Shown here: positions 1-64,000 of the stretch, in pieces | Layout of the letters: every line of letters begins with the position of its first letter | Numbering within the stretch: the stretch's first letter is position 1 | NCBI GenBank assembly: GCA_965207885.1 | Contig: OZ242311.1 | Span: forward strand, 5,728,001 to 5,792,000 | Direction of reading: 5' to 3' | DNA from: Candidatus Latescibacterota bacterium | Lineage (GTDB): Bacteria > Latescibacterota > UBA2968 | Length of the DNA stretch: 64,000 nt | The notes under the pieces: model-generated | Told to the model about the DNA's origin: nothing | The model's database searches: none | The model's input: only the letters and a program-made list of their open reading frames with translations | Program-made: the position numbers and the translations under genes

Positions 1-801
1 TCGTAATATTCGCACGCCTACTCTTGGATCTTTCATGGCATAATAATAAATATGAGGAAAAAACATATCGCCTATGTCGCCTGCGTCCGTGGTATCATAA
101 CTGCCTCCTTTTCTATAAGTAATTATACCCGCTGGATAAGCATCGCGGTAATCCAGTACCATCTCCCACACATTGCCATACATATCATAAAATCCCCAGG
201 GATTGGGCAATTTAGTACCCACAATTTGCGCGCTATCTACATTCTTGCCCCACCATGCGTAGTCGCTTAGAGCACCAGAGCGATTGCCAAAGAAATAGGA
301 TGTTATTGCACCTGCGCGACTGGCATATTCCCATTCCTCTGAAGTCCGTAATCGGTATATGCCGCCGTCATTTTGAAGGACTGTTAACTTTTTGGCGAAA
401 TCTTTTGCTTCAATCCAGGAAATATTGTAAGCAGGATAATCTAGTTCAGGAAAACCGTCTTCGTCCTCGTCTTTCCTGGGCCAATGCGAGGTGTGCATAA
501 CGTGTTCCCACTGTTGCTGAGTGAGTTCATATTTCCCAAGATAATAGCCGTTGGGAATTTCCATTATACCAAGCAGGTAATCTAAAATTTCTCTTGTCGA
601 TGGATTTCTAAGGGGTGTTGCCACTATAAGCGTGCCTGGTTCAACCCATATAAAGGCCATTTTCGCCCCGCCCGGCAGGTCAATGATCAGATCGCCTTCC
701 GCGTGATTGGGGATTGGTTCTGGCTCTATTTCTGGTCCCGTGCTATTACCGCCACAATTCAGGATGAAAAACGCAAGCAAAATGTACCACAAACAGTTCA
801 T
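1..801 (-). CDS. FGE-sulfatase (SUMF1/EgtB/PvdO family) domain putative lipoprotein, 3' end outside window
   Basis: Not in the ORF track because it runs off the edge. Manual translation from ATG at 801 gives a lipoprotein-like N-terminus (LLAFFILNCGG) and the motifs LGKYELTQQQW, RLRTSEEWEYASRAG, LPNPWGFYDMYGNVWE and GVRILR. Confidence 0.8.
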   Translation of the reverse strand, partial: MNCLWYILLAFFILNCGGNSTGPEIEPEPIPNHAEGDLIIDLPGGAKMAFIWVEPGTLIVATPLRNPSTREILDYLLGIMEIPNGYYLGKYELTQQQWEHVMHTSHWPRKDEDEDGFPELDYPAYNISWIEAKDFAKKLTVLQNDGGIYRLRTSEEWEYASRAGAITSYFFGNRSGALSDYAWWGKNVDSAQIVGTKLPNPWGFYDMYGNVWEMVLDYRDAYPAGIITYRKGGSYDTTDAGDIGDMFFPHIYYYAMKDPRVGVRILR

Positions 802-858
802 GGCTACCTCCGCTATTTAACGGACGGTTGACAGAATATTCAGCCATTATTACCTCTC

Positions 859-1644
859 TCAAGCTCGTGCGAGATCGCGATACGCTCTGAACAAATCTGA
901 ATAATAAGCCACAAACATCCACAGATCGCCCACCCCCTTATCGGGGCGTCGCTCTGTCTCTGCCGACATGTATCCCTGATATCCCTTCTCGTGCAGCAGC
1001 CGGAACAACTCGCGATATGGATAGCCCTGTCCAGCCAGATCGTGCATATGCACATGATCCAACCAGGGCCATACCGTATCCAGCGCCTGTTTCACAGACC
1101 CATCCACCACATCTTGCGGCACCGAATTCCACACCAACCCAAAATTCTCGTGATCCACCTGCTCAGCCACTGCCCTGCACGCTTGCCAGTCGAACTCCCC
1201 GTGCAACTCCAGACACGGCTTCACCCCCTTCTCAGCGCCGTAATCACACAGCGGCTTCAGCGCCTCTGCCACCTGAGCAATCGTCTGTTCCCTGGGCACC
1301 TCTGCTGGAAAATTATTCCCAAACACGCGCACGCGTGGCGCACCCAGATCCGATGCCAGATCCATCCGAACCATCGTCTGCTCAATATGATCTTGAAGCT
1401 CGTCTGGATCCGTATCGTGATACCGATTGCCCGTAGCAACACTCATAATATCGATCCCCATCGCCTCGCAATCTGCCACCACCTGCTCTCGCTCTGCCCC
1501 GTCAATCGACGCCTCCACCCCGTGACCGTGTCCCGCATCCGTGCGAAACTCCACCCCTTCAAACCCGTGATCCTTCAACATCTGCAACAAATCCCGTCGG
1601 GAAAGATTCTTCAAAACACCATAAGTCATCCACGAAAGTCTCAT
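859..1644 (-). CDS. sugar phosphate isomerase/epimerase (xylose-isomerase-like TIM barrel)
   Basis: GFEGVEF, CLELHG, HVHMHD and GYQGYMSAE motifs. Confidence 0.85.
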   Translation of the reverse strand: MRLSWMTYGVLKNLSRRDLLQMLKDHGFEGVEFRTDAGHGHGVEASIDGAEREQVVADCEAMGIDIMSVATGNRYHDTDPDELQDHIEQTMVRMDLASDLGAPRVRVFGNNFPAEVPREQTIAQVAEALKPLCDYGAEKGVKPCLELHGEFDWQACRAVAEQVDHENFGLVWNSVPQDVVDGSVKQALDTVWPWLDHVHMHDLAGQGYPYRELFRLLHEKGYQGYMSAETERRPDKGVGDLWMFVAYYSDLFRAYRDLARA

Positions 1645-1842
1645 TCTGATTCTCCTATTAAGTTGAAATTACCTATCTCGATAAACTAAACATCCGCAAG
1701 CGAAGTTACAAAATCAACATTTTTTGCGTCCTTATCTCCCAGATATATTGACAAACGGGCATGTTGATCTATAATATACTGAAAGGGTAGAATCTCGGAA
1801 GATTTTTCATATCTAAAACCATCTAAAATCTCACCGCGTAAA

Positions 1843-3777
1843 ATGATAGATATCAACGAACAACGCAATATACTGAGCCAGGTTGATCTTCTTAGATATA
1901 ACCTCGTTGTAAATGGCAAAAAGAAAAACCACCTTGGCCAGTTCTTTACACCGGCTCCAATAGCTGAGTTCATGGCACAGATGTTCCGCATATCAGAAGC
2001 CTCTGTTCATTTACTTGATGCTGGTGCCGGAATAGGTTCTCTTTCTGCTGCTTTTGTCGATTATGTGTGTACACAGAAGCATCCCCCAAAGGAATTTACA
2101 ATTACAGCCTATGAAATTGATGCTTCATTGACGCCATTTTTAGAAAATACATTGAAAGCTTGCCGCTCAAAATGTGAGCAACTGGGCATTCATTTTAGCT
2201 ACAAGGTGATCAATGAAGATTTTGTCAAGGCTGCTACATCTGCACTCAGACAAGATCTGTTCTCTCCCCATATTGAGAAGTTCAATTATGCTATTCTCAA
2301 TCCCCCCTATAAAAAAATCCAGAGTGCTTCTGAACACAGGAAATTATTGCGCCGCCTTGGGATTGAAACGAGCAATCTTTATACAGCTTTTCTTGCAATA
2401 ATAAAAAAATTACTGACAGACGAGGGACAACTCGTTGCAATTACACCGAGAAGCTTCTGCAATGGACCTTATTTCAAAGCATTTAGAAATGACTTTCTCG
2501 AAGAAATGGCATTAAAGAGAATTCACATCTTTGAATCCAGAAAAAGGGCCTTCAGCGATGATGATGTACTGCAAGAAAACATCATTTTCCATGCGATCAA
2601 ATCTAAGGCAAAACCATCGAAGATAGCGATTTCATCTCATGCATCTCCAGGAGATCCTCTATTCTGGAGAGATGTCGAATATAACCATGTGATACATCCA
2701 CAGGACCCCGACAAGTTCATTCATATCATAACAGATGAGACAGACCATCAAATAGCCGAAAAGATGAAGCATTTTCAATCAACTCTGGAGGAACTCGGCA
2801 TCTCGGTATCAACGGGCAGAGTTGTTGATTTCCGGGCGAACAAATTCTTGAAACAGGTACCAAATAAAAAAACCGTGCCCTTAATTTACCCCCTGCATTT
2901 CCAGCAAGGTTTTGTTGAATGGCCCCAAAAAAATAGTAAGAAACCCCATGCCATTATTTTTTCAGAAGAATCCAAAAATTTATTGGTCCCGTCTGGCACG
3001 TATGTTTTAGTAAGGCGTTTCTCTTCAAAGGAAGAAAAACGCAGGGTCGTAGCTGCTATCTATGATCCAGAGCGAATAAAATCAGAAACAGTAGGCTTTG
3101 AAAACCATCTGAATTATTTCCATTGCAATGGAAAAGGGATGCCTGTACATCTTGCTAAAGGACTGGTAGTTTTTCTCAATTCAATGATGGTTGACGCCTA
3201 CTTCAGGTTGTTCAACGGCCATACTCAGGTAAATGCTACGGACTTGAGAAGTCTTAAATATCCTTCAAGAGAAAAACTCGAATCTCTGGGGGCAAAAATT
3301 AAGGACAGATTACTGGATGTTGATGCGTTGGATGATTTAATTGAACAAGAGGTCTTTGATATGGCAAATGAAAGCGGGAAACCAGATCCAATCAAAAGAA
3401 AACAAAAGATAGAAGCAGCACTCGCAATTCTGAAATCTATTGGTATGCCAGGTGCTCAGCAGAATGAGCGTTCAGCATTAACCCTGCTGGCATTGATCGA
3501 TGTAAAGTCTGAAACACAGTGGGAGGATGCGAATAATCCCTTAATTGGCATTACACCCATCATGAATTTTGCGGCTGACCATTATGGGAAACAATACGCA
3601 CCAAATACGAGAGAGACAGTTAGAAGACAGACAGTACATCAATTTTTAGATGCTGGCATTATCCGCATCAACCCCGATGACCCTGATAGACCGACCAACA
3701 GCCCCCATACGGTATATCAAATTGAAGATTCTACCCTTGACCTGATCCGGTCTTATGGCAGTGCAAAATGGAATTGA
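1843..3777 (+). CDS. BsuBI/PstI-like N6-adenine methyltransferase fused to the N-terminal part of a BsuBI/PstI-type endonuclease (catalytic C-terminus missing)
   Basis: GQFFTP, LLDAGAGIGSL, ILNPPY and ENHLN motifs; from about 3361 QQNERSALTLLAL...YAPNTRETVRRQTVHQF...PTNSP, then an early stop. Confidence 0.8.
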   Translation: MIDINEQRNILSQVDLLRYNLVVNGKKKNHLGQFFTPAPIAEFMAQMFRISEASVHLLDAGAGIGSLSAAFVDYVCTQKHPPKEFTITAYEIDASLTPFLENTLKACRSKCEQLGIHFSYKVINEDFVKAATSALRQDLFSPHIEKFNYAILNPPYKKIQSASEHRKLLRRLGIETSNLYTAFLAIIKKLLTDEGQLVAITPRSFCNGPYFKAFRNDFLEEMALKRIHIFESRKRAFSDDDVLQENIIFHAIKSKAKPSKIAISSHASPGDPLFWRDVEYNHVIHPQDPDKFIHIITDETDHQIAEKMKHFQSTLEELGISVSTGRVVDFRANKFLKQVPNKKTVPLIYPLHFQQGFVEWPQKNSKKPHAIIFSEESKNLLVPSGTYVLVRRFSSKEEKRRVVAAIYDPERIKSETVGFENHLNYFHCNGKGMPVHLAKGLVVFLNSMMVDAYFRLFNGHTQVNATDLRSLKYPSREKLESLGAKIKDRLLDVDALDDLIEQEVFDMANESGKPDPIKRKQKIEAALAILKSIGMPGAQQNERSALTLLALIDVKSETQWEDANNPLIGITPIMNFAADHYGKQYAPNTRETVRRQTVHQFLDAGIIRINPDDPDRPTNSPHTVYQIEDSTLDLIRSYGSAKWN

Positions 3778-3797
3778 AGGCAGGATGCGACAACTTA

Positions 3798-4610
3798 TTA
3801 CGGGTCGGGGAGTTCGTCTTGGGACAGAAGCAACTTGATTGAGCGCGGTTGGCGGGGAACTCTCGATATCAAACCTCGTTTTTCCAGGGTCTTGAGCATG
3901 CTGTTGACAGAAGGGCCTGTGACGCAAAAATACCTCTGTATATCCGCCTGGGCCGGAGGATAACCATTCAACTTCGTATAATAATAGATAAATGTCAGAT
4001 ATTGTCCCTGTCTATCGGTATATACGAGTGCCTTCTCGCGCTTGAAGACCTTGTAGAAGTCGAGAAAAGATAGCATCCGATTGCTTTCTTCAAGATCAAA
4101 ATTCTCAGGGTCGAATGTCCCCCCAATCCACTCTGAATACATTTCATGCTCTGGATGATTTTTGTTCTGAAGCGCGCTTAAAAATTCTTCGTACCCCCAA
4201 ACGCCACCCACGTCCTCTGGTGGACATGCGCGTTTTCCCGTCAAACATACAGGATAAAGCACCTCGGCTTCTGGCTCCTTGATTTGTTCAACCCGAATAA
4301 TGTGTTCCCAGCTATCGCCGAAGTCATATTTATATGTAAACCGCACCCCAACCTCAACAGCGACCTGCTGAAGAGAGATTTCATTTGCATCTTGCATATA
4401 ATCCATCATTTCCCAGTCTTCCAAGCCTGGATGAGGGGTGCTATAATAGATATCGTCAACGATGAACTGATGAAGATGAGCATCTTCCCAACCCATCACA
4501 ACCTGAATCACCTGGTGTAGTTCTCCAAGTGAGATATTGCCATCAACCTCAAACCGCCGCCATATCGACGGCCTGAAACCCATTAGCGTAATTTTGAGTC
4601 GGTAGATCAT
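3798..4610 (-). CDS. plasmid pRiA4b ORF-3 family protein with C-terminal LexA-like winged HTH
   Basis: IWRRFEV...LHQVIQ..MGWEDAHLHQF, YDFGDSWEH, GKRACPPEDVGG; C-terminal PPAQADIQRYF...LEKRGLISR. Confidence 0.85.
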   Translation of the reverse strand: MIYRLKITLMGFRPSIWRRFEVDGNISLGELHQVIQVVMGWEDAHLHQFIVDDIYYSTPHPGLEDWEMMDYMQDANEISLQQVAVEVGVRFTYKYDFGDSWEHIIRVEQIKEPEAEVLYPVCLTGKRACPPEDVGGVWGYEEFLSALQNKNHPEHEMYSEWIGGTFDPENFDLEESNRMLSFLDFYKVFKREKALVYTDRQGQYLTFIYYYTKLNGYPPAQADIQRYFCVTGPSVNSMLKTLEKRGLISRVPRQPRSIKLLLSQDELPDP

Positions 4611-4644
4611 AATGTATTCTTTTTCTAAATTGGTGTAATATCCG

Positions 4645-4962
4645 TTATTTTATACCCGCAGGTCTTATTTCTTCAAGTTCGTCTTTCAAAGATTGCTCTA
4701 CACGCCACAAATCACAAGCTTGTTGCAGACGCAACCAGAGTCCGGGACCGTTGCCTACAAGCTTACCGATTCTGAGTGCCATTTCTATAGTAACCGGATG
4801 CGTACAGGCCAGAACGCGATGCAATTGTTGACGGGAAACACCGAGTCGCCGAGCGGCTTCACTAACCGATAACTCAAGCGACGGCAATACATCTTCGCGC
4901 AGAATCTCACCCGGATGAACAGGTGTGCGCTCCAACGGACGTTTGACAGAATATTCGGCCAT
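4645..4962 (-). CDS. higA: HigA family antitoxin (XRE HTH)
   Basis: PVHPGEIL...SVSEAARRLGVSRQ...MALRIGKL...LWLRLQ. Confidence 0.85.
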   Translation of the reverse strand: MAEYSVKRPLERTPVHPGEILREDVLPSLELSVSEAARRLGVSRQQLHRVLACTHPVTIEMALRIGKLVGNGPGLWLRLQQACDLWRVEQSLKDELEEIRPAGIK

Positions 4963-4969
4963 TGTCACC

Positions 4970-4998
4970 TCAATGATATTGCTCAAGATTGACCCTTA
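4970..4998 (-). pseudogene. remnant 3' end of a HigB toxin
   Basis: Reads RVNLEQYH-stop just upstream of higA, like the usual HigB C-terminus; nothing HigB-like further upstream. Confidence 0.5.
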
Positions 4999-5080
4999 GA
5001 GTTTGAGACCGGCAATCATGACAGTTCAGGTTGGCATCGCGACAATTAAAGTACGGCTAAAGCACAAGCATCTTGACTAC

Positions 5081-8000
5081 TCAACCATTAAACACTTCTT
5101 CAATCAATTTTTTGATGTAGAGGGAGTCGATACCACCTCTTGGATCGTCACGGGTGATAATCAGCGTGCCGTTGGCCCCACCACCATCCTTGTGCGTATG
5201 CGGCAGGATACCATTTTCACGGTACCACCGCTTCTTCTCTTGCCAACGTTGCTTATAAGCGTAATCACCGAGCATGCCCAAATGCTCCCATATATACTTC
5301 ACACCCCTGTCGTCGTCTTCAATCGTGAAGTCCGGAAACTTATCTTGAGGAATGCCGCCAATAACCAACTGTAGCTCGTAATCGTAGTCAATATTCTTCT
5401 CGTGCAGCAGGTTGGCGATGATGACCTCGGATTTGGACCGGACTAGCTCACCACGTATCGTGTTGTGGATGAGTCGCTCTTCCAAGAAATGCCCCTTGAA
5501 CTCCATCGGTTTTGGTGGACCGAAGAGATTAGTCAATCGACAAGCTGTGGCCGAGTAACGTTCCGAACTAAACTTGTGCAGATCGGTAGCCGTTCCTTGA
5601 AGCAGTACGACCACCTTATCCTTTTGGCGCGTGAGTGCTGTATAGAGCAATTCTCGAGTAACCATGATCGGCGAACGAGGCAAAATTAGTAGCACCTTGT
5701 TGAACTCGCTACCTTGTGCCTTGTGAATAGTTAGCGCATAAGCCAATTCGAGACTGGCTTCGCCTTCCTCCTTAAAGTCACTATCGTAGAATGTGAATGA
5801 TGTGCCCCGCTGGGTGGAGAACTCAATCTCAAGGTTCTTGGGCGTCCAATTTCGTTTCGTAGTCCGCCGATGACCCACAACGATTCCGATCTCTCCGTTT
5901 GCCAGATAGCCAGTGTTATCTGGCCTCGGGAACATCCGCTTTTTGGGTACTGGCCAGTTGCGGTTGTTAATCACTTTGTCACCGTAGATAATCTGCTGGT
6001 CGCCCTTCGGCTTCGGAATTTTGCGATCTCCTTTTGGCCTTTGGGCCTGTTCGATCTGCCACCTCTTGTAGTGAGTATGAATAAATCGGTTGAGCGTATC
6101 AACGCCCCACGGTTTCTGGCGGACAGGACTTAAAATCTGCCAATCCTCGGCCGCGATTCCCGAACCTTCCCAATTGCCAAACTTGTGATTGAAATAGATG
6201 GATTTGTGCCACTCTCTACCACCAAGGCTGATGCCGAAAGCCTGCCACTCTTCAAGCTTCGGATCAAACTGAAGTACCCTACTCAAGATCCCGGGTAGCA
6301 CTGTCTCAAGTTCATCAGGTGTCTCCCACGAAATAAATTCGACAGTCTGGCTTTCACGCTTCCCAGAGAGGATATCAAATACCTGATCGTCCCCGACACT
6401 CGTCTCCCCACTACCAAACCACGAAGCGAGAAGTAGGTCGTCACGTTCACCTGCTCCCTCCTGTCGGCGCGGGATCATCAGTTCAGCAAAACCGGGAGCA
6501 ATGTGGGGTTTATCAGCCGAGAAGTCGTCGCGTTTCAGACGGGCAACGATATCGACGAATGGTCGTCCTGCGCCGATTGGAGGAAGCTGGCGGTTATCGC
6601 CAACGAAGATCAAGCGGTCCACCCCGATCAAGGATTCGATCAGTGCTGCCATCATCTCCTCTGTGAGCATCGAGCATTCATCAACGATCACCGTCTTGGC
6701 AACCCTCTCTCCACGTTCGCCCTTCATGAAGTATCGCTGAATATTACCGTCATAGCGGCCCGTACTACTTAAGTGCTGTGCAAGAGTGAAGGCCCGGCAA
6801 TTTTTAATACCTGCCTGCCGGGCTATGTCCTCCATGCGGACACGAGCCTTGCCGGTAGGTGCGAGGAGACGCACACCATCGCGATGTATCTCAGACTGGG
6901 CACAAAAGACCGATAGCAATGTTGTTTTGCCCGTACCTGCTCGCCCAATCAGGACACTGAATCGAGATGCCGCGAGTTCCTCAAGAGCCTCTGTTTTCTC
7001 AATACGTGCCGCGTTCTCTCGTTCCCGCTCTTCTGGATCATTTGGTAATACCTCTTGTCTCTTTTTGAGGAACGTATCAAGTACCTTTCGCCAGTTCACA
7101 TTCAGATCATGACGTTTGGCTGAAATTCGCTTCTCGACAGTAGAGCGAATAAGGTCGCCAGCCTTGCCTAAGCGCTCAAGCTGATAAGCTGGCCGATCAT
7201 CAGCCATCTTCACGATACGGATCTCATTCTCGAAAACCTCGTCTTCAGCAACACCAAGCAGATCGGCTGTGATCTGAGCTTTTTGCTCTTCTTGATCTTT
7301 TGTCCCTTGACGCAGGTCGCTGACGACATCGTCTCGGGGTCGAAGAGTGTCACCGTTCTGGGCAGCGACTTCAAGGTTGCGAATGGTAAGAGCACGAAGT
7401 CGTCGGACATCAACGGTCGTTTTTACCAATGAAGGCTCGGGGATGGGAAAGGCATTTCGGAGTTTCGCGTTCGGAAACATGCCACGATCAACGACCCCGA
7501 TCGAAACAGGCTGACCAGAAAGGCGCGTCGCTTCGTACACTAAATACGGATTTGCCGTGATATCCCCATCCGTTAGGTAAATGCCTTTGTCTGCACGATC
7601 CTCTGGTGATACTAAGAGAGTAGCCTGATCCTGAGTCAGATCCATCCGACTAAGCAACTCAAGGAAAGCGCGACGTCCATCGCTCATCCGATTCCAAGCT
7701 TTGGCGATAGTAATGTCGATATGTCGAGCCAACTCGGACGGTAATGCCGCGTCAGGATTTGAGAGTGTCTTGAACCAAGCTGGCCAAGGATTTGCTTCCT
7801 CTCCTACCTTATCAAGAAGAGCCTGAGCAATGAAGTTTCCCATGCCGACGCCCATTGCCGAGAGCACTGCACCGAGTCCCGGAAACGGACCGCGTTTGTT
7901 CCAAAGACGACCCAGTTCCCGATCAATCCATTGCTCGCAGGGATCGGACGCATATCCGAACAAATTGGAACAGCGATGCAACGCACCGCGCATCTCTAGC

Positions 8001-8905
8001 AGGGCACTGATCGCCGCATCATTACCGACATGCTCGGTGGCATACGAAAACTCAATGAACCGGTCTTCCGGTGCAAAGGCGACGACTTCCGCGGGATCAA
8101 AAGCACGGCCCTCATCACTCTGCGCCATCGCCTCGTGATATGGCAACAGGAAACCATCTTCAAATCCTGGTCGGATTGAGTGAACAACCATGCGTTCCCA
8201 GAGAAGGCTTCGGAGTTTGCCACCGGGCGGACCATCGTACACATACTCGGTAAGGTCACCGATCCTCTTCACACGTCCAACGCCGATAAGAACGCGTCGG
8301 CCGGTGTCTTCAACGAGGGGTACCTGCTTTGCATAGATGAAGACCAACGATTCTTCGGTTTGAACATGATTCCAGAAGCAATTGAGCAAGACGCGGTGAT
8401 TGCGATGGTCCTGAAACCAGTTCGTCTTAAATGAGAGTTTCGGCTCCAACTCCAGACTCACTTCGTCCAATGGTAAACGGTCTACTAAGCCAGCGACTCT
8501 CTTCTCCGGTTGTCCAAAAACTTCACCCAGATTCATCCATCGAAACGGGAGTGCTGCTAGCGTATACGGCGGGTGCCGCAAAGGAGTCGGGCGGAAGTGT
8601 CCATGTGTCTGCGGACTGTACGCGACGTACGGATGCTGTTTATCTTGTAAGAAGTCAAAGTCGGCCATGAAAGTGGCCCGTTCATTGACACACGGCGGAA
8701 ACCGGACCTTCTTAGCGATCAAATCTTCTAATGAAAGACCTTTTACTGCCTCCTCGGCTTTCTCATCTTTGGAATCCGAGATGTTCTGCAACTTGAGGCA
8801 GGCCGTGTTGAACTTTGGGTTCTTGCATACGGAGCCATTCCAGCCGTTGTCATGCCAGGGCACACGGACGGAAATGTGGCGAAGTGGATATGAAAAGTCA
8901 TGCAT
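5081..8905 (-). CDS. RecD-like SF1B helicase with long N-terminal domain and C-terminal PD-(D/E)xK-type nuclease
   Basis: Walker A GRAGTGKT, IVDECSM, VGDNRQLPPIGAG, YALTIHKAQGSEF, LYTALTR; C-terminal RSKSEVIIAN...PDFTI...WEHLGM. Confidence 0.85.
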   Translation of the reverse strand: MHDFSYPLRHISVRVPWHDNGWNGSVCKNPKFNTACLKLQNISDSKDEKAEEAVKGLSLEDLIAKKVRFPPCVNERATFMADFDFLQDKQHPYVAYSPQTHGHFRPTPLRHPPYTLAALPFRWMNLGEVFGQPEKRVAGLVDRLPLDEVSLELEPKLSFKTNWFQDHRNHRVLLNCFWNHVQTEESLVFIYAKQVPLVEDTGRRVLIGVGRVKRIGDLTEYVYDGPPGGKLRSLLWERMVVHSIRPGFEDGFLLPYHEAMAQSDEGRAFDPAEVVAFAPEDRFIEFSYATEHVGNDAAISALLEMRGALHRCSNLFGYASDPCEQWIDRELGRLWNKRGPFPGLGAVLSAMGVGMGNFIAQALLDKVGEEANPWPAWFKTLSNPDAALPSELARHIDITIAKAWNRMSDGRRAFLELLSRMDLTQDQATLLVSPEDRADKGIYLTDGDITANPYLVYEATRLSGQPVSIGVVDRGMFPNAKLRNAFPIPEPSLVKTTVDVRRLRALTIRNLEVAAQNGDTLRPRDDVVSDLRQGTKDQEEQKAQITADLLGVAEDEVFENEIRIVKMADDRPAYQLERLGKAGDLIRSTVEKRISAKRHDLNVNWRKVLDTFLKKRQEVLPNDPEERERENAARIEKTEALEELAASRFSVLIGRAGTGKTTLLSVFCAQSEIHRDGVRLLAPTGKARVRMEDIARQAGIKNCRAFTLAQHLSSTGRYDGNIQRYFMKGERGERVAKTVIVDECSMLTEEMMAALIESLIGVDRLIFVGDNRQLPPIGAGRPFVDIVARLKRDDFSADKPHIAPGFAELMIPRRQEGAGERDDLLLASWFGSGETSVGDDQVFDILSGKRESQTVEFISWETPDELETVLPGILSRVLQFDPKLEEWQAFGISLGGREWHKSIYFNHKFGNWEGSGIAAEDWQILSPVRQKPWGVDTLNRFIHTHYKRWQIEQAQRPKGDRKIPKPKGDQQIIYGDKVINNRNWPVPKKRMFPRPDNTGYLANGEIGIVVGHRRTTKRNWTPKNLEIEFSTQRGTSFTFYDSDFKEEGEASLELAYALTIHKAQGSEFNKVLLILPRSPIMVTRELLYTALTRQKDKVVVLLQGTATDLHKFSSERYSATACRLTNLFGPPKPMEFKGHFLEERLIHNTIRGELVRSKSEVIIANLLHEKNIDYDYELQLVIGGIPQDKFPDFTIEDDDRGVKYIWEHLGMLGDYAYKQRWQEKKRWYRENGILPHTHKDGGGANGTLIITRDDPRGGIDSLYIKKLIEEVFNG

Positions 8906-9158
8906 AAATGGTCTCTTCCAATCAAGAATGTGAACAGTTTTAAAAAATTTAAAATAACGTGCCATTCGTGCAACTTAGAGATCGTAAACAATCAAGTCAA
9001 TGATCCACCCTAATCGGCAAGATAGCATATAAAAGTAGGGGACAAAAAAGCAGCAAAAAAAGAAAGGACGTCTCAAGTTATACGACTTCAAGATTCATGC
9101 AAGGGTATTTCTTCTGGTAGGTATAAAACGAGAGTAGCAGTCACAGCGGGCTTCACCT

Positions 9159-9194
9159 ATAAAAAAGACGCCATCAGCTATTTGCCGATGGCGT
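9159..9194 (-). terminator. intrinsic terminator downstream of the GHKL gene
   Basis: Minus-strand hairpin ACGCCATC...GATGGCGT followed by a T6 run. Confidence 0.55.
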
Positions 9195-9279
9195 TCAGAC
9201 TTACCTCCGCTGCGCTCCACGAATTAGTATAGCTTCCTCAGATGAAGCATAACATTATAAAATTAAAGGGTTAAAGGGA

Positions 9280-10930
9280 TTAAAGTTGATTGTCGTCGGT
9301 AGACAACAATTTCTTTATTCTTCCCTTTATATTATCAGATACGGATGTCAATTTTTGTTTCGCCTCGTCAGACAACAAAGCAGTATGCATAAGAGCATCT
9401 CGAACAGGCTTGTATTGTTTCGCGTCGGTAGTTAAACCACCGGCAGGACCACCCTGTTGAGGATCAACTAATTTTGCCAGGGGATCCATATCTAAATAAC
9501 TTAAATCATCATTATTTTTTCTTACATCGATACTTAGGTTACCTTTCGTTTTGTTATTATCCTCCCGTTCTCTCAATTGTTTAATTGATTTCTGTTCTCT
9601 ATCAGGCAGTTGAATATTGTTTTCCTCAATATATTTTCTAATTAAATTTTCTGAAATGAAACACTCTGCATAGGAAGTAAGATTGTATTCAGCATCATCT
9701 TGCAAACCGTTGACCCAATCGTCGACTTTTTGTTTATTTTTTGAATCTTTCGGCAAATCGTATTCTTCTGAAATAGCATTAAAAAAACTCTCCTGCTTTT
9801 CTCTTTGAAGCGGGAATATTTTCATTCTCTGGATCCCCATCTTTTCTGTGTTTTCTCCTCAATGGATCCCAATCATTAATAATTTTTAAAATATTTTTTC
9901 GAAAATTTTCCAAAAACTCTTTATACTTCGGATCATCGGCGATAATACCTTCTCGACTGCTGGTAAACCTGTCTTCGTCATCGTCCAAATCGTCAAAATG
10001 AATTTGACCGTAAAAGTAATTTTCCGTGAGTCTTGCAGTTGGAATATGTTTCAAAATATCTCTTTCACGTAATCTACCATTAACAAAAAGATCAACGCTG
10101 GCTCTTTCATCAGTTGTCCATATTTTTAGATCTCTCGGCTTGTCAACGGAAGCTATAAAACCCTTTACACTATCGTCCATTTGAATCGATTCAGTCTCCA
10201 ACAAAAAATTTGTGAGCTTTTCGCTAATATATGGATCCTTAAGATTATTTATGTTCCAAAGAAATTGGGTTTTCTCTGCCAAACTATTGAGATGATCAAG
10301 CGTGATTTTTTCTTCGTTAATAAAAATATTGAAAGAGTTGTCCAAAAGAGAAAACCGAAAATAGAGTGCTATTATTCTCTTCAAAAAATCCTCAGTATTC
10401 CTTATTTCGCCCCTGATATTTTCAAACTGTATTATTGTGCCATGTTCGTGATTGCTCGTATATTTGGAAAATATATTCTCTTCATAATTTCCCAGTGAAT
10501 ATTGCTGAGGAGTTAAATCTTCAGTTATTGCCTCATCAAGCTCTGAATTATCAATAACCCCACCAACATAATCGCCGCTTTTCACCTTTGAAATCACGGC
10601 TATTTTGTCCGCACATGACAGGAGAGCCAGCTTCCCGATACCTTTTCTGCCTATGAATGGTCTGCCTTTTCCGGAAGTAGATTCTCCGCCTCTTCTTTTA
10701 GAATATCCGATTTTCAGAAATTTTGTTTGAAAATCGTCCGCCGTCATTCCAATACCGTCATCTTTGATCACGAAATTGTTATTCTCTCTGTCAATATAAA
10801 TTTTAACATTGACAGCGTCTGCATCCCAAGCGTTCGAAATTGCTTCGCCGAGAACGGTGACAAAACTCCGATATAGATTTCGCCCTAAATGGTTAAGGAC
10901 GCTCAACGATATTTCAAATGTAAATGGCAT
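9280..10930 (-). pseudogene. GHKL (HATPase_c/MORC-like) ATPase split by a frameshift in a T7 run at 9781-9787
   Basis: EAISNAWDA, DDGIGM and GRKGIGKL GHKL motifs. ORFs 9779-10930 and 9280-9840 join (GEFF-NAISEEY) if one T is removed. Confidence 0.75.
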
Positions 10931-11996
10931 GTTGCTCCAAGTGATTTATGATACTTTTACCGATTATTGATCCAAGTTCTACTGGTACAGCATTTCCGAT
11001 AAATTTTGCGACATGCTTGACCACAACTGGTTTACTCGGGTCGCTGAATTCATAGTCCTTTGGAAATGTTTGAAAAATAGCCGCTTCACGCAAACTGATG
11101 GCTCTATTTTGCTCAGGGTGTCCGAATCGACCATTTCCCAACCCATTGCATTGTGTCGTCATTGTGGGAGCTGGTGCGTCCCAGCGCATACGTCCATAAA
11201 CGGTGCCTCGGTATGTTTTTCCAGACTCTTTCTTGTGGCAATCTAAGACCAAACTTTCTTCCCAACTGCGGGAATTTCCTCCATCATGTTGTGTTGATTT
11301 TATCCGTTTCAGGTTCTTTGGACTAAGGCTGCTTGCTCTATGGAGAGGATCATTTTTGCTGATTTCTCCTGCCTCAATTGGTTCAAGATCTTCTATGACA
11401 TCACGAACCGTAATTTTTTTGTTTTTATGTGTCTTTTTTATTAACTGAATTTCACCGAAGCGAGACGCTAGCACTATTAGACGCTTTCGGCTCTGAGGAA
11501 TGCCGTATTCCGAGACATCAATGATCTCGTATTTGTTGTTTTTATTAAATTTATAACCATTTTTGATGAGCGTATCCATAAATGTTTTAAAAATGGGATA
11601 CTTTTCTATACTTGCAAGACCGCTGACATTTTCCATAAAAACAATATCTGGCAAAGTTTCTTGAATTAAGTCAGCAAACTTTTCAAGTGGTTCCAATTGC
11701 TTTTCGGCGATTTGTTTTAAGTTTAATTTTGAAAACGGTTGACACGGCGCGCAACCAACCAGCACTCTTACAGTTTCTGCTTTTATCCCAAATAACCGGT
11801 CAATTTCCTGCGCGGAAACCTCAAGAATATCTTTATGTATAAATTTTGCTTCATTGTTGTATTCGTAACCAAATCGACAGGAATTGTCGTTGTCTATCCC
11901 GGCAACTACGTCAAAACCTGCTTTAATAAGGCCATGGGATAAGCCGCCTATGCCACAAAACAAATCAATCACTTTTAATTTTTTGTTTTTATTCAT
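10914..11996 (-). CDS. DNA (cytosine-5) methyltransferase
   Basis: DLFCGIGG, GCAPCQPFS, ENV, PQSRKR and IGNAVP motifs. Confidence 0.92.
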   Translation of the reverse strand: MNKNKKLKVIDLFCGIGGLSHGLIKAGFDVVAGIDNDNSCRFGYEYNNEAKFIHKDILEVSAQEIDRLFGIKAETVRVLVGCAPCQPFSKLNLKQIAEKQLEPLEKFADLIQETLPDIVFMENVSGLASIEKYPIFKTFMDTLIKNGYKFNKNNKYEIIDVSEYGIPQSRKRLIVLASRFGEIQLIKKTHKNKKITVRDVIEDLEPIEAGEISKNDPLHRASSLSPKNLKRIKSTQHDGGNSRSWEESLVLDCHKKESGKTYRGTVYGRMRWDAPAPTMTTQCNGLGNGRFGHPEQNRAISLREAAIFQTFPKDYEFSDPSKPVVVKHVAKFIGNAVPVELGSIIGKSIINHLEQHAIYI

Positions 11997-12190
11997 AATA
12001 AAAATAACTCAAAATATGACCTAAAATTTCGGAAGAGGAAACATTTAATCTCCCTTAATAGGGCAAGCAGACAAAAACTTTAAAATTATAGTCATTTTTG
12101 TTCTTTTTGACAAATCCCATTGATAAAGTAAACACCATCAGCCAAATAGCTGATGGCATCATGGCTTACTCTCGCATTTCAGCAACTAAT

Positions 12191-12900
12191 TTACTGCGTC
12201 CACTGCAACGCTGTGTTAGCGAGTGTTATGTCACGTATATCCCTTTGTATAGTGGCTGATATTTCTTCTGCACTGCTATTGTTTACGTCAATAATTTGGT
12301 CGCTAAACTGCGAAAAAATGAACGCGGTATATGTGGATTGTTCAAAGTCGAACCGCGTTGGATGAGATAACGTGCTCGTAATTTGAGTATCTCAAGCATT
12401 TTTGATGGCGTATAGCCTTCATCATCCATTTCTGATAGGTACCTATCCCGATTCCACTGTCGTTTATGCAATGCCTGTGCATCACTCAGACTGTATTTGC
12501 TCTTCTCACCGCAAATAATGTACAAATCTTCAAGATTGAGTTTATCCGCAATACGTCTTTCTATGGCAAAATCAGGCGCAATATAACTCTCGACCTTTCC
12601 GATCCAGCCCTCCATATCATCAGGCCCAAGCGTGAGCAGTCCTTGTAGCTCTATCCCTGAAGCGTCGTAAAAGCCAAATACCCATATCCGAGCACGCCAT
12701 TTTGCAATATGATCAGGGCCTACATCTCTTGCAGTTGAAACGGAACCGCGTGTTGTTGATTTGAGTTCTATAGGCGCAGAGAAGTTCTGTCCGTGCGCTA
12801 CAAAATCGAGAAAGGCATCCACCTCAGAACGGCCTTCTCCTTTTCGAAGCCCTATGAGCTGACACATTTCCCTTTCTCGTTGATCGTCTTGAACAGCCAT
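12191..12900 (-). CDS. putative type II restriction endonuclease (PD-(D/E)xK); ORF as read ends at 12283, likely frameshifted C-terminus to 12191
   Basis: VDAF...IELKS motif; abuts the C5 MTase; alternative frame after the T6 run at 12313-12318 continues SQFSDQIIDV...WTQ-stop. Confidence 0.5.
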
Positions 12901-14025
12901 CTAAACACCCAACGCACTTGACACAGATTTTGCGATTGCGTAACCCACCGGTGGACAAACAGAATTACCAATTTGCCCAAGTATCTGGTAAGCTGCGCCT
13001 TGAAAGACCCAATCTTCTGGAAATCCCTGAAGCAACGCGCAATCCTGAACAGAAAGCCTGATATGACCATTCTCCGGAGGAAAAATCAGGGCTTCCTCTC
13101 TGGATTTTTGCACGCCATTGGGCCAAATCTGGAGTTTTTCCCATACCTTTTGACTCGCCTTACTATTCAAAATACTGGTCGATTTTCTGGGACCCGTAAA
13201 ACCAGAACGAAGAGTAGGCGCAAAGCAATCAAAACCAATATCTTCCAGACCCAAAGCAGCCCTCGTTCCCATCGTATGTCTGCCAGAGTAGAACAAGCTA
13301 TCTTTGGAGAAATGGGTTGGTTCAGGAATTTTGTAACGATTGGCTACCTCAAGAGACCGAAAACCGACAAAAATAACGCGCTTCCTGATTTGTGGAACGC
13401 CGAAATCGGATGCCACAGCTTTGAACTTTGCGATATAGTAATGCGGTGTCAGTGGCGCGAGAATCACGTCGTTTACATACTTTTCGAACTTTGGATCGAG
13501 CAGACCCGGAACATTCTCAACAACGAAAGTCTCGGGCATAAGCGTCAGCACAGCATCAATAAATGCTGGCAACATATCCCTGTCGTCTTTGCCTCCACCC
13601 CGCTTTCCAGCAATCGAAAAAGGCTGACACGGAGGACCTCCGTGAATGAGATCTACTTTACCTTTATAGACTGACCAATCTGCTTTTGTAACATCCCCCT
13701 TTGAACCATAAAAAACATTCCATTGCGGACGGTTTTGTTGTAGTGACGCACCGCAAATATCCAGGATATCAAAACTGGCAACATGCTCAAAACCCGCATA
13801 TTCAAAACTAAGGTCCAAACCGCCACCACCTGAAAAGAGCGAAAGGGATCTCAAGCCGTTTTGACGTTGTTTAGGCATCAACTTCTCTGGTTTTAGAACA
13901 GGCTCATTGATTTTGCCCAGTTCATGTTGCAACTCACCATTGATTGCAGCCTTTTTCCTGAGCCTGGACCGAGTAGAAATCTCTCGATACCACTCCCGTT
14001 TGGCCTTCGATATATTGTATGGCAT
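12901..14025 (-). CDS. DNA (cytosine-5) methyltransferase
   Basis: SLFSGGGG, GGPPCQPFS, ENVPG, PQIRKR and IGNSV motifs. Confidence 0.92.
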   Translation of the reverse strand: MPYNISKAKREWYREISTRSRLRKKAAINGELQHELGKINEPVLKPEKLMPKQRQNGLRSLSLFSGGGGLDLSFEYAGFEHVASFDILDICGASLQQNRPQWNVFYGSKGDVTKADWSVYKGKVDLIHGGPPCQPFSIAGKRGGGKDDRDMLPAFIDAVLTLMPETFVVENVPGLLDPKFEKYVNDVILAPLTPHYYIAKFKAVASDFGVPQIRKRVIFVGFRSLEVANRYKIPEPTHFSKDSLFYSGRHTMGTRAALGLEDIGFDCFAPTLRSGFTGPRKSTSILNSKASQKVWEKLQIWPNGVQKSREEALIFPPENGHIRLSVQDCALLQGFPEDWVFQGAAYQILGQIGNSVCPPVGYAIAKSVSSALGV

Positions 14026-14137
14026 TGTATTCTCTCTAAATCTTTGTAATAAACGACAACTCTGTACAAATTATAGCTATGCTTATCCGTTTTGCCCACC
14101 CTAAAATAATCGCAACATCATCCAGACTTCACAGAAC

Positions 14138-15247
14138 CTACAACCTATCCACCTGAGTCTCTCCGTGCTTCAGCTCTTCCATAAGCTCATCGTATTGATC
14201 CCGATCAACCGGCATCGCGACCTCCTCTTTTCGCAGAGCCGAAAGCACAATCGCGTTAATCAGCTCCAGTGTTCGCCGCGCCGTCACCCCATCTGTAATC
14301 GCCTCTCCGCCATCCAGAATCGCCGAAACAAAACTCTCCACCAGTGTTGGTCCCCCCTCATCGGACGGCACATCCTCCCATCTAATGTTTGGCTGATGCC
14401 CCTTTGCCCCCTTTATAAACGCCCGCATAGGCGCCTCGTACCGCCCCAGGCGAAACACATCGGGCACCTTTGAATTGGCATTCTTCTCATCCCGAAACTC
14501 AATCGTACCCAGATCCCCTGAAATCTGCCTGTAATTCAACCGCCTATCGCACGTACTCAACTGCACATTCGCATGGGCACCACAGGCAAAACGGATATTG
14601 GCAACAACCGTATCCTCAATCTCCACACTGTGTCCCCAATTGCACATCATCGCAGAAACCGCAACCGGATCACCCACCATCCAGCACAGCAAATCCAGAT
14701 CGTGGCTGGTCTGATTCATCAGCACCCCACCCCCTGCGTGCTCCCAGGTACACCGCCATACATCCCGGTCGTAATACACCTCTGGCCGCGTCTCAATCCA
14801 CATCCACAGCACCCGGTAAATCTCTCCCAATGCCCCCTCATCAATCAGCCGCTTCAGCGCGCGATTGCCGGGAAACGTGCGATAATTGTGCCCCACAGCC
14901 AGCTTCAAATCCCGCGCCTGTGCCGCCTCGATCATCCTATCCGCTTCGGAAACCGTATTCGCAATGGGCTTCTCCACAAAAGTATGCAACCCCGCCTCCA
15001 AACAATCCAACCCCATCGGCGCGTGAAGATGGTGCGGCGTAGCAATCACCACCGCATCCAGATCCTCGGCCTCGATCATCTCCCGGTAATCGCCCCAGGC
15101 GCGCGCACCCCGTTCTTCTCCAACCTGCCGCGCATAATCCAGATCCAAATCCGCCACCGCCACCAACTCTGCCCGATCCAGCCCTGAAATCTCCCGCACA
15201 TGCTGCCCGCCCATACCCTTCAAACCGACCACACCGAACCTGACCAT
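14138..15247 (-). CDS. Gfo/Idh/MocA family oxidoreductase
   Basis: N-terminal Rossmann fold, ATPHHLH, EKP, GGGVLMNQTSHDLD. Confidence 0.9.
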   Translation of the reverse strand: MVRFGVVGLKGMGGQHVREISGLDRAELVAVADLDLDYARQVGEERGARAWGDYREMIEAEDLDAVVIATPHHLHAPMGLDCLEAGLHTFVEKPIANTVSEADRMIEAAQARDLKLAVGHNYRTFPGNRALKRLIDEGALGEIYRVLWMWIETRPEVYYDRDVWRCTWEHAGGGVLMNQTSHDLDLLCWMVGDPVAVSAMMCNWGHSVEIEDTVVANIRFACGAHANVQLSTCDRRLNYRQISGDLGTIEFRDEKNANSKVPDVFRLGRYEAPMRAFIKGAKGHQPNIRWEDVPSDEGGPTLVESFVSAILDGGEAITDGVTARRTLELINAIVLSALRKEEVAMPVDRDQYDELMEELKHGETQVDRL

Positions 15248-15328
15248 AACGCTCTCCTTTTTACTTTCCTATATTGACAAACGACGTATCAATCCATAAT
15301 ATATTCAAAAAACCCCGGAGGACTTCCC

Positions 15329-15892
15329 ATGTCCAAAACCTTCCAAAATCGCGCCGAAGCCTTTGCCTGGCTCAGCCAAAATGACCCCCGTGCGCCCAAA
15401 GCCGGAGATCCCGCGCCAGACTTTGAACTATCGGACATCAACGGCGAAAATCCCGTGCGCCTCTCGCACCTTTGCAAAGACAAACCCGTTGCACTCATCT
15501 TCGGCAGCTTCACCTGACCGCCCTTTGTCCGCGAGGCAGTTAGCCTCCGCAACCTCTATGCAACATATCACAAACAGATCCACTTTCTCGTAATCTACAT
15601 CCGCGAAGCCCACCCAGAAGACGGCTGGAAACTCAAAGACACGGGCATCTACGACCCAAAAACCCTTGCAGAACGCCGAAAAGTTGCAAAAACATGCGAA
15701 GATGCCATGCAATACGGCATACGCACCTATGTTGACGACATGGACGACGCCGTCATGATCGACTATGTCGCCTGGCCCGAACGCCTCTACCTGATCGGCA
15801 CGGACAACCGCATCGCCTACGCCGGCAAACACGGTCCCTATGGATTCAGCCCCAAAGAACTCAAAGCGGCAATAGATCACATCACCCGTTGA
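15329..15892 (+). CDS. deiodinase-like thioredoxin-fold selenoprotein (UGA at 15515-15517 read as Sec)
   Basis: GDPAPDF...FGSFT-UGA-PPF...IYIREAHP.DGW...AWPERLY in one frame; hairpin just 3' of the UGA. Confidence 0.85.
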
Positions 15893-17349
15893 AATTTCTC
15901 AAACGCCTCCTCCCAGGCATCCGCATCCGTCGGGCTATACGTCTTAATCGCGGTAGAAGCGCGCACAACATCCCGGAGTTCATCCAGAGAACCAATCTGC
16001 CCCTTGCCCATCGCCTGCATCAAAAGATTGCCCATTGCAGTCGCCTCAGCCGGACCTGACAGCACCGCGCGCCCCGTCGCAGAAGCGATAAACTGGCACA
16101 AAAGCGTATTGTGTATGCCCCCGCCCACAATGTGAATATCCCCCAGCGTCTTGCCCAATACATCTTCGAGCTGACCCAGAACATAGCGACATTTGAGCGC
16201 CAGGCTCTCCAGCGCCGTGCGAATAATATCCCCTTCACTATCGGGTAGCAATTGACCGGTGCGCTTGCAAAAATCCCGAATGCGAGACGGCATATCCCCT
16301 GGCGTACCAAAATCGGCGTGATCCGGATCGATAAACGACGCGAGCCGATCCGACGCCATCGCCAGCCCCATCAACTCTTCCCACGAATAATCCTTCCCCG
16401 CCAAAGCCCACACGCGGCGGCACTCCTGCACAATCCACAGCCCCGAAATATTCTTCAAAAACCGAATCGTATGATCAACACCGCCTTCATTGGTAAAATT
16501 GTGCGCGAGCGCACGCTTATTAATCGCGGGTGCGGGCAATTCCGCCCCCATCAACGCCCAGGTGCCACAACTGATATAAACCGCATCGGGCGAAAAAAGA
16601 GGCACAGCCGCAACCGCCGACCCCGTATCGTGACAAGCCGGTGCAATCACATCAATCGGTGTAACACCCATCTCATCCGCAATACTCTTGCGCATGGGAC
16701 CGAGCACCGTACCTGGCGACACCACATCCGGAAGCATATCCGTGGGAATATTGAGCGCATTGAGCATTGATTTTGCCCAGGCATTCTCGCGCGGATTGAA
16801 GAACTGCGTAGTAGTTGCATTGGAATACTCACACACCTTCATACCCGTGAACCAGAAATTGAACAAATCGGGCATCGTGAGAAACGTACGCGCAATATCG
16901 AGTTGGGGCGATTGCGACAGACGCTGCGCGAGCAACTGATACAGCGTGTTGAGCTCCATAAACTGAATACCCGTCTGCTCAAAAATCTCCTCGCGAGAAA
17001 CCCGCTCAAACGCGACATCCATCATCCCCTGAGTGCGCGCATCGCGGTAACAAAAGGGATTGCCGAGCAAATTGTCCTGCGCGTCGAGCAAGCCATAATC
17101 GACCCCCCACGTATCACAGCCCATGCCATTGAGCGGTTCCCCAGACCGAACAGCGAGACGCAACCCCGTACACATCTCGTCAAACAGCCGCAGCGCGTCC
17201 CAATAATAATGATTGCCAACAGGTATTCCCTGATTGGGAAACCGGTGAATCTCTTCAATATCGAGACGCGCGCCATCAAAACGTCCCAAAACAGCCCGGC
17301 CGCTGGACGCACCCAAATCATAAGCGAGATAATTGGTCGTCGATGCCAT
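15877..17349 (-). CDS. rhamnulokinase-like FGGY family sugar kinase
   Basis: AYDLGASSGR, DTWGVDYGL, HDTGSAV, FTNEGG, EATAMGN. Confidence 0.88.
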   Translation of the reverse strand: MASTTNYLAYDLGASSGRAVLGRFDGARLDIEEIHRFPNQGIPVGNHYYWDALRLFDEMCTGLRLAVRSGEPLNGMGCDTWGVDYGLLDAQDNLLGNPFCYRDARTQGMMDVAFERVSREEIFEQTGIQFMELNTLYQLLAQRLSQSPQLDIARTFLTMPDLFNFWFTGMKVCEYSNATTTQFFNPRENAWAKSMLNALNIPTDMLPDVVSPGTVLGPMRKSIADEMGVTPIDVIAPACHDTGSAVAAVPLFSPDAVYISCGTWALMGAELPAPAINKRALAHNFTNEGGVDHTIRFLKNISGLWIVQECRRVWALAGKDYSWEELMGLAMASDRLASFIDPDHADFGTPGDMPSRIRDFCKRTGQLLPDSEGDIIRTALESLALKCRYVLGQLEDVLGKTLGDIHIVGGGIHNTLLCQFIASATGRAVLSGPAEATAMGNLLMQAMGKGQIGSLDELRDVVRASTAIKTYSPTDADAWEEAFEKFQRVM

Positions 17350-17455
17350 AAAAAACTCCATGCTCTGATGTTTCGCATTGTGTTTATAAAATTCAGTGGC
17401 TATTATAGGACGCGGTTGCGAAGTGTCAAGTATTTCGTTATCAGGAGTGTGTATT

Positions 17456-19081
17456 ATGAGCAAAGAATTGAAAGCAGTTTTTCATTTTTGGAAGCGTTTT
17501 GCACGTCAAAATGGCCTGAATCGCCGCGATTTAATCAAAGGCGTCGCCACCGCAAGTCTCGGTCTCGCAGCCGGAACCTTCGGCGCGCCACAGATCTACG
17601 GAAATTCAAACGTAGCGAAATCAAAACGACGCAATCGTATCCAACTCGAAAACGCCGAGCGTGGAACGCGCGACTGGTTGCTCACTAAGACCGACATCAC
17701 CGACATCGAACCGGTGGAGTTGTGGCGTTCCCCGCGAATCGAGGGCTACTGCTCCGAGACGAGCGTGAGCGCTGGCGACACGATCAAGATCATGGTGAGC
17801 ACGAATCCAGTGTCCCAGTTTGATCTGGAGATCTTCCGCACAGGCTATTACGGCGGAACCGGCGGTCGTTTCATGAAGCGCTTTGATTCTATACAGGGCA
17901 AAACCCAGGCCGATCCGTCGATAGGCGAAAACCGTCTGCGCGAATGCAAGTGGGAACCTACCGTAGAATTCGAGATTCCAGACGATTGGCTGAGCGGCGT
18001 CTATCTGGGCAAACTCACCGCGAAAGAAGGGGGCGTGCAAAGCTACGTCATATTTATTGTGCGCGATGATCGCCCCTGCGATTTGCTCTTCCAGTGCAGC
18101 GACATGACCTGGCAAGCCTACAACAGCTGGCCTACCAACGAGTGGTCTCTTTACCACAACGACAAAAATGGCTACACGGGACATAAGAAAAGGAAAAAGT
18201 GGAGCACCAACGCGAACGATACCGGGTGGGTGAGTTTTGACCGTCCCTACGCGCAGTTCTGCCAGGATCATCTTGTCAAGAATCCCAAGTCCGTGGGCAC
18301 GGGCGAATTTCTTCTTTGGGAATTCCCCCTCTCCTATTGGATAGAGCAGCAGGGCTACGATGTGTCGTATATCTCAAATGTGGATACGCACAGGCACGGT
18401 CCGAGATTACAACGCGCGAAAGGTTTTATCTCGGTAGGGCACGACGAGTATTGGACGCGGGAAATGTATGATAATGCCAGCGCGGCCCGAGACGCGGGCG
18501 TCAACCTTGCGTTCCTGAGTGGGAACTCCGTTTGGGGCGTTGTACCTTTGTTGCCCTCTGCCGAGGGGCAGCTCCACCGGATCATGCGACGCGAAGATAA
18601 GTTCCTTGGCGAGGAACTCAGCAACATGTTGAACAAGCGACGCGGCACCCCCGCCAAGTATCCAGCGGGACCGGACGCGAGGCTGCTCATGGGCGGACGA
18701 ACGGCCGGCATTGGCGGAGGTGACTGGACCTGCACCCAACCCAATCACTGGATCTATGATGGCACTGGCATGCAAAAAGGTGACACCATCGATGGACTAA
18801 TAGGCTGGGAATGGCATGGATCGCCTGCTCTCGAACTGCCTAACTTTGAAGTTCTGGCCGAGGGACCGATGCTACCGAAGAGGTACAGTCCTCATGCCGC
18901 TACGATCTACGATGGGCCAAAGAATAATGTCGTATTCAACGCCGGGACGATCTGGTGGGCACAAGGTTTGTCGTCGCCTCCCGGCCACGTATTGCCCGCA
19001 CATAGGCATGCCAAACCGAAAGGTCCGGACCCGCGCGTGCAGCGTATGATGGAGAATGTGTTTAATCGGTTTGTGAAGTAA
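17456..19081 (+). CDS. Tat-exported N,N-dimethylformamidase beta-subunit-like protein
   Basis: RRDLIK Tat-like motif; TWQAYN, VSFDRPY, GHDEYW, FLSGN, VFNAGT. Confidence 0.7.
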   Translation: MSKELKAVFHFWKRFARQNGLNRRDLIKGVATASLGLAAGTFGAPQIYGNSNVAKSKRRNRIQLENAERGTRDWLLTKTDITDIEPVELWRSPRIEGYCSETSVSAGDTIKIMVSTNPVSQFDLEIFRTGYYGGTGGRFMKRFDSIQGKTQADPSIGENRLRECKWEPTVEFEIPDDWLSGVYLGKLTAKEGGVQSYVIFIVRDDRPCDLLFQCSDMTWQAYNSWPTNEWSLYHNDKNGYTGHKKRKKWSTNANDTGWVSFDRPYAQFCQDHLVKNPKSVGTGEFLLWEFPLSYWIEQQGYDVSYISNVDTHRHGPRLQRAKGFISVGHDEYWTREMYDNASAARDAGVNLAFLSGNSVWGVVPLLPSAEGQLHRIMRREDKFLGEELSNMLNKRRGTPAKYPAGPDARLLMGGRTAGIGGGDWTCTQPNHWIYDGTGMQKGDTIDGLIGWEWHGSPALELPNFEVLAEGPMLPKRYSPHAATIYDGPKNNVVFNAGTIWWAQGLSSPPGHVLPAHRHAKPKGPDPRVQRMMENVFNRFVK

Positions 19082-19207
19082 GGTCCAACAATTACTGGGA
19101 TGTTATTGGCTAATGGATGCCAAAAATGTTTTGAGAGATTGCGTGAGAGACGATTTTAAGATAGATTATAAAAAATAAAATTCTGAAAGCACAACAAGAG
19201 ATTTAAA

Positions 19208-19897
19208 ATGTCGGATATAATATCTCCCGTAAACGACGAGAATACAGTACAGCTCGACCCCGAGTCCCTCGTGGCGCGTATCATAGCAGAGCTTCAAGCC
19301 AATCCCGAAGCTCAAAGTCTCTTGTTGCGTGCGTTGCTCACCAACGAATTTCTCGGTATGCCGGTACGCCTTGAACGTATCGAAGCCGATGTTGCAGAAC
19401 TCAAAGTGGATGTTGCCCAACTCAAAGTAGATGTTGCCCGACTCAAAACGGATGTCGCTCACCTCAAAGGCGACAGCCTTGAAGTGAAACTCCATCGCAG
19501 GATTCGCCCCTTGCTCAGCCAAAGGCTCAACCTGCGCCGCGCACAGGTCCTGCAAAGCCCCATCCAGGACACCCACGCTGAGTTGTATGAGCCAATCGAA
19601 GCAGCTTTTGACGAAGGTCGCATCACAGACGCGCAGGAAACCCGCATCCACGTAACTGACCTCATAATTCGCGCCCAGCGCAAAGCGGATCGCTCGCCGG
19701 TGTGGGTAGCAGTTGAAGTGTCCAACGAGATTCACCGACGCGACCTGGACCGGGTGCGTCAAACGGCCGATGCGTTGGGTGTGGTCTTCCAAACGTCTGT
19801 CCTCGCAGTCGTTGCAGGATATCACATTGCACCTCGGGATCAAGCGCGTGCCGAAGAGTCCGATGTTCACACTCTTCTCATTGCAGAGAATAACTAA
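19208..19897 (+). CDS. hypothetical protein with heptad coiled-coil repeats and PD-(D/E)xK-like C-terminus
   Basis: DVAELKV/DVAQLKV/DVARLKT/DVAHLKG heptads; TDLII...AVEVS. Confidence 0.6.
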   Translation: MSDIISPVNDENTVQLDPESLVARIIAELQANPEAQSLLLRALLTNEFLGMPVRLERIEADVAELKVDVAQLKVDVARLKTDVAHLKGDSLEVKLHRRIRPLLSQRLNLRRAQVLQSPIQDTHAELYEPIEAAFDEGRITDAQETRIHVTDLIIRAQRKADRSPVWVAVEVSNEIHRRDLDRVRQTADALGVVFQTSVLAVVAGYHIAPRDQARAEESDVHTLLIAENN

Positions 19898-19941
19898 AAA
19901 GAACCTTTCAAATCCCGATTTCGTGATTGAATTAATAGCCA

Positions 19942-20142
19942 ATGAAACCGGAATACGATTTCTCCAGAGCCGAAAGAGGAAAATTTTACCGCAAGGGTGC
20001 TGAAATCCGGCTGCCAATTTACCTCGATGCAAAACTCCAGCACCGGCTTGAACAGGTCGCGAAAAAAAGAGGCAAAGATTTGGGCGAAGTAGTGAATCAA
20101 ATTTTGACAGAGGAAGTGGAACGCGTTGAAGCATTGCTCTGA
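19942..20142 (+). CDS. orphan BrnA/CopG-like antitoxin
   Basis: MKPEYDFSRAERGKFY start and RHH-like C-terminus; no toxin adjacent. Confidence 0.65.
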   Translation: MKPEYDFSRAERGKFYRKGAEIRLPIYLDAKLQHRLEQVAKKRGKDLGEVVNQILTEEVERVEALL

Positions 20143-20345
20143 TGAGAACAGGAATATCGAACTGAGGATAGCGACTGATGTACTCCACATATTGCAAAAT
20201 TTTAAACCCCTGGAGAGATACACTCTTCAGGGGTAATTTCGATAGATTTGAATTACAAGCAATGTTACAAACATTCATAGATTGAAACTTTAGAGGTACT
20301 GGTTATACTACAAAAGTCAATGCAATGTCTCAAAAGGATAATGAT

Positions 20346-22031
20346 ATGCAACACAAATTGGTCGCTGTAGTCGGCAACACACCGCAAGTTATGACAGAAA
20401 CGTTTTGGGCATTGTACGACGGCAAAGTGCCCATCGATGAAGTATATGTGATAACCACAACGGTAGGACAAAAAACCTGTCAGAAACGCCTTTTGGACGA
20501 AGGACGTTTTGAAAAGATGCTGTTGGATTACAATATCGCCCCTAACACCGTCGCATTCGGTCCCGATCATATCTATGTATTTGAAGACGCCGAAGGCAAT
20601 TTTTTAGACGATATTCGCACCTCAGAAGACAATCGCATTGCGCGAGATGGCATTTTTCAATTGATAGAAACACTGACGCATGACGATCAAGTGGCGTTGC
20701 ACTGCTCGCTTGCCGGTGGAAGAAAGTCTATGGGCTTTATACTGGGAGCAGCCATTCACTTTTTTGGGCGACCACAAGACCGACTTTATCACGTTCTGGT
20801 TTCTATGCCCGAGATTGAGAGAAGCGATGCATCCTATTATTATCCACCAGAGAAACCTGAACCGATTATGGTGTTTAATCGCAGTACAGGTCGAGAAGAA
20901 CCTCTAATTGTCAATGGTCAGAAAGTCATGAGCGATGCTGTGAGCATTGAGTTGGCGGACGTACCATTTTGTCGATTGCGCGATGTGGTGCAGTTTGTAG
21001 CACCCGGACAATACACCGAAGACACCCTGAGATTGACACAACAGGCAGTCAATGATTACGCAAAGCAGATGCGAGAGGCGTATATAGACCAGGTCGCATC
21101 GGGCGCAGAAGATGCGTTTCCAGAAATCATCGGTCAGAGTGACAGCATTCGGGATGTTAAGAATAGCATTAGACGATACGCGCCTTATAGTCATTCAGTA
21201 TTGATCACAGGTCCTACTGGATCTGGCAAAGACCTCGTTGCTGCTGCACTGCACAAAGCGAGTGATCGGACAGGGAAATATCGCCCAGAAAACTGCGCCA
21301 GATTGGGAGAATTGGCGGAAAGTCAATTGTTTGGTCATGAAAGGAATGCATTTACGGGCGCAAACAAGCAGTATCGAGGTTTGTTTGAACAAGCAAATAA
21401 TGGCACGCTCTTTCTCGATGAAATCAATTCGCTTCGCCCCGATATCCAAGGCATGCTTTTGCGGGTCATGGAAGATGGTGTGATAAGACGAATGGGTAGT
21501 GATAAAGCTATCCCGGTAAATGTGCGCCTTGTTGCCGCGACCAATGAAGATCTGGATACAGAGGAGAGCGGATTTCGAGGCGATCTTCTTGGCCGTTTTT
21601 CTTTAACCATTGCGTTGCCGCCGCTAAAAGACAGGCGGGAAGATATTCCATTACTTGTCCATCACTTTTTGAAAAGTTTTTCAGAAGAGTATGGAAAAAA
21701 TTTCGCGGGTTTTACGGAAGAAGCCATGCGCGCATTGCAGGCTTATGATTGGCCCTACAATGTCCGAGGGTTAAAGACTGCTATTGAACGGGCAGCTATT
21801 GTGACGCCAGAAGATCAATGGATTACGCCCGATGTGTTATTTGAGCAAAAGGATGCGGATATATTTCAGGGTTCGTTCGACGAGCAAGTGGCGCAATTAG
21901 AGAAAAAACTCATACAAGACGCGCTGGCGCAGAAGGGCAGTATTACACAAGCTGCTAAGATGTTAGGTATGGAGCGGTCAAAGCTGAGTAGAAGAGCTAA
22001 AAAATATGGCTTGACTGAGAAGGCGTCGTAA
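20346..22031 (+). CDS. CARF (NE0113/ring-nuclease-like) domain fused to sigma54-dependent AAA+ activator and Fis-type HTH
   Basis: N-terminal VGNTPQVMTET...DDIRT...SLAGGRKSMG...DRLYHVLV; then GPTGSGKD, ESQLFGHERNAFTGA, LFLDEI, AATN, WPYNVRGL and HTH ITQAAKMLGM. Alternative start at 20325. Confidence 0.88.
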   Translation: MQHKLVAVVGNTPQVMTETFWALYDGKVPIDEVYVITTTVGQKTCQKRLLDEGRFEKMLLDYNIAPNTVAFGPDHIYVFEDAEGNFLDDIRTSEDNRIARDGIFQLIETLTHDDQVALHCSLAGGRKSMGFILGAAIHFFGRPQDRLYHVLVSMPEIERSDASYYYPPEKPEPIMVFNRSTGREEPLIVNGQKVMSDAVSIELADVPFCRLRDVVQFVAPGQYTEDTLRLTQQAVNDYAKQMREAYIDQVASGAEDAFPEIIGQSDSIRDVKNSIRRYAPYSHSVLITGPTGSGKDLVAAALHKASDRTGKYRPENCARLGELAESQLFGHERNAFTGANKQYRGLFEQANNGTLFLDEINSLRPDIQGMLLRVMEDGVIRRMGSDKAIPVNVRLVAATNEDLDTEESGFRGDLLGRFSLTIALPPLKDRREDIPLLVHHFLKSFSEEYGKNFAGFTEEAMRALQAYDWPYNVRGLKTAIERAAIVTPEDQWITPDVLFEQKDADIFQGSFDEQVAQLEKKLIQDALAQKGSITQAAKMLGMERSKLSRRAKKYGLTEKAS

Positions 22032-22049
22032 GTATCACGGGTAAAAGGC

Positions 22050-22152
22050 GAGCAAAATTGCACATCGCGTGCAATTCTACACACTGGCCCGACATGCTGG
22101 TATGGTAGTGGTTTTCTCGTTTTTTATTTACCAAACGTGTGTATATTTGCAC
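22050..22152 (+). promoter_or_regulatory. three candidate enhancer (UAS) sites, GTGCA-N4-TGCAC-like, upstream of cas6
   Basis: GAGCAAAATTGCAC 22050-22063, GTGCAATTCTACAC 22069-22082, GTGTATATTTGCAC 22139-22152; the same motif occurs at 45361-45394. Confidence 0.65.
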
Positions 22153-22251
22153 GATTGAACATATCGTTGTCCATTTCCTGTTTGAAAAAAATATCACACA
22201 ACCTGTTGTTTTTTTTGATCTCTGAGGAAATTCGGAGATTTTTTTTGTGTT

Positions 22252-22267
22252 TGGCACGCGATTTGCA
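22252..22267 (+). promoter_or_regulatory. sigma54 -24/-12 promoter of the cas6-interference operon
   Basis: TGGCACGCGATTTGCA matches TGGCACG-N4-TTGCW exactly, about 50 bp upstream of cas6. Confidence 0.85.
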
Positions 22268-22314
22268 GATACAATGAGAGCTATCGCAAAATTCCAGATA
22301 CAAAGGAGATACTG

Positions 22315-23286
22315 ATGTTTACACTCGAATTCGCGTATATGCGCCTGCATTTCAAGGCGCGAGAGCATTTGCGCCTGCCACCCTATAAAGGCTCCACATT
22401 TCGCGGGGCTTTTGGCGTGGCATTTAAGCGTGCGGTTTGTATTGTGCAACACGGCGAGTGCGAACGGTGCCTGGTTCGGACCCAGTGCGTGTATCCATAC
22501 ATATTTGACACACCTGTAGATAATGCACAGGGCATCTTCCGCGGGTATAGCGAGGCACCCCATCCCTATCTGATCGAACCCCCACTGGAGACCAAAACCG
22601 ATTACACACCGGGCGACGACTTTGCCATTGGTCTGACCCTGATAGGCCGGGTACTGAATTACATGCCCTATTTCATCTATACATTCCAGCGAATGGGAGA
22701 CACAGGTATTGGACGAGGACGCGGCAAATGCGATCTCATTTCAGGCGAAGCACTGCACGCGGATGGAACCTGGCAGGCGGTGTACGACGGAGCGAGCGAA
22801 GTGTTGCAACAAGATGTACCCCATCTGACCGCGCAAGATCTGATACACAACGAAATAGGATCTCGGATTCGCCTCTCATTTGTAACGCCCACACAACTCA
22901 AAGCAGACCGGATATTGCAGCGCGGATTGGATTTTTCCGTGCTCATACGCGGGCTATTGCGGCGGTATTCGGCATTGGCCGCATTTCACGCAGACGGACC
23001 GCCAGATATAAATTATGCCGACTACATCGCGGCGGCAGAGAATATTCAAACCACATCCCACAACTTGACCTGGCGCACATGGCAACGGTATTCAAACCGC
23101 CAGAACCGACGCATGAGCGTGAGTGGTTTTACGGGAGATGTGGTCTTTGAAGGCGACATGACACAATTCCACCCCCTGCTGGCTCTGGGTGTGCCGATGC
23201 ACGTTGGCAAATGGACCAGCTTTGGGATGGGACAATACAAGTTTTATCAATCCACAATCAACCGAATGGATGAACAACATGGGTAA
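22315..23286 (+). CDS. cas6: CRISPR pre-crRNA endoribonuclease Cas6
   Basis: GSTFRGAFG, CxxC region, C-terminal G-loop HVGKWTSFGMG. Confidence 0.9.
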   Translation: MFTLEFAYMRLHFKAREHLRLPPYKGSTFRGAFGVAFKRAVCIVQHGECERCLVRTQCVYPYIFDTPVDNAQGIFRGYSEAPHPYLIEPPLETKTDYTPGDDFAIGLTLIGRVLNYMPYFIYTFQRMGDTGIGRGRGKCDLISGEALHADGTWQAVYDGASEVLQQDVPHLTAQDLIHNEIGSRIRLSFVTPTQLKADRILQRGLDFSVLIRGLLRRYSALAAFHADGPPDINYADYIAAAENIQTTSHNLTWRTWQRYSNRQNRRMSVSGFTGDVVFEGDMTQFHPLLALGVPMHVGKWTSFGMGQYKFYQSTINRMDEQHG

Positions 23287-23629
23287 TCAAGCCAATCAAG
23301 GGTACGATAAATATTATTCTGAAGACAGCTTCTGGAAGAAGTTGCTCAACTTTGCACGCACCGCGGGCCGGGAAGTCGTCGAGAATGCTCTGTCGCTCTA
23401 CTACACTGCCCAGGCACCTGACACACCAACCTGGGCCAAAACGGTCATCACCGGGGCACTGGGGTACTTTATTCTTCCGGCCGATGCAATTCCCGACCTG
23501 ATTCCTGCTGTCGGTTACGGCGATGATCTGGGTGCGCTGGTCGCGGCACTTGCAGCCGTGGCGGCTCATGTGACACCTGAGATCAAAGCCCGCGCAAAAG
23601 AAAAAGCAGCCGAGTGGTTTGGTGAATAA
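23279..23629 (+). CDS. YkvA/DUF1232 family membrane protein
   Basis: ALGYFILPADAIPDLIPAVGYGDD signature. Confidence 0.85.
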   Translation: MGNQANQGYDKYYSEDSFWKKLLNFARTAGREVVENALSLYYTAQAPDTPTWAKTVITGALGYFILPADAIPDLIPAVGYGDDLGALVAALAAVAAHVTPEIKARAKEKAAEWFGE

Positions 23630-23648
23630 ATGGTATAGGAGATGTATC

Positions 23649-24788
23649 ATGCGCTTTGTTCTATCAACCATTGGTACAAGCATCTTGACAAATTTCATCG
23701 ATAAAACAAATTTTGGTGAAGCTAAATGGCAGGGTATGCTACGGGATTCGGCGAATCTCAAACCAGATGAATTATCGCATGAAACTACAGAAGTGATTGA
23801 AACACTCGTTGACCGGGCATTGACGCAACTCCTAAGAGATGATGTAGCTACCAATCGCCGGATTAGTGCCGAATTGAACGGTATCTATGGTATTTATGAA
23901 GGTCAATTGCCTCATAACAGTCGAGACCAGCACTATCTCATCTGCACTGACACTGCCCAGGGACAGAAGACGGGCAAACTGATTCAGGATTTTCTTGAAA
24001 ATAAAGGGTTTGTCGCAGGTATTGTTACGCCTGATAGACTTTCAACACAAGGCCCGGAATCTTTCACCACAGGTACAAAAGACCTTATCCGCTGGCTGGA
24101 GGAAAACGTGCCGTGGCGACGCGATGTGGGCTATCGCGTAATCTTCAATCTCGTTGGTGGCTTCAAAAGCCTACAAGGTTATATGAATACTTTCGGTGCT
24201 TTTTACGCCGATGAGGTCATTTATATATTTGAGGCACCAACTGCTGACTTAATCAAAATTCCGCGTCTGCCAATTCAGATTGATACAACCGTGATTCAAA
24301 ACCATCGGGTGCAATTTGCGATGATGGATGCTGAAAAACTGTATCCTGTTGAGGAACTCGAGGGGATTCCAGAAACACTGCTTGAATTTATAGAAGAGAA
24401 AGGCCAGACTTATGCGGGATTATCGGCGTGGGGCCAGTTGATCTGGAACCTCACGAAATCGGATTTATTGACAAAAAAACTATTGCATTTTCCACGATTG
24501 GGATATGGAAAAACTTTCAGGGATGACTTCGACAATCAGAATGATTCCAGGAAACGTCTTAAACTGCAAGAAACCCTGGCAAGGGTCTCATATCTACTTG
24601 AACAGAACAATGGCAACCGGGCACTGCTTATGCGAGATGGTGGACTGCAATTTGAAAAATTTACCAATAGAGAGAGTATTTACAAATTCCGCATTGATCG
24701 CACTATCCGCGTCAGTTGCTCGGTTTCTGAAGGTGGATTGATCCTTCGGCACTATGGACATAAAAATGTCGTGTACGAAAATCCATAA
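23649..24788 (+). CDS. CARF (APE2256-like) + RelE-like effector, Cami1-like mRNA interferase
   Basis: STIGTS, SAELNG, TDT..G and NLVGGFKS CARF motifs; C-terminal YKFRIDRTIRV...RHYGH resembles RelE. Confidence 0.7.
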   Translation: MRFVLSTIGTSILTNFIDKTNFGEAKWQGMLRDSANLKPDELSHETTEVIETLVDRALTQLLRDDVATNRRISAELNGIYGIYEGQLPHNSRDQHYLICTDTAQGQKTGKLIQDFLENKGFVAGIVTPDRLSTQGPESFTTGTKDLIRWLEENVPWRRDVGYRVIFNLVGGFKSLQGYMNTFGAFYADEVIYIFEAPTADLIKIPRLPIQIDTTVIQNHRVQFAMMDAEKLYPVEELEGIPETLLEFIEEKGQTYAGLSAWGQLIWNLTKSDLLTKKLLHFPRLGYGKTFRDDFDNQNDSRKRLKLQETLARVSYLLEQNNGNRALLMRDGGLQFEKFTNRESIYKFRIDRTIRVSCSVSEGGLILRHYGHKNVVYENP

Positions 24789-24863
24789 AAAGGATAGAAA
24801 GACAATGGATTACCTACACATTATCATATTCTTATCGCTATATACAAAGGAGGTCTTCGCATC

Positions 24864-26483
24864 ATGGCCTGCGAATCGTTTGTCATCGTAATTGATACCC
24901 CTTCTATCAAGAGGTATGTATTTGGAACCGACCCCTTAAATGAGATACGAGGTGCGAGCGCACGTTTAGATTGGCTAAATCGAATCAAAATGGAAGAACT
25001 TTTGTGTGAACACCTCAGTAAGGCAGATGTAAAATCGATTTACGCCAATGGTGGTTCGGCACAGTTTTTAGTTCATGAGAGTGACAACCTCACTGTGAAT
25101 ATGGCCTGTACAAATATGGTTCGGTATATCCGCAATCAAACGGGTGGCGAAGTCCGGGCAGTTTATGGTATCGCACCGCTCAAAGACGAAGCTTCCTATC
25201 AAGAGGCGGTGCATAGGGCACATTTTCAGTTGCGCTGTCAACGCGAATTTGGGACCAGCTACCGCAGTGCGTCTTTAATACCGACCATGATGGAATGTCA
25301 ATCAGCCTCGCATCTGCCCGCGGCTCATATTGTGAATCGAGGCGCAGATGGTATAGGCATGTTATCTAAGGCGAGTTACCAAAAGGAACTGCGGGGGCAT
25401 GAAGCCCGCCGTCATGGACTCTGGGACGGATGGATGGATCACTTGAAAACCACGGGACCGTGGCCAGGAGAGGAGCAGTGGAATAAACTGCGGTGTAAGA
25501 GCATGACAGATATAGGTGACCACTCGTCATGGCGCAACTACATTGGCGTGGTTTATGCCGATGGAAATGCCATGGGACAAATTGTCCAAGCACTCAATCA
25601 TCCAGAGACATTCCGCCAATTTAGCGAAATTGTTGATAATAGCATTCGACAATCATGTTTCACCGCACTCAGCCAAATTTTCCAGACTGAAATCGAAAAC
25701 ATTCGGGAGGCTTTTGAACAAAACCGCCGCTTTGAACACCTTGCCGCCGATATTCTGCTCTTGGGAGGAGATGATTTGCTGGTGGCCGTACCAGCTAACT
25801 CTGCACTCGATTTCGCCTTGAAGGTCACAGAAGAATTTGAACGCTTGACACAAGAGAAAATTGCTGCCCTGAAAGACGCAGAATCTCGGCAGTTCTTCCG
25901 CGACCGACTTGGGGATCGGGGTTTCACAATTTCTTGCGGTGTTGCCATAGCAAAAAGCAACTATCCCTTTTACCTGTCATTGGATCTGGCCGAGCAATTG
26001 TTGAAAAATGCCAAACGGAAAGACAGCTATGGGGCACAACTCGAAACACCCGGTGAAGCTCGCATTGACTTTCATGTTGTGACTGGTGCGAATAGCCATG
26101 CCCTCAAAGAGGTTCGTGAAGAAACCTATCAGATAGCAAGCAATGCACGCCGCACGCTCAGACCCTTGTCTTGCCCCCAGTTGGAATTACTGCACAACAG
26201 TGTACAGAAACTACGCAACGTGAAATTTCCACATAGCAAATTGCACGAACTTCGAGAAGCAGCACTGGCAAAAACGGAGAATCAAGCCGACTGGCGCATT
26301 CGCGACATTTTCGTCCGGTGTCGGCATGATCGAAATAGCTCTGAACGTCGTGCATTGTGGCAAGCGGTGCATAACCTGTGCCCCCAGGGATATACGTTTG
26401 ATTTTCCCTGGTTCATAAAAAATGGCCAACGCCTTCTGTGTGTAGCGGACATAGTGGATATTTACAACTTATTCCGAAAATAG
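24864..26483 (+). CDS. cas10: Cas10, short HD-less form with intact cyclase motif
   Basis: IDTPSIKRYVF...IRGAS, YADGNAMG, LGGDDL, AEQLLKNAK. Confidence 0.9.
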   Translation: MACESFVIVIDTPSIKRYVFGTDPLNEIRGASARLDWLNRIKMEELLCEHLSKADVKSIYANGGSAQFLVHESDNLTVNMACTNMVRYIRNQTGGEVRAVYGIAPLKDEASYQEAVHRAHFQLRCQREFGTSYRSASLIPTMMECQSASHLPAAHIVNRGADGIGMLSKASYQKELRGHEARRHGLWDGWMDHLKTTGPWPGEEQWNKLRCKSMTDIGDHSSWRNYIGVVYADGNAMGQIVQALNHPETFRQFSEIVDNSIRQSCFTALSQIFQTEIENIREAFEQNRRFEHLAADILLLGGDDLLVAVPANSALDFALKVTEEFERLTQEKIAALKDAESRQFFRDRLGDRGFTISCGVAIAKSNYPFYLSLDLAEQLLKNAKRKDSYGAQLETPGEARIDFHVVTGANSHALKEVREETYQIASNARRTLRPLSCPQLELLHNSVQKLRNVKFPHSKLHELREAALAKTENQADWRIRDIFVRCRHDRNSSERRALWQAVHNLCPQGYTFDFPWFIKNGQRLLCVADIVDIYNLFRK

Positions 26484-26497
26484 AGAGGAGTTTACCC

Positions 26498-27235
26498 ATG
26501 AAATCCCAACGCCTAAATTTGTGCTACCACATTATTTGGCAAGGACGCTGGCATGTTGGCAGCGGCTATCAGTCGGCAGTGGCGGACCGCTTGTTGCGAC
26601 GACTACCCAATAATGCACCATTTGTTCCTGGCTCTCAGATCAAAGGTGTTCTGCGCCATCAATGCGAGCGGTTGGCACTGGCCCTTGATCTCAAAGTGAT
26701 CAATCCCCATGCTGGCATTGAAGAAGACGAACAAAATCTGATCAAGCATTTTACGCCGTTAAAAAAATCGGACCTGATGGTCGATAGGTTATTTGGCAGT
26801 CGCTATCAGGGAGAGTGCCTATTTGTGACGAATGCGGTGCCGATGTCGTCTGCAGAGAAAAGTATGACTTCCGTACAGGCACGCACAGCCATTGATCGCG
26901 TCACGGGGACTGTGATGGAACAACACTTGTTTACAACTGAATTGACAGAGGGTGATGTCAACTTGCGAGGAAAAATACGCGCACGGCATCCTGCTGGTGT
27001 TCTGACACAAGATGAAGATGGCTTTCCTTGGGAGTATGCCCTTTTGATAGCAACCCTGCTGTCGCTGGATGCTCTCGGCGGCGATAAGAGTCTTGGCCTC
27101 GGGCGGTGTGAGGTCCAAATCGAACCAGAGTCGTTGTATTGGAACGACCAACGCATTTCGTTAGATGAAGCTCTTCAAAGTTTTCAAGAGGAAGACTGGG
27201 GCGAGTGGGTAGATATTTTGCGTGAGGAGTCATGA
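26498..27235 (+). CDS. Cas7-group RAMP (Csm3-like)
   Basis: WHVGSG, PGSQIKGVLR, TAIDR, GGDKSLGLG. Confidence 0.88.
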   Translation: MKSQRLNLCYHIIWQGRWHVGSGYQSAVADRLLRRLPNNAPFVPGSQIKGVLRHQCERLALALDLKVINPHAGIEEDEQNLIKHFTPLKKSDLMVDRLFGSRYQGECLFVTNAVPMSSAEKSMTSVQARTAIDRVTGTVMEQHLFTTELTEGDVNLRGKIRARHPAGVLTQDEDGFPWEYALLIATLLSLDALGGDKSLGLGRCEVQIEPESLYWNDQRISLDEALQSFQEEDWGEWVDILREES

Positions 27236-28482
27236 TGAGAAAAAAAATACCTTTGACAGCACAATTACTTGCGCCAGTAGCTATCAAACGCGATCGACAA
27301 TCCGAACGTTCTGGAGGCGTGCATTCTATGGCTGGTACGATGGTTCGCGGTGCCCTAGCTGCTCTCTATTTACAGCATCATGGAGAAGTAGATGATACCT
27401 TCAATCATTTGTTCTTAGATGAGAATTCATGTCGATTTGGACCATTGGACCCCGGTCCGCGCTGCTTCCCATTAACTACCGCGGAGTGCAAACGGGAAGG
27501 AATAAAACATGCCCTCGTGGACCAACTGTGGTTTCGGATCGCCCAACACTACCTGACTGGCAGTGTGCCAGATAATGCCGAAACGCCCTGGCGTCAATGT
27601 GACATATGTAAAGCCGACTTGAAGAACCTGAACGGCTTTTGGGAAAAAGAAAACGGTCGTCTGCAGGAAAAAAGTAATGAGCGGCAACAGGTCGCCGCCC
27701 ATGTTGGCATTGACCGTCACACCACCACCGCGGCGGAATCAATATTGTACACCCTTGAAGCCTTACAGCCTTCCGGTCAAGAGGAAGACCTGTACGGCTG
27801 GCTCATGGCTGACGACGATGCGCTTACTGCCTTGAAACAACTCTTGCAGAATGAAGATTACCGCATCTCGGTGGGCCACCATCGCACGCGCGGTTACGGA
27901 GATCTGCGCTTACAGTTGGGCAATCCTGTGGAGAAGAATGATTCACAGCCGCGCATAGAAGATTGGGAACAATGGAGCCGCGATCTGATTGCGTTTCTGA
28001 GTTCACCGCCGCTTTCCATTCCCGATCTCGATCCAGATGATTTTTACTTTAGTTTGTCGTTTCCCACTGGCGCAGTGTTTGTGGACCGCTTTCTGTGTTA
28101 TACTCTCGATCCAGCAGACCTGATTTCATGGTTGTCGCCTATGCCTTCTGCAGATGCCGCGTTTCCAATTCAGAATCGTCCGACCCGACAACTCGCATCA
28201 GGGGGCACAATGTGCTGGATCGCTGCCGTAACCCGACATGAGCGTTTGCGCGGCTGGAATGCAGCTCACGGCTTGCCGCGTCAGGATGAATGGGCCGTAG
28301 TACGAGGGTCAGTCTATGTTTACCGCTTTACAGGCACGGCCACAGAACGCGAGACACTCATTGAACAACTTGCAACCTTGTCCGAAGAAGGCGTCGGTCT
28401 GCGGCGCAATGAAGGCTTTGGCATGGTGATCGTGTCCGATGATTTCCATCGCCAATTTTGCAAACAGGAGGTGCAATCGTGA
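27232..28482 (+). CDS. Cas5-group RAMP (Csx10-like)
   Basis: GTMVRGALA, VGIDR, HRTRGYG, GLRRNEGFG. Confidence 0.8.
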   Translation: MMRKKIPLTAQLLAPVAIKRDRQSERSGGVHSMAGTMVRGALAALYLQHHGEVDDTFNHLFLDENSCRFGPLDPGPRCFPLTTAECKREGIKHALVDQLWFRIAQHYLTGSVPDNAETPWRQCDICKADLKNLNGFWEKENGRLQEKSNERQQVAAHVGIDRHTTTAAESILYTLEALQPSGQEEDLYGWLMADDDALTALKQLLQNEDYRISVGHHRTRGYGDLRLQLGNPVEKNDSQPRIEDWEQWSRDLIAFLSSPPLSIPDLDPDDFYFSLSFPTGAVFVDRFLCYTLDPADLISWLSPMPSADAAFPIQNRPTRQLASGGTMCWIAAVTRHERLRGWNAAHGLPRQDEWAVVRGSVYVYRFTGTATERETLIEQLATLSEEGVGLRRNEGFGMVIVSDDFHRQFCKQEVQS

Positions 28483-28904
28483 TCGTCTTGAACACCGGTT
28501 TGATCCAAAAAGTTGATCTCTACATTGACGAGAACCATAAAACATTTTCAGAACTGGGAGATCGTTTCTTTGACGTATTTAGCTATGACAAACGGAATGA
28601 TCGCATTAATACGCAAATCCGGAATCTGCAACAAATTACCTGCTCCGCTACGCGCTTTGCGGATATCGAAGATTTTGTAAAAAACCAAATGGGAAAAGAA
28701 GAAACTAAAGACCCCAAATGGAAGAAAGTGGGAGACAGCACCTTAAAAAAATTAAAGGAGTTGCGCGACAAAAGCCAGGAATTTGATTCCGATCCCGCTA
28801 ACCAGATGGCACTGCGTCTCCGTCTCGCTCGTGGTTGGGTGCGTGCCGTAGTCAGTCAGTATCTCTATCGCGTTGCATGCGATCAAATGGGAGAGAGGCC
28901 ATGA
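28479..28904 (+). CDS. small helical subunit (Cas11/Csm2-like)
   Basis: Size, position, TQIRNL...FVKNQMGK pattern. Confidence 0.55.
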   Translation: MIVLNTGLIQKVDLYIDENHKTFSELGDRFFDVFSYDKRNDRINTQIRNLQQITCSATRFADIEDFVKNQMGKEETKDPKWKKVGDSTLKKLKELRDKSQEFDSDPANQMALRLRLARGWVRAVVSQYLYRVACDQMGERP

Positions 28905-29422
28905 CATGCGTTGATTTACTATCTGATACCACCTACTGTGAACAGGCTGTTCAACAACTGGATCGACTATTGGGTGACATGAATCAATTCCCCGTAAAGC
29001 GCACGCAGATCTACGGCCTGCGACAAATCGCCCAGCAACAGCCCAGAGAAATTCAAGGATTTGCCAATCATCAGCGCGAGCGTGCCCAGCGCAAGCAGGA
29101 AAACGCCTCCGAAAACACCAAACCGAGATACCAGCCTGAAATCGATTTCTGGGCTCTGGTGGCCGATTTGTGCAGCAATTCGAGTTCTAATTGGTCTGTG
29201 GAAGAGGAAGGACACACCCATCTTCCTGAAGAACTACAAAATATTCCGGCAAGGCGGAAAGGCATGTCACATGAGGAACAACGGTATTTAAACGAACTCA
29301 AGAGGCATCGAAGGGAATTACTCGAACAATGGACAAACGAGCATATTCCAGCGTTTTTTGAACGGTTTTGTACACACGCTTTATACCGCTTGGGAAAGCA
29401 AAAAAACTCGAAAAAGGAGTAA
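28901..29422 (+). CDS. second small helical protein (Cas11-like or ancillary)
   Basis: Overlapping stop/start within the operon; RTQIYGL...FANHQRER pattern. Confidence 0.5.
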   Translation: MTCVDLLSDTTYCEQAVQQLDRLLGDMNQFPVKRTQIYGLRQIAQQQPREIQGFANHQRERAQRKQENASENTKPRYQPEIDFWALVADLCSNSSSNWSVEEEGHTHLPEELQNIPARRKGMSHEEQRYLNELKRHRRELLEQWTNEHIPAFFERFCTHALYRLGKQKNSKKE

Positions 29423-29425
29423 AAC

Positions 29426-30277
29426 ATGACGAATGACGATGCATTGGCTGCCAGTTTTGGATTGAGACAAAAGATCCGACTTACTGCATCTCTTGTGTTT
29501 GATACTGCATGGCGCATTGGATCTGGTAAAGAGGGCGAAACCATGAGTGATTTGGGTGTGGTGCTTGATCCTATAGGTCAACCGGTGCTTCCAGGTTCCT
29601 CTCTCAAGGGAAAATTGCGAAGCACCTGTGAAACTCTGTCACATGCGCTTGGGTTGAGAGCCTGCATGTTGAATCACAACGCAAGCGGTGTCAAATGCAC
29701 AAGTGATGTGAACTATTATCGCACTGTTCGTGAAACATATCAGGAAGCATTGCAAAAGGGGTTACAGGATCGCCTGCAATGGATTGAAGAGAACACCTGC
29801 GACGTGTGTAAATTATTCGGATCACCAATGCAGGCAAGCCGGCTTTGTATAAGCGATGGCCTGCTTAAAGAATGGGCCTCTATTGTGCAAGTACGCGATG
29901 GCGTCGTGATTGACCGCGATAGCCAGACAGCTGTCAATGGTCTTAAATACGACTATGAAGTTGTTCCGCCCGGTAGCCGATTTAAAATTTGTATTGATCT
30001 CGAAAACCCAACTGACCAGGATGTGGCCTTACTCGGTGCCGCTTTATTTGAATGGCACTCTGGTAGCAGTATTGGAGGTTTTACAAGCCGTGGACTTGGA
30101 CGCTTTCATCTGGAGGATATTCAGCTTGTCGGTGTTGACATGGCCGACAGTGAGCAACGCATGAAGTTCCTGACCGGGAAAAAGGCTAAAGATCGTCTTT
30201 CTGATTGGGACAGTTGGGATATCTACTTCACCAGGTACATCAAACAGCAATTAGAACCTGATACTCAGGAGGATTAA
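29426..30277 (+). CDS. Cas7-group RAMP (Csx7-like)
   Basis: RIGSG, PGSSLKGKLRS, CDVCKLFGS, RDGVVIDR, GGFTSRGLG. Confidence 0.88.
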   Translation: MTNDDALAASFGLRQKIRLTASLVFDTAWRIGSGKEGETMSDLGVVLDPIGQPVLPGSSLKGKLRSTCETLSHALGLRACMLNHNASGVKCTSDVNYYRTVRETYQEALQKGLQDRLQWIEENTCDVCKLFGSPMQASRLCISDGLLKEWASIVQVRDGVVIDRDSQTAVNGLKYDYEVVPPGSRFKICIDLENPTDQDVALLGAALFEWHSGSSIGGFTSRGLGRFHLEDIQLVGVDMADSEQRMKFLTGKKAKDRLSDWDSWDIYFTRYIKQQLEPDTQED

Positions 30278-30279
30278 CC

Positions 30280-31236
30280 ATGTTGCGGAAATGGCTTTGT
30301 CAAGCCGATGTAAAAATTGCCATCGAACCGGTTGATCCGGTGTTGATTAAGAGCGGCTATGCTACCAGAGATGGTGCAGATATGGTGCCAGTATCAACAT
30401 TTAGAAATGAGGAGAGAATCTATTACTTTCCAGGAACATCTCTCAAAGGCGTGTTGCGTAGCCATTTGGAGCGAATTGCCCGTACCTTGCAGCAAGGTAG
30501 TGTGTGTATTCCCTACTATCGAAATAACAGCACCCCAATACCTGTTGCAGCGGAACAGCACGCCCATGGCTGCGGATTTCGTTCACGAGGTGGAAGGAAT
30601 GGAGAGGCTACATCGGCCAGGTACGCGGATTCGTGCGCCATATGTCGGTTGTTTGGCTCACTGAAATTTGGCGGACGTTTTAGCGTTGGAGATGCCTACC
30701 CCTTGCCGGACCATAAACCCACTTTAGAATCGCGCAACGGAGTGGGTATTGACCGTTTTACAGGTGGATCGGTATCAGGTGCTTTGTTTGACCTGCAAGT
30801 TCTGGTCGGCGGTAAATTTGAAGCAAATCTACGGTTGACAAATTTTGAACTCTGGCAATTGACCGCTCTCAATCTATTGCTTGCCGATCTACAAGATGAG
30901 ATGATTACCATAGGTTCGGGACGAAGTAGAGGTCTCGGGCGCGTGCGCGGCACTGTCACTTCGTATTCTTTAACCTATGTACAGGAGGAAAGTCATCTCG
31001 AAGGTTTATATCAACTCGCAACCTCGGAGGAGCAGCAAGCCTACCGGTTGCACGACTGGAAGCCCGATAGTCCGATTGAGCTATCAACGCCTGAGTCGCA
31101 TGGTTTGCGGCAGGAATACGATCTGAGTTCCGATTGGCTCCAGCATTTGCAACCGCTCGTTCCAGCCTTTGAGGCATTTTTGCGGTGGCACGGCGGACCT
31201 CAAGGGCAGATATCCCAACAAGGGGATAGGTCATGA
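30280..31236 (+). CDS. Cas7-group RAMP
   Basis: PGTSLKGVLRS, CAICRLFGS, RNGVGIDRFTG, GSGRSRGLG. Confidence 0.88.
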   Translation: MLRKWLCQADVKIAIEPVDPVLIKSGYATRDGADMVPVSTFRNEERIYYFPGTSLKGVLRSHLERIARTLQQGSVCIPYYRNNSTPIPVAAEQHAHGCGFRSRGGRNGEATSARYADSCAICRLFGSLKFGGRFSVGDAYPLPDHKPTLESRNGVGIDRFTGGSVSGALFDLQVLVGGKFEANLRLTNFELWQLTALNLLLADLQDEMITIGSGRSRGLGRVRGTVTSYSLTYVQEESHLEGLYQLATSEEQQAYRLHDWKPDSPIELSTPESHGLRQEYDLSSDWLQHLQPLVPAFEAFLRWHGGPQGQISQQGDRS

Positions 31237-31826
31237 CTACCTTCTTAAAAACGGCGGATTTGACACCAGATCAGTTTCTCGATCTGATTACCAATCTCGA
31301 CCACGATGACACACCCCAGCAACGGATCTGGCTGGAAACACCTGATGGTTGGGCCTTCAATTGGTGGTGCGGCCTGGCTGGCGACCTCTCTTGGTGTGGT
31401 GCAGGCCGCGAGCCGGTTGAAAAATCTGCCCGTGATTGTCTGACCCGATCTACCTCCGGGCGATTGTTTGCGCCTGACGGTGAACTGCGCTGGCGCGTTA
31501 TTCCCTCTCTGGGGGAATCGTGCTGGCGTACCGTTTTCCTCGGTAACGCCGATTGGGTGGGTACTGCATTAAACGACTACTCAGATAAACTACATGATCT
31601 GCATCCACATCAGGACAGCTTTTTTTTGTGGGGCCAGCAAACCGATGAGACACCGAATGAGTGGATTGAACTACGTATTCCACATCGCTTCAATTATCCG
31701 ATTAGCGATAACCCTCGCAGCGTGAGCGTTGTTGTTGAGCAGTGGAGCGACGATGCCGGTGAGCCTCACTTTGTCCGATTGTGTGATCTCAAACCCTATC
31801 AGGAGAACAGTGATGCCGCAAGGTGA
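31233..31826 (+). CDS. Csx19-like type III-D subunit
   Basis: GRLFAPDGELRWR, LWG, ELRIP, C-terminal VRL; typical position before the last Cas7. Confidence 0.65.
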   Translation: MTTFLKTADLTPDQFLDLITNLDHDDTPQQRIWLETPDGWAFNWWCGLAGDLSWCGAGREPVEKSARDCLTRSTSGRLFAPDGELRWRVIPSLGESCWRTVFLGNADWVGTALNDYSDKLHDLHPHQDSFFLWGQQTDETPNEWIELRIPHRFNYPISDNPRSVSVVVEQWSDDAGEPHFVRLCDLKPYQENSDAAR

Positions 31827-32916
31827 AAATTTCTGGAATCCTTATCGCTGGGTTACCATCAGCGATCAACCCGTCGAATACGACGACCTACCTTATCAAC
31901 ATGTAGTGAACGACCTTTCCGGCCGTATCTGGTGCGAACTTGAAGCCCTGACGCCATTCATCGTCGGTGACGGACATGGAATGTTTGTCAAGCATTCCCA
32001 TACTTTCAGTCCATATATTCCGGCCACTTCGCTTAAGGGTGCAATACGTTCTCTCGCAGAAATCGTCGGAAATGCGGCTGTGCCGTTTCCAAATGTTTCG
32101 GTTGATAGCCAACACGCATTGACACGAGCACGCACCAACAAGGGAGGGCGCTCGCAGGTTGACACTGTAGCCAGAACATTTGGCTATTTGCACGGTGGTA
32201 ATGTCTTCGCTGGCTTGATACGCTTTAGTGACGCAGAAATCACTAAAGAACCGCTACCGCCAAACCAATGGCCACAGTACGATGTCGCTGTTGGTCAGCC
32301 CAAGCAGAGCCATACTGCGTTTTATCCTGGAAATAATCAACGCAAATTCTATCACCACCGCCCCGGTGCCACACAGCTTACCGCACCACACGCTGGCATT
32401 ACACAAACGAGTAGCGTACAACCTGCACCTCCCGGCACACGCTTTAACTTTACGGTGAACTTTGCAAATCTACGTAGCTCTGAACTCAACTTGCTACTCT
32501 ACTGTCTGATGCTCGAAGAACAGGTCACTGTCACGCTAAGTCCAGCGGCACTTGGTCGTGATGAAGCGCAAGGACCTGTCATATTAGAGGGACCCATGCG
32601 CCACAAAATGGGAGGTGCCAAACCTCATGGTGCTGGTTCGGTTCACATTCGTATCACCAGGATGGAGTTGCGTACAGATGCGATGGCACGCTACCGGGGT
32701 AACGATTCTATTGAAACCTATAAAGCAGAAGATCTTACAAATGAATTCGAAAATCGTACCGCATCATTTCGGAATCGCACCGATCAAACGATGCAAGAAT
32801 TACGCGCCATGTTGATCTATTCTCTCGAGGATCCCAGACAGCCGATACATTATCCGACCTATGGATGGTTTCGAAATGGGAACAATGCAGGCACGCAGTT
32901 AAAGCCTACAATATAG
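31813..32916 (+). CDS. Cas7-group RAMP of the type III-D terminal (NPY-start) class
   Basis: FWNPY, IPATSLKGAIRS, RKFY, NL...EL..LL, KMGGAKPHGAGSV. Confidence 0.82.
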   Translation: MPQGENFWNPYRWVTISDQPVEYDDLPYQHVVNDLSGRIWCELEALTPFIVGDGHGMFVKHSHTFSPYIPATSLKGAIRSLAEIVGNAAVPFPNVSVDSQHALTRARTNKGGRSQVDTVARTFGYLHGGNVFAGLIRFSDAEITKEPLPPNQWPQYDVAVGQPKQSHTAFYPGNNQRKFYHHRPGATQLTAPHAGITQTSSVQPAPPGTRFNFTVNFANLRSSELNLLLYCLMLEEQVTVTLSPAALGRDEAQGPVILEGPMRHKMGGAKPHGAGSVHIRITRMELRTDAMARYRGNDSIETYKAEDLTNEFENRTASFRNRTDQTMQELRAMLIYSLEDPRQPIHYPTYGWFRNGNNAGTQLKPTI

Positions 32917-33015
32917 CGGCAGGAATTACTCTTGAAAACAGCCCCAAACCAGTAGGGTGACCCGTGTCATCCCTTGATGATAGACGGCGGAATTGGTTTA
33001 TAGAAAGGTAAGCAT

Positions 33016-34287
33016 ATGAAACTGGCGATGTTAGTGACTGTAGGCGTAGGCAGTACTGTTTCAGATGGGATCGTATTCGCTATTCGGCACAGGCGGCCAG
33101 ATTTTGTGATGTTTCTGACTACGTTGCAAAGTGAAGAACTCACCATTCCCAATCTTCTTGAAACACTCAAGTTAGATCCCGAAGCATATCAATGTCGCCG
33201 TGTAGATGACGAAAATGACGTTGAAAAATGTACGTTGGATTTCATCTCGGTGATCCAAAATCTGAAAAACCGGGGATTTGATTCGGAAGACATTGTAGCG
33301 GATTACACATCGGGTACAAAGGCAATGTCGGCAGGACTTGTGGCCGCTGGTCTTGAGGCCGCCCTTGGAGAACTATCTTATATTGCTGGAGAACGCGATG
33401 AGGGCCGTGTTGTCTCGGGAACGGAACGCGCTATATCGCTTGCACCAAACCGATTGAGAGTACGCCGCATTGTAGAACAGGCCATAACGGAGTTCAACTC
33501 CGTTCGGTTTGATACCTGTCTGGACATGCTGAACCAGATCAAAGAATTGATTCGCCTGCAGAGTGTCAGGCAAGCTGTTAATACATTGCAGGCTCTTGCA
33601 TTGGGATACCGCGCCTGGGATCAATTCGATTACACATTGGCCATGTCCGAACTGGATGGACTGACAGGCAATGCACATCTATCCGAATGGGGATTAAAAA
33701 GAAGGCTGGAACGGCACAAAGGTTTTTTATACCGCGTCAAAAATTTCGATTATGGCGTAGAGCGTGCTACAGACTTGTGGAATAGCGCAGAAAGACGCAA
33801 AGCGGAAGGACGTTTTGATGATGCCGTAGCCCGGCTCTATCGGCTAATTGAATATATCGCACAGGTGCGGCTGTTCCGCAATCACAATGGACTAAAAACA
33901 AGTGATCTGGATATAAGCTTGTTGCCCGAATCCCTGCGTGCTTCGTACAAAGAAAAAGCTGGACGATCTGGAAAAATTGAACTCGGGTTATATGAGAGCT
34001 ATGCGTTGTTAAAAGCTCTCGACAATGATCTGGGCCAGTTCTTCATAGCCAAGTATGATGAAACAGAAGAATTAAAAAAAGTATTAGGGCTGCGAAATCA
34101 GTCGATTCTTGCACACGTATTTGGACCTCTATCTCAAAATGGATGTAAAACGGCCCAGTCTTCTGTACGGTCATTGATGGATCAGGCATTCCGGAACTGG
34201 GAAGACACTGCTCGTGAATCTGCTTTTCCAAAACTGAACACATCTCAAGTGATCCCAAGTCTGAATTTATCAAATGGGTTCGGATAA
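33016..34287 (+). CDS. TIGR02710-like CARF + HEPN-like effector
   Basis: VTVG, DYTSGTKAMSAGL, AVARLYRLIE, RNQSILAH. Confidence 0.8.
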   Translation: MKLAMLVTVGVGSTVSDGIVFAIRHRRPDFVMFLTTLQSEELTIPNLLETLKLDPEAYQCRRVDDENDVEKCTLDFISVIQNLKNRGFDSEDIVADYTSGTKAMSAGLVAAGLEAALGELSYIAGERDEGRVVSGTERAISLAPNRLRVRRIVEQAITEFNSVRFDTCLDMLNQIKELIRLQSVRQAVNTLQALALGYRAWDQFDYTLAMSELDGLTGNAHLSEWGLKRRLERHKGFLYRVKNFDYGVERATDLWNSAERRKAEGRFDDAVARLYRLIEYIAQVRLFRNHNGLKTSDLDISLLPESLRASYKEKAGRSGKIELGLYESYALLKALDNDLGQFFIAKYDETEELKKVLGLRNQSILAHVFGPLSQNGCKTAQSSVRSLMDQAFRNWEDTARESAFPKLNTSQVIPSLNLSNGFG

Positions 34288-34301
34288 TTTGTAAAAAGAT
34301 G

Positions 34302-34339
34302 ATCAGGATGTATTACCCGGCATTGTGGCCGATCTCAAC
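34302..34339 (+). repeat. degenerate CRISPR repeat just after the last cas gene
   Basis: ATCAGGATGTATTACCCG matches 16 of the first 18 nt of the repeat; the 3' half has decayed. Confidence 0.55.
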
Positions 34340-36501
34340 GACTGGATAGAGGGAGGTTAAAAGAGACTTCATAGTTTAATTCAAGCCAGTGGATGCGACC
34401 CAGAGACGTTTATCAATGTCATGCTGGCAGTTTGAGCGTGTAGCGAACAACGTGCGTGAGGATTACAGGCATTTCCTCATGTGCTGGTGGGTCGCAAATT
34501 TCTAACCTTTTGCAGGAGTGTGTATTATGAACAGAGCCGTGAATGCAATTTTTCATTTTTGGGAGGATTTTGTATGTCAAAATGGCCTGAGTCGCAAACC
34601 GCCTTGTAATTGCTTGCGAGACAGGAAATAACGCAGACGGTATCAGGAAGAATTACCCGCTTATTGGGGTATTGAAACTTTGGCACTTCGCCAGCACATC
34701 GCTACCATTGCGTTGGGATCAGGAAGAATTACCCGCTTATTGGGGTATTGAAACAAAAAGAGTGGACGGTATTTTGGAACGAATCGGTGCCAGTCAATCA
34801 GGAAGAATTACCCGCTTATTGGGGTATTGAAACTCTGCTATAGCGGTGAAATGAGGGGACGGCAGGGAGGGATATCAGGAAGAATTACCCGCTTATTGGG
34901 GTATTGAAACCGCGTCCAATCAAAAGATCGGACGCCGCAAAATATAGTTAATCAGGAAGAATTACCCGCTTATTGGGGTATTGAAACCTGAGCAGATCGA
35001 TACCAACATACGCGAACTTGAAGGCGCATCAGGAAGAATTACCCGCTTATTGGGGTATTGAAACTTGGACGAGCCTGTTTTGGCTCCAAATGTTACCACC
35101 ATCAGGAAGAATTACCCGCTTATTGGGGTATTGAAACCGGTTGATCTCGTAGATGAGGTTGGTAAGTTCTACCCAATCAGGAAGAATTACCCGCTTATTG
35201 GGGTATTGAAACGTGAAAATTAACTGCCGTTTCTGCTTTCGCTTTTTCAAGACAATCAGGAAGAATTACCCGCTTATTGGGGTATTGAAACCTGGGTATG
35301 CACATCCGACCAGATGATCGGCACTGGGCCTGATCAGGAAGAATTACCCGCTTATTGGGGTATTGAAACTTGCCGCTGCCGTCGGGGTCAATCGCGTTCA
35401 GGGCGATCAGGAAGAATTACCCGCTTATTGGGGTATTGAAACGGTTGCTGCCTGTCCCAGAATCGCCTGGATTGCCGTGCGAATCAGGAAGAATTACCCG
35501 CTTATTGGGGTATTGAAACCAGGTACATGCGCCCGCGCTAAACAAGTTTTCAGCAGATCAGGAAGAATTACCCGCTTATTGGGGTATTGAAACCTGCCTC
35601 GAACTCTGCCATTTTTTCTTCTGAGATTTTTATATCAGGAAGAATTACCCGCTTATTGGGGTATTGAAACTCCTCGTCATCATCCCCAATCCCTGGGGAT
35701 ATTGATGCTATCAGGAAGAATTACCCGCTTATTGGGGTATTGAAACTTTCTCCATCGCCCTGCCACGTAAAATTCGTGTGTTCAAAAATCAGGAAGAATT
35801 ACCCGCTTATTGGGGTATTGAAACTTTTACAGTTTTTGCTACAGCCTGAAATTCTGCCATTATCAGGAAGAATTACCCGCTTATTGGGGTATTGAAACCA
35901 GTCGATGATGGCATAGCGATCCAACGTCGCGGCGTATCAGGAAGAATTACCCGCTTATTGGGGTATTGAAACCTCAATATGATAAATTATGTTGGCCGCA
36001 TCCCAGTATCAGGAAGAATTACCCGCTTATTGGGGTATTGAAACTTGCATAATTGTCCGATCGGGATTTATATTTTTGGATATATCAGGAAGAATTACCC
36101 GCTTATTGGGGTATTGAAACGGTTATCTTTGTGTCTGGTTGATTTTGGCAAATGCTAATCAGGAAGAATTACCCGCTTATTGGGGTATTGAAACTTTTTT
36201 GAGGGCGGGACTTGCTCCGACCGCACAAAGAAATCAGGAAGAATTACCCGCTTATTGGGGTATTGAAACTATCGAAGGATTTGCGCTTAAACATTTCCTT
36301 TCGGGCTTATCAGGAAGAATTACCCGCTTATTGGGGTATTGAAACCGGGGTTGTCTGATTTATGAGGACTGAATTTGTTGTTATCAGGAAGAATTACCCG
36401 CTTATTGGGGTATTGAAACAGATTCTGCTTCTGGGTCATCTTCGAGGTGTTTTTGGGCAATCAGGAAGAATTACCCGCTTATTGGGGTATTGAAACGAGA
36501 A

Positions 36502-38898
36502 GTAGGGTAGGCTGCTGGCGAGTTACCCAAAGGCACTTTTCCATCAGCCCCCCTCCGAACCGGACGTGATAGTTTCCCATCATCCGGCTCTCCAGTAACT
36601 TTCACCGTTTTGAGGTCGGCCCGCCTCGATGGATGTTGATATGACAGCTTTTACAGACGACAAGTGTTTTTCTGCGTCTTGCTGCCATTTTATGTTTCCA
36701 TCTTGGCTTTTTCTTCCTTCCCGGCTTGTCCACATCCGTTAGTTTGCGTATGTGGTGAACTTCTACTTCTTGCCGAGAACCACATAATTCACATTCTGAT
36801 GCCGTTAAGCGTTGTATTAGCTCGCTACGACTCCAGTATGGTTTTATGTCTTTCAGGCCGTCCTTGATTACCGCGTTCTCTGTGTTGCGTATTAAGGGAA
36901 CCCCTCCAAAGTATGCGATTAGGGGCTTTTTACCTTCTCTTTCTACGGTTACTTGTATGCATTTTCGTGGGCCTCTTGGGGTAATTACTTTACCCTTATA
37001 TTTCCTTGCCGTTTTTCTCACTTGCGATTTGTGTTTATTCGCAAGTGTCTTTAGCAGGGACGTTTGTATGACCCATTCCAATTTGCTCAGTCTCCGTATG
37101 TTGTTTGCGAGTTGGTAGTATTGCACAAAGCCTCTATATTCCCTTTGATAGCGGGATATGATGTCAAAGTCGCTGTCCTGTAACAATTGTGGTCGCGCCT
37201 CTGGCTTCCCGTTTCTCATATAGGTATTGCATCTCGCATCACTTACATCTTTGGGGATGTATAAGCCGAGTCTTCCATTAATGGCCCTTTTCTTAATGTA
37301 GCTGTCCATTTGTGTGTTACTGAAATATCCCTTGATTTCGTATCCTAAAAATCTGGCTCTTTCGGTGGTTACGTGGGTTATTAGGGTCTTTTCTTCTGAA
37401 AGTTCGAGCTTCATATCTTGCAGGAATTTCTTTAGAATTGACTTAATTCCCCTTGCTTCCATTTTGGAGCCTACTAATCCTATTAGGAAGTCGTCAGCGT
37501 ATCTTATGTAGTATATTCTTTTGAAATCGGGGTCGTCTTGGAGTGAGCAGGGTATTTTCTGCATCTTCTGTCTATACTCCTTTGCTTCTTCAAATCGACC
37601 TTTCTTTTTCAGGTGATATACTTTGTTAATCAGATACCTGTATTCAGGGTTTTTCTTTCGGCTTTTTCCTTTTGTGAATAGAGATTTGAGGGTGTTTTCA
37701 ACAAATTTATCCAGTCTATCGAGGTAGATATTTGAGAGTATCGGGCTTACGATTCCCCCTTGTGGCGTTCCGCTCAAGGTGGGTGTGTAATTCCAATTCT
37801 CCATATATCCTGCTTTGAGTAGATTGGATATTAACCGCAGAAATCGGTTGTCTCGGATTTTCTCTCGGAGTATTGATAGTAAGATTTGGTGGTCTATATT
37901 ATCGAAGCACCCCTTAATATCTCCTTCGACAAACCATTTCGTTCCGTTCCACTTTTTGACTGCTTGTAATGCCGTGTGACAGCCTTTATTTGGTCGGAAC
38001 CCGTGAGACAAGCTGCTAAATTGCGGTTCATAATACGCTTCTAATATGGAGCGTATTACTTCCTGCACAAGTTTGTCTGTCCACGTAGGAATGCCTAACG
38101 GTCGCATTTTACCGTTTTTCTTTGGTATATGTGTCCGTCTCACTGGAGTCCATCTGAAGCGTTCATAGCGTATTTGTTCTATGATTGCTTTAATTTTCTT
38201 CAGTGACATTCCATCAACGGTTTCTTCCGTTATACCTTTGGTCATTGCGCCTTTGTTGCGTTGAATGCGACTGTAGGCCCGCAGGTATAGATCGGGGTTG
38301 AACATTTGTCGATAAACGTCTTCAATGGGTAATCCTCTTAAACCTCGATTTCGGATGATACCTAATACTGTTTCGGCGTCTCGCATCTCGCGTGCCTCCT
38401 GTATTATTGTATCCAGTTACCTGTTTTCCTTCGCCTTGTGGACGGCTTTCCCGTCCTCTGACTACTATGAAAACTCCGTTACCATAGGACTCGCGTCCCG
38501 TAGGCAATCCCGTGTTTTTCTGTTGTGGTCTGTATTAGTGTGGGTTAGGTAGTCCACTCATTCCTTAAATGAGCTACATTGCTCATCGTTGGCAGTTCCA
38601 AAGGTTATGGGAAAGCATTGGTTAATTTCCCATAAAACTGATACCGGTATCGGACGACTTTCCGGTAGGGCGAAGCGACCGTCCTTCTGGAATTGGACTT
38701 CGGGCAGTTTAGCTCTTACCATACCACACAGGTCTTGCGGAGCAAATGTTTTTGTCGCCTTCTCTACATTCTCCGCTTTACGAATATGCTATTTTCCCTT
38801 TCGCCTTTCGGTTCCGGTTGATTCGTTGACCTATGGACGTTCCTTTGAGTCCATCCTGATTTAGTCAGGAATACCACATCAGACGCTACACGGCGCAC
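36502..38898 (-). mobile_element. group II intron (IIA, Ll.LtrB-like), apparently complete, 2397 bp
   Basis: 5' GTGCG at 38898; domain V GAGCCGGATGATGGGAAACTATCACGTCCGGTTC; domain VI ending CCTACCCTAC at 36502; EBS1 loop at 38616-38621. Confidence 0.93.
36602..38386 (-). CDS. intron-encoded reverse transcriptase/maturase with HNH endonuclease (LtrA-like)
   Basis: RPLGIP, HGFRP, GDIKGCFDNI, GTPQGG, RYADD, FLG; C-terminal CELC...HH...CKSCH. Confidence 0.95.
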   Translation of the reverse strand: MRDAETVLGIIRNRGLRGLPIEDVYRQMFNPDLYLRAYSRIQRNKGAMTKGITEETVDGMSLKKIKAIIEQIRYERFRWTPVRRTHIPKKNGKMRPLGIPTWTDKLVQEVIRSILEAYYEPQFSSLSHGFRPNKGCHTALQAVKKWNGTKWFVEGDIKGCFDNIDHQILLSILREKIRDNRFLRLISNLLKAGYMENWNYTPTLSGTPQGGIVSPILSNIYLDRLDKFVENTLKSLFTKGKSRKKNPEYRYLINKVYHLKKKGRFEEAKEYRQKMQKIPCSLQDDPDFKRIYYIRYADDFLIGLVGSKMEARGIKSILKKFLQDMKLELSEEKTLITHVTTERARFLGYEIKGYFSNTQMDSYIKKRAINGRLGLYIPKDVSDARCNTYMRNGKPEARPQLLQDSDFDIISRYQREYRGFVQYYQLANNIRRLSKLEWVIQTSLLKTLANKHKSQVRKTARKYKGKVITPRGPRKCIQVTVEREGKKPLIAYFGGVPLIRNTENAVIKDGLKDIKPYWSRSELIQRLTASECELCGSRQEVEVHHIRKLTDVDKPGRKKKPRWKHKMAARRRKTLVVCKSCHINIHRGGPTSKR

Positions 38899-39588
38899 CT
38901 AATGAGGCTTTGGGTAGATCGTTCACACCCAATCAGGAAGAATTACCCGCTTATTGGGGTATTGAAACTTCGATGCGGGAGCGACCAGCGGCTTGAATCT
39001 TAACAACTGATCAGGAAGAATTACCCGCTTATTGGGGTATTGAAACTATTGCGAGAGAAGATGTTCGCAGATCGAAAGATCCATCAGGAAGAATTACCCG
39101 CTTATTGGGGTATTGAAACTCGAGCTTGACGATGCGCTCTTCGTGGTTGGCGAGACGATCAGGAAGAATTACCCGCTTATTGGGGTATTGAAACGCGTCA
39201 AGGTCTCTGCGTATCTGGTCGAAATTGTCCTCGGATCAGGAAGAATTACCCGCTTATTGGGGTATTGAAACAAATATACTGCACACCACAAGCAGAGCAT
39301 CTCAAAAGTGCATCAGGAAGAATTACCCGCTTATTGGGGTATTGAAACCCGCGGACAGCGAGCGCAAAATCGTCGCAGTCGCTTCTGATCAGGAAGGATT
39401 ACCCGCTTACTGGGGTATTGAAACAATAGCTTGCGGATACACACAGCAAACTCGTTGTAATCATCAGGAAGGATTACCCGCTTACTGGGGTATTGAAACG
39501 AAACTGTCTTACTTTTTTACTTCGGGAATGATTTTGGGATCAGGAAAGATTACCTGTTTACAAAAAGAAAAAGGAGAGGAAACAAGTG

Positions 39589-39809
39589 ATGCCACTAATC
39601 GCGATGTCAGGAAGTGATGCCCTGCTCTTTCTCCTATTCTGGTTCCTGGGATGGTTCGCCTCGCCATTGGGGTGGGCCTTATATACCTCACGCTCAAAGT
39701 GCTACGCAGAATCTCTGAAAAAATAGACAGTCGTCGTGTTAAGGAAACTTCTGCTGACCTTTTGGAGGCACTGGCCGCCAAACTCAAAGAGGACAAAAAA
39801 CAACGATAG
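39589..39809 (+). pseudogene. small membrane protein, apparently frameshifted near 39659
   Basis: RBS AAGGAGAGG; MPLIAMSGSDALLFLLFWFLGWF continues as LAIGVGLIYLTLKVLRR...KKQR-stop if one C is added. Confidence 0.45.
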
Positions 39810-39932
39810 TATGCAGTGTAAAATTGAAATACAGAAAGGAATCTCCTTTTAGTAGTTATTTCCCAGAGTATTCAACTGCTTAGACACTCAGACACCTTCA
39901 TTGTCCGAACTCTATCCGATAAGGGTAATATC

Positions 39933-42062
39933 ATGAATAAAATAGTCTCAAGAATCTCCAGATACTTCAGAAGATGGTATGATGAAATCAAGTTGCAGCA
40001 AGTCCTTAAAGAATGCTGTCACGTAGCGCGCGAAGGATACCGGATTGCAAGTGCCAACCTTGATGAAATCAAGATCACTATAGACGGAGAAGTTTCGAAA
40101 TTGAAATCACACCTGGCAACTTTGAATAATGAGAATATCCAAACAGACCACATTGAACAACAGATACAAAAACAACTACAACAAGTGGTGTCAGAACTCG
40201 GCTCTTTGCACAAAAGCCAAGTGCGCCTTCTGGAAGAGAAACACTCACAAATGGACAAATTTTCAATTGCCCTCTTTGGTCGCACACTGGCTGGTAAATC
40301 AACATTGATGGAAATTTTGACCAAAGGCGATGGTTCATCCATCGGAAAGGGAAACCAACGCAATACCCGAGATGTGCGTAGCTACGACTGGAAAGGACTT
40401 AAAATCACTGATGTCCCCGGCGTAGCTGCATCTGACGATGAAGGCCGTGAGGACGAAGAAAAAGCATTCGAGGCGGCTGTGCAGTCGGACCTGGTGCTTT
40501 TCCTCATCACCAACGATGCGCCCCAGGACTCAGAAGCAAGGTGCCTCGCACGCGTGCGATCACAAGGCAAGTCGATTCTGGGTATCTTGAATTTTAAAGA
40601 GGGTCTCAACAATGAGGACGATATACGAATTTTCTTGCGAGATAACTGGTTCAAAAATGATCGGCAGGATATCCACGACATCGTTCAACAGTTCCACGAA
40701 TCTGTGAACAAATATAGCCCGGGGAATCGGATCAGGTTCCTTTATACCCATTTGCTATCGAGATTCCTATCTCAACAGCCGCAGTACAAATCGCACCAGA
40801 ATAATTTGGAACGCGCAAGCCGCTTCGACTATGTCGAACAGCAAATTATATCGGAGGTAATTAACCGGGGAAGATTCCTGAAATGGAAGAGCTTTATCGA
40901 CATTTCCGTAGTTCCAATGCTTGAATTTAGCGATAAATTATTGGAGTTTAGTGCCCAGAACTCATCCAGTGGTAGAATTTTCCTTGGCAAAAGGGACCAG
41001 ACCCAATCATGGTCTGATGGATTTAGCAAAAGTGGCAAAGAACGCATTGATACGTTTATAAAAAAAGAAATGAACTTGCTGCGTGATGAAATTCCGGGAT
41101 TTGCGGAGACCTATTATGACCGATCTAATGCTGGCGATCGCTGGAACCGCTTAGTCAAAAAGCAAGGCATAGAGCGGAAAGCAAAAAAACTTGCTGAACA
41201 GATCCAGAATGAATGTAAATCTGAACTGTCAGAGATTGCACGACAACTTAAATTTGCACTGAATTCCGTCGGTAAATTTGCTGATGATCGCAAAATTAGC
41301 ATGGATTCTATATTCGATACAAAACGCGCCTGGAATTGGGGGACTACAATTCTTTCGGGTGGTCTTGGTATTGCTGCTCTCATTCTTGGTAGCGGTCCTA
41401 TCGGCTGGGTTGCGGCAGCAGTTGCGGGATTAGGGCGCTTGATATCATGGCTTTTAGGTGACCGCGAAAAAAAAGCGAGAAAGCAACGCAAAAAACTCGA
41501 AAAGATGCTCAATAGCGAAGTCAACAAGATAGAAAGTAATATTCGAAAACAGCTCAATGATTGGTTTCAGGGTGTACTGAAAAATCAAGTCGCTGTCCTT
41601 ATCAAAGACCTCTCTACTACCACATCGAATCTCTTCAAGCTGGCAGATGTACAAAGAACTCTGGCCTGGGCACTCAACAAAGGACAGAAACGTCTCCACC
41701 GCGATCTACTCAATGAAGCACTCGATCAACTTGGACAAAAAGATAAAGGGAACCTCATATTAGATATAGCGCGAGTACCAGGACTGGCAATTATGTTATT
41801 GATAGAGCCTAAAACTACATTTCCAAAGGACGTACGCAGGAATTTAGAAAAAATACTTGGAGAAAAGGTTTGGTTCGTAGTCAATACCCGTAACAAAACC
41901 TCAATTCTGGCGCAGGCTATTGGGCACGACTGTGATCGAAGCAAAGTTCGTATCAAATCAAAAATTCAAGTTGCCCATGTTCCGGTAGGAGACCTTAATG
42001 CAGTTGGTATTTCTCGAATCAGACTAGCGCAACAACTGACCGAACTCCATGTGATGAAGTAA
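39933..42062 (+). CDS. dynamin-like/TRAFAC GTPase (LeoBC-like) with coiled coils and hydrophobic hairpin
   Basis: G1 GRTLAGKST, G3 DVPG, G4-like NFKE; hydrophobic ILSGGLGIAALILGSGPIGWVAAAV. Confidence 0.7.
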   Translation: MNKIVSRISRYFRRWYDEIKLQQVLKECCHVAREGYRIASANLDEIKITIDGEVSKLKSHLATLNNENIQTDHIEQQIQKQLQQVVSELGSLHKSQVRLLEEKHSQMDKFSIALFGRTLAGKSTLMEILTKGDGSSIGKGNQRNTRDVRSYDWKGLKITDVPGVAASDDEGREDEEKAFEAAVQSDLVLFLITNDAPQDSEARCLARVRSQGKSILGILNFKEGLNNEDDIRIFLRDNWFKNDRQDIHDIVQQFHESVNKYSPGNRIRFLYTHLLSRFLSQQPQYKSHQNNLERASRFDYVEQQIISEVINRGRFLKWKSFIDISVVPMLEFSDKLLEFSAQNSSSGRIFLGKRDQTQSWSDGFSKSGKERIDTFIKKEMNLLRDEIPGFAETYYDRSNAGDRWNRLVKKQGIERKAKKLAEQIQNECKSELSEIARQLKFALNSVGKFADDRKISMDSIFDTKRAWNWGTTILSGGLGIAALILGSGPIGWVAAAVAGLGRLISWLLGDREKKARKQRKKLEKMLNSEVNKIESNIRKQLNDWFQGVLKNQVAVLIKDLSTTTSNLFKLADVQRTLAWALNKGQKRLHRDLLNEALDQLGQKDKGNLILDIARVPGLAIMLLIEPKTTFPKDVRRNLEKILGEKVWFVVNTRNKTSILAQAIGHDCDRSKVRIKSKIQVAHVPVGDLNAVGISRIRLAQQLTELHVMK

Positions 42063-42081
42063 CTCAGAAAGGAATCATTTA

Positions 42082-43818
42082 ATGAAAGAAATACATATCC
42101 ATTCATATACAAAAAAAGGAGAGTGTCTGCTTGAGAGAGCAAAACAGGTTCTCCAAGATGCACCTGTCGATAAGGTACGGAACTTTGCACAACGGGTTCC
42201 AAGAGGAATGGCAACTTCTGAAGAAGCCGTTCAGGTAGTCTTTGCCGGTCAATACAGTGCAGGTAAGTCTTCAATTCTCAAGGCAATGACGGGACAAGAA
42301 GATATCGAGATAGGAGCTGGGATTACGACTCGACGGACACAACAGTTTGACTGGAATGGAATCAGAGTAGTGGATACGCCGGGTGTCCATACGGAGTTAC
42401 GACCCGACCATGACAAAATAACGTACGGGGCAATCAGTAAAGCCGACCTCCTGATCTTTGTTATTACCAATGAATTATTTGACTCCCATATAGCAACACA
42501 TTTTAGAAAACTTGCAATTGATCGGGATAAAGCCCATGAAATGCTGTTGGTTGTGAACAAGATGCAGCGATGTGACAAGGGAAATACATCAGCGGCTCAG
42601 GATGTAATTCGGGAAGACCTTCGAAAAGATCTATTGCCCTTCTCTCCAGAACAACTTCGTATATCTTTCTTGGATGCTGAAGACGCTCTCAAGATCCGCA
42701 CAGAGCAGGACGAAGAATACCGCAGAATCTACCATAAAAGAAGTGGTTTTGATGCCTTCATCGATAATTTCAATGCGTTTATTAAAGAAAAGGAATTAAT
42801 CGCACGTTATACAACACCGCTCTACACCCTCGAACAAGTACTACAAGAGGCCCTCGCAGTCGAGCCGAGCGATGACCCTGATGTGGATGCCCTACAAGAG
42901 TTATTAATTCAGCAAAGACGCGCATTATTGGATAGTAAAGCACAGATTTCTCAATCAGTAAAAAATAAAGTCCAACAGACAACAAACAAGATTCGGGAGG
43001 AAGGTCGCAATGTTGCTGATCTGATTCGTGGAAATTCGGACTTTGAGAAAGTTGATCGGGAATTAACGGCTGCCCAAGAGCGCGTTCAAGAATATGTGGA
43101 TTCATTGACGGAACTCGTTCAAGAAACAGTTGAAGAGCATATTAGCGATCTCGCTGAGCGGATAGAGCAAATCGCGGAGAGCGAACTCGCCAAAGAGTTA
43201 CTATCGAGGCTTATAGAAAGACTCCAAGGTCTCAATGTTGATCCAGAGACTCTATCTAAGGTAAAAAAGGGCGCAGATTTCGCCAGCCGATTTGGGAAAT
43301 TCCTCGTTAAGAACTCGTTTAATCCTACGACCTCGACATTTTCCGGATTGTTCAAACTCCACCAGTATTCGGGTACAGCAATGCACGGCATGGTCAAAAA
43401 TATAGGACATTTCTTAGGAAAGTCCTTTAAGCCTTGGGAAGCAGTAAAATGGACGCGTACAATCGCAAATGCTGGTCGAGTTTTGAGCGTAGTAGGCACT
43501 GTTCTAACCATTGTGTTTCAAATTAAAGAAGACGCCGATGCTGCTAATTTAGAACAGGAATTGCGCGAAAGCCGAACTGCTGTAAGGGCGGGATTTAGTG
43601 AGGCCGCCAGTGCAATTGAACTCCATTTTGATGAAGCAACCAACACTTATGTAGCCAAAACCATTGGTCAGCGTCTCGAAGAGGTAGATAAGCAACTTGA
43701 GGAACTCAGAGATATGAAGCAATCTCGTAGCGATCTCTTTCAACAACTCAATGGCCTATTAGAAGATACGAAGGAGCTTATCTCGGAAATGCATGTGTCG
43801 TATAACCCCCATGAATGA
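42082..43818 (+). CDS. dynamin-like GTPase (LeoA-like)
   Basis: G1 GQYSAGKSS, G3 DTPG, G4 NKMQ; long helical stalk with paddle-like segment. Confidence 0.72.
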   Translation: MKEIHIHSYTKKGECLLERAKQVLQDAPVDKVRNFAQRVPRGMATSEEAVQVVFAGQYSAGKSSILKAMTGQEDIEIGAGITTRRTQQFDWNGIRVVDTPGVHTELRPDHDKITYGAISKADLLIFVITNELFDSHIATHFRKLAIDRDKAHEMLLVVNKMQRCDKGNTSAAQDVIREDLRKDLLPFSPEQLRISFLDAEDALKIRTEQDEEYRRIYHKRSGFDAFIDNFNAFIKEKELIARYTTPLYTLEQVLQEALAVEPSDDPDVDALQELLIQQRRALLDSKAQISQSVKNKVQQTTNKIREEGRNVADLIRGNSDFEKVDRELTAAQERVQEYVDSLTELVQETVEEHISDLAERIEQIAESELAKELLSRLIERLQGLNVDPETLSKVKKGADFASRFGKFLVKNSFNPTTSTFSGLFKLHQYSGTAMHGMVKNIGHFLGKSFKPWEAVKWTRTIANAGRVLSVVGTVLTIVFQIKEDADAANLEQELRESRTAVRAGFSEAASAIELHFDEATNTYVAKTIGQRLEEVDKQLEELRDMKQSRSDLFQQLNGLLEDTKELISEMHVSYNPHE

Positions 43819-43835
43819 CTTGAGATTGTCTTAAG

Positions 43836-44173
43836 TCAAGAAAGGATTACCCGACTACTGGGGTATTGAAACTCATCACCGAGACGTTCTTTGGTTGAAT
43901 ACTTCCCTTCGAATCAGGAAAGATTACCCGACTACTGGGGTATTGAAACGTATCTGTCACCATTACGATATAGTTGTTTCCATCGGCAATCAGGAAGGAT
44001 TACCCGCTTACTGGGGTATTGAAACCAGACCTCAGCAGCTTCGTTTGCATCAACGACGATTATCAGGAAGGATTATCCGACTACTGGGGTATTGAAACAT
44101 GTCCGCCTCGCAGAAGTTCATCTCGTTCATCTTCCGAAGATCAGGAAGAAATTACCCGACTACTGGGGTATTT
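43836..44173 (+). CRISPR. second array segment: 5 variant repeats (first and last degenerate), 4 spacers
   Basis: Repeats at about 43836, 43913, 43989, 44062 and 44140; the 43989 copy is identical to main-array repeats 32-33. Confidence 0.9.
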
Positions 44174-44291
44174 ACCATTTTTAGGGTTGTGCTTGTAGTG
44201 TAGCCTCAGATTCTCTATCTTTTGAATAGATCTTAATACAGAATACAGAGGATGTGCGTCCAACCACGATATGCTATGGGAGGAGATGCCA

Positions 44292-44555
44292 ATGAACCAG
44301 CTAACATTAAGCGGATTTGACAAAGAATTGACCGATAGAATCCGGCATTTCGCAAACCAGGAGGGTATTTCGCTAAATCAAGCCGCGTTGAGACTTCTGC
44401 GCGTTGGGGCCGGTCTCAAGCAATCAAAGGATAGCGGCGACACCGTTGGATCTTCCCTGGACCATCTAATTGGAACCTGGACGGTCGAGGAAGCTGAGGT
44501 ATTGAATAATGCCGTAAAAGAATTGGAACAAATTGACGAGTCTATGTGGAAATGA
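44292..44555 (+). CDS. FitA/VapB-like antitoxin
   Basis: MNQLTLSGFD...A..EGISLN RHH pattern; GTW...ID...WK; overlaps the vapC start. Confidence 0.75.
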   Translation: MNQLTLSGFDKELTDRIRHFANQEGISLNQAALRLLRVGAGLKQSKDSGDTVGSSLDHLIGTWTVEEAEVLNNAVKELEQIDESMWK

Positions 44556-44950
44556 AAATTCTCCTTGACACCAATGCGTATTCACATCTGAAGCGAGGGC
44601 ATCGCAGGGTTGCGGCGTTAGTACGCATGTCCGAGGAAATTTTCCTGTCAGCTATTATCATTGGCGAATTGCTCTACGGCTTTCGGCAAGGCTCGCGCAT
44701 TGACCGGAATATTGAGGAACTTAAAGCCTTCCTCAACAACCCCTATGTCACATTTGTACCTATAAGTTTCGCAACAGCCGAACATTACGCGCAGATTGCA
44801 ATGTCGTTGAGAACCAAGGGGCGTCCCATCCCGTCAAACGACATTTGGATCGCTGCTCAAGCAATGGAGACAGGTGCCAATCTCGTTTCGTCTGATCAGC
44901 ATTTTTCAGAAATTGATGGTCTCGCGTGGACATACGTCTCGACTGAATAA
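44552..44950 (+). CDS. vapC: VapC PIN toxin
   Basis: LLDTNAY, GELLYG, GRPIPSNDIWIAA, SSDQHF. Confidence 0.9.
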   Translation: MKILLDTNAYSHLKRGHRRVAALVRMSEEIFLSAIIIGELLYGFRQGSRIDRNIEELKAFLNNPYVTFVPISFATAEHYAQIAMSLRTKGRPIPSNDIWIAAQAMETGANLVSSDQHFSEIDGLAWTYVSTE

Positions 44951-44978
44951 CATTTTCCTTTTCTAACAAAAATGAATC

Positions 44979-45233
44979 ATGACAAAGCCAAAACTATATG
45001 AAGAAGTGGCAATAGCGCGCAACATACCGGAAGAAAATCTAAAACAGGGTGATGTTGCTGTCGTGGTCGAATATGTACCGCATCCTACGGGTGGAGAAGA
45101 AGGAGCAATTTTAGAGATTTTTAATGCCATTGGCGAATCCGTCGCTGTGGTCACAGTGCCTATCTCTGCGATTAAATCGCTACATGCTGATCAAGTACTG
45201 ATGGTGCGTGAGAGAACGCCTGCAAAATTTTAG
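44979..45233 (+). CDS. DUF4926-like small protein
   Basis: LKQGDVAVVVE...LEIFNAIGESVAVVTV. Confidence 0.7.
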   Translation: MTKPKLYEEVAIARNIPEENLKQGDVAVVVEYVPHPTGGEEGAILEIFNAIGESVAVVTVPISAIKSLHADQVLMVRERTPAKF

Positions 45234-45349
45234 ATCAGGAAGGATTACCCGACTACTGGGGTATTGAAACCTTTCGCTTGACTAATAATAATATAATATA
45301 AAACCCTTCCGAATCAGGAAGGATTACCCGACTACTGGGGTATTGAAAC
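45234..45349 (+). CRISPR. mini-array: 2 variant repeats, 1 AT-rich spacer
   Basis: ATCAGGAAGGATTACCCGACTACTGGGGTATTGAAAC at 45234 and 45313. Confidence 0.88.
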
Positions 45350-45360
45350 TGTGCCTGGAT

Positions 45361-45394
45361 GTGCATTTTTGCACGGATGCGTGCATTTCTGCAC
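45361..45394 (+). promoter_or_regulatory. tandem candidate enhancer sites GTGCA-N4-TGCAC
   Basis: GTGCATTTTTGCAC 45361-45374 and GTGCATTTCTGCAC 45381-45394, about 105 bp upstream of the -24 box. Confidence 0.7.
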
Positions 45395-45499
45395 GCCTGT
45401 TTTCCTCTGGTGAACGCCTATTTGAGATCTTTTTGCAAAAAAAACCTCGAAAAAGGAACAAAAAAAGAAAATCCTCATTTTTTTGAGGATTTTTTTCTT

Positions 45500-45515
45500 T
45501 GGCACGCTTTTTGCA
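45500..45515 (+). promoter_or_regulatory. sigma54 -24/-12 promoter of the CAPP-cas1-cas2 operon
   Basis: TGGCACGCTTTTTGCA matches the consensus exactly. Confidence 0.85.
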
Positions 45516-45531
45516 TATAAATAGGGCGTTC

Positions 45532-45569
45532 GTCAGGAAGGATTACCCGATTTATTGGGATCGTGAAAT
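45532..45569 (+). repeat. degenerate CRISPR repeat at the predicted transcription start
   Basis: GTCAGGAAGGATTACCCGATTTATTGGGATCGTGAAAT. Confidence 0.65.
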
Positions 45570-45701
45570 CTTTTTTCTTGACAAGTGAACATTTGAGCAC
45601 TACTTTTTGGTTGAAATTAAACCGCCAAAAAGAGTAACATAAGCCACAGGTGTCCCCCACATGTGGTTATATTTTTCTCTAAAAAAGAAAGGAATCTCCC
45701 C

Positions 45702-47630
45702 ATGACAACCCCTGCCATTGAACAGTCGTCTCCCACATCTCTGGTAGATACCCTCTGCGAAAAAGCACAGGTGCTATTAGAACAAAACAATATAGATGGC
45801 GTGGAGACATTGGCTTCGGAAGCCTGTGCGCGCGATCCGGCGTGCAATCGCGCACATCAATTGATGCTCCGCGTAGCCCTCATCCGAGACGAACAGGACA
45901 AAGCACAAACATTGCTCAATCGGTGGCGCGATTTGCCGGTAGATGATGCATTTGGTGAATGGGGTGTACTCGCAGAAGAAATGAACGACATACAGTCAGC
46001 CGTTGAAATCTATCAGGCGCACCTATCTCAGTGCCCTGACGATGCCAAATCCCTATTTGGACTGGCAATGCTACACGCAGACCGCAATGAAACGGGCCTC
46101 GCGCAATCGCGCTTGCAAACCCTCATCCAGCACCATGCAGACCATATAGAGGGCATCTTTGAACTCGCCCGCCTGTACGAAGAAGACGGCATGATGGGCC
46201 TCGCCCAAGAACTCTACGCACGGGTGCTCGAACTCGATCCGGACCATGCGGGCGCACTTGCGGGTAAACAACTCGTCGGCGCACAATTGCAAACATCCCA
46301 AACCTTACCAGATGCAACCATCAAAAATCACCCCGATAGTGCCGCCCTGATCCTCAGGCTATTTGCCGCGCGAAAAGACGTGTACGCACGCCAATGGATC
46401 GATGAAGACGGAAAAACCGGCTATGTCCCCGTGCGCGAACCCCTCACAGAAGACGCGATCCAATCCCACCTCCAGGGAGATACAACTGTAGGCGTCTATC
46501 CAATTTTTGACCGGGACAAAGCACAATTTTTGGCCCTGGATATCGACATAAAAAAAGAAGCCCTCAACACAGCGCAGCAAAACAACACCTTAATGGATGC
46601 GTTGCGCGAACAAGTATGCAAAGACATCCGGCGGGTCTGCGCGGGCTTCGCCTCCCTCAACCTCCCTGTTCACATCGAAGACAGCGGAAACAAAGGCGCG
46701 CATATATGGCTCTTCTTTGAAAAACCCATCCGCGCCTGCGACCTCCGCGCATTTGGTCGTGCTTTTGTAAAGCGATTTGGCCCAGCATCAGAAGATTTGC
46801 AGTGGGAGTGGTTTCCCAAACAAGACGCCGTTGGGGAAGATGAACTGGGCAACCTGATCAAACTACCACTCGGCATCCACCGCAAAACAGGACGACGCGC
46901 GTTATTTATCGACACAGAAGGACACGCGCTCGCAGATCAAGATCGGGTATTGTGTGACATCAAACCCATAAACACACAGGCTTATGACCATGCGGTCTCC
47001 CGCTTGGGCGGAGGAGAGACCCACACGCCCCTGAAACAAGTTGATCTGAAAAAAGCATTTCCAGAATTTCAACCCCTTATGCAAGGCTGTGCAGTCATTC
47101 GCGCACTCACAGAAAAAGCCTTTGCAACCGCCCATCTGGTACACATCGAACGCCATGTTTTGAAATGCGTATTCGGGCATCTCGACGACAAGGGACGCGC
47201 CTTCTTACACGCGGTAATTGGCGCGTGTGCAGATTACAAAGCCGAAGTAACCGATTATCAGATCGAACGCCTGCACCCGCATCCCATTGGCTGTCCGAAA
47301 ATCCGCAAACACCTGCCCGACCTCATTGAAACCGTCCCCTGCAACTGCGAATTTGACCTGCCAGAAGGCGGGTATCCCTCTCCCTTGCTACATATCGACC
47401 CGGCATTTACCGCTGGCATGGGACGTGTGGATCAACCGCAAAACCGCGAAATCGTAGATCGCTACATCACACTGCGCCAGCAAGCCGCACAGGTAATGGC
47501 CGACCTATCGCGTACAGAAGATGAAATGCGCGACATATTGCGCGACCGCAAAGGCAAAATCTCCACAGGCGTCTGGGTAGTCACAGCGGATGACGCGGGA
47601 CGATTGCAAATAGGCATTGAGGCGGTGTAA
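45702..47630 (+). CDS. CRISPR-associated primase-polymerase (CAPP): TPR + AEP + Cys-rich PriL-like C-terminus
   Basis: TPR-like helices; AEP motifs LDID, EDSGNKGAH, GNLIKLPLG; HPIGCPKI and CNC; directly upstream of cas1. Confidence 0.85.
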   Translation: MTTPAIEQSSPTSLVDTLCEKAQVLLEQNNIDGVETLASEACARDPACNRAHQLMLRVALIRDEQDKAQTLLNRWRDLPVDDAFGEWGVLAEEMNDIQSAVEIYQAHLSQCPDDAKSLFGLAMLHADRNETGLAQSRLQTLIQHHADHIEGIFELARLYEEDGMMGLAQELYARVLELDPDHAGALAGKQLVGAQLQTSQTLPDATIKNHPDSAALILRLFAARKDVYARQWIDEDGKTGYVPVREPLTEDAIQSHLQGDTTVGVYPIFDRDKAQFLALDIDIKKEALNTAQQNNTLMDALREQVCKDIRRVCAGFASLNLPVHIEDSGNKGAHIWLFFEKPIRACDLRAFGRAFVKRFGPASEDLQWEWFPKQDAVGEDELGNLIKLPLGIHRKTGRRALFIDTEGHALADQDRVLCDIKPINTQAYDHAVSRLGGGETHTPLKQVDLKKAFPEFQPLMQGCAVIRALTEKAFATAHLVHIERHVLKCVFGHLDDKGRAFLHAVIGACADYKAEVTDYQIERLHPHPIGCPKIRKHLPDLIETVPCNCEFDLPEGGYPSPLLHIDPAFTAGMGRVDQPQNREIVDRYITLRQQAAQVMADLSRTEDEMRDILRDRKGKISTGVWVVTADDAGRLQIGIEAV

Positions 47631-47631
47631 T

Positions 47632-48633
47632 GTGTCCGTACTCTACGTCACAGAAACCGGTGCTCAGGTACGACGCGAAGGCGAGCGATTGACCGTGTGG
47701 AAAGGCAAGAAAAAACTCCACACATCATCTGCGTATGATCTGCACCAGGTGGTCATATTTGGCAACATCGGAATAACACCTGCTGCCATGCACACCGCGC
47801 TGATGCAGGGCATTGACCTCGTACTTCTCAGCACCACGGGCAGTTATCGCGGGCGACTGGTGGGACCACAGGGCCGCAACATCATTCTGCGACAAATGCA
47901 ATATCGCCGCTACGAAGACGAAGATTTTCGATTGGGTGCTGCGCGGGGATTTGTATCGGGAAAAATCCGCAACATGCGTACCCTCATAATGCGCCTTGCT
48001 CGACGTCGAAACCGGGACATTGCCCACACCGCACAGCGACTGCGCGCACTCTTAAAACAGGTCGATCGCATAGACAATGCCGATGCGCTACGCGGAATCG
48101 AAGGCGCGGCAACCGCGACTTACTTCGGTGCGCTGGGTCAATTTTTGCCCTCTGCATTTCCCTTTGTCAAACGCACGCGACGCCCGCCCAAAGACGCGGT
48201 CAACTCCATGTTGAGCTTTGGCTATACGCTACTGTCTTCGGACCTGGAATCGGCTGTCTTGCGCGTGGGATTAGATCCCTATATCGGTTATCTGCATCTC
48301 GTGGATTACGGACGTCCCTCGCTCGCCCTGGACATGATGGAAGAATTTCGCCCGATAATTGTAGATGCAATGGTACTGGACCTGCTGAATCACGGACAAA
48401 TCAAAAAAGAGGACTTTGAACAACGCGACGGAGGCGTATTTCTGTGTGGCGATGGACGAATGCAGTTAATTCGCGCCTATCAGGATCGCGTCGCAACTGA
48501 AGTTCAATATGTACAACCCAGTGGACAGGTACAAAAAGTGCCGTATCGCCAGTGTTTTGAATTGCAAGCCCGCCGTCTCATTCGCCTGTTACGCGGTGAA
48601 GACGCGGCATATCTGCCGTTTTTAATTCGATAA
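47632..48633 (+). CDS. cas1: Cas1 integrase
   Basis: LRGIEG, RRPPKDAVNSMLSFGY, GLDPYIGYLH, SLALDMMEEFRP. Confidence 0.95.
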   Translation: MSVLYVTETGAQVRREGERLTVWKGKKKLHTSSAYDLHQVVIFGNIGITPAAMHTALMQGIDLVLLSTTGSYRGRLVGPQGRNIILRQMQYRRYEDEDFRLGAARGFVSGKIRNMRTLIMRLARRRNRDIAHTAQRLRALLKQVDRIDNADALRGIEGAATATYFGALGQFLPSAFPFVKRTRRPPKDAVNSMLSFGYTLLSSDLESAVLRVGLDPYIGYLHLVDYGRPSLALDMMEEFRPIIVDAMVLDLLNHGQIKKEDFEQRDGGVFLCGDGRMQLIRAYQDRVATEVQYVQPSGQVQKVPYRQCFELQARRLIRLLRGEDAAYLPFLIR

Positions 48634-48650
48634 ATGTAGAGACCAATACA

Positions 48651-48932
48651 ATGCTCGTGGTCGTAGCCTACGACATAGCGGACAAAAGCCGATTGCGGCG
48701 GGTGATGAAACTCATGGAAAACTACGGATCGCGCCGACAGAAAAGCGTTTTTGAATGCAATCTGAATGAGCGTCGGTTTCTCGCATTGAGGTCCAAAATG
48801 TCGGAATTGATTGACCCGGAAGACGATCGCATCTGTTATTATCATCTATGTGCCGCATGCGAAAAGCGGGTTGAAGGCATATCCGAGCGCGAACATCCCA
48901 TCCCAAAACGCGAAGATTATGTGATTGTGTGA
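48651..48932 (+). CDS. cas2: Cas2
   Basis: VAYDI...YG.R.QKSVFEC...D.I..Y.LC..C. Confidence 0.95.
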   Translation: MLVVVAYDIADKSRLRRVMKLMENYGSRRQKSVFECNLNERRFLALRSKMSELIDPEDDRICYYHLCAACEKRVEGISEREHPIPKREDYVIV

Positions 48933-49038
48933 TTAGAGACCTGACAACCTGCAAGATGGAGATAGGTTGACGACAGGCAAAAAAATGGCTTTCTTCCACG
49001 CGAAACCGCGCCTCCTGTGGAATTGAGCCAGAATTTAC

Positions 49039-49073
49039 AACCCCGTTGATGGAGCGCATCAACGGGGGTTTTT
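49039..49073 (+). terminator. intrinsic terminator after cas2
   Basis: CCCCGTTGATG-loop-CATCAACGGGG followed by a T run. Confidence 0.7.
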
Positions 49074-49085
49074 GTGAGAAAGTAC

Positions 49086-50201
49086 ATGAAACCTGTCGTC
49101 GCGCACAGTGCCAACCCTTTTTTACCAGCCACAGCCACCTGGATATACGATCAAATTCGCGCACTGAAACGGTATCGCCCCATCGTCCTCACACAAACGC
49201 GCCAGAACCTGGATCGTTTTCCCCTGAAACCCGTTCTATCCACCGAAGATATCTCGCCCATTCGCAGAACAACCCTCCGCCTCACTCGCAAAATGCGCGG
49301 CACGTACGCCGGCTATGGAAACTGGCTCCGCGAACACAACGCCGCCCTCCTTCACGCGCATTTTGGACAAGAGGGATACCGATGTCTCTCCGCAAAACAA
49401 CGAGCGGGCATCCCCCTCATCACCACCTTTTACGGCCTGGACGTATCGGCACTGCCCCGTCAAAAAAAATGGCAAAAACGGTACAAACGACTCTTTGCCG
49501 AAGGCGATCTCTTCCTCGTCGAAGGCCCCTTCATGGGCGAACAACTCATCGCACTGGGATGCGCTGCCAACCGGGTAATCGTACAACACCTGGGCGTAGA
49601 TCTCAAAAAAATCCCCTTCAGAACAGACCACACACCCAAACAACCCATCGTATTGACCTATGCTGTATTCCGAGAAAAAAAAGGATTGAAATACGCAATC
49701 CAGGCATTTGCGAAAATAGCAGAAAAATACCCAGACGCCCAACTGCGGATGATCGGCGACGGGCCTTTGCGCCCACACCTACAAGCCGAAATACGAAATC
49801 TACACCTTGAAAACCGCGTAAAAATGCTCGGCCTGCTCCCCCATCCTCTCGCACTCGAAGAACTAAAACGCGCAACAATCCTCCTCTATCCCAGCGTCAC
49901 AGCATCAGATGGCGACACCGAAGGTGGTGCCCCCGTCGCGCTAATCGAAGCAATGGCAATGGGCGTCCCCATCGTATCGTCTCAACACGCCGACATCCCC
50001 GAAGTCGTCATCGACAAAACCTGTGGCCTATTATTCCCCGAACGAGATATCGCGGGCCTCGCTGAAGGATTGGATACCCTCCTCAGCTCCCCCGAACAAT
50101 TTGGCCGCGCTGGCCGCACCCATGTCGAAAATCAACACAACCTTCAAAAACAAGCCGAAAAATTAGAGGTGATTTATGATCGGGTTACAGGAATAAAATA
50201 G
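49086..50201 (+). CDS. GT4 family glycosyltransferase (WcaL-like)
   Basis: LHAHFG, EKKG, DGDTEGGAPVALIEAMAMG. Confidence 0.88.
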   Translation: MKPVVAHSANPFLPATATWIYDQIRALKRYRPIVLTQTRQNLDRFPLKPVLSTEDISPIRRTTLRLTRKMRGTYAGYGNWLREHNAALLHAHFGQEGYRCLSAKQRAGIPLITTFYGLDVSALPRQKKWQKRYKRLFAEGDLFLVEGPFMGEQLIALGCAANRVIVQHLGVDLKKIPFRTDHTPKQPIVLTYAVFREKKGLKYAIQAFAKIAEKYPDAQLRMIGDGPLRPHLQAEIRNLHLENRVKMLGLLPHPLALEELKRATILLYPSVTASDGDTEGGAPVALIEAMAMGVPIVSSQHADIPEVVIDKTCGLLFPERDIAGLAEGLDTLLSSPEQFGRAGRTHVENQHNLQKQAEKLEVIYDRVTGIK

Positions 50202-50204
50202 GAC

Positions 50205-50233
50205 GTAGGAGCGGGTTTGAAACCCGCTCCTAC
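50205..50233. repeat. GTAG-type REP-like palindrome
   Basis: GTAGGAGCGGGTTT-G-AAACCCGCTCCTAC perfect inverted repeat. Confidence 0.65.
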
Positions 50234-50355
50234 AATGGATAACTAACCACTGACCGCAATAAAGGATAACCTGCACCAATGGTTATTCTTGACATCCGCG
50301 ACTATTGGCGCAATTTATGGCAGTGTGTTCCCGCGAATTCAAACTGGAGACAGAA

Positions 50356-51729
50356 ATGCCTGAACGCCCCAACCTCGTATTTGTATTCCCTGACGAATAT
50401 CGCAAACAGGCCATGGGATTCATGAACGAAGACCCCGTAATAACCCCCAACATCGACAGATTTGCGTCTGAAAGCCTCGTATTAACCGACGCCGTAAGCA
50501 CCAGACCCGTATGCAGCCCATATCGGGCAATGCTCTTCACCGGACAATATCCCCACGCCAATGGCGTACTCGGCAACGTCAACTCCACCACAGTACAATA
50601 CGAAAACTACCTGAGAGAAAACGCACGGTGCTTCTCAGACGTATTGCACGACGCTGGCTACAATCAGGCGTACCTGGGCAAACTACACCTCGATCCCCCC
50701 AATGAACAATATGAATACACCGAAGGACCGAGATCAAATGGCGTCATCTGGGACTCATATACCCCGCCGGGACCGCGCAGACACGGCTATGACTTCTGGT
50801 ATTCCTATGGTTGTTGCGACTGGCACTTCAACCCTCACTATTGGACCGACAATGACCCCATTGAAAAGCGCATTGAACCGCGAGAATGGTCTCCCAAACA
50901 CGAAACCGACATCGCAATAAACTACATCCGCAACGAAGGTGGCAAATATCGAGATCCCGAAAAACCATTCTCACTCGTCATATCCCACAACCCACCGCAC
51001 ATGCCATTCAAACAAGTACCGGAAAAATACGTCGCCCAATACGGCGACGCCACCCATGAAGACCTCTTAACGCGCCCCAACGTACCCACAGATGAACGCG
51101 GCGACAGCGCCCGCGAAAACGCGAAACACTACTTCGCCATGGTAACCGGCGTCGATGAAAACTTCGGACACATACTGGACTGCTTAAAAACAGAGGGACT
51201 GGAAGAAGATACCATCGTAGTCTTCACCTCTGACCACGGTGAAATGATGGGCAGCCACGGCCGCATAGGCAAAACCGTACACTACGAAGAATCCTTTACC
51301 GTACCATTTATCATCCGCTGGCCCGGAAAAATCACACCCGGCACAGATAATTTGTTAATCGGCACACCTGACTTGATGCCCACATTGCTCAATCTCATGG
51401 GCGTGGGACAGATTCCCGACAGCGTCCAGGGAACGGATTACTCCGACATCCTCCTGGGCAGAGAAGGCACGCGTCCCACCTCTGCGCTCTACCTCAATGT
51501 AAACCCCGACAACCCCGCTGGCGGATCGCGCGGCGTGCGCACACACCGACACACGTATGTCGTCACGCGAACGCCTGAAAGCGAAGAAATAATCCTCCAC
51601 GACAACGTAGCAGACCCCTATCAACTCCAAAACATCGCTGGCGATCACCCCGGCCTTGTAGCAGAACTTGAGAAAGAAATGAACAACTGGTTAGCAAAAA
51701 CCGGCGACCCATGGTTAACGCAACAATAA
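50356..51729 (+). CDS. sulfatase (formylglycine-dependent)
   Basis: CSPYR, GKLHL, FTSDHG. Confidence 0.92.
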   Translation: MPERPNLVFVFPDEYRKQAMGFMNEDPVITPNIDRFASESLVLTDAVSTRPVCSPYRAMLFTGQYPHANGVLGNVNSTTVQYENYLRENARCFSDVLHDAGYNQAYLGKLHLDPPNEQYEYTEGPRSNGVIWDSYTPPGPRRHGYDFWYSYGCCDWHFNPHYWTDNDPIEKRIEPREWSPKHETDIAINYIRNEGGKYRDPEKPFSLVISHNPPHMPFKQVPEKYVAQYGDATHEDLLTRPNVPTDERGDSARENAKHYFAMVTGVDENFGHILDCLKTEGLEEDTIVVFTSDHGEMMGSHGRIGKTVHYEESFTVPFIIRWPGKITPGTDNLLIGTPDLMPTLLNLMGVGQIPDSVQGTDYSDILLGREGTRPTSALYLNVNPDNPAGGSRGVRTHRHTYVVTRTPESEEIILHDNVADPYQLQNIAGDHPGLVAELEKEMNNWLAKTGDPWLTQQ

Positions 51730-51739
51730 GGAGCAATAA

Positions 51740-53050
51740 ATGCCAGACACCCCAAATCTCCTCGTCATTCACACCGACGAACAAAGTTGCTGGACATTGA
51801 GCGCGTATGGCGGAACACTCGTCGAAACGCCCCACATCGACTCCCTGGCAAGCGAAGGCGCGATCTTGACCAACTTCATGGTCAACGTCGCCGTATGCAC
51901 CCCATCCCGAGGCGTATTCCTCACCGGGCGCTACGAACATGTACACGGTGCATATCGCAACAACATCCCCCTCAACCGCGATGAAATCACATTTGCTCAG
52001 GCACTAAAAGATCGCGGATACGACACCGGATACGCGGGCAAATGGCATCTGGACGGACCCCCGCGCCCCGGCTGGGTACACCCCGAACGCACAATGGGCT
52101 TTGACGACGCCGAATACATGTTCAATCGCGGACACTGGAAAAAAATCGAAGATACCGACATGGGCGATGTGCAACCCACAGTGTTTAATTACAGAACCAT
52201 GGGCGACGAAAAAACCTATCCAACGGACTGGCTAACCGAAAAAACCAACGAATTTATGACGCGAGATCGCGAAAATCCATTTTGTTTTATGCTCAGCATC
52301 CCCGATCCCCATCCCCCATTTACCGTGCGCCCACCCTACGACACCATGTACAACCCCGCAGACATGCCACTGCCCGACACGCGCAACGAAGAAAACCAGC
52401 CCAACTGGGTATCCAACAGACAGGCTCCAGAAGATGAAATCCTGCGCAAACACATGGCCCAATACTGCGGCATGGTCAAAGTCATCGACGACTGCGTGGG
52501 CAAAATGCTCGATGCACTGCGCGAAAAAGGCATCCTGGACAACACAATAGTCGTATTTACCTCCGACCACGGCGAATACCTCGGCGAACACGGACTCATG
52601 GGCAAAAATCAACTCTACGAAACCGCGTATCGCGTCCCCATGTTAATCCGCTGGCCCGAGAAAATCCCGGCTGGCACGCGCATAGACCGCCTGGTAGGCT
52701 CCGTCGATTTCATGCCCACCATCCTGACCCTCATGGGATATGAACCCTGTGGCCGCGAACACGGACGAGATGCATCCGCACTCTTACGCGGCGAAGAAAC
52801 CGAATGGGACGACATCTGTTATATCCACCACGACCCCGACAGAGCTGGCGTATTCACCCCCAATTACGAACTCGCCTATGTAAAGGACCACGACGCCATC
52901 CTCTTTGATCGCCAAAACGATCCCGACCAGGTGAACAACCTGTTTGACGCCCCCGAACACCGGGAAATGATCGCAACCATGACCGCCGACCTCGCCGCAC
53001 ATCACGCATCGGTCAACTCGCCATCAGCAGAATGGTTGCGGGAGCTATAA
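51740..53050 (+). CDS. sulfatase (formylglycine-dependent)
   Basis: CTPSR, GKWHL, FTSDHG. Confidence 0.92.
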   Translation: MPDTPNLLVIHTDEQSCWTLSAYGGTLVETPHIDSLASEGAILTNFMVNVAVCTPSRGVFLTGRYEHVHGAYRNNIPLNRDEITFAQALKDRGYDTGYAGKWHLDGPPRPGWVHPERTMGFDDAEYMFNRGHWKKIEDTDMGDVQPTVFNYRTMGDEKTYPTDWLTEKTNEFMTRDRENPFCFMLSIPDPHPPFTVRPPYDTMYNPADMPLPDTRNEENQPNWVSNRQAPEDEILRKHMAQYCGMVKVIDDCVGKMLDALREKGILDNTIVVFTSDHGEYLGEHGLMGKNQLYETAYRVPMLIRWPEKIPAGTRIDRLVGSVDFMPTILTLMGYEPCGREHGRDASALLRGEETEWDDICYIHHDPDRAGVFTPNYELAYVKDHDAILFDRQNDPDQVNNLFDAPEHREMIATMTADLAAHHASVNSPSAEWLREL

Positions 53051-53061
53051 TAGGAGGATCT

Positions 53062-53541
53062 ATGGCATTTGATTCACGGCTGCAACGAGATATAATGGGA
53101 CGATTTGTAACCGGCGTAACCGTCGTCACCACGCGATACAAAAACGGCGACATAACCGGCATGACAGCCAACGCCGTCATGTCATTGTCGCTGGACCCAC
53201 CGCTCGTCGTGGTATCGGTCGATAAATCGGCAACCATGCACAGCGCCTTATCTGACGGACAGTGTTATGCAATCAACATCCTTACCCGGGAACAAGAGCA
53301 TCTGTCCAACCGATTTGCCATGCCGGGACCAAAGGACTTTTCCGATCTGACATTGCGCGAAAGCAAAACAGGTGCGCCGATTTTGGAGGGAACGCTGGGA
53401 TATCTCGACTGCAAGATAGTGAACATCTTGCCAGCAGGCGATCACGACATGTTTGTAGGAGAAATACTGGCGGGAGAATTGGGAGAGGGGAATCCGTTGC
53501 TCTATTATGGAGGGAAGTATCGAAGTCTGGCAGAAGAATAA
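53062..53541 (+). CDS. flavin reductase family protein
   Basis: FVTGVTVVT, SLSLDPPL, AGDH, PLLY. Confidence 0.9.
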   Translation: MAFDSRLQRDIMGRFVTGVTVVTTRYKNGDITGMTANAVMSLSLDPPLVVVSVDKSATMHSALSDGQCYAINILTREQEHLSNRFAMPGPKDFSDLTLRESKTGAPILEGTLGYLDCKIVNILPAGDHDMFVGEILAGELGEGNPLLYYGGKYRSLAEE

Positions 53542-53543
53542 GC

Positions 53544-55259
53544 TCAGGTATGAACATACATATCCAAAAACCGCTTTTCCCCTTCTGAACTGCCAATAAG
53601 GAGAATCTCCGCTGCTCCTGGTAGCGGTTCATTGGGATCGGGATTGAGCTGCATTTCCTGGTTATTATTAACTGCGATAACCGTACAGTCCGTATTCCTG
53701 CGAATATGTGAATTTGCAATCGTTCTTCCAACAAGTGAAGAGGGTATCTTCATCCTGAACACGCTGATATCTTCACTAAACACACTCAGGCTCTCTGCCA
53801 CCATCAGAGTATCACTGCGTTTTAAGAAATTGAAAATCGCGTCCGCACCCATCGAAGCATAAGACATGACAAAATCCGCGCCTGCGCGATGCAGAGTCGC
53901 AATATTTCTCTCTTGCGTAACGCGGCTGATAATCTGAATTTCCGGATTTAATCGCCGGCAATAAACCGTGAGATAAACATTGATATCATCGTCGTGTGTC
54001 GTAATAATAACCGTCAACGCATTCATAATCTCGGCTCTTTTTAAAACCTCAAAATCCGCGGCATTGCCCACAATGCAATTATCGAGCCTCTGAGCCTGGA
54101 TAACATCTTTTTCCACAATCCGATAATCGAGACCCTGTTCCACAAGCGTGCGCGCAGCCTCCATGCCAACGCCGCCGCCGCCAATGATGACAACGGGAGC
54201 ATTTGAAACCTTGTAAATACAGAACAACTCGTTAAATCTATCCAACTGACTCTGCGTCCCCGTCATTACCAGCACAGTGTGGGGACCAATACGGGTATCG
54301 GGCAATGCCGGCTGAAAAATACCGCGTTCCCAGACGCCGACCGCCGTCAAGCCCAGTTCTCTACGCAGACCTATCTCCTCGAGTGTTTGGCCCACAAGAG
54401 GCGTATGGGCCGCCGTGGTCTCGGCAATGAACAAATCGTCGTACTGGCCAATCACATGCGCTGCGGTCTCCCCGCTCTGGGTGCGCCGCGCAAGAGATGC
54501 ACCGAGCATTTTTTCGAGTTGAAGCACATGGTCGCATCCCGCTAATTCGAGAATATCCACTGAATCGGGGTCATCCACCTTGGCGATAATCGGCACAGTC
54601 GGATTGAGGTCGCGCACAGTAAATGCAATATGGGTATTAATTGGATCGGTATCTGTTGTCGCAACAAGAGCCGCTTGTTCAATCTGCATTTTTTTGTACG
54701 TTTCAGGATTGTCCAAATCCCCAACCACAACATTGATACCCTGATCGTATAGTTGCTGTGCATGCGCCAAATCTGGCGTAATGAGATAGTAGGAATACTG
54801 GTAGCGATCCAGCTTATTGATAAGCGCTTGTGCAATGGGGTCATAGTGGGTCAACAAAACATGGTCTCTCGTACTGCGGGGCAACTGACGCGGCGCGCGG
54901 GCTTCGGATTGGGCTTGAATCCACGGCGCGTAAAAAAACTGAATAAAAGTAAACGGCAGAACAATAAGCAAAAAAACCATACCAGTCAGCAAAACGATCA
55001 TAGAAAAAAAACGCCCCAAATCCCCCTGGAAAGTAATATCGCCAAAACCCAATGTTGACATAACCGTAAGCGTCCAATAAAAACCTGTAAACCAGCTAAA
55101 CTCCTGGCCCTCTCTCAGCATGATGAAATGAAAAAGAACGCTAAAAATTGTAACAATCACAGAAAAGGCCAGCAACAATTTGAACAAAGTTCCGAGATTT
55201 CGCCGAGTTGTGCGCCTTCGCAATAAAAAGGCGAATTGTGGGGCAAGACCCTTGATCAT
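53544..55259 (-). CDS. potassium channel protein with tandem RCK (TrkA-N/C) domains
   Basis: Pore TMSTLGFGD; two RCK domains. Confidence 0.88.
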   Translation of the reverse strand: MIKGLAPQFAFLLRRRTTRRNLGTLFKLLLAFSVIVTIFSVLFHFIMLREGQEFSWFTGFYWTLTVMSTLGFGDITFQGDLGRFFSMIVLLTGMVFLLIVLPFTFIQFFYAPWIQAQSEARAPRQLPRSTRDHVLLTHYDPIAQALINKLDRYQYSYYLITPDLAHAQQLYDQGINVVVGDLDNPETYKKMQIEQAALVATTDTDPINTHIAFTVRDLNPTVPIIAKVDDPDSVDILELAGCDHVLQLEKMLGASLARRTQSGETAAHVIGQYDDLFIAETTAAHTPLVGQTLEEIGLRRELGLTAVGVWERGIFQPALPDTRIGPHTVLVMTGTQSQLDRFNELFCIYKVSNAPVVIIGGGGVGMEAARTLVEQGLDYRIVEKDVIQAQRLDNCIVGNAADFEVLKRAEIMNALTVIITTHDDDINVYLTVYCRRLNPEIQIISRVTQERNIATLHRAGADFVMSYASMGADAIFNFLKRSDTLMVAESLSVFSEDISVFRMKIPSSLVGRTIANSHIRRNTDCTVIAVNNNQEMQLNPDPNEPLPGAAEILLIGSSEGEKRFLDMYVHT

Positions 55260-55360
55260 ATCGGTTATTCCTCAACAGGTAAACGGAGAACGAGGATTAC
55301 AAAGATAGAGTATCACAACAGTTGTGTCAATTTGGTTCTCAAAAAAGAAAGGAACCCGAA

Positions 55361-56788
55361 ATGTCATCCAGATACAACATCCTGCTCATAATCTCAGAAG
55401 ACAACGGGCAGCATCTGGGTTGTTATGGCGACCCCTATGCACAAACGCCGCACATAGATAAACTCGCCTCTGAAGGCGTGCGATTTGAAAACATGTATGC
55501 GACGCAGGCCGTGTGCAGTCCTGGCCGGGCGAGTATTCTAACCGGATTATATCCACACCAGAATGGTCAGTTCGGATTGGCAACCCACAAATACGCCCTG
55601 TACGATACATTTCCCAACATGCCCCGCCTGTTAAAAAACGAAGGATACAGAACCGGACTAATCGGCAAATTGCACATCAACCCCGAAGACGCCTTTCCCT
55701 ACGACCTGCGGTGGAATCCGAAAGAATTTATCAGCTTTGCCAACCGCGACGTACGCAAAATGGCCGAAGTAGCGGGCGAATTTATGAAACCATCAGACGA
55801 GCCATTCTTTCTACAAATCAGTTTTCCCGACGCGCACCTGCCCTTCCACCGTCAACAATTCGGCGTACCAGAACAACCACAGGAAGGCAAAGACGTCGAG
55901 ACGCTTCCATTTATCGGCATTGATACCCCTCGTCTCCGAGAGGAAACAGCAGACTATTACAACTGCATGTCCAGATTGGACACCGGCATAGGACTGGTCT
56001 TAGAACAACTGAATGCCCTGGGAAAAGCCGAAAATACACTCGTAATTTTTACGACCGATCACGGTGCCCAGTTTTCCCGGGGAAAAACATCGATCTACGA
56101 GGGCGGATTGCGCATACCACTAATCGTGCGATGCCCCGGCATCAGCCTTAAAGGTCACACACGCGATGAATTGGTATCGCAAATCGACATCTTGCCAACC
56201 GTGACAGATATCCTGGGAGTAGCGTGTCCTCCAAACGTGGCAGGCACATCCTTTGCACCCCTGTTAAAAGGACAAAAAATTGAATGGCGCACCCATCTAT
56301 ACGCCGAGTGGGGAAGCGGTGGCGTCGTCACGTACTTCCCTCAGCGCTCCGTGCGAAATGACCGATACAAACTCATCGCCAATCTCCTCCAGGACCGCCC
56401 AAGCCCGAGCGCACTGGGATATTCGGACAGAAACCAAAAATGGACATCCGGCGCAACACAAGAGGAAATTGCCGGTTCAGATAAGCGCATTCGGGCAGCT
56501 TATGAACTCTATGAACAACCGCCAAAATACGAAGTCTATGACCTGCAAAACGACCCATGGGAATTTGAAAATCTATCCCATAATCCGGCATACCGCGACA
56601 TATTACAAGAATTAAAAAATCGCCTTGAGACCTGGCAGAAAGAAACCCACGACGCCCTGAGACACCCCGAAAACCTGCATCGCCTCACCCGAAAACACGA
56701 CGAAATCCAGGAAAGGTACTACGCGGAAAGCGTATGGGGAAGTTCCCGAAATTACGAGTGGGACTACACCGAATACCTCTACCGATAA
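55361..56788 (+). CDS. sulfatase (sulfamidase-like)
   Basis: CSPGR, GKLH, TTDHG. Confidence 0.9.
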   Translation: MSSRYNILLIISEDNGQHLGCYGDPYAQTPHIDKLASEGVRFENMYATQAVCSPGRASILTGLYPHQNGQFGLATHKYALYDTFPNMPRLLKNEGYRTGLIGKLHINPEDAFPYDLRWNPKEFISFANRDVRKMAEVAGEFMKPSDEPFFLQISFPDAHLPFHRQQFGVPEQPQEGKDVETLPFIGIDTPRLREETADYYNCMSRLDTGIGLVLEQLNALGKAENTLVIFTTDHGAQFSRGKTSIYEGGLRIPLIVRCPGISLKGHTRDELVSQIDILPTVTDILGVACPPNVAGTSFAPLLKGQKIEWRTHLYAEWGSGGVVTYFPQRSVRNDRYKLIANLLQDRPSPSALGYSDRNQKWTSGATQEEIAGSDKRIRAAYELYEQPPKYEVYDLQNDPWEFENLSHNPAYRDILQELKNRLETWQKETHDALRHPENLHRLTRKHDEIQERYYAESVWGSSRNYEWDYTEYLYR

Positions 56789-56797
56789 GGAGAAAAC

Positions 56798-58048
56798 ATG
56801 GCAAAAACACGCCTGACAATTGAAGGCGAAAAATTTCTGATAAACGAGAAAGTGACGTATTCAGACATTGATAGAACGAGACCCGGTGCCCATGGTCTGC
56901 TCATGAACGCCCGATTTATACAGGGCATTTTTGACGACGCGATGGCACCCGACCGCTTTGCGCGCTGGGGACACGGCGAATGGGATCCCAGGGCCAATAC
57001 CGAGCGCCTCATAGCTGCATTGCCCGAATGGTACCGCTATGGACTGCGCGCATTCACAACCGGATTCCAGGGCGGAGGCCCGTGTTTCACAGTGCCAAAT
57101 CACACCATCCAGAACAACCCCTTTGGCACAGACGGCCTGAACCTCGACGCCGACTACGCCGAGCGGATGGACAAATTGATCCGGGGAGCAGATGCGGTTG
57201 GGATGATCGTCATCGTCAGCTTCTTTTACGGCTCGCAAACCCGCTGGTTAAAAGATGAAAAAGCCATCCGCAACGCCGTAACAACCGCCTCGCGTTTTGT
57301 AAAAGAATATCCCAACGTCATCATCGAAGTCGCAAACGAGATGAATATTGGATCCTTTGCAAATCATCCCATCATACAAGAACCCGAAGGAATGGTAACA
57401 CTATTGAATCTGGCGCGAAAAGAATCGGGCGGCTTGCCCTGTGGGTGCAGTGGCGGGGGTGGATATCGCAATCGAGAAGTCGCCGAAGCCAGCGATGTCA
57501 TACTCATACACGGAAATGGTTGCACCCGGCAACGATATCACAACATGATCCAGGAAGTGCGAAACTGGAACCTGAACCGCCCTATCGTGTGCAACGAAGA
57601 TTCCCAGGCCATCGGTCAACTCCAGGTCGCCTATAAAACGCAGACCTCGTGGGGATATTACAACAACATGACCAAACAGGAACCACCCGCCGACTGGGGA
57701 ATCACCACGGGAGAAGACACCTTTTTTGCACACCGGATGGCAGACGGCATAGGAATCGACACAGACCCGATTGATGACCAGTACTATCTCCAGGGGTTAG
57801 AACCCAATTGGACATATCAGGGCCTGCGCTGGCTTCGACTGGCCAGCTTATATCCCGAAACAATCAGTTATGTCGATTTTTATCGGAATGGCAAATACTA
57901 CGACACCGCGTATGACGAACCCTTTTCCCTGCATTTTCAGACCAATTGGCGGCAAGGCGGCATAGACTTTCGGGACGATGACCGGGAATGGAAAGCCGTT
58001 ATCCACTGTGGTGACGGTCAGGTAATCGAAAAAATTGTTCAATGTTGA
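56798..58048 (+). CDS. hypothetical glycoside-hydrolase-like TIM barrel protein
   Basis: EVANE and PIVCNED motifs resembling clan GH-A catalytic glutamates. Confidence 0.5.
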   Translation: MAKTRLTIEGEKFLINEKVTYSDIDRTRPGAHGLLMNARFIQGIFDDAMAPDRFARWGHGEWDPRANTERLIAALPEWYRYGLRAFTTGFQGGGPCFTVPNHTIQNNPFGTDGLNLDADYAERMDKLIRGADAVGMIVIVSFFYGSQTRWLKDEKAIRNAVTTASRFVKEYPNVIIEVANEMNIGSFANHPIIQEPEGMVTLLNLARKESGGLPCGCSGGGGYRNREVAEASDVILIHGNGCTRQRYHNMIQEVRNWNLNRPIVCNEDSQAIGQLQVAYKTQTSWGYYNNMTKQEPPADWGITTGEDTFFAHRMADGIGIDTDPIDDQYYLQGLEPNWTYQGLRWLRLASLYPETISYVDFYRNGKYYDTAYDEPFSLHFQTNWRQGGIDFRDDDREWKAVIHCGDGQVIEKIVQC

Positions 58049-58055
58049 AAAAGCG

Positions 58056-58091
58056 CGAATAGACGAATAGACGAATAGACGAATAGACGAA
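58056..58091. repeat. intergenic tandem repeat (CGAATAGA)x4.5
   Basis: Read directly from the sequence. Confidence 0.9.
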
Positions 58092-58223
58092 CCCCGCCCA
58101 ACCACCCAAAACCTCTGGATTGCGACTAAAACCATGCCGCAATGACGGCTTTCATGTACATTACCTGTTTCATTGATTCGTTGATGAACTGCTGGCGCAG
58201 TTGTACCCCGTTCCGTTGATTCG

Positions 58224-59426
58224 TTAATTCGCATTTAAAAACTCATCCAGCGCATTCACCGCCTCATCAATATGTTCTTTCTCAATCACCAGCGGCGGCA
58301 AAAAGCGCACCACATCTGGCCCTGCGACACATACCAGAATATCGTTATTTTCCCGAATCGCATTCATCGCATCTGCCGCTGGTATCTCTTTCAGCACTGC
58401 GCCCGCGATCAACCCGCTACCGCGAATTTCCGTCACCTTATCGGCGTGTTTGTCTTTCAATGCACTCAGTTTCCCAAACAAATACGCACTCTTCTCCTGG
58501 ATACCCGCAATAAATGCGGGATCAGACAGCGTTCTAAACACCTCAATCGCCACCGCACACGACACGGGATGCGCTCCAAATGTCGCGGCGTGATCCCCCG
58601 GCTCCACTGCATCGGCCACATCCTGCGTCACAAGCGTTGCTCCAATCGGCAACCCACCCGCTAAGGGCTTGGCAAGCGTCATAATATCTGGCGCCACGCC
58701 GTACTGCTCATAGCAAAACAGCGAACCAGCCCGCCCCAAACCGCACTGAATCTCATCGAAAATCAACAACATCTTCATCTCATCGCACAGGGCGCGCACA
58801 CCCTCCAAAAATTCCGGATCTGCCGAATGAATACCCCCTTCTGCCTGTAGCGGCTCCAGCAACACAGCCACCGTCTGCCCATCTGCTATCTTCTCCACCG
58901 ACTCCAAATCGTTCAAATCGGCAAATTCAATACCCGGCAGCATCGGCCCAAATCCCTGGTGATATCTGGGCTGACCCGTTGCAGAAATCCCGCCATAGGT
59001 TCGCCCGTGAAAAGAATTATTCATCGCGATAATTTTATTCTTGGGTGCATCTTCAAAATTCTTATACCCCCACTTGCGCGCAAACTTCAGCGCGGCCTCG
59101 ATGGACTCTGTTCCGCTATTGCAAAAAAACACGCGATCGGCAAACGAATGCTCGCACAACAACTGCGCCAGCTGAGGCGCCGGAATCGTATGATACAAAT
59201 TTGAAACATGGATCAACTTGCCCAACTGCGCGTTGGCAGCCTCTTGAATCACCGAATTATTATATCCCAGGGCATTGACAGACAAGCCACTTACAAAGTC
59301 GAGATAGTGCTTCCCGTCCGTATCCACAATATGGACCCCATCGCCCTTTTCCAGCACAAACTCGGGCCGTCCGTAGGTCTGCAAGATATACTTCTGTTCT
59401 AAGTCAATAATTTCTCGAGTCGTCAT
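58224..59426 (-). CDS. argD: acetylornithine aminotransferase
   Basis: SFHGRT, FDEIQCGLGR, AKPLAGG; arg operon context. Confidence 0.92.
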   Translation of the reverse strand: MTTREIIDLEQKYILQTYGRPEFVLEKGDGVHIVDTDGKHYLDFVSGLSVNALGYNNSVIQEAANAQLGKLIHVSNLYHTIPAPQLAQLLCEHSFADRVFFCNSGTESIEAALKFARKWGYKNFEDAPKNKIIAMNNSFHGRTYGGISATGQPRYHQGFGPMLPGIEFADLNDLESVEKIADGQTVAVLLEPLQAEGGIHSADPEFLEGVRALCDEMKMLLIFDEIQCGLGRAGSLFCYEQYGVAPDIMTLAKPLAGGLPIGATLVTQDVADAVEPGDHAATFGAHPVSCAVAIEVFRTLSDPAFIAGIQEKSAYLFGKLSALKDKHADKVTEIRGSGLIAGAVLKEIPAADAMNAIRENNDILVCVAGPDVVRFLPPLVIEKEHIDEAVNALDEFLNAN

Positions 59427-59449
59427 GCTAAATCCTTATGGTTAAAAAT

Positions 59450-60352
59450 TTACTGCACAATTTGCGTGCCAATACCCTCGCGGGTAAAAATCTCCAGCAA
59501 AAGCGCGTGCGGAACACTGCCATCAATAATATGCGTCTTGTGAACACCGCCCTTCACAGAACGCTCACACGCACGCAACTTGGGAATCATCCCCCCGCTG
59601 GCAATACCTCTCTCAATCAACATCTCCACATCATTGACATGCAGTGTTGAAATCTGCGAATCCGGATCATCTGGAAACCGTCGGATACCATTCACATCCG
59701 TCAAAAACACCAGCTTCTCCGCTTGCAGTGCCCGCGCAATCTCACCTGCTGCCGTATCGGCATTCACATTATAACTCTCGCCCTCTGGCCCCAAACCAAC
59801 CGGCGAAATAACGGGAATCATACCTTCTTCACAAGCCAGACGGACGGGTTCGGGATCAATTCGGGCGACATCGCCAACATAGCCGATATCGACCTCTTTG
59901 GTCTTCCCGCCTTCCTCCTCTACCGTCGCAAAATGCTGCGTCACATACATCACCCCCGCGTCTTTGGCCGACATACCGCGCGCGCGACCATCGAGTATTT
60001 CCAGACCATCGACAATACGCCGGTTCACCTCGCCAAACAACGTATCTTCCACCACCTGCATCGACGCCTTATCGGTCACGCGCAAGCCATTGACCCATTC
60101 AGATTCAATACCCGATGCCTCCAGACGCCTGCTAATATCCTTCCCCCCACCGTGTACAACCACGGGACGCATACCCACGGTCTCCATAAACACCAGATCG
60201 GCCATGATCGTAGGAGACCCTCTCTCTTCAGGCTGTGTGCTACCGCCGTATTTCACCACAATAATTTTGTTGCGAAATGCGCGAATATACGGAAATGCCT
60301 CAATCAAAATTTCAGCCTTTTCAATTATTTTTTGATCCAAGATTTTCTCCAT
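59450..60352 (-). CDS. argB: acetylglutamate kinase
   Basis: VVKYGG, VHGGG, GLRVTD, NVNAD, GGMIPK. Confidence 0.95.
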   Translation of the reverse strand: MEKILDQKIIEKAEILIEAFPYIRAFRNKIIVVKYGGSTQPEERGSPTIMADLVFMETVGMRPVVVHGGGKDISRRLEASGIESEWVNGLRVTDKASMQVVEDTLFGEVNRRIVDGLEILDGRARGMSAKDAGVMYVTQHFATVEEEGGKTKEVDIGYVGDVARIDPEPVRLACEEGMIPVISPVGLGPEGESYNVNADTAAGEIARALQAEKLVFLTDVNGIRRFPDDPDSQISTLHVNDVEMLIERGIASGGMIPKLRACERSVKGGVHKTHIIDGSVPHALLLEIFTREGIGTQIVQ

Positions 60353-61284
60353 CACGTTTTGGTAATTCCACAAAGACGCGGTAAGCCCTGCATCAAATTC
60401 ATATTTTCCACAGCCTGGGTAGCCGCGCCTTTTTGCAAATTATCTTCCAGAGCATTGATATAGGCAAAACCGTTATCAACGCCCAATTTGATAATCAGTT
60501 TATGCGTATCTACCACATCGCGCGTACCCCACCAATGCGCGTCGGAATCTTCAACCACCTGCACCAGATCGTCAGCGTCATAAGCACTTGCAATCGCCTC
60601 GCGCAACTGCGCTGCAGCATCTTCATTTGCCAGCGCTTTCAAATCATCAGCCAATTCAACTCGAATATTTGCATTAATACCCGCAAATACCGACCGCAGC
60701 ACAACAGGCGTAAAATTCACTTCAAAACCCGAATACAAAACCATTTCGGGCACGTGTTTGTGTCGCTTGCCATAGCTATATGCAATCTCATTTGACACAT
60801 CCTCCACCTCGGCTCGCGCACCCGAATTGCCCGAAGTCGCCACAATCGTCGCTTCCCCCTGCACGAGTGCTTTGAGGGGATACAAAGCCAAAATAACACT
60901 CGTGGGATAACACCCCGGATTGCCCACCAGACGCGCCACAGCAATCTCTTTGGCAAACAAAGCCGGCATGCCATAAACCGCTTCTTTGAGCAACTCAGGC
61001 GCCGTATGCACCAGACCATAACCCCTTTCAAACGCCTCTCTCGGCAGCCGAAAAGCACCGCTCATATCAATAACCTTCGCACCTGCGGCCAGTGCCTCGG
61101 GCGCAAACTTCATCGACTCGGGATCCTTCGTCGCCAAAAACACCACATCGCAATCGACCAAATTGCCATCCCGGCGCCTTGAATTTTGTCGAAACGCGAT
61201 AGTTGCCCGATCGTGGTATTTCAACACCTTTTGGATCTCCTGCCCCACCATCCCCGTATCGCCGTAAATGCCTATTCTTATCAC
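60352..61284 (-). CDS. argC: N-acetyl-gamma-glutamyl-phosphate reductase
   Basis: NPGCYPT, HKHVPE, DNLQKGAA. Confidence 0.92.
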   Translation of the reverse strand: MIRIGIYGDTGMVGQEIQKVLKYHDRATIAFRQNSRRRDGNLVDCDVVFLATKDPESMKFAPEALAAGAKVIDMSGAFRLPREAFERGYGLVHTAPELLKEAVYGMPALFAKEIAVARLVGNPGCYPTSVILALYPLKALVQGEATIVATSGNSGARAEVEDVSNEIAYSYGKRHKHVPEMVLYSGFEVNFTPVVLRSVFAGINANIRVELADDLKALANEDAAAQLREAIASAYDADDLVQVVEDSDAHWWGTRDVVDTHKLIIKLGVDNGFAYINALEDNLQKGAATQAVENMNLMQGLPRLCGITKT

Positions 61285-61296
61285 AGAACAACCCTT

Positions 61297-61731
61297 TCAA
61301 GGTACTAAAATCTGATCTGAAATATCTGGGTAAACAGCCTTAAAATCTCGTTCATTAAAAGTTATCAAATGATCAACCTGAATCCGGTAAGCTGTATGTG
61401 CAATCAGAGCATCGTAGGTCGCACCACCTGTGATGCCTTGTTGAGCCAGATGCACCAAAAGCGTTTTGTATTCATCACCATCTGATGCAATTATTTCAAA
61501 TGTGGAGACGACATTTTCCTGGATAAGTTGCAGTGCAGTGGTCGAAGAAATGCGTGGTTGTACTGGTAAACGCGTTAAAACAGCGTACAACTCAGCAAGT
61601 GTATGAGCCGCAATATAGGCAGAAACATCGTCTTGTCTTGCTCGTTTTAACCACGTTAGTGCTCGAGCATGACTGGGATGGGCTTCAACCATCGCAGCGA
61701 TAAGTACAGACGTATCCAACAAAATTTTCAT
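61297..61731 (-). CDS. PIN domain (VapC-like) toxin
   Basis: LLDTSV, LAELYAVLT, GGATYDALI, TFN..DF. Confidence 0.88.
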   Translation of the reverse strand: MKILLDTSVLIAAMVEAHPSHARALTWLKRARQDDVSAYIAAHTLAELYAVLTRLPVQPRISSTTALQLIQENVVSTFEIIASDGDEYKTLLVHLAQQGITGGATYDALIAHTAYRIQVDHLITFNERDFKAVYPDISDQILVP

Positions 61732-62384
61732 AAACCAGATGTCTCCGCCAGCCCTTTCAACCGTTCTTCGCGACTTTGTTTCAACGTATTCCCAAGTGGT
61801 TGAAGTGCTTGTGAACGAATGACCAGAACACCTTCTTTACGAACTATTGGTGGATTTTCATTGCTTGCAGATTTTGTACCAACATCGCTTACTGATTGAT
61901 TTGTAGATGAAGTCTTCATGTGTATCCAAATACTCTTTTCAAGATCCTGACATGCTTCTGGCGAGCGACAAAGAATAAAAATGGTATTCTCACCGGCGAG
62001 TGTTCCGGCAACTTCTGCCCATTCTGCTTGATCAATTGCTTCACAAACACCCTGAGCATGTCCAGTAATTGTCTTCAGAATCAGCGTATGAGCCACTGAC
62101 TCTACACCAATAACAAAGTCTCGCAACTCACGCCTCAACAGATCGTCACCCTGTAGCGACATCCGTTCTGAACCTATGGAAGTCTCTGGAATTTGATATC
62201 GAAAACCTCCTTCGCCATCGGGCACTTTTGCAATTCCCAGTTCCTTAATATCTTTTGACAGAGTCGATTGCGTAGTCGAAATTCCAACATCCTTCAACGC
62301 AGCATTCAGTTCTTCCTGGCGTGTGATAGGCCCTTCAGTAATTAGTTCTATAATTTTCTGATGGCGTTCGCTTTTTGCGCTCAT
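61728..62384 (-). CDS. argR: arginine repressor with C-terminal antitoxin-like extension
   Basis: TQSTLSKDIKEL and GTLAGENTIF; extra tail of about 63 aa with KEGVLVI...REER. Confidence 0.85.
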   Translation of the reverse strand: MSAKSERHQKIIELITEGPITRQEELNAALKDVGISTTQSTLSKDIKELGIAKVPDGEGGFRYQIPETSIGSERMSLQGDDLLRRELRDFVIGVESVAHTLILKTITGHAQGVCEAIDQAEWAEVAGTLAGENTIFILCRSPEACQDLEKSIWIHMKTSSTNQSVSDVGTKSASNENPPIVRKEGVLVIRSQALQPLGNTLKQSREERLKGLAETSGL

Positions 62385-62470
62385 AATTTCCCTCCATGTT
62401 CCGAGGTACTTTTGCTTGCATTGCGATTCTTAATGGCAGGAAAAAATATACCAGAAACAAATACAAGTCA

Positions 62471-62504
62471 AGAATAAAAATTCAAAAAAATGAATTTTTA
62501 TTCC
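62471..62504. promoter_or_regulatory. two ARG boxes next to the argR promoter
   Basis: AGAATAAAAATTCA 62471-62484 and TGAATTTTTATTCC 62491-62504; minus-strand TTGACT at 62466-62471. Confidence 0.6.
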
Positions 62505-64000
62505 TTTTTGGCATACTTATCTAACCACTCTGACATCTCCCACAAAACGTGCATAACCGACTCTCGCGCCCGATAGCCGTGGCTCTCGTGCGGCAACATC
62601 ACCAATCGGCAGATCGCGCCGTGTCCCTTGAGCGCATTGTAAAATCGCTCGCTCTGCATGGGAAACGTACCCGAATTATTATCTACCTCACCGTGAATAA
62701 GCAGCAAAGGCGCCTTAATTTTAGGCACATGATTAAAAGGAGACATCGTCGCATAAACATCTGCTGCTTGCCAGAACGTGCGCTCTTCTGCCTGAAAACC
62801 AAAAGGCGTCAACGTGCGATTATACGCGCCACTGCGCGCAATACCACAGCAAAACAAATCGGTATGTGCCAGCAAATTCGCCGTCATAAAACCGCCGTAA
62901 GAATGTCCCCCCACCGCCACTTTTTCTGGATCCGCCACGCCCAGGCGCACCAGTTCATCAACCGCGGCCCTTGCACTATCAGCAAGCTGCTCGACATAAG
63001 TATCATTCGCCTCGCGATCTCCCTCCCCCACAATCGGCATCGCCGGACCATCCAGCACAGCATAACCACGCGCCAAAAAAGGCAACGCACCGTGCGAACT
63101 GATACGCACAAAGCGAAAAGGAGAATCCTTCACCTGACCCGCGGCATCTGCACTCTTAAATTCGCGGGGATAAGCCCACATCAGCACTGGTAGCGGACCA
63201 TCGTCTCTTTTATATCCGGGCGGCAAATACAACGTCCCATTCAACTGCACCCCATCTTTGCGCTGGTACTGAACCAGCGACTTCTCCACCGCCTTCAACC
63301 GCGGCAGCGGATGAACAAAATACGTGAGTTGCCGCATATCATTGCGCACCAAATCTCGCACATAATAATTGGTCGGCTCATCAACACTCTCCCGGCTCAT
63401 CAACACCGTATTGGCATCTATCATCGTCGTTGGCCGCTCGTAAAACGGCCCCTGGGAATGCATGAGACGTTCCGCCTTACCCGTCTCCAGATCATAGCGA
63501 TCCAAAAATGGGCGATCGCCTTTGGGCGACGCACCATCACCTGCAAAAAACATATAGCGTTGCGACGCATCCGTCATCAACACAGACCGCCCATTGGGCA
63601 ACCGCGTAAACACAGGCGCGCCCGGCGCGCCATAGCGATCTTCCCACGACCGATCAAACAACACCTGCGGTTCAAAATCCGAATCATCCGGGCGAATGCG
63701 CCACGTACGCACGCGCCGCGTCTTCCACCAGCGCTCTGAAACCAACGCGAGATCACCCGTCCCCCACGAACACCCACCATAGCGCATCGCCAGCGACATA
63801 AGCACGCGCTCATCACCCTCATAAGGCGCGTCGAGCGCATATACAACATCGCGCACCGCCACATCCACCTCGGGATCGCCGCCATCCTGTGCCACAACCC
63901 ACGTCACGGTCGCAGGCGCGTCTGCCCGCCACCCAAACGAACGCGCACCTTCGGGCACGGCATCATACGCAATCGGAATAGACTCGGCCAATGGCAAATC
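62498..64000 (-). CDS. S9 family (prolyl oligopeptidase-like) peptidase, 5' end outside window
   Basis: GHSYG nucleophile, DNN and ESHGY catalytic motifs. Confidence 0.9.
   Translation of the reverse strand, partial: DLPLAESIPIAYDAVPEGARSFGWRADAPATVTWVVAQDGGDPEVDVAVRDVVYALDAPYEGDERVLMSLAMRYGGCSWGTGDLALVSERWWKTRRVRTWRIRPDDSDFEPQVLFDRSWEDRYGAPGAPVFTRLPNGRSVLMTDASQRYMFFAGDGASPKGDRPFLDRYDLETGKAERLMHSQGPFYERPTTMIDANTVLMSRESVDEPTNYYVRDLVRNDMRQLTYFVHPLPRLKAVEKSLVQYQRKDGVQLNGTLYLPPGYKRDDGPLPVLMWAYPREFKSADAAGQVKDSPFRFVRISSHGALPFLARGYAVLDGPAMPIVGEGDREANDTYVEQLADSARAAVDELVRLGVADPEKVAVGGHSYGGFMTANLLAHTDLFCCGIARSGAYNRTLTPFGFQAEERTFWQAADVYATMSPFNHVPKIKAPLLLIHGEVDNNSGTFPMQSERFYNALKGHGAICRLVMLPHESHGYRARESVMHVLWEMSEWLDKYAKKE

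What the first reader, a model, noticed from the sequence alone, without database searches (positions are those of the whole stretch)
22050..45515. Interference and adaptation operons 23 kb apart share the same sigma54 promoter and enhancer palindromes
Seen: perfect -24/-12 boxes at 22252-22267 (cas6) and 45500-45515 (CAPP-cas1-cas2). Each has GTGCA-N4-TGCAC-type sites about 100 bp upstream: a perfect pair at 45361/45381 and imperfect copies at 22050/22069/22139. The tandem pairs are 19-20 bp apart and A/T tracts lie between enhancer and promoter. Known: sigma54 promoters are silent without a bEBP bound to such sites. Inference: these are the operator sites of the adjacent CARF-bEBP, so spacer acquisition would be co-induced by target sensing, a transcriptional route to priming in a type III system.
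Basis: partly seen in the sequence, partly recalled or inferred. Interest (0 to 1): 0.9.

Follow-up and report, generated by a model that had tools for sequence, protein, structure and literature searches.

The report
cOA-sensing sigma54 activator controlling CRISPR operons
A type III CRISPR locus in an uncultured sponge-associated bacterium carries a signal-sensing activator next to two matching sigma-54 promoters, so both the interference genes and the spacer-acquisition genes are probably switched on together when infection is sensed.

Summary
Perfect TGGCACG-N4-TTGCA boxes lie at 22252 and 45500. GTGCA-N4-TGCAC sites lie 113-202 bp upstream of the first box and 119-139 bp upstream of the second. 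In the 6.23 Mb genome these are the only two tandem pairs of the site. They are also the only 2 of 103 sigma54-like boxes that have such sites upstream.

The adjacent gene encodes a CRISPR-type CARF domain (NE0113 family, fold nearest cA4 ring nucleases) fused to a sigma54 AAA+ module (NAFTGA loop) and a Fis-type HTH.

The same sites, spacing and box recur at 20 promoters in 11 related Latescibacterota genomes. These include 4 promoters ahead of the primase-cas1-cas2 operon. The perfect tandem motif was found only in genomes that carry this activator.

New points:
- The adaptation promoter sits inside the end of a CRISPR array, and its transcript would begin at a repeat.
- Relatives have a third promoter, which this genome lost by deletion.
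- A second CRISPR locus in the genome lacks the whole set of elements.

DNA binding, the ligand and induction remain inferred. "Priming" overstates the case. The nearest precedents are RtcR and Csa3a. I rate it a new variant of a known kind.

The parts
20282..20309 (+). sigma70-like promoter (TTGAAA-16-TATACT) ahead of the activator gene
   Evidence: Consensus scan, 10 of 12 matches. This is a consensus match only.
20325..22031 (+). CARF-bEBP gene. Residues 12-222 are a CARF domain of the NE0113 family. Residues 268-426 are the sigma54-interaction AAA+ domain (Walker A GPTGSGKD, Walker B LFLDEI, loop NAFTGA). Residues 435-507 are the AAA lid and 522-561 a Fis-type HTH_8.
   Evidence: Pfam PF09623 1.4e-34, PF00158 2.8e-49, PF25601, PF02954. 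NCBIfam TIGR02584 scores 167.6 bits against a cut-off of 80.65. Sequence. CARF model pLDDT 86.8, with top PDB matches to cA4 ring nucleases and Cad1.
22050..22082 (.). Distal tandem enhancer sites of promoter P1 (GAGCAAAATTGCAC and GTGCAATTCTACAC, starts 19 bp apart)
   Evidence: Conserved at the same distance in G015, G019, G020 and L033.
22139..22152 (.). Proximal enhancer site of P1 (GTGTATATTTGCAC), 113 bp before the box
   Evidence: A site 111-113 bp before the box is present at the P1/P2-type promoters that have a site with up to 1 mismatch.
22199..22211 (-). IHF-like bending site (one mismatch to WATCAANNNNTTR), 53 bp before the box
   Evidence: present in 16 of 16 P1/P2-type promoters (2 perfect, 14 with one mismatch). 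The consensus is recalled, not taken from a tool.
22217..22250 (+). Terminator-like hairpin plus T run directly before the -24 element. Probably insulates P1 from read-through out of the activator gene.
22252..22267 (+). Sigma54 -24/-12 box of P1. Predicted start near 22278.
22315..34287 (+). Interference operon: cas6 (22315-23286), DUF1232 protein (to 23629), Csx1-like CARF protein (23619-24788), Cas10 with GGDD and no HD domain (24864-26483), Csx10, Csx7 and other RAMP proteins, and Csm6 (33016-34287). Type III-D-like.
34303..34641 (+). Degenerate repeat (34303-34339) plus the conserved leader of the main array. No sigma54 box.
34642..39499 (+). Main CRISPR array (25 + 8 repeats), split by a group II intron on the - strand (ORF 36602-38386, domain V/VI RNA 36502-36592)
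43836..45349 (+). Second array with a variant repeat, interrupted by a PIN toxin-antitoxin-like pair and a DUF4926 gene (44271-45233). The last regular repeat is 45313-45349.
45361..45394 (.). Tandem perfect enhancer sites of promoter P3 (GTGCATTTTTGCAC and GTGCATTTCTGCAC, starts 20 bp apart), 139 and 119 bp before the box
45468..45499 (+). A/T-stem hairpin plus T run directly before the -24 element of P3. Possible terminator for the upstream array.
   Evidence: The scan reported it on the - strand, but the stem is symmetrical and T-rich sequence follows on the + strand.
45500..45515 (+). Sigma54 -24/-12 box of P3. Predicted start near 45526.
45532..45568 (+). Degenerate terminal CRISPR repeat, starting about 6 nt after the predicted start of the P3 transcript
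   Evidence: 12 mismatches to the repeat. Relatives have a near-perfect repeat, then a spacer, then this degenerate repeat at the same place.
45578..45606 (+). Conserved sigma70-like element (TTGACA-17-TACTTT) between P3 and the primase gene. Possible basal promoter.
   Evidence: Read. It is below the threshold of the scan, which instead reported a weaker site at 45611-45640.
45663..48932 (+). Adaptation operon: TPR + archaeo-eukaryotic primase-polymerase (45663-47630, start codon uncertain), cas1 (47617-48633), cas2 (48651-48932)
   Evidence: Pfam PF22548 3e-46, PF01867 1.5e-100, PF09827 8.7e-24.

Best explanation
The gene at 20325-22031 encodes a bacterial enhancer-binding protein whose sensor is a CRISPR-type CARF domain. 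The proposed mechanism has five steps.

1. The protein is made constitutively from its own sigma70-like promoter.
2. It binds through its Fis-type HTH to the GTGCA-N4-TGCAC palindromes. These are tandem sites two helical turns apart. Two unlinked sigma54 promoters carry them: P1 at 22252 and P3 at 45500.
3. The CARF domain holds the AAA+ module off, by analogy with RtcR.
4. When a type III complex meets target RNA, Cas10 (GGDD intact) makes cyclic oligoadenylate. The CARF dimer binds it and the AAA+ ring assembles or is released. ATP hydrolysis then opens the sigma54 closed complexes. An IHF-like bend helps at P1.
5. The output is simultaneous induction of two operons. P1 drives cas6, the type III-D effector, and the Csx1 and Csm6 RNases. 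P3 drives the terminal repeat and the primase-cas1-cas2 adaptation genes. This is a positive-feedback, infection-gated switch for both immunity and memory.

Shown here: the motifs, their uniqueness in the genome, the domain architecture, conservation across genomes, and co-occurrence of motif and protein.

Inferred: DNA binding, the ligand, the direction of control, and the operon extents.
For: Motifs and their uniqueness.
- Two perfect boxes and five palindromic sites are at the stated places.
- They are the only tandem pairs in the genome.
- They are the only 2 of 103 sigma54-like boxes with such sites upstream.
- The two regions share only half-sites, hairpin/T-run flanks and the -24 box, so they are not duplicates of each other.

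Machinery.
- One rpoN gene is present.
- The activator has PF00158, an AAA lid and HTH_8, with Walker A and B motifs and an NAFTGA loop.
- No sigma70-like promoter was found in the P1 region.
- Hairpin plus T run insulators sit directly before both boxes.

Sensor.
- TIGR02584 is above its cut-off.
- The CARF signature motifs GNTPQ and GGRK align to those of ring nuclease 7z55, and their core residues are invariant (T19 in at least 90%) in 26 family members.
- The model (pLDDT 86.8) matches cA4- and cA6-binding CARF structures first. Of 31 hits at E <= 0.001, the top ones are Sis0455, Sso2081, Cad1, Card1, Csm6 and Cam1.
- Cas10 keeps GGDD.

Comparison between genomes.
- A box with up to 1 mismatch lies downstream of the orthologue in 11 of 11 genomes that have downstream sequence.
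- 39 sites with up to 1 mismatch occur at 17 of 20 promoters. The proximal site lies 111-113 bp (P1/P2) or 118-122 bp (P3) before the box; L032 is the outlier at 103 bp.
- P3 with its tandem sites precedes primase-cas1-cas2 in G000, G017, G019 and G020.
- The exact tandem pattern occurs at 6 places in 4 of 41 related genomes. All 6 are in this locus, none is in the 33 genomes without a full-length orthologue, and the reversed-pattern control gives 0.
- The second CRISPR locus of this genome has no such activator, box or tandem sites (a single one-mismatch site only).

Mechanistic precedent. [quoted passage not shown]
Against: - There is no expression or binding evidence of any kind. No RNA run holds the sequence.
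- All effector genes, including cas10, sit behind P1 here (P1/P2 in relatives). The signal cannot be made unless there is leaky expression or another source. The second type III locus, whose Cas10 also has GGDD, is a candidate source, but this is speculation.
- The loop is NAFTGA, not GAFTGA. A second clade of orthologues has GAYTGQ.
- Three of 20 promoters have variant half-sites (AGGCA/TGCCT or CTGCA/TGCAG). I saw no clear covariation with the HTH sequence.
- The P1 sites in this genome are all imperfect.
- For RtcR, the only studied CARF-bEBP, oligoadenylates are not the signal (PMC9650030, section heading and passage).
- The nearest folds are ring nucleases, so the domain might degrade the signal rather than, or as well as, transduce it.
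- A conserved sigma70-like element lies between P3 and the primase gene, so adaptation may not depend on P3 alone.
Confidence: 0.62

Rival explanations
1. The protein does control P1 and P3 through the palindromes, but the signal is not cyclic oligoadenylate made on target sensing. [quoted passage not shown] It might respond to a protein partner, as RtcA/RtcB do for RtcR. Or it might act mainly as a ring nuclease.
For: RtcR, the one studied CARF-bEBP, is not activated by oligoadenylates and binds RtcA/RtcB through its CARF domain (PMC9650030, passages). The nearest structural neighbours are ring nucleases. NCBIfam names TIGR02584 a ring nuclease.
Against: The CARF domain is of the CRISPR type, not the RtcR type. 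The RtcR model matches only the AAA+ part, at 241 bits against a cut-off of 650. The K/R-containing motif after strand 4, taken as a mark of nucleotide ligands, is invariant (PMC4012209, passage). The gene is always embedded in a type III locus with a GGDD Cas10.
Confidence: 0.2
2. P3 is mainly an internal promoter of the CRISPR array, driving the terminal repeat-spacer unit. On this view the adaptation genes are expressed chiefly from the conserved sigma70-like element at 45578-45606, and acquisition is not gated by the activator.
For: P3 lies between the last regular repeat and the terminal degenerate repeat. In G017, G019 and G020 a near-perfect repeat and a spacer follow it directly. TTGACA-17-TAnTTT is conserved in 4 of 4 genomes between the degenerate repeat and the primase gene.
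Against: In this genome no spacer remains behind P3, yet the box and both sites are perfect. No terminator-like site was found between the box and the primase gene on the + strand. The sigma70-like element fails the threshold of the scan. In G015, where the adaptation module is decayed, no P3 was found, though that is a single case.
Confidence: 0.13
3. The palindromes are bound by some other factor, such as another of the roughly 27 enhancer-binding proteins or a repressor. On this view their proximity to the CARF-bEBP gene is incidental.
For: The genome has 27 strong PF00158 matches (E <= 1e-45) among 35 listed. TGCA-containing inverted repeats are common targets of Fis-type HTH domains; this point is recalled.
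Against: Motif and gene co-occur strictly in the 41 genomes searched. The sites start within about 20 bp of the gene's stop codon in most genomes. They occur nowhere else in this genome.
Confidence: 0.05

Closest known systems
RtcR (CARF-AAA+-HTH sigma54 activator of the rtcBA RNA-repair operon)
   Same: It has the same three-part architecture. Its promoter has the same logic: UAS, IHF site and -24/-12 box. Its CARF domain acts as a repressive sensor (PMC9650030 passages; PMC4012209 passages).
   Different: The CARF domain here belongs to the CRISPR NE0113 family, not the divergent RtcR family. NF038308 matches only residues 231-545, at 241 bits against a cut-off of 650. The targets here are cas operons, not rtcBA. 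RtcR is not CRISPR-linked and is not activated by oligoadenylates.
Csa3a/Csa3b (CARF + winged HTH regulators of archaeal type I-A CRISPR)
   Same: These are CARF-domain transcription factors that activate adaptation genes and CRISPR/interference genes through palindromic promoter sites, and they bind cA4 (abstracts of PMC4333418, PMC5587795, PMC8699464, PMC8844856).
   Different: Csa3 acts directly as a wHTH factor, mostly in archaea, with no AAA+ module and no sigma54. Here the output is ATP-driven opening of sigma54 promoters in a bacterium, within a type III-D system.
CalpL-CalpT-CalpS
   Same: It is a bacterial type III system in which cA4 leads to a transcriptional response through an alternative sigma factor (PMC11229360 passage; PMC12751052 abstract).
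   Different: There a SAVED-Lon protease cleaves an anti-sigma factor to free an ECF-like sigma factor. Here a single CARF-bEBP would act on sigma54, and its targets are the cas genes themselves.
Stand-alone NE0113/Csx14-type CARF proteins and Crn1 ring nucleases
   Same: They share the same CARF family and signature motifs and are the closest folds.
   Different: Those proteins are not fused to an AAA+ module. The unfused relatives found are about 380 aa. Crn1 enzymes degrade cA4 and do not signal.
CRISPR-associated primase-polymerase (CAPP) with Cas1-Cas2
   Same: An archaeo-eukaryotic primase gene lies directly upstream of cas1-cas2 (PMC8211822, title and abstract).
   Different: The best Pfam match here is the TOTE-type primase domain, with N-terminal TPR repeats. 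I did not compare it with the published CAPPs.

Membership tests
sigma54-dependent promoter | GG at -24 and GC at -12 with the fixed spacing (TGGCAC-N5-TTGC) | tested here: met
   Perfect matches to TGGCACG-N4-TTGCW at 22252 and 45500. The consensus is recalled.
sigma54-dependent promoter | The organism encodes sigma54 | tested here: met
   One PF04552 match, 196 bits, in an open frame of 496 aa.
sigma54-dependent promoter | Upstream activator sites about 80-200 bp from the box, often with a bend or IHF site between | tested here: met
   Sites at 113-202 bp (P1) and 119-139 bp (P3). An IHF-like site lies 53 bp before the box at P1. None was found at P3, which has A tracts instead.
sigma54-dependent promoter | Transcription starts about 12 nt after the GC and depends on rpoN and an activator | not testable with these tools
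   No RNA holder was listed.
bacterial enhancer-binding protein (NtrC/PspF class) | AAA+ sigma54-interaction domain with Walker A and B motifs | tested here: met
   PF00158 scores 167.5 bits against a cut-off of 20.2. GPTGSGKD and LFLDEI are present.
bacterial enhancer-binding protein (NtrC/PspF class) | GAFTGA loop that contacts sigma54 | tested here: inconclusive
   The loop is NAFTGA here: F, T, G and A are kept and the first G is replaced. Close orthologues have GAFTGA, GAFTNA, NAFTNA or GAFTDA. A second clade has GAYTGQ and variants.
bacterial enhancer-binding protein (NtrC/PspF class) | C-terminal DNA-binding HTH | tested here: met
   PF02954 HTH_8, residues 522-561.
CARF superfamily (cyclic-oligoadenylate sensor) | Family model above its cut-off and a Rossmann-like fold | tested here: met
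   PF09623 scores 120.2 bits (cut-off 23). TIGR02584 scores 167.6 bits (cut-off 80.65). The model's top Foldseek hits are CARF proteins.
CARF superfamily (cyclic-oligoadenylate sensor) | Conserved motifs after strand 1 (G-x-[ST]-P) and after strand 4 (GG-x-K/R) | tested here: met
   GNTPQ and GGRK are aligned to 7z55. P20, Q21 and G131-K134 are invariant in 26 sequences.
CARF superfamily (cyclic-oligoadenylate sensor) | Binds a cyclic oligoadenylate as a dimer | not testable with these tools
   No ligand docking or dimer prediction was run.
RtcR family | Full-length match to the RtcR model and linkage to rtcBA | tested here: not met
   NF038308 scores 241.5 bits against a cut-off of 650, over residues 231-545 only. 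The neighbouring genes are cas genes.
Csa3 family | CARF domain followed directly by a winged HTH, without an ATPase | tested here: not met
   An AAA+ module and lid lie between the CARF domain and a Fis-type HTH.
type III-D CRISPR-Cas | Cas10 with a cyclase motif, plus Csx10 and Csx7-type RAMP proteins | tested here: met
   GGDD is present in the 539-aa Cas10. TIGR02674 Csx10 gives E 8.4e-40 but is below its cut-off. TIGR02581 Csx7 scores 132.8 bits against a cut-off of 108.

The most novel reading that the evidence does not exclude
The CARF-bEBP is a new class of type III effector. It would convert cyclic oligoadenylate into ATP-driven opening of sigma54 promoters. That would keep an entire type III-D system, its toxic RNases and its adaptation genes transcriptionally silent until infection. 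The first signal would come from leaky complexes or from the second, unregulated type III locus acting as a sentinel. The induced adaptation transcript would begin with a CRISPR repeat, which makes the cas1-cas2 mRNA itself a Cas6 substrate and couples crRNA processing to memory formation.
Probability: 0.2. Interest if true: 0.85.

Novelty: new variant of a known kind. Interest (0 to 1): 0.72.

Why it matters
Known cyclic-oligoadenylate effectors in bacteria are mostly nucleases, proteases, membrane proteins or deaminases. [quoted passage not shown] A CARF domain wired directly to sigma54 would be a second, simpler route.

It would also tie spacer acquisition to infection sensing in a type III system. 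That link has so far been documented only for Csa3a in archaeal type I-A systems.

The parts are few and defined: one protein, a 14-bp site and two promoters. The idea is therefore directly testable in vitro or in E. coli, even though the host is uncultured. A recent census of type III loci set transcription factors aside for later study (PMC11229360, passages), so this class may simply not have been looked at.

Tried and rejected
Expression data. The one run search listed 23 holders, and none is on record as RNA. I record this as 'no RNA holder listed'. I did not lay reads, because contigs cannot show transcript starts.

Wider family context. A metagenome scan with the most distant fused homologue, P0108, kept 80 loci. 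All of them match only the AAA+/HTH part (query residues from 172 onward), so they are generic enhancer-binding proteins. I dropped this line.

Sigma54 promoter for the main array. The roughly 260-bp leader is highly conserved in 6 genomes but has no box and no sigma70 match at the scan's threshold.

The enhancer-binding protein near the second CRISPR locus. It is an ordinary REC-PAS type ahead of a fatty-acid hydroxylase gene and is unrelated.

Covariation between HTH sequence and half-site variants. No clear pattern emerged.

Repeat folding. The regular repeat forms a 5-bp hairpin and the degenerate one keeps a short stem, but z-scores are not significant. My first coordinate range in that call was shifted by 8 nt.

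Rfam. It found only the group II intron.

Literature. Searches found no paper describing a CRISPR-type CARF fused to a sigma54 activator, or sigma54 control of type III or cas1 genes. The library does not hold the 2020 CARF classification paper, which may mention this architecture. Supplements were not consulted.

Not used: complex prediction, the search of protein representatives, the protein-atlas search and read laying.

Full report
**What is at the coordinates**

The + strand reads TGGCACGCGATTTGCA at 22252-22267 and TGGCACGCTTTTTGCA at 45500-45515. Both match the sigma54 consensus TGGCACG-N4-TTGCW without mismatch; the consensus is recalled. They are the only matches in the 64-kb window, even when one mismatch is allowed. 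At 0 mismatches, 0.06 are expected and 0 of 100 shuffles reach two. At up to 1 mismatch, 0.80 are expected and 23 of 100 shuffles reach two.

GTGCA-N4-TGCAC is exact at 45361 and 45381. One-mismatch copies lie at 22050, 22069 and 22139. In total there are 7 matches against 2.24 expected, and 5 of the 7 are in these two intergenic regions.

**Is it more than chance, genome-wide**

The window is positions 5,728,001-5,792,000 of a single 6.23-Mb contig.
- The genome has 26 strict boxes.
- It has 4 exact palindromes, where base composition predicts about 6, and 132 one-mismatch sites.
- It has only two tandem pairs 15-30 bp apart, and these are exactly the two places in the finding. From 136 sites in 6.23 Mb I estimate about 0.05 such pairs by chance.
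- Of 103 sigma54-like boxes (up to 1 mismatch, GG and GC kept), only these two have a palindromic site 60-260 bp upstream. They have three and two sites respectively. About 0.45 boxes with a site would be expected by chance.
- The two other exact single sites have G+C-rich spacers, and neither lies 60-260 bp upstream of a sigma54-like box. One of them lies inside another enhancer-binding protein gene.
- The two upstream regions are not copies of each other. Their shared words of 7-9 nt are confined to the half-sites, the flanks of a hairpin/T run and the -24 element.

That test was run and it fails to refute the finding.

**The genes**

The ORF at 20325-22031 encodes four domains:
- a CARF domain (PF09623 Cas_NE0113, residues 19-222);
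- a sigma54-interaction AAA+ domain (PF00158, residues 268-426), with Walker A GPTGSGKD, Walker B LFLDEI and loop NAFTGA;
- an AAA lid;
- a Fis-type HTH_8 (residues 522-561).

NCBIfam TIGR02584 is well above its cut-off (167.6 against 80.65 bits). The RtcR model matches only the AAA+ part and is far below its cut-off (241 against 650 bits).

rpoN is present once. The genome has 27 strong PF00158 matches, and this protein ranks 26th of them.

P1 is followed by these genes:
- cas6;
- a DUF1232 protein;
- a Csx1-like CARF protein;
- a 539-aa Cas10 with GGDD and no HD domain;
- Csx10, Csx7 and other RAMP proteins;
- Csm6.

This is a type III-D-like system that should signal through cyclic oligoadenylate.

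P3 is followed by a TPR + archaeo-eukaryotic primase-polymerase, cas1 and cas2.

**The sensor domain**

The CARF signature motifs are present and align to the cA4 ring nuclease 7z55. Their core residues are invariant (T19 in at least 90%) in an alignment of 26 family members. A model built on that alignment has pLDDT 86.8 and pTM 0.82. Its best PDB matches are all CRISPR CARF proteins solved with cA4 or cA6: Sis0455, Sso2081, Cad1, Card1, Csm6 and Cam1. Cad1 entries show CARF dimers arranged in a hexamer, which is the geometry an AAA+ ring would need.

**Comparison with relatives**

Record titles of the nearest loci name Candidatus Latescibacterota metagenome-assembled genomes. The DNA holders listed are mostly sponge metagenomes.

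A full-length orthologue occurs in 8 of the 41 related genomes searched, counting this one. The other 33 match only the AAA+ part. Three further genomes came from the genome collection.

In all 11 genomes that have sequence downstream of the gene, a sigma54 box with at most one mismatch follows it. I lined up 20 promoters from these genomes.
- 39 sites with up to 1 mismatch occur at 17 of the 20 promoters.
- The consensus is G-T-G-C-A, four A/T-rich bases, then T-G-C-A-C.
- Tandem sites are 19-21 bp apart.
- The proximal site starts 111-113 bp before the box in the P1/P2 class, apart from L032 at 103 bp, and 118-122 bp before it in the P3 class.
- An IHF-like site lies 53 bp before the box in 16 of 16 P1/P2-type promoters and in 0 of 4 P3-type promoters.
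- The three promoters without a standard site carry variant half-sites, AGGCA/TGCCT or CTGCA/TGCAG.

The P3 arrangement (tandem sites, box, then primase-cas1-cas2) is present in 4 of the 6 complete loci examined: G000, G017, G019 and G020. G015 has a decayed adaptation module and no P3. G008 has no adaptation genes in the 60 kb fetched.

The exact tandem pattern was then searched in all 41 genomes. It occurs at 6 places in 4 genomes. All 6 are in this locus and all 4 genomes carry the activator. There are no hits in the 33 genomes without it, and none for the reversed control pattern. Related genomes are not independent samples, so I give no statistic for this.

The effector genes differ between these genomes. 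G020's cas10 is 26% identical to the one here. For G019, G008 and G017 there was no tblastn match above 60 bits. The activator itself falls into two clades whose AAA+ modules are only about 42% identical. Yet cas6 and the promoter cassette stay 90-94% identical. The regulatory cassette therefore travels as a unit.

(a) P3 lies inside the end of a CRISPR array.
- The last regular repeat ends at 45349 and the sites begin at 45361.
- A degenerate repeat begins at 45532, about 6 nt after the predicted start at 45526.
- In G017, G019 and G020 a near-perfect repeat, a spacer and then the degenerate repeat follow the box.
- The adaptation transcript would therefore begin with a Cas6 recognition element.

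(b) A conserved TTGACA-17-TAnTTT element lies between that repeat and the primase gene. It could give basal, activator-independent expression.

(c) Relatives have a third promoter of the same design between cas6 and the DUF1232 gene. This genome lost it through a clean deletion of about 200 bp that fuses the two genes. Here P1 alone must drive the 12-kb interference operon.

(d) Both boxes are directly preceded by a hairpin plus T run. This would insulate them from read-through.

(e) The main array has its own highly conserved leader without a sigma54 box.

(f) The genome has a second locus with cas6-primase-cas1-cas2, csm6 and a GGDD Cas10. It lacks the activator, the boxes and tandem sites (one lone one-mismatch site was seen). 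It serves as an internal negative control.

**How it most likely works**

The activator is made from its own promoter; a sigma70-like match lies at 20282-20309. It sits on the tandem palindromes. Its CARF domain keeps the AAA+ module inactive until ligand binds. The ring then opens the sigma54 complexes at P1 and P3.

The repressive role of CARF, and the promoter layout of UAS, IHF site and -24/-12 box, are established for RtcR (PMC9650030, passages). I take the ligand to be cyclic oligoadenylate for three reasons: the CARF domain is of the CRISPR type, the nearest folds bind cA4 or cA6, and the locus encodes a cyclase-competent Cas10.

The main difficulty is bootstrapping, because cas10 itself is behind the regulated promoter. 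Either leaky expression or the second type III locus would have to supply the first signal.

**Comparison with what is known**

- RtcR has the same architecture but a different CARF family, different targets and a different signal.
- Csa3a has the same biological logic, a CARF regulator activating adaptation genes with cA4 binding shown, but it works without an ATPase or sigma54 (abstracts of PMC4333418, PMC5587795, PMC8699464, PMC8844856).
- CalpL/T/S gives a bacterial transcriptional response to cA4 by a proteolytic route (PMC11229360 passage).
- The 2014 CARF survey predicted that NE0113 proteins regulate transcription. It treated the sigma54-linked CARF proteins as the RtcR-like, non-CRISPR family (PMC4012209, passages).
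- A 2024 census of type III loci set transcription factors aside (PMC11229360, passages).

My six searches found no description of this fusion or of sigma54 control of type III or adaptation genes. The 2020 CARF classification could not be read. In the protein collection the fusion is common but unnamed. Of 159 hits to the CARF part, most of the 120 listed carry PF09623+PF00158+lid+HTH_8. The few that carry a source name are called only 'CRISPR-associated protein (TIGR02584 family)' or Csx14.

**Verdict**

The regulatory link between the activator and both operons is strongly supported by uniqueness in the genome and by conservation. The ligand and the induction are reasonable inferences. 'Priming' is not supported as worded. 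I rate it a new variant of a known kind, with interest 0.72.

Noticed in passing
window 36502-38386 (- strand): A group II intron is inserted into the main CRISPR array. It comprises an RT-maturase-HNH ORF at 36602-38386 and an Rfam Intron_gpII match at 36502-36592. It splits the array into 25 and 8 repeats.
   Followed up: partly
window 39933-43818: Two dynamin-like GTPase genes (709 and 578 aa) lie between the two arrays. The second array starts about 20 bp after the stop codon of the second gene, so it has no leader of its own.
   Followed up: no
window 44271-45233: A small ORF, a PIN-domain ORF (toxin-antitoxin-like pair) and a DUF4926 gene are inserted within the second array, truncating a repeat at about 44140-44175. 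G019 has the same gene end directly before a partial repeat and P3.
   Followed up: no
window 23238-23270, compared with L014:5845-6200 and L023:5750-6145: A clean deletion of about 200 bp removes the cas6 stop codon and the whole third promoter (tandem sites, IHF-like site and box) that relatives have ahead of the DUF1232 gene.
   Followed up: yes
window 34303-34339: A degenerate repeat lies upstream of the conserved leader of the main array. It is conserved in 5 of 6 genomes aligned. Its role is unknown.
   Followed up: partly
window 23189-23629 and relatives: A DUF1232 protein of about 123-146 aa is the first gene after the regulated promoter in every relative (71-91% identity). This holds even where the effector genes differ. 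Its function in a type III locus is unexplained.
   Followed up: no
G000:C1:4078500-4095000 (L121, L122): A second CRISPR-Cas locus has cas6-primase-cas1-cas2, csm6 and a GGDD Cas10. It has no CARF-bEBP, no sigma54 box and no palindromes. No array was seen in the 38 kb fetched.
   Followed up: partly
Orthologues in G017, G008, L033, L035, L036, L038: The activator occurs in two clades. Their CARF domains are similar (57-65% identity), but the AAA+ modules differ (about 42% identity, loop GAYTGQ instead of xAFTxA) and the HTH tails are variable. This suggests domain swapping.
   Followed up: partly
Genome positions 836192, 1257234, 1328068, 2028426, 4180815, 4325479, 4491237 and others: Several strict sigma54 boxes share the extended form CAC-N-TTGGCACGGATATTGCAT or a close variant. 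Some lie near enhancer-binding protein genes with open frames of about 1070-1130 aa. Many other such genes sit in open frames of about 1600 aa. This may be a separate multi-copy sigma54 system.
   Followed up: no
L033:1300-1401 and L039:10001-10123: Short extra copies of the first 34-41 codons of the activator gene (73-79% identity) lie several kb upstream of the full gene in two relatives.
   Followed up: no

What the first reader, a model, noticed from the sequence alone, without database searches (positions are those of the whole stretch)
36497..38931. Intact group II intron inserted inside a CRISPR spacer, with visible EBS-IBS pairing
Seen: removing 36502-38898 rejoins GAGAA (36497-36501) and 33 bp (38899-38931) into a normal 38-bp spacer between two perfect repeats. 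On the intron strand, the 5' exon ends CATTAG and pairs 5/6 with EBS1 CCAAUG (38616-38621, in the loop of the stem TTATGGGAAA/TTTCCCATAA). The adjacent delta AA pairs with the 3' exon TT. Candidate EBS2 GCUU (38673-38676) pairs with AAGC at -12 to -9. The IEP has YADD and HNH intact. Inference: genuine reverse-splicing insertion; the spacer may copy, or mimic, the intron's normal homing site on a mobile element.
Basis: partly seen in the sequence, partly recalled or inferred. Interest (0 to 1): 0.85.

Follow-up and report, generated by a model that had tools for sequence, protein, structure and literature searches.

The report
Group II intron inside CRISPR spacer
A mobile group II intron has copied itself into one spacer of a bacterial CRISPR array, apparently because that spacer is a stored fragment of a foreign relative of the gene that the intron normally targets.

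Summary
A 2397-nt group II intron (window 36502-38898, minus strand) splits spacer 25 of a 33-repeat type III-D array. Removing it leaves 5 + 33 = 38 nt between two perfect repeats.

A second, 100% identical copy interrupts a conserved 91-aa chromosomal gene.

The spacer is a diverged homologue of that homing site:
- 26 of 38 nt and 9 of 12 codons agree (codon test P about 5e-4).
- Its 33-nt part is the best non-self match to the site in the 6.2-Mb genome.
- 1,241 other EBS-compatible sites are empty and less similar.

Five related introns support this by covariation.

New here: congeners carry extra copies of the gene beside a RadC-like gene, 7 of 7. In G080 the module lies about 4.5 kb from a serine recombinase gene. 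Spacer 1 of this array matches that RadC gene at 100%.

The exact protospacer was not found. The intron is antisense to the presumed pre-crRNA. It is an ordinary LtrA-like intron in an unusual, explicable place.

The parts
34642..39576 (+). CRISPR array: 33 repeats of 37 nt plus a degenerate terminal copy at 39540. The leader is presumed at the 34.3-34.6 kb side.
   Evidence: Repeats at 39388 and 39463 carry 2 mismatches each; the copy at 39540 is degenerate.
36460..36496 (+). Repeat 25, perfect
36497..36501 (-). 5-nt piece of spacer 25; this is the intron's 3' exon (+1 to +5 on the minus strand)
36502..38898 (-). Group II intron, 2397 nt, GTGCG...CTAC; 100% identical to the copy at G000:C1:3116209-3118605
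36502..36592 (-). Intron domains V and VI
   Evidence: RF00029, 68.3 bits, E 2.5e-11
36602..38386 (-). Intron-encoded protein, 594 aa: RT, maturase (X), HNH endonuclease; YADD at residue 296
38616..38622 (-). EBS1 (38616-38621) and delta (38622), in the 11-nt loop of the hairpin at intron nt 265-294
38673..38676 (-). EBS2 core GCUU
38899..38931 (-). 33-nt piece of spacer 25; this is the intron's 5' exon (-33 to -1), with IBS1 at -6..-1 and IBS2 at -12..-9
38932..38968 (+). Repeat 26, perfect
34679..34717 (+). Spacer 1 (leader-proximal). It matches the RadC-like gene that sits directly upstream of the accessory copies of the intron's host gene in congeners.
22315..34287 (+). Type III-D cas genes: Cas6, CARF protein, Cas10 (GGDD present), RAMPs, Csx10-like, Csx7-like x2, Csx19-like, CARF-HEPN (Csm6-like)
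   Evidence: The Csx10 and Csx19 matches are below the NCBIfam cut-offs.
47617..48932 (+). Cas1 (47617-48633) and Cas2 (48651-48932)

Best explanation
A mobile LtrA-like (mitochondrial-like, IIA-type) group II intron lives in a conserved 91-aa chromosomal gene of this Latescibacterota-labelled genome.

Proposed sequence of events:
1. The type III-D array had stored, as spacer 25, a 38-nt fragment of a diverged homologue of that gene. The fragment covers the intron's homing site from -33 to +5.
2. The source was most likely an accessory copy of the gene in a RadC/Rad52-type recombination module of an integrated element or phage. The same array also targets that module.
3. The intron ribonucleoprotein recognised the stored site through EBS1/IBS1, EBS2/IBS2 and delta/delta' pairing, plus protein contacts to the distal 5' exon.
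4. It reverse-spliced into the sense strand of the gene fragment and was copied into DNA.

The crRNA is antisense to the gene fragment, so the intron lies antisense to the pre-crRNA and cannot be spliced out of it.

Shown: the anatomy, the two identical copies, the pairings, and the homology of the spacer to the homing site.
Inferred: the order of events, the mobile origin of the spacer, the strand that is transcribed, and all consequences for CRISPR function.
For: Anatomy and copies:
- Exact boundaries and a 38-nt rejoined spacer.
- RF00029 at 68.3 bits.
- Intact RT-X-HNH protein, closest solved relative LtrA (E 6.4e-129, residues 24-585 against 26-594).
- Second copy 100% identical over 2397 nt, inside a 91-aa ORF.

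Spacer against homing site:
- 26 of 38 nt agree. 12 nt differences leave 9 of 12 codons with the same residue; simulation gives P = 0.00047, or 0.0016 with the EBS-contact positions held fixed.
- The 33-nt part is the single best non-self match in both strands of the genome: 24 of 33, next best 23, then 13 sites at 22.
- 1,241 other genome sites pair with EBS1, EBS2 and delta at least as well. They match the homing site at only 1-15 of the other 27 positions; the spacer matches at 17.

EBS covariation in 5 related introns: cognate 9-11 of 12 pairs, non-cognate 1-7.

Accessory copies and the array's other target:
- The RadC-like gene lies directly upstream of 7 of 7 accessory copies in 5 congeners.
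- The module also holds a Rad52/Erf-type annealing protein. In G080 it lies about 4.5 kb from a large serine recombinase gene that abuts a tRNA synthetase gene.
- Of two IMG/VR contigs that encode relatives of the gene, one, L092, has it directly after a RadC-type gene, phrog_10276.
- Spacer 1 matches the island RadC gene 36 of 36 in G077 and 39 of 39 in G085.
- The island is absent from this genome.

Reads: in X1 the array junction contig has depth 58.3 and the host-gene junction contig 62.2; the intron body has 116.9.
Against: - No exact protospacer was found for the 33-nt part: 0 in INPHARED phages and 0 in viral, metagenome and genome contigs.
- The best of 60 + 133 family alleles reaches only 28 of 38. 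None encodes the spacer's Ser at the Val/Ile position.
- One unrelated genome site also reaches 26 of 38 by chance, so the raw nt identity alone is not decisive.
- An intron that targets a conserved gene may itself tolerate wobble positions, which weakens the codon test.
- The array also holds self-derived spacers: spacer 5 equals the genome's own dnaA, 40 of 40. A chromosomal rather than mobile source is therefore possible.
- The array-side 3' junction was not seen among the listed contigs, and X1 may be the sample the genome came from.
- The transcribed strand of the array is inferred, not measured. Spacer 5 is sense to its gene under that assumption.
Confidence: 0.85

Rival explanations
1. 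Same retrohoming event, but the spacer was taken from chromosomal DNA (the core orthologue of an unsampled related lineage, or a lost paralogue of this lineage) rather than from a mobile element.
For: - The array holds a perfect self-match: spacer 5 equals the genome's own dnaA, 40 of 40. Spacers 3, 4 and 12 are partial self-matches.
- Core and accessory alleles are about equally close to the spacer: 24-27 against 20-26 of 38.
Against: - None of the sampled core alleles is closer than 28 of 38 (60 loci, 133).
- The same array demonstrably targets the RadC module that carries accessory copies.
- That module is absent from this genome.
Confidence: 0.25
2. Ectopic retrotransposition into a spacer that is unrelated to the host gene. 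The similarity would be chance plus the intron's own target preference.
For: - One unrelated site in the genome also reaches 26 of 38.
- IBS pairing alone is common: 1,241 sites.
Against: - Spacers make up about 1.3 kb of 6.2 Mb, so a top-ranking chance site landing in one is of the order of 5e-4 (my estimate).
- The codon pattern has P about 5e-4.
- 17 of 27 non-EBS positions match, against a maximum of 15 among 1,241 compatible sites.
- The spacer's differences fall at positions that vary in the family, Lys/Gly/Asn/Arg and Val/Ile/Cys/Thr.
Confidence: 0.04
3. Assembly artefact: the 2.4-kb two-copy repeat was placed in the array by mis-joining.
For: - The intron is a two-copy repeat.
- The array-side 3' junction was not among the listed Logan pieces, and X1 depth in bin 36384-36504 is only 2.06.
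Against: - Both flanks are array sequence and rejoin to a normal 38-nt spacer. A mis-join would give one array flank and one host-gene flank.
- An independent 87-nt Logan contig with 0 differences spans the 5' junction at half the intron's depth.
- The genome is a single 6.2-Mb contig.
Confidence: 0.03

Closest known systems
Ll.LtrB intron and its protein LtrA (Lactococcus lactis; IIA, mitochondrial-like class)
   Same: - The IEP aligns over its full length with LtrA: 434 bits, E 6.4e-129.
- It has the same RT, X and HNH endonuclease order.
- The target is read by EBS1, EBS2 and a delta nucleotide next to EBS1.
- From recall: Ll.LtrB also homes into a gene of a mobile element.
   Different: - Different phylum and a different target gene.
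- EBS2 pairing here is only 4 bp.
- One copy sits in a CRISPR spacer, antisense to the array.
- Class membership rests on protein similarity only. No phylogeny was made, and the Rfam D1-D4 model scored 18.8 against a gathering score of 35.
CRISPR arrays interrupted by insertion sequences or transposons (known from the literature; recalled, not read here)
   Same: A mobile element splits an array. It probably disturbs the units downstream.
   Different: The insertion point here is dictated by the content of one spacer, which carries the element's homing site. It is not dictated by the repeats or by chance. The element is a retroelement that inserts by reverse splicing.
RT-Cas1 CRISPR systems (group II intron-like RT fused to or beside Cas1; PMC5513706 abstract, PMC4424553 passages read)
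   Same: A reverse transcriptase of group II intron ancestry lies physically within a CRISPR locus of type III.
   Different: - Here the RT belongs to a complete intron with a ribozyme, has an identical copy elsewhere, and sits inside a spacer.
- Cas1 (47617-48633) is not fused to an RT. Its neighbour is a TPR plus AEP-primase protein.
Related introns of the same phylum (G146 in ssb, G042 ORF-less, G083, G118)
   Same: - 5' end GTGCGC.
- The EBS1 hairpin has the same 11-nt loop register and EBS2 lies at the same place.
- D5-D6 are 77-83% identical.
   Different: Each has its own EBS sequences and its own target. None of those found lies in a CRISPR array.

Membership tests
Mobile group II intron | Conserved boundaries: 5' GUGYG and 3' AY | tested here: met
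   GTGCG...CTAC on the minus strand
Mobile group II intron | Domain V and domain VI with a bulged A | tested here: met
   RF00029, 68.3 bits against a gathering score of 40, full model 1-77
Mobile group II intron | Domains I-IV fold | tested here: inconclusive
   - Rfam group-II-D1D4-1 scored only 18.8 bits against 35.
- Only an MFE fold of the first 520 nt was made.
- Local helices are supported by covariation, read by eye, in 4 relatives.
Mobile group II intron | Intron-encoded RT/maturase in domain IV | tested here: met
   RVT_1, Intron_maturas2 and HNH; TIGR04416 at 301.3 against 300; YADD present
Mobile group II intron | EBS-IBS complementarity to the flanking exon | tested here: met
   9 of 12 pairs with the spacer and 10 of 12 with the host gene. 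Cognate 9-11 against non-cognate 1-7 in five introns.
Mobile group II intron | Splicing and retromobility | not testable with these tools
   Indirect only: two copies 100% identical at two different sites
Mitochondrial-like (IIA, LtrA-type) class | IEP groups with the ML-class proteins | tested here: inconclusive
   The best solved match is LtrA at 434 bits, against 124 bits for the IIB (T.el4h-type) maturase 6me0. No tree was made.
Type III-D CRISPR-Cas locus | Cas10 with cyclase motif, Csx10, Csx19, Cas7-type RAMPs | tested here: met
   - Cas10 palm2 domain and GGDD at residue 301.
- Csx7 at 132.8 against 108.
- Csx10 at 137 against 177 and Csx19 at 23.5 against 35, both below cut-off.
Type III-D CRISPR-Cas locus | The array is transcribed and processed on the + strand | not tested
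   Inferred from the cas gene strand, the degenerate repeats at the 39.4-39.5 kb end, and the repeat's 3' ATTGAAAC (its meaning is recalled)
Spacer derived from the RadC-linked accessory copy of the 91-aa gene | Exact or near-exact protospacer in such an element | tested here: not met
   0 exact matches; the best allele reaches 28 of 38
Spacer derived from the RadC-linked accessory copy of the 91-aa gene | The same array targets that element elsewhere | tested here: met
   Spacer 1 matches at 100% the RadC-like gene directly upstream of the accessory copy in G077

The most novel reading that the evidence does not exclude
The insertion turns the array against the intron itself.

Cas6 processing of the interrupted unit would give a crRNA made of the 8-nt tag, 5 nt of spacer, and then sequence antisense to the last about 32 nt of the intron.

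Against the unspliced host-gene transcript, such a guide would pair as follows:
- 32 of 32 at guide positions 6-37;
- 2 of 5 at guide positions 1-5;
- 2 of 8 at the tag, so the target would not look like self.

The type III-D complex would then sense or cut intron RNA. That would give either a built-in brake on the intron or a tolerated autoimmunity. More generally, CRISPR memories of elements that carry homing sites would act as traps for introns.
Probability: 0.2. Interest if true: 0.8.

Novelty: new member of a known kind. Interest (0 to 1): 0.6.

Why it matters
Three reasons it matters:
- It is a natural experiment on target recognition. Only positions -33 to +5 of a homing site, embedded between unrelated CRISPR repeats and differing at 12 of 38 positions, were enough for a group II intron to insert. 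Meanwhile 1,241 sites with equal RNA pairing stayed empty.
- It shows that a CRISPR array, by archiving pieces of foreign genes, can import target sites for the cell's own site-specific mobile elements and be damaged by them.
- It links one intron, its chromosomal host gene, an accessory copy of that gene in a recombination module, and the array that targets that module. This gives testable predictions for mobility assays and for small-RNA sequencing.

In four full-text searches I found no report of a group II intron inside a CRISPR spacer. The library lacks most subscription journals, and supplements were closed.

Tried and rejected
Searches for the protospacer source, all negative:
- The 33-nt part of spacer 25 gave nothing in phages, viral contigs, metagenome contigs, genome contigs or this genome.
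- Allele surveys of 60 loci and 133 loci reached at most 28 of 38. The metagenome scan used a peptide pattern that by design excludes the spacer's own variant.
- Spacer 1 gave nothing in viral contigs.
- Array part 34600-36501 gave nothing in phages.

Function of the 91-aa host gene:
- No Pfam or PHROG family.
- The AlphaFold model has mean pLDDT 68.4, with four strands followed by a helix.
- Foldseek against the PDB gave 0 matches at E <= 0.001. A phage T5 PC4-like protein and Pur-alpha appear only at E about 1.
- The ssDNA-binding idea therefore stays a lead.

Empty-spacer allele:
- No joint skipping 36502-38898 appeared in runs X1, X5, X6 or X8.
- The two joints listed there are repeat-to-repeat artefacts that carry other spacers.
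- X5, X6 and X8 show the intron only with host-gene flanks. Contigs cannot show absence.

Other attempts:
- Replication strand bias: the GC skew of the genome is irregular, so no replichore assignment was made.
- Array strand from spacer targets: mixed. Spacers 1 and 25 are antisense to their genes, and spacer 5 is sense.
- The tRNA reading of the G083 intron's 5' flank is not supported by ARAGORN.
- Terminator and promoter scans gave only weak consensus hits.

Full report
**What is there**

Window 34642 to about 39576 is a CRISPR array on the + strand.
- It has 31 perfect copies of a 37-nt repeat, two copies with 2 mismatches (39388, 39463) and a degenerate last copy at 39540.
- Spacers are 35-42 nt.
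- Upstream, on the same strand, lie type III-D genes: Cas6, a CARF protein, a short Cas10 with GGDD, several RAMPs, Csx10-like, Csx19-like and a CARF-HEPN protein.
- Cas1 and Cas2 lie at 47617-48932.
- Between repeat 25 (36460) and repeat 26 (38932) the spacing is 2472 nt instead of 72-79.

**The insert is a complete group II intron on the minus strand, 36502-38898**

- It begins GTGCG and ends CTAC.
- Domains V-VI match Rfam RF00029 at 68.3 bits against a gathering score of 40. This is the only Rfam match in the window at gathering threshold.
- The 594-aa ORF at 36602-38386 has RT, maturase and HNH domains and reaches the NCBIfam group II RT/maturase equivalog, 301.3 against 300. It has YADD at residue 296.
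- Its closest solved relative is LtrA of Ll.LtrB, E 6.4e-129 over residues 24-585. I therefore read it as a mitochondrial-like, IIA-type intron. That rests on protein similarity only.
- The D1-D4 Rfam model stayed below threshold, 18.8 against 35.
- Removing the 2397 nt leaves 5 + 33 = 38 nt, a normal spacer.

**A second copy defines the home site**

- The genome (one contig, 6,228,721 nt) holds a second copy, 100% identical over 2397 nt, at 3116209-3118605.
- That copy interrupts a 91-aa ORF after codon 63.
- The gene has no Pfam or PHROG family. It is highly conserved: 194 proteins at E <= 0.001, and matches in 51 of 168 genomes of the phylum, including 20 of 20 of the genus.
- Record titles of close relatives call them Candidatus Latescibacterota MAGs.
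- One database homologue (P0107) reads from the same codon into a different intron-like sequence.
- Contigs of three runs from other studies (X5, X6, X8) show the intron with host-gene flanks.
- I therefore take the gene as the home site and the array as the secondary site.

**EBS-IBS pairing**

- EBS1 (CCAAUG, intron 278-283) occupies positions 5-10 of an 11-nt hairpin loop. Delta is the A before it. The EBS2 core is GCUU at 223-226.
- EBS1 pairs 6 of 6 (one G-U) with the host gene and 5 of 6 with the spacer. EBS2 pairs 4 bp with both. Delta pairs with T at +1 in both.
- I found related introns in four other genomes of the phylum, located their 5' ends and aligned domain I.
- Each has, at the same two places, sequences complementary to its own 5' exon. 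In the 5 x 6 matrix, cognate combinations pair at 9-11 of 12 positions and non-cognate ones at 1-7.
The exception is that only one delta pair is common to both sites.

**The spacer is a diverged copy of the homing site**

- On the intron strand the spacer and the host gene agree at 24 of 33 positions upstream and 2 of 5 downstream.
- In the gene's frame the spacer reads GVNDLPKASLVL against KVNDIPKAVLVL. Twelve nucleotide differences leave 9 of 12 residues unchanged. Random placement of 12 differences reaches that in 0.047% of 200,000 trials, or 0.16% with the EBS-contact positions held as observed.
- The three changed residues fall at positions that vary in the family: Gly, Asn, Arg or Asp for Lys; Leu for Ile in three lineages; Ile, Cys or Thr for Val.
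- Genome-wide, the 33-nt part is the best non-self match to the homing site on either strand: 24, then one site at 23 and 13 at 22.
- With all 38 positions, one unrelated site ties at 26. Identity alone is therefore not decisive.
- 1,241 other sites pair with EBS1 (at least 5 of 6), EBS2 (4 of 4) and delta. None carries the intron. They match the homing site at 1-15 of the remaining 27 positions, against 17 for the spacer.
- RNA pairing alone therefore does not explain the choice. The extra similarity does, and homology is the simplest source of it.

**Where the spacer probably came from**

- Five congeners have extra copies of the gene. In 7 of 7 cases a RadC-like JAB-domain gene lies 300-550 nt upstream, and a Rad52/Erf-type annealing protein lies downstream.
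- In G080 this module lies about 4.5 kb from a large serine recombinase gene that abuts a tRNA synthetase gene. That looks like the edge of an integrated element.
- Two IMG/VR contigs encode relatives of the gene. I annotated the neighbours of one only, L092. There the gene follows a RadC-type gene (phrog_10276) and lies near a Cas4-like exonuclease gene and a sigma factor gene.
- Spacer 1, the leader-proximal spacer of this same array, matches the island's RadC-like gene at 36 of 36 nt in G077:C146, 35 of 36 in G077:C84, and 39 of 39 in G085. It lies antisense to the RadC ORF.
- The island-type RadC, the annealing protein and the accessory copy are absent from this genome.
- The array therefore demonstrably records this element family, and spacer 25 is a piece of the neighbouring gene of an unsampled variant.
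- The exact protospacer was not found anywhere I could search.
- A chromosomal source cannot be excluded, because the array also contains a perfect copy of 40 nt of the genome's own dnaA.

**Is it real DNA?**

- Both flanks are array sequence, which a mis-join through a two-copy repeat would not give.
- In run X1 an 87-nt contig (38870-38956, 0 differences, depth 58.3) spans the intron 5' end, the spacer piece and repeat 26.
- The host-gene junction contig has depth 62.2 and the intron body 116.9. This fits two copies that are both near fixation.
- X1 may be the source sample. The array-side 3' junction was not among the listed pieces. Several array bins have no cover, which with contigs proves nothing.

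**Consequences (inferred)**

- If the array is read on the + strand, the intron is antisense and cannot be removed from the pre-crRNA. The evidence for that strand is the cas gene strand, the degenerate repeats at the far end, and the 3' ATTGAAAC of the repeat, whose meaning as a crRNA tag I recall.
- Spacer 25 is lost. The eight older units lie behind 2.4 kb that contains three weak terminator-like sites.
- The interrupted unit could yield a crRNA whose guide is antisense to the intron's 3' end. Against the host-gene pre-mRNA it would pair 32 of 32 at positions 6-37, 2 of 5 at positions 1-5, and 2 of 8 at the tag. Whether this happens is untested.

**Comparison and novelty**

- The intron itself is an ordinary new member of the LtrA-like group. 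Its IEP is about 60% identical to cyanobacterial plasmid-borne proteins.
- What is unusual is the site. Four full-text searches, with passages read in five papers, gave no case of a group II intron inside a CRISPR spacer.
- The library is incomplete and supplements were closed, so I do not claim it is unreported.

Noticed in passing
window 34988-35027 (spacer 5): A perfect 40 of 40 match to the genome's own dnaA gene at G000:C1:332556-332595. It is in the sense orientation if the array is read on the + strand. It also matches 83-95% in many relatives.
   Followed up: partly
window 34834-34873, 34911-34950, 35520-35556 (spacers 3, 4, 12): Half-matching spacers. Runs of 25, 31 and 20 nt are identical to chromosomal sites, and then the match stops abruptly. 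They may span junctions of integrated elements or strain-specific boundaries.
   Followed up: no
window 45663-47630: A 655-aa protein with TPR repeats and an archaeo-eukaryotic primase domain (AEP-TOTE, E 3e-46) overlaps the start of Cas1. It is a primase-polymerase partner of the adaptation module, not an RT.
   Followed up: no
window 20325-22031: A CARF-like (Cas_NE0113) domain fused to a sigma-54 activator AAA+ domain and a Fis-type HTH, just upstream of the cas genes. It is a candidate signal-responsive transcription factor.
   Followed up: no
window 43836-44182 and 45234-45354: Two small arrays (5 and 2 copies) of a variant of the same repeat flank a PIN-domain gene at 44546-44950.
   Followed up: no
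L012/L025 (G146:C1, about 2311948-2315898): A related intron interrupts the ssb gene between codons. The 3' exon matches Pfam SSB at E 8.9e-33.
   Followed up: partly
L008 (G042:C1:5367519-5368200, approximate): An ORF-less derivative of the intron family, about 0.7 kb. Domains I-III join almost directly to domains V-VI.
   Followed up: no
L004 (G079:C1:4426285-4427027): A 5'-truncated copy of this same intron (nt 1655-2397, 93% identical; the last 109 nt are 100% identical) at an unrelated site in a congener.
   Followed up: no
L009 (G083:C1, about 1647133): By eye, a related intron's 5' flank looks like the 5' half of a tRNA, up to the anticodon loop. ARAGORN finds no tRNA in the locus.
   Followed up: partly
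L147-L149: Relatives of the 91-aa gene (40-56% identity) occur on contigs labelled Woesearchaeota archaeon. That is a wide and patchy spread for a small gene.
   Followed up: no
window array, minus strand of every repeat: Each repeat forms a 5-bp hairpin followed by a T-rich run on the antisense strand. The terminator scan reports it 31 times, against 7.1 expected hits in all.
   Followed up: no
G000:C1:4083319-4083967 (L003): A third, distant match (63% identity over intron nt 562-1210) suggests another RT or intron gene in the genome.
   Followed up: no

Follow-up and report, generated by a model that had tools for sequence, protein, structure and literature searches.

A group II intron that probably retrohomed into a CRISPR spacer resembling its cognate site, with a possible anti-intron guide as by-product

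The window analysed here, 64,000 nucleotides of a Candidatus Latescibacterota bacterium (contig OZ242311.1, positions 5,728,001 to 5,792,000), contains a CRISPR-Cas locus with the following genes, all on the + strand:
20325-34287: type III-D cas operon (NCBIfam and Pfam searches)
20325-22031: CARF-sigma54 activator
22315-23286: Cas6 (Pfam PF10040, 69.4 bits)
23619-24788: CARF/ring-nuclease-like protein
24864-26483: Cas10 (PF22335, Cas10 palm2, 62.9 bits; GGDD at residue 301; no HD domain)
26438-27235: RAMP protein
27232-28482: Csx10 (137.2 bits, below the cutoff of 177.3; E 8.4e-40)
29426-30277 and 30280-31236: Csx7, two genes (132.8 bits against a cutoff of 108.05)
31233-31826: Csx19-like protein (23.5 bits, below the cutoff of 35; E 3.7e-5)
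31729-32916: RAMP protein
33016-34287: CARF protein (TIGR02710, 192.4 bits, over the curated cutoff)

Cas10 also matches TIGR02577 at 76.1 bits, just below the cutoff of 79.4, and the CARF family TIGR02584 is matched within the operon at 167.6 bits, over its curated NCBIfam cutoff. Several Cas7-type RAMP subunits are encoded, with Csx7 over its cutoff and three further RAMP reading frames that have sub-cutoff matches. The locus encodes three CARF proteins and an adaptation module of PrimPol-Cas1-Cas2, and the effector operon, Cas6 and Cas10 with its GGDD are all intact. An earlier note on this DNA had taken the array to be of type III and cut by Cas6, and the matches to Cas6, Cas10 and Csx7 bear this out at sequence level, showing a type III locus with its own Cas6; from its genes, the III-D system is predicted to carry out RNA-guided RNA cleavage and cOA signalling.

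A CRISPR array lies beside the operon and is interrupted within spacer 25 by a group II intron on the opposite strand:
34288-34641: leader side of the array
34642-39499, + strand: CRISPR array, 33 repeats of 37 nt (mismatch scan with the repeat)
36460-36496, + strand: repeat 25, intact (0 mismatches in the repeat scan)
36489-36541, + strand: predicted chimeric crRNA 25 (handle of 8 nt, then 5 nt from the spacer and some 40 nt complementary to domain VI and the intron 3′ end)
36497-36501, + strand: start of spacer 25, GAGAA, 5 nt (on the − strand, the intron 3′ exon, +1 to +5)
36502-38898, − strand: group II intron, 2,397 nt (5′ GUGCG at 38898, 3′ ...CCUAC at 36502)
36502-36592, − strand: domains V and VI of the intron (RF00029), a bulged A lying close to the 3′ end; target of the predicted guide
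36602-38386, − strand: intron-encoded protein, 594 aa, RT/maturase/HNH, intact open reading frame
38615-38625, − strand: candidate EBS1/delta loop UUAACCAAUGC on an 8-bp stem
38899-38931, + strand: rest of spacer 25, 33 nt (on the − strand, the intron 5′ exon, −33 to −1)
38932-38968, + strand: repeat 26, intact (repeat scan)
39539: start of a degenerate 34th repeat

The mismatch scan found 31 of the 33 repeats to be identical, with two changes each in repeats 32 and 33; together with the degenerate last repeat, this fits a leader at the cas side. The 31 ordinary spacers measure 35-42 nt (median 39) and the two pieces of spacer 25, of 5 and 33 nt, add up to 38 nt, within this range; unit 25 as a whole spans 2,435 nt, and the insertion separates spacers 26-33 from the leader-side part of the array. 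The hairpin of the repeat (TACCC/GGGTA) stops, on the + strand, 7 nt before the end of the repeat. The final 8 nt of repeat 25, ATTGAAAC (36489-36496), are presumably the usual Cas6 handle, on our assumption that Cas6 cleavage leaves an 8-nt 5′ handle here as in other Cas6-made crRNAs. Sequence features of the array, weighed below, point to transcription of the + strand. A toxin-antitoxin cassette and two GTPase genes sit between repeat blocks at this locus.

Group II introns begin with GUGYG and end with AY, and the ends of the inserted element, GUGCG and ...CCUAC, conform to this consensus. Its 3′ end on the − strand (36592 to 36502) matches Rfam RF00029 over the full model (1-77) with 68.3 bits (gathering threshold 40; E 2.5e-11), and the domain V-VI fold, in which D5 spans 34 nt and D6 is bulged, has an energy of −46 kcal/mol (z −3.62), a stability equalled by none of 200 shuffled sequences. 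The intron-encoded protein matches TIGR04416 at 301.3 bits (cutoff 300) and, in Pfam, RVT_1 (129.5 bits), Intron_maturas2 (PF01348, 67 bits) and the AI2M-like HNH family (PF21368, 49.5 bits). Rfam families for D1-D4 gave no match at E ≤ 1 within 36400-39000, and a mitochondrial-like/IIA class is suggested solely from the intron-encoded protein. The earlier note had placed the intron at this position and antisense to the array, and both statements hold: the repeat scan, the RF00029 match and the + strand sequence confirm its coordinates and the letters that follow repeat 25, and the intron is on the − strand while the repeats run on the + strand, the inferred direction of the array.

The genome contains only one other copy of the intron (copy B, C1:3116209-3118605). 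The two copies are identical at 2,397 of 2,397 nt, and the six differences in the BLAST block all fall within the 28 nt upstream of GUGCG, in the 5′ exon, with none inside the intron. This identity argues for recent mobility, and the intron was probably active until recently. Copy B interrupts a small conserved gene that is matched once in its own genome (G000), whereas its orthologues in the genus, from 20 further genomes, have no interruption and keep open frames of at least 93 aa. Three public runs (X1, X5 and X6) contain the copy B junction in their contigs; the array-intron junction, which rests on one assembly, was absent from the contigs of all four public runs examined, and no public run searched contains the array (best share of words 0.18). 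The junctions in the public runs, the uninterrupted orthologues and the EBS1/delta pairing described below suggest that transfer was from copy B to the array.

When the two landing sites were compared in fixed register, 24 of 33 positions in the 5′ exon and two of five in the 3′ exon were identical, giving 26/38, for which the binomial probability is 2.2e-8 at p = 0.25. Translated from the − strand, spacer 25 gives GVNDLPKASLVL, whose frame is that of the motif [KRNGD]VND[IL]PKA[VI]LVL. A search of 61 related genomes found the protein bearing this motif, of 91-95 aa, in 49; the motif keeps its position in 50 of the 51 loci fetched and in metagenome homologues as well, some of which contain NDLPKASLVL exactly. 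At the DNA level, the best identity of the spacer to metagenome homologues is 29/38, compared with 21-25 for 20 shuffled spacers. Exact matches to the 33-nt spacer piece numbered zero in both viral_contigs and metagenome_contigs, and among the 21 genomes of the genus only its own genome holds this piece within three mismatches. Spacer 25 appears to derive from a diverged homologue of the gene that carries copy B, and its 38 nt cover the landing site from −33 to +5. The candidate EBS1/delta loop pairs at 7 of 10 positions (−7 to +3) at the spacer site and at 8 of 10, seven of them contiguous, at the copy B site; for EBS2-IBS2 no convincing pairing was found at the expected place.

That spacer 25 copies the landing site of the intron, from a homologue of the site-B gene, is new relative to the earlier note, and an origin of the insertion by homing-site mimicry is well supported. 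The spacer would have been acquired from a diverged homologue of this gene, in the antisense orientation that an RNA-targeting crRNA needs, and the intron would then have retrohomed into it from the copy B site because the spacer mimics the homing site. Since the sense strand of the gene in the spacer is the − strand of the array, and the intron enters the sense strand only, it could come to lie only antisense to the array. We consider it probable that a recently active intron reached spacer 25 of the type III-D array in this way, by retrohoming from the cognate site, and that the insertion may yield an anti-intron guide made independently of Cas1, as a possible by-product of what would be an accident of mimicry.

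The insertion destroyed spacer 25, and unit 25 now consists of the handle, 5 nt of the old spacer and the antisense of intron domain VI and the 3′ end. As the earlier note had written it, a cut 8 nt before the end of the intact repeat 25 would release, from the + strand, ATTGAAAC + GAGAA + GUAGGGUAGGCUGCUGGCGAGUUACCC..., and this guide spans the 3′ end and branch region of the intron lariat, both of which are needed for reverse splicing of group II introns. Pre-crRNA would have to enter the insert, Cas6 would cut repeat 25, and the effector would take the handle and trim the tail. Past repeat 25, the + strand runs for about 480 nt before a terminator-like site appears, and the next Cas6 site is 2.4 kb off. 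Because type III effectors set the length of a crRNA from its 5′ handle and trim back long 3′ extensions, the absence of a downstream repeat need not block maturation. For the whole of this step, from transcription into the insert to Cas6 cleavage, effector binding and trimming, we judge the arguments for and against to be evenly balanced.

Against copy B, the guide matches at 40 of 40 positions from 6 to 45, yet at only two of five positions from 1 to 5 and two of eight opposite the handle; three of positions 1-5 are therefore mismatched, position 1 included, as the earlier note had expected of other intron copies. According to passages of a study of the III-B complex TtCmr (PMC8376896), segment-1 mismatches spare RNA binding and cleavage but lower cOA synthesis, and passages on the III-A Cas10-Csm complex of S. 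epidermidis (PMC9704408) describe the same effect, adding that sequence context matters. These passages agree with the suggestion in the note that cleavage might proceed without cOA signalling. The two studies concern the Cas10-activating region and the 3′ seed of type III crRNAs, and copy B shows at guide positions 1-5 exactly the kind of mismatch pattern with which their targets were still bound and cut but gave little cOA; the mismatches in those studies were designed, whereas the guide at this locus would be a natural chimera in a III-D system. By rules that come from III-A and III-B complexes and none from III-D, the copy B pattern would fit RNA cleavage with little cOA. Unlike the targets in those studies, the excised lariat would carry no nucleotides opposite positions 1-5 or the handle. 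A function of the guide against the intron is plausible from the sequence. That the guide RNA pairs with the intron RNA of copy B and that Cas7 subunits cut it without activating Cas10 seems doubtful to us, and that the guide lowers intron mobility or is selected for seems improbable.

The insertion could also be followed by nothing of the kind. Spacer 25 would be lost, spacers 26-33 would be expressed less, crRNA 25 would either not form stably or fail to reach its structured, protein-bound target, and a deletion between repeats would later remove the unit; we put the probability of this dead end somewhat short of even. It is favoured by three terminator-like sites on the + strand of the insert (36978, 37547 and 38097), by the distance to the next Cas6 site, by an event that is both unique and recent, and by the stable hairpin of domain VI, which in the cell is bound within the intron RNP, so that the target of the guide may be hidden. 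Against it, repeat 25 and the first ~480 nt beyond it have no terminator-like site, and type III effectors trim long tails from a handle-set length. The earlier note had raised the possibility of a trap like a piRNA cluster. Taken in full, this reading would mean that crRNA 25 is made, cuts other copies or lariats and curbs the intron, and that antisense captures recur and are selected as a route to guides without Cas1-Cas2. Part of this stood: the element lies antisense within a small-RNA source locus, the array; the repeat scan and the guide sequence supply all the sequence prerequisites; the guide reaches over the 3′ end of the lariat and its branch region; the mismatches are of a pattern compatible with cleavage without cOA; and the intron is present at only two copies in the genome. 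If the trap were real, the guide would hit the part of the intron needed for reverse splicing, the exon nucleotides at positions 1-5 would mismatch other copies so that no cOA alarm was raised, and the resident copy would be marked as self by the handle, leaving cleavage silent and free of autoimmunity. What did not stand is the significance given to orientation, which follows mechanically from that of the spacer, so that antisense placement is no sign of selection for a trap. In the phylum sample, the antisense array-intron junction occurs in one of 168 genomes, its own, and the sense junction in none of 168, using patterns that detect only the same intron family in the same repeat family; none of four further loci with the same intron end adjoins a repeat, and the literature searched yielded no precedent. 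The zero divergence of the copies also means that selection has had too little time to test the event, and, as copy B sits in the sole copy of a conserved gene, cutting its unspliced transcript could cost the host. We regard the complete trap as rather unlikely. Its generalisation, that type III arrays are one-way traps for retrohoming introns, in which any spacer from an intron-less homing-site allele is itself a homing site, captures are always antisense, as working type III spacers run antisense to their gene, and silent anti-intron guides arise without Cas1-Cas2, is unlikely too.

The antisense RNA might also act independently of Cas proteins, if 2.4 kb of antisense intron in the pre-crRNA paired with the sense RNA of copy B, leading to degradation by dsRNases or to a block of splicing or of translation of the intron-encoded protein. 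The array promoter, presumably active, is followed by the entire intron in antisense orientation, complementary to copy B at 2,397 of 2,397 nt, but terminator-like sites lie within the insert and read-through over 2.4 kb is unproven, and we hold this control to be improbable. Autoimmunity, in which crRNA 25 and copy B transcripts activate Cas10 and cOA acts through the CARF proteins to cause costs or dormancy, so that the allele is short-lived, draws on the GGDD of Cas10, on the three CARF proteins encoded and on the mere two of eight handle positions that copy B pairs, such that without handle pairing it would be read as non-self; the dependence of the III-A segment-1 effect on sequence context, in passages of PMC9704408, leaves further room for it. 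However, three of positions 1-5 are mismatched, position 1 among them, for which the published passages (PMC8376896, PMC9704408) give strongly reduced cOA, and the allele is fixed in an assembly that is complete in one contig and whose cas genes are intact. This outcome is very unlikely. Finally, were the array read on the − strand, the intron would be sense, would splice from the pre-crRNA and would restore spacer 25, and it is in this case alone that the intron would be spliceable. Yet the cas operon and the non-degenerate repeats are on the 34.6-kb side and the changed or degenerate repeats on the 39.5-kb side, on the + strand 7 nt follow the repeat hairpin and the repeat ends in ATTGAAAC, presumably the usual Cas6 handle, on the − strand each repeat looks like a weak terminator (hairpin and T-rich tail, 33 sites), and none of 11 promoter-like sites in 34200-39900 is on the − strand. 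This reading is highly improbable.

Homing-site mimicry, the reading we prefer, can be set beside several known systems. Animal piRNA clusters trap transposons that land antisense in small-RNA-producing loci, and here too an element landed antisense in such a locus, where guides against other copies could arise outside the normal acquisition route; the orientation at this locus differs in having a mechanical cause, the event is single and young, and small RNAs, silencing and recurrence are predicted only. IS and other mobile elements occur inside CRISPR arrays and are usually read as array damage. The intron likewise splits its array, at a locus that also holds the toxin-antitoxin cassette and the two GTPase genes, but its insertion appears to have been directed by the spacer sequence, and an intact repeat lies directly upstream of the antisense element in an RNA-targeting system. 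Bacterial group II introns of the Ll.LtrB kind, with RT/X/En proteins, retrohome and also retrotranspose ectopically. The intron resembles them in its intact ribozyme end, its RT/maturase/HNH protein, its entry into the sense strand, a site that pairs in part with the candidate EBS1/delta loop, its two identical copies and a conserved gene motif as cognate; it differs in that the target is a CRISPR spacer copying the site of a homologue, that repeat 25 provides the 3′ exon past +5 and that no convincing EBS2 pairing was found at the expected place. A passage of Koonin and Makarova (2019, PMC6452270) traces the RT-Cas1 adaptation modules to a group II intron that had entered a type III locus, whereas the present intron is a complete mobile element within the array, unfused to cas1, in a locus whose adaptation module is PrimPol-Cas1-Cas2. 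At the DNA level, 94 plasmid records are distantly similar to the intron (60-80%), and Lactococcus accounts for 35 of them.

Spacer 25 of the CRISPR array in the window is interrupted by a group II intron. The array belongs to a complete type III CRISPR-Cas locus on the plus strand, with the following components.

Main features of the CRISPR-Cas locus
20325-34287, plus strand: cas operon encoding Cas6, Cas10, Csx10, several Csx7/RAMP proteins, a Csx19-like protein and three CARF proteins
34642-39499, plus strand: CRISPR array (array 1), 33 repeats of 37 nt, with a degenerate 34th repeat at 39539
45663-48932: PrimPol-Cas1-Cas2 adaptation module, with a TPR-PrimPol (NF040561 at 338.6 bits) followed by Cas1 and Cas2

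Subtype III-D is a likely rather than a certain assignment, since several family scores fall under the curated cutoff: Csx10 (137.2 versus 177.3 bits), Cas10 (76.1 versus 79.4) and Csx19 (23.5 versus 35) have clear E-values but insufficient bits. Csx7 (132.8 bits) and the CARF families TIGR02710 (192.4) and TIGR02584 (167.6) score over their curated cutoffs. Cas10 (539 amino acids) contains the GGDD motif and has no HD domain. The gene at 20325-22031 encodes a CARF domain (TIGR02584, 167.6 bits, residues 12-222) fused to a sigma-54 activator AAA+ domain, an arrangement that could couple cOA to transcription. The adaptation module lies downstream of the arrays and does not adjoin the leader of array 1. 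More repeats of the same family are found past array 1, in one block of four (43836-44098) and one of two (45234-45349). Array 1 is set apart from these later blocks by two dynamin-like GTPase genes (39933-43818), and the blocks themselves are split by a 1,135-nt insert containing a 94-aa ORF and a PIN-domain ORF (44546-44950), together resembling a toxin-antitoxin pair, and an 84-aa ORF.

Repeat 25 (36460-36496) is intact; after it come GAGAA and the 3′ end of a group II intron in reverse complement. The Rfam model RF00029 matches 36592..36502 on the minus strand over its whole length (68.3 bits, gathering threshold 40), and the fold predicted for domains V and VI is the expected one (-46 kcal/mol, z -3.62, with none of 200 shuffles as stable); a D1-D4 class match was not obtained from Rfam. 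The intron extends for 2,397 nt, from GUGCG at 38898 to ...CCUAC at 36502, and its intact ORF encodes 594 amino acids with RT, maturase and AI2M-like HNH domains. BLAST identified one further copy in the genome, on the same strand of the chromosome contig C1 (C1:3116209-3118605, hereafter site B), identical at 2,397/2,397 nt. The first alignment of the two copies ran 28 nt past the intron; since all six differences fall inside those 28 nt, just upstream of GUGCG, this stretch is exon and not intron. The array flanks comprise 5 nt (36497-36501) and 33 nt (38899-38931), which sum to 38 nt, compared with 35-42 nt for the 31 ordinary spacers. The intron thus splits a single normal spacer behind the fifth nucleotide. 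Cas1-Cas2 integration of a 2.4-kb fragment was rejected because the flanks sum to one normal spacer length, and homologous recombination because they measure just 33 and 5 nt.

Among the 21 genomes of the genus, full-length copies of the intron occur in the host genome only, and one other genome carries a 743-nt fragment at 93% identity. The last 22 nt of the intron are found exactly in four species genomes (L054-L057), by record one Candidatus Latescibacterota and three Chloroflexota/Anaerolineae, with 3′ exons that are all different, which hints that the intron family has spread across phyla. Sponge-associated public runs also contain further insertion sites with other 3′ exons, and two of them, X5 and X6, carry an ORF-less derivative of the family in which 1,750 nt are skipped between 36604 and 38355 and two other letters stand at the joint.

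Site B interrupts a small gene that has a single match in the host genome, and whose uninterrupted orthologues, present in 49/61 related genomes and in two to three copies in some, encode a strongly conserved 91-95-aa protein. In fixed register, the site-B exons and the two spacer pieces are identical at 24/33 and 2/5 positions, 26/38 altogether (binomial 2.2e-8). On the minus strand, spacer 25 codes for GVNDLPKASLVL, in frame with the family motif [KRNGD]VND[IL]PKA[VI]LVL, which stands at the same position in 50 of the 51 homologue loci fetched (DNA identity to the spacer 20-28/38). Among 50 additional loci taken from viral and metagenome contigs, identity to the spacer reaches 29/38 at most, as against 21-25 for 20 shuffled spacers, and NDLPKASLVL is exact in some of these homologues (L089). 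Most differences are at third codon positions. On this evidence, spacer 25 is a piece of a diverged member of the site-B gene family, spanning -33 to +5 of the landing site.

The exact 33-nt spacer piece has no match in viral_contigs or metagenome_contigs and, within three mismatches, occurs in one of the 21 genomes of the genus, the host's own. No match to phages was obtained for spacers 1-24 by megablast, nor to phages or plasmids for the 93-aa protein by tblastn; a relative with 33% identity that lacks the motif is encoded on one viral contig (L065). In the homing-site protein (L001, 10587-10796, minus strand; homologues L002-L053 and L066-L114), 34 of 83 columns are invariant in 15 sequences. 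The protein matches no Pfam family, PHROG or PDB sequence, and its clusters in the Atlas are all hypothetical. Its AlphaFold model (pLDDT 78.5) has four strands and a long helix, and a Foldseek search of this model against the PDB returned nothing at E <= 0.001 (best E 0.11, TM 0.28, a small ssDNA-binding protein); a PC4-like fold is unsupported.

An 11-nt hairpin loop in domain I (38615-38625, minus strand) can pair with -7 to +3 of both sites. This candidate pairing is better at site B (8/10, seven contiguous) than in the spacer (7/10), which argues that site B is the source; a convincing EBS2 partner was looked for and not found. The same direction of transfer is indicated by the presence of the site-B junction in contigs of three public runs (X1, X5 and X6), with the array junction in none of the four compared, and by the uninterrupted orthologues of the site-B gene in the other 20 genomes of the genus. 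Site B hence appears to be the cognate site, from which the array copy arose very recently by near-cognate retrohoming. The best-supported account, which we regard as probable, is that the intron retrohomed into a spacer resembling its own homing site.

The gene piece captured in spacer 25 has its sense strand on the minus strand of the array, and the original crRNA would therefore have been complementary to the gene's mRNA, which is required of a working type III spacer. Since the sense strand is also where group II introns insert, the intron becomes antisense to the array mechanically. From these two orientations and the known behaviour of both systems, we infer that the antisense orientation is not evidence of selection.

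Part of the array region was present in 20 of the 22 public runs listed, the best share of words being 0.18 and none reaching half. Four runs (X1, X5, X6 and X9) were compared with 34300-39600 at the level of contigs, which cannot display RNA ends, and contigs covered the leader and trailer, a few pieces of spacers and repeats, and the intron. In these four, no contig crosses 36496/36502 or 38898/38932, 35185-36423 is without cover, and all intron 3′ flanks belong to site B or other sites. An X1 contig that seemingly joins the chromosome to spacer 4 is uninformative; a 31-nt stretch of it is common to the chromosome at C1:5716176. A survey of 168 genomes with family-specific patterns detected the antisense repeat-intron junction in one, the host's own, and the sense junction in none. 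None of the four loci found with the last 22 nt of the intron is beside a repeat. An intron inside a CRISPR array, or a guide made thereby, is not reported in the literature searched or in passages of 10.1101/2021.04.16.440249, PMC6452270, PMC8376896, PMC9704408, PMC4143802 and PMC12479173.

We infer that the array is read on the plus strand because the cas genes and perfect repeats lie at the left and changed and degenerate repeats at the right. The repeat on this strand forms a hairpin, followed by 7 nt, and ends in ATTGAAAC, which we take to be the usual Cas6 handle, again favouring plus-strand reading. On the minus strand, every one of the 33 repeats forms a 5-bp GC-rich hairpin with a T-rich tail, resembling a weak terminator; in 34654-39341 this yields 31 of the 34 terminator-like sites found (6.7 expected), and such elements may block antisense transcription of the array. 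This resemblance supports the same direction, as does the absence of promoter-like sites from the minus strand in 34200-39900, where 11 were found in all. Given this evidence, a sense transcript from the resident intron copy itself is improbable.

The earlier note had proposed that the antisense intron may turn crRNA 25 into an anti-intron guide, a piRNA-cluster-like trap. The letters of the would-be crRNA, comprising the handle, GAGAA and the antisense of intron domain VI and the 3′ end, were confirmed as exactly those of the plus strand from 36489. The first plus-strand terminator-like site is located ~480 nt after repeat 25, and any pre-crRNA reaching repeat 25 therefore covers the guide too. 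The chances that a mature chimeric crRNA exists are about even. Copy B agrees with the predicted guide over the whole of positions 6-45 (40/40), whereas 2/5 agree in positions 1-5, where 1, 3 and 4 are mismatched, and 2/8 across from the handle. An excised lariat would reach no further than guide position 6. In the intron, the predicted guide would span the branch region, the 3′ end and one strand of domain VI (the 3′ strand), all of which are needed for reverse splicing. However, domain VI is a stable helix and is packed in the RNP in the cell, and if unspliced RNA of copy B were cut, a conserved gene present once in the genome could be expressed less. We consider it rather unlikely that the chimeric crRNA would measurably cut intron RNA, and a selected or recurrent trap is more doubtful still, to the point of being improbable.

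In the III-B complex TtCmr, mismatches in segment 1 are reported to leave RNA binding and cleavage in place but to reduce cOA synthesis, which relies on base pairing of the first seven crRNA nucleotides (PMC8376896). In another study, the same crRNA region is critical for cOA in S. epidermidis Cas10-Csm, with little binding loss, and the effect of mismatches depends on sequence context (PMC9704408). The suggestion in the earlier note that crRNA 25 might direct RNA cleavage without signalling is consistent, by analogy, with these published rules, which come from III-A and III-B and not from III-D systems.

If the chimeric RNA is made and active, it would represent a natural CRISPR guide born from the mobility of the target element and not from the adaptation machinery. 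Through the mismatch built into it, RNA cutting would be uncoupled from the alarm pathway, and the case would join two fields that have so far met only in the origin of RT-Cas1. The prediction is that introns retrohomed into spacers show no orientation bias in DNA-targeting arrays but are always antisense in those of type III and type VI, and that split spacers rebuild homing sites. Even without function, the case shows that introns can land in CRISPR memories of intron-less genes, a price of immune memory of which we found no description in the literature searched. The locus is a present-day example of the first step assumed in the origin of type III adaptation modules that contain an RT (PMC6452270). 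An element in an array and ectopic retrohoming are known parts, and the spacer that mimics the homing site is the new twist, in what is so far a single, very young case.

Several other spacers match the host chromosome. Spacer 5 (34988-35027) is identical at 40/40 nt to host dnaA (C1:332556-332595, L060; Bac_DnaA 204 bits) and has the same sense as the gene, so that pairing of its crRNA with dnaA mRNA is not expected. Spacer 12 (35520-35556) consists of 20 nt of C1:3927140 and 17 nt of C1:5588051, the latter just upstream of 23S rRNA, and the chromosome matches of spacers 3 (34834-34873) and 4 (34911-34950) cover 25/40 and 31/40 nt, respectively. By their sequences, the leader-side spacers 3, 4 and 12 look like chimeras of host sequence, which is odd for normal acquisition and may be related to the PrimPol-Cas1 module.

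Follow-up and report, generated by a model that had tools for sequence, protein, structure and literature searches.

A type III-D CRISPR array occupies positions 34642-45568 (+ strand) of the 64,000-nucleotide stretch of DNA analysed here (the window), where an ungapped scan with the 37-nt repeat found 41 repeat copies on the + strand and none on the - strand. The array is interrupted by a group II intron and two gene blocks; every cargo open reading frame (ORF) of these blocks lies on the + strand, so that their co-orientation with the array, reported in the initial annotation, is correct. Upstream, also on the + strand, are cas6 (22315..23286; PADLOC Cas6 E 7e-100, Pfam CRISPR_Cas6 4.6e-19), whose product is expected to be the endoribonuclease that cuts the repeats, and the type III-D effector and signalling genes (24864..34287) cas10, RAMPs, csx10, two csx7 genes, a csx19-like gene and csm6. 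NCBIfam models matched Csx10 (8.4e-40), Csx7 (1.4e-38) and Cas10/Cmr2 (2.6e-21); the Csm6 HEPN match was at 4.5e-28 and that of Csx19 was weak. Downstream, an adaptation operon (45663..48932, + strand) encodes a TPR-primase-polymerase (CAPP, 45663-47630; Pfam AEP-TOTE 3e-46, PADLOC PrimPol 6.2e-79) with homologues named 'CRISPR-associated primase-polymerase type A1' in their sources, followed by cas1 (47617-48633; Pfam Cas1 1.5e-100) and cas2 (about 48651-48932; tblastn, 96%).

The array is preceded by a degenerate repeat (34302-34338, + strand, repeat family D5) and a leader reaching to 34641, whose last 18 nt are kept in other strains, as loose ends preceding a repeat in runs X5 and X9 match them. 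At the leader-proximal, young end lie R1-R25 (34642..36496) with identical repeats and spacers of 35-42 nt, followed after 2435 nt by R26-R33 (38932..39499). R1-R31 are mutually identical, while R32 and R33 carry the changes G10 and C23. A gap of 4336 nt separates R33 from R34, and 1056 nt lie between R38 and R39. R35-R37 with three spacers are found at 43913..44098, and R39 and R40 with a 42-nt AT-rich spacer at 45234..45349. A 'GACTAC' variant is present in R34, R35, R37, R39 and R40. The array ends with a conserved 182-nt trailer element and a degenerate terminal repeat (45532-45568), together spanning 45350..45568; the trailer contains a hairpin and T-run (45468-45493) and is 87-90% identical at the nucleotide level in the congeners G043, G046 and G044.

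Several observations support the earlier proposal that the blocks interrupt one ancestral array. Genome-wide, the repeat is confined to this locus, where all 39 of 39 pattern matches fall, and a 354-nt leader query yielded only two 19-nt matches (E 0.64) in 39500-49100 and hence no second leader. R36 at 43989, as stated in the initial annotation, has the same two changes as R32 and R33. Further, G046 and G044 show the same layout from the csm6 side to the CAPP side with one continuous array and no gene blocks. It is very improbable that the blocks are instead ordinary genes between three independent arrays, each with its own leader: segments of five and two repeats with another repeat variant do follow the two blocks, but no leader-like sequence was found before R34 or R39, which begin 17 and 0 nt after a stop codon, and the left block edges bear truncated repeats. 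Nor does the possible objection hold that each segment has its own leader and the cargo is syntenic in repeat-free relatives, since the toxin-antitoxin (TA) cargo is syntenic together with its repeats.

Block 1 (39562-43835) comprises a frameshifted small membrane-protein ORF and an Eleos pair of LeoBC/LeoA dynamin-like GTPases. The small ORF (39587..39809) is split by a 5-nt insertion near 39656, which runs X5 and X6 lack; it is unbroken (70 aa) in G043 and derives from another context (G043, G040). The LeoBC-like gene (39933..42062; PADLOC LeoBC 1.2e-89, Pfam MMR_HSR1 8.4e-12) and the LeoA-like gene (42082..43818; PADLOC LeoA 9.5e-114, Pfam Dynamin_N and DLP_helical) have dN/dS values of 0.20-0.24 and 0.17-0.19 against relatives. 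In 6 of the 21 genus genomes (G000 included) a homologue gave a match. Close homologues (G039, G044, G045; 67-79% at the amino acid level) lie away from any located array, the array of G044 being at a site other than its Eleos pair and G039 and G045 giving no repeat match. The G044 pair sits within a 7.8-kb island, and the syntenic site here has no such island. The G+C content of block 1 is 43-45%, compared with 50-54% in flanking genes. By these sequence comparisons, block 1 is a lineage-specific gain, with the Eleos pair of relatives located elsewhere and without repeats.

The left junction of block 1 is a 3'-truncated repeat (39539..39561) without the 3' half of the hairpin, of which 16 bases are exact and about 23 recognisable. 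On the right, the LeoA stop at 43818 lies nominally 17 nt ahead of R34 (43836..43872). Comparison with the downstream sequence of G039 and G044 identified R34 as chimeric: its first ~9 bases have their homologue in the LeoA 3'UTR of relatives and are therefore cargo-derived rather than repeat. Nucleotide homology starts between 39921 and 40032 depending on the relative, and in G039 it reaches 43844, that is, into R34. The right junction thus falls inside a 9-nt microhomology that the LeoA 3'UTR shares with the 5' region of the repeat, with 8/9 matches on each side, and the exact crossover point cannot be fixed. Contigs from other public runs, X5 (~98% alike) and X6 (~96%), start at or span the left junction at 39539, and one X6 contig spans the right junction to 43871. 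An assembly artefact is ruled out, since both junctions occur in contigs from other runs. Together with the 41-repeat scan and the reading of the junctions, these contigs establish that the gene blocks between repeats are real.

Block 2 (44178-45233) carries VapBC and an orphan DUF4926 immunity gene. It follows R38 (44141..44177), a damaged repeat with a 1-nt insertion that has lost its last 5 nt; ahead of the same junction G043 has a full-length repeat and G041 one with a single base missing, so that the truncation of R38 is a secondary deletion. A conserved ~60-nt junction element after the repeat (44178..44238) precedes vapBC in G041 and G043 and DUF6883-DUF4926 in G034. The vapB-like antitoxin gene (44271..44555; no Pfam match; 92-95% amino acid identity in G041 and G043, dN/dS 0.12-0.27) overlaps by 10 nt with the gene for the VapC PIN-domain toxin (44546..44950; Pfam PIN 7.9e-19, dN/dS 0.05-0.16). 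The stop codon of the DUF4926-like gene (44979..45233), which was assigned from a Pfam match of 3.5e-06 and 26.8 bits that is under the 29.1-bit cut-off, abuts R39 (45234). Its usual partner is DUF6883 (Pfam 2.5e-15), which is absent from the genome; a preprint regards DUF6883 and DUF4926 as probable toxin and immunity partners. Of the block edges initially drawn, the truncated repeat at 39539 and the stops 17 and 0 nt before repeats stand, while the 5' end of R34 has turned out to be cargo and the truncation of R38 secondary.

The junctions of block 2 recur in congeners. The vapBC left junction is common to G041 and G043, with VapBC also near the array tail in G035, and the junction between the DUF4926 stop and the repeat is common to G034, G037, G043 and G050, being kept across five genomes despite diverged repeats. 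These relatives show block 2 to be old. The DUF6883-DUF4926 cassette of G043 and G050 lies between full repeats, beginning 32 nt downstream of one and running right up to the next. The fetched G037 and G050 stretches contain the repeat-flanked cassette (DUF4926 alone in G037), and queries with cas genes, the array and the leader had no match in them. The suggestion that the array tail collects defence and TA genes is borne out by these relatives, and the proposed comparison of cargo among relatives gave a divided result, with TA cassettes at the same junctions and Eleos without repeats at unrelated sites. Cassette genes are under purifying selection (dN/dS 0.05-0.27), and related species keep similar repeat-flanked cassettes while ordinary spacers all differ (0 of 37 spacers matched the relatives' fetched loci). 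Cassette dS is 0.17-0.18, about half the 0.32-0.38 of flanking genes. The genes behind this difference are short (84-308 codons); the bootstrap intervals are separate for G041 and G043 and overlap for G034, G035, G037 and G050. A reduced synonymous rate could also cause the lower values.

We consider it fairly probable that the cassettes entered the array tail by illegitimate recombination, were reshuffled by way of the repeats and were kept through addiction or defence. In this view, one type III-D array would have a decaying, leader-distal end that serves as a harbour for putatively expressed gene cassettes. Block 1 would be a composite in which the small membrane ORF and the two-gene Eleos system were joined to the array by illegitimate recombination, on the left in mid-repeat and on the right within the LeoA 3'UTR/repeat microhomology. 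The older block 2 may be a rearranged descendant of TA cassettes (VapBC; DUF6883 toxin with DUF4926 immunity) found between repeats of the same CRISPR island in several congeneric species; here the DUF6883 toxin would have been lost, with VapBC in its place. Cassettes were probably moved between arrays by recombination across flanking repeats. Selection, through addiction to the predicted TA systems or a defence benefit, may retain them while ordinary spacers turn over. Two features sit less well with this scenario. Several junctions in relatives fall exactly at repeat boundaries, which random illegitimate recombination does not predict: the DUF4926 stop directly adjoins the repeat (0 nt), G035 has a 1,167-nt phage fragment with an intact repeat on either side, and a dockerin-like gene of G035 stops 1 nt ahead of an intact repeat. 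Further, the orientation of all protein cassettes along the array needs an extra assumption, e.g. that selection favours read-through expression or disfavours type III self-targeting.

In an alternative, integron-like mode of capture, Cas1-Cas2 with CAPP would occasionally insert kilobase-long 'giant spacers' at repeats, sense-oriented inserts that are useful or addictive being kept and later eroded, with both blocks here as eroded products. CAPPs are described as enzymes that polymerise, prime and displace strands and that bind Cas1-Cas2, which has spacer integration activity (PMC8211822). The 1,167-nt G035 insert (L058 9617-10783) contains a dockerin-like gene and codons 1-177 of a phage portal gene, over which a 382-aa portal is 97% identical; a search of 31 family genomes found no further copy. 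A second G035 insert of 648 nt extends from 14 nt before its ATG to 1 nt before the next repeat. The full repeats on both sides of the DUF6883-DUF4926 cassette, the full or nearly full repeat ahead of vapBC in G043 and G041 and the uniform cassette orientation likewise fit such capture. We nevertheless regard it as unlikely, and for the blocks of this window the integration by Cas1/CAPP that had been offered is not supported, their flanking repeats being damaged or chimeric. Neither block has two intact ones: the repeat left of block 1 is cut at about position 16-23, and its right edge is a microhomology crossover in cargo-derived sequence. The suggested survey of CAPP loci also turned out negative, as only 1 of 30 CAPP-adjacent arrays outside Latescibacterota has a gap above 1 kb, which holds cas genes, the CAPP gene itself among them; CAPP linkage alone is hence no predictor of the pattern. 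Other large inserts of the lineage are plain transposable elements, namely IS4/IS5 in G043, G042 and L077 and group II introns here and in L081. Integration of kilobase DNA by Cas1-Cas2 is not known to have been demonstrated, and the literature searched contained no such case. Overall, the initial interpretation is partly supported.

The repeats might also be working parts of the cassettes, with Cas6 freeing cassette mRNAs from the pre-crRNA, or with the CRISPR machinery regulating the cassettes in a CreTA-like form of guarding. Transcription from an array promoter with Cas6 cutting would suit the shared orientation, the presence of cas6 and the hairpins of R33, R34 and R39, in which the expected cut site is intact. 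A terminator scan found no + strand intrinsic terminator before 45379 other than three weak matches (36978-38116), all within the antisense-oriented intron. The spacing in G043 and G050 (32 nt from repeat to start codon, 0 nt after the stop) and the stop-repeat junction kept in five genomes though the repeats diverged point the same way. This function seems doubtful to us, however: the cassette in the G037 and G050 stretches, having no cas6, array or leader match beside it, cannot depend on them for expression there, and the upstream repeats here are damaged, that at 39539 lacking the hairpin and R38 the 3' tag. In addition, elsewhere in the window neither cargo nor promoter sequence was matched by a spacer or pseudo-spacer, the sole spacer match outside the array within the window being one of 16 nt at position ~200.

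Among known systems, TA and defence genes near CRISPR-Cas loci are one comparison, as TA and Eleos lie within a CRISPR-Cas island here; the usual reading of such neighbours is stabilisation or addiction. TA systems have been reported on the Synechocystis CRISPR plasmid pSYSA (PMC5741207), and type I TA systems adjoin CRISPR arrays of C. difficile. In our case, however, the genes lie inside the array and are bounded by repeats, different species share the gene-repeat junctions, and stretches of two genomes without a cas match contain the repeat-flanked cassette. CreTA and repeat-derived mini-arrays also tie a toxin module physically to CRISPR repeat-like sequence. CreA, however, consists of pseudo-repeat, pseudo-spacer and pseudo-repeat with a spacer matching the toxin promoter, for which no counterpart was found here, and our locus combines predicted type II protein toxins and protein antitoxins with a type III rather than a type I system. 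CreTA-type modules are thought to make CRISPR loss costly (10.1101/2024.01.05.574328; PMC10097628; 10.1101/2024.10.29.618823). The two adjacent GTPases match the LeoBC/LeoA profiles of Eleos, a dynamin-like anti-phage system, nearly over their full length; this putative Eleos pair is unusual solely in its location.

Chromosomal integrons resemble the locus in their compact, co-oriented and mostly promoterless-looking cassettes separated by a repeated structured site, with TA and defence genes among the cargo. TA cassettes stabilise integron arrays. In contrast, the repeated site here is the CRISPR repeat, most units are 35-42 nt spacers, and capture by an integrase would be hypothetical; no tyrosine recombinase, attI or attC was recognised among the features noted. 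Defence systems have been reported in sedentary integrons (10.1101/2024.07.02.601686). Mobile elements in arrays, represented by the group II intron here and by IS4/IS5 in congeners, show that insertions are tolerated. The blocks differ from these in having neither intron RNA nor terminal inverted repeats, and their junctions resemble illegitimate recombination. In line with the earlier statement that transposase and obvious target duplications are missing, a Pfam search of six cargo ORFs found no transposase, and neither block shows a target duplication. The intron itself (36501..38898, - strand) contains an RT-maturase-HNH ORF (36602-38386; Pfam RVT_1 1.7e-37) and an Rfam Intron_gpII match of 68.3 bits at 36502-36592. 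It sits inside one spacer, of which 4 nt and 33 nt are left, and has a second, 100% identical copy at G000:C1:3116208-3118605.

The cargo blocks interrupt the tail of a single array within a type III-D CRISPR-Cas island. The gene set was assigned from matches to Csx10 (8.4e-40), Csx7 (1.4e-38) and Cas10 (2.6e-21; NCBIfam, with Cas10 and Csx10 scoring under the curated cut-offs) as well as Cas6, found together with 41 repeats. At its head, a gene at 20325-22031 encodes a sigma-54 enhancer-binding activator (AAA+ and HTH) with an N-terminal CARF/ring-nuclease-type domain (TIGR02584, 3.6e-49). By domain content this is a candidate cyclic-oligoadenylate-sensing transcription factor heading the cas operon. 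It is followed by cas6 (22315-23286; Cas6 profile 7e-100), a ring nuclease gene, cas10, RAMP genes including csx10 and two copies of csx7, and finally csm6 (33016-34287, profile searches). Across the genus, the island is syntenic, flanked on one side by a conserved 370-aa gene and on the other by a glycosyltransferase-sulfatase pair.

The array (34642-45568, + strand) is built from regularly spaced direct repeats of 37 nt, of which an ungapped scan found 41 copies, none of them on the - strand. The repeats fold into a 5-bp hairpin with a 7-nt 3' tail and end in the tag sequence ATTGAAAC; an 8-nt repeat tag is typical of Cas6-processed arrays. Within the 6.23-Mb genome the repeat is confined to this locus, which accounted for 39 of 39 pattern hits (reversed control: 0). 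Since repeats R1 to R31 are all identical and copies farther out vary, the leader end was placed at 34642. A degenerate repeat and then a leader of ca. 300 nt precede the array, and the same 18-nt leader terminus precedes a repeat in contigs from other sequencing runs. The degenerate repeat (34302-34338) sits directly 3' of the csm6 stop codon and 5' of the leader, which is thus bracketed by repeat-like sequence. The initial annotation had proposed one ancestral array. Indeed, the repeat at 43989 is identical to R32 and R33, and a search for a second leader belonging to the later segments found none. Beyond the range of that annotation, a group II intron (36501-38898, - strand, within one spacer) forms a third large interruption of the array. 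It contains an RT-maturase-HNH ORF and matches domain V/VI in Rfam, and a second copy elsewhere in the genome (G000:C1:3116208-3118605) is 100% identical, which indicates recent movement. The intron is antisense to the array; the intron RNA would, at its 3' end, be complementary to a crRNA beginning at R25.

Block 1 (39562-43835) follows a truncated repeat at 39539 and ends 17 nt before the next repeat, R34, as initially described. It contains a small membrane ORF and, after ca. 120 nt without assignment, two adjacent dynamin-family GTPase genes. These match the LeoBC (1.2e-89, residues 50-628) and LeoA (9.5e-114, residues 3-571) profiles of PADLOC almost end to end, and Pfam places GTPase domains in both proteins, so that by profile match the pair would constitute an Eleos defence system. 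A LeoBC homologue is present in 6 of 21 genus genomes, the window's genome included. The nearest homologues (67-79% aa identity, in G039, G044 and G045) lie away from any CRISPR array located: G039 and G045 showed no repeat match, and in G044 the Eleos pair is part of a 7.8-kb island whose corresponding site is empty in the window's genome. In the closest relative, nucleotide homology to block 1 starts just upstream of the LeoBC start codon. It continues past the LeoA stop codon into the first 9 bases counted as R34, where the window sequence agrees at 8 of 9 positions with the relatives' 3'UTR and likewise at 8 of 9 with the repeat. The right junction is therefore a microhomology crossover. 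The left junction lies mid-repeat, and homologues of the small ORF occur in G043 and G040 in two other contexts unlike each other; taken together, these features make block 1 a patchwork. A 5-nt insertion, absent from two other sequencing runs, interrupts the small ORF in the window; in G043 this membrane-type ORF is uninterrupted and 70 aa long. Its behaviour is that of a tiny mobile gene without recognisable mobility function. The small ORF (39587-39809; fetched stretches L069, 1510-1722, and L070) is also found in another strain directly between the terminal repeat and the TPR-primase-polymerase gene CAPP, across contig joints from sequencing run X6.

Two other origins of the cargo were considered. 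Independent-run contigs, 96-98% alike to the window, cross both junctions of block 1, which rules out an assembly artefact; the insertion is real and common to close strains. Transposon-borne cargo was likewise ruled out, as neither a transposase nor terminal repeats were seen, in line with the absence of a transposase initially reported.

Block 2 (44178-45233) follows a damaged repeat (R38, at 44141). It consists of a conserved element of ca. 60 nt, a vapB-like gene overlapping a PIN-domain vapC, and an 84-aa DUF4926-like gene that ends 0 nt before the next repeat, R39. All cargo genes of both blocks are co-oriented with the array; this orientation, the repeat damage at 44141 and the 0-nt distance were correctly described at the outset. 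The PIN domain was detected at 7.9e-19 and the upstream 94-aa ORF overlaps vapC by 10 nt. This ORF had no match in Pfam, PADLOC or PHROG, so we can only infer the fold class of the antitoxin. The DUF4926 match scored 26.8 bits, under the Pfam cut-off of 29.1 bits. The usual partner of DUF4926 is DUF6883 (BECR-Tox3), and a preprint describes the two as a likely toxin-immunity pair; in the window and the whole genome this toxin had 0 matches. Judged by its sequence, the window's DUF4926 is an orphan, divergent immunity gene.

Relatives carry the same elements in other combinations. G041 and G043 have vapBC behind the same ca. 60-nt element, and the tail of the G035 array retains vapB with a broken vapC. 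Ahead of the element, the repeat is full length in G043 and one base short in G041, which makes the truncation of R38 in the window a later 5-nt deletion. In the window and in G034, G037, G043 and G050, the DUF4926 stop codon directly abuts the first base of a repeat, with the repeats themselves diverged. DUF6883 lies directly upstream of DUF4926 in G043 (Pfam, 2.5e-15) and, by sequence, in G050 and G034. This cassette begins 32 nt past a full repeat in G043 and G050, and in G034 it is preceded by the ca. 60-nt element that stands ahead of vapBC in the window. From the G034 arrangement, block 2 appears to have arisen by recombination between two older cassettes. The position of the DUF4926 cassette varies: in G043 it occupies the island's left border, in G034 it follows cas2, and in the window it lies in the array tail. 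The proposal that the old end of the array collects TA and defence genes is supported. The TA cargo is found with repeats in relatives; the close Eleos homologues lie away from arrays located, at unrelated sites.

The cassettes are under purifying selection. The dN/dS values against relatives were 0.05-0.27 for vapB, vapC, DUF4926, LeoBC and LeoA, similar to the flanking genes. None of the 37 window spacers matched any fetched relative locus (the array of G052 and the other arrays of G042 were outside this comparison), which leaves the cassettes as the only inter-repeat units conserved between species in these loci. Gene-repeat junctions thus persist there across species though all ordinary spacers have been replaced. 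Cassette dS was about half that of the flanking genes: 0.175 (95% interval 0.123-0.239) versus 0.384 (0.341-0.432) for G043, and 0.174 (0.096-0.269) versus 0.320 (0.276-0.368) for G041. Four other genomes showed the same trend with overlapping intervals; as the cassette genes are short, this evidence is only suggestive, and all genomes are metagenome-assembled with kin that are not independent. G046, whose CAPP is the most similar among the relatives (dS 0.145), has none of these cassettes in its array. Together, both observations suggest that repeat-flanked cassettes were exchanged laterally or differentially lost.

The initial annotation had also considered aberrant integration by CAPP and Cas1. 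This idea is not supported for the window's blocks, because the break within one repeat, the crossover in a microhomology and the later trimming of another repeat do not fit integrase products. Nor do the blocks resemble canonical Cas1-Cas2 spacers, measuring 4.3 kb and 1.06 kb versus 35-42 nt. Rather than two full flanking repeats, they have truncated or damaged left repeats and, for block 1, a chimeric right repeat. Read from sequence, the window junctions fit illegitimate recombination followed by small deletions. Illegitimate recombination would bring cargo into the array tail, where insertions are tolerated since the tail is dispensable. Homologous recombination between flanking repeats could then move or delete a repeat-bounded cassette, which would explain the differing positions of the DUF4926 cassette in G043, G034 and the window. 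The cassettes would be retained through TA addiction, as we infer from the families involved.

Other observations are not what random insertion predicts: the uniform sense orientation, the 0-nt DUF4926 junction and two inserts in G035 at exact spacer positions between intact repeats (L058, on G035:C168). The first G035 insert (L058 9617-10783, 1,167 nt) comprises a gene for a dockerin-like secreted protein and the first 177 codons of a phage portal gene, which are 97% identical to a 382-aa portal protein (P0121). No further copy of this insert was found in 31 family genomes. The second (L058 11205-11852, 648 nt) encodes a 51%-identical paralogue of the dockerin-like protein, starting 14 nt before the ATG and stopping 1 nt before the next repeat. 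Searches for a phage source returned 0 PHROGs hits for 7 proteins and, in scans of viral contigs and metagenome contigs, no relatives of P0121. Dockerin domain matches occur in all 21 genus genomes. Only the C-terminal dockerin domain has genus relatives, however, and the full-length protein is limited to the G035 array, and the search yielded no donor. These features could be due to trimming under selection, to recombination with a repeat carried by a phage, or to capture by the adaptation complex. The 1.17-kb phage fragment offers a concrete case for asking if adaptation machinery installs very long inserts. One could extend the capture idea to an integron-like platform in this genus: Cas1-Cas2-CAPP or recombination at repeat borders would sometimes install kilobase-sized foreign DNA in a spacer position, and the transcription-dependent type III system would tolerate sense inserts. 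Transcripts of the inserts would form part of the pre-crRNA and be trimmed by Cas6, while TA and defence cargo would be kept and exchanged between species as repeat-flanked cassettes. We consider this scenario improbable.

Expression from the array was considered as well. The hairpin is kept in R33, R34 and R39 and is absent from the truncated repeat at 39539, and R38 lacks the 3' tag. A terminator scan of the + strand found none before 45379 outside the antisense-oriented intron. Given these hairpins and the lack of an earlier terminator, read-through from the leader and Cas6 cutting around the cassettes, at R33/R34 and R38/R39, would be physically possible. Against dependence on the array, the cassette also lies in stretches of G037 and G050 that gave no leader or cas6 match. 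In both of these fetched stretches, queries with cas genes matched nothing between the flanking genes conserved in the genus, while repeats still surround DUF4926 (L060 9324-9689; L061, reverse strand, 8841-9528) and the DUF6883-DUF4926 pair is intact in G050. A promoter scan yielded 17 sites versus 19.9 +/- 4.1 expected, and a weak -35/-10 pair noted by eye in the ca. 60-nt element fell short of the rule of the scan.

TA and defence genes beside CRISPR loci as well as mobile elements within arrays are known. In a literature search of partial coverage, cassettes that encode proteins, are bounded by CRISPR repeats and keep their junctions across species were not found described. In CreTA, a pseudo-spacer is partly complementary to the toxin promoter; here, comparing the 37 spacers (including five tail spacers) with the window outside the array (E <= 1e-3) gave one 16-nt match at position ca. 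200 and otherwise none. Integrons have an attI site and cassettes bounded by attC, whereas CRISPR repeats bound the cassettes here, and no IntI tyrosine recombinase family was among the Pfam, NCBIfam and PADLOC hits of the island ORFs searched, so the likeness is functional only. TA cassettes are thought to stabilise chromosomal integrons. By analogy, our results suggest that repeat-flanked TA cassettes may stabilise the array or ride on it, and that defence genes can be moved with repeats as portable handles for recombination. A CRISPR array is usually seen as a list of short spacers, with any larger content regarded as damage. Should the ordinary reading of illegitimate recombination plus selection be true, the locus documents well how an array decays in nature, and it also serves as a caution about array-calling software, since such programs would break it up into three arrays.

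A survey of 80 CAPP loci, with arrays in 45 (two doubtful), did not extend the pattern to CAPP loci in general. Gaps of >1 kb were present in 5 of 14 arrays from Latescibacterota and in 1 of 30 from all other phyla, the latter enclosing the CAPP gene itself, which makes large gaps a trait of this lineage. Among the Latescibacterota gaps, those at L077 and L081 contain IS remnants, an ankyrin gene, or a group II intron accompanied by csm6.

Arrays of this lineage hold many other kinds of insertion. IS4/IS5 elements are found in the arrays of G043, G042 and L077, and group II introns in the window and L081. A 288-nt gap in the G046 array (L063 12788-13075) contains short dispersed repeats with 15 matches in the window's genome, none within the cargo region. 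A recurrent hairpin element follows repeats in G034, G037, G043 and G050 and was not found in the window's genome (34-nt pattern, 3 mismatches allowed). Congener loci with short repeats or hairpins beside array repeats comprise L063 as well as L056, L057, L059, L060 and L061. Both kinds may be REP/MITE-like elements favouring the array.

Downstream, the trailer (45350-45568) comprises a 182-nt element, both strands of which show a hairpin and T-run, and then the terminal degenerate repeat. It is 87-90% conserved in G043, G046 and G044, and no spacer is so conserved. The element probably acts as terminator of the array and/or as promoter region for the adaptation operon that follows, which consists of the CAPP-family TPR-primase-polymerase gene (45663-47630), cas1 and cas2. 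The R39-R40 spacer (45271-45312) has ca. 19% G+C. The top-scoring promoter-like site in the region (45264-45292, 10 of 12) is made up of this AT-rich spacer and the TTGAAA that ends R39. Instead of being phage-derived, the spacer may be a promoter directed towards the trailer and CAPP operon. In G043 (L057 12811-15457), CAPP matched in two pieces, probably owing to a frameshift; cas1 had no match, and two repeats lie only a few bases past cas2. In G034, repeats lie 12 nt downstream of cas2. This suggests an ancestral second array 3' of cas2, as in most other CAPP loci.
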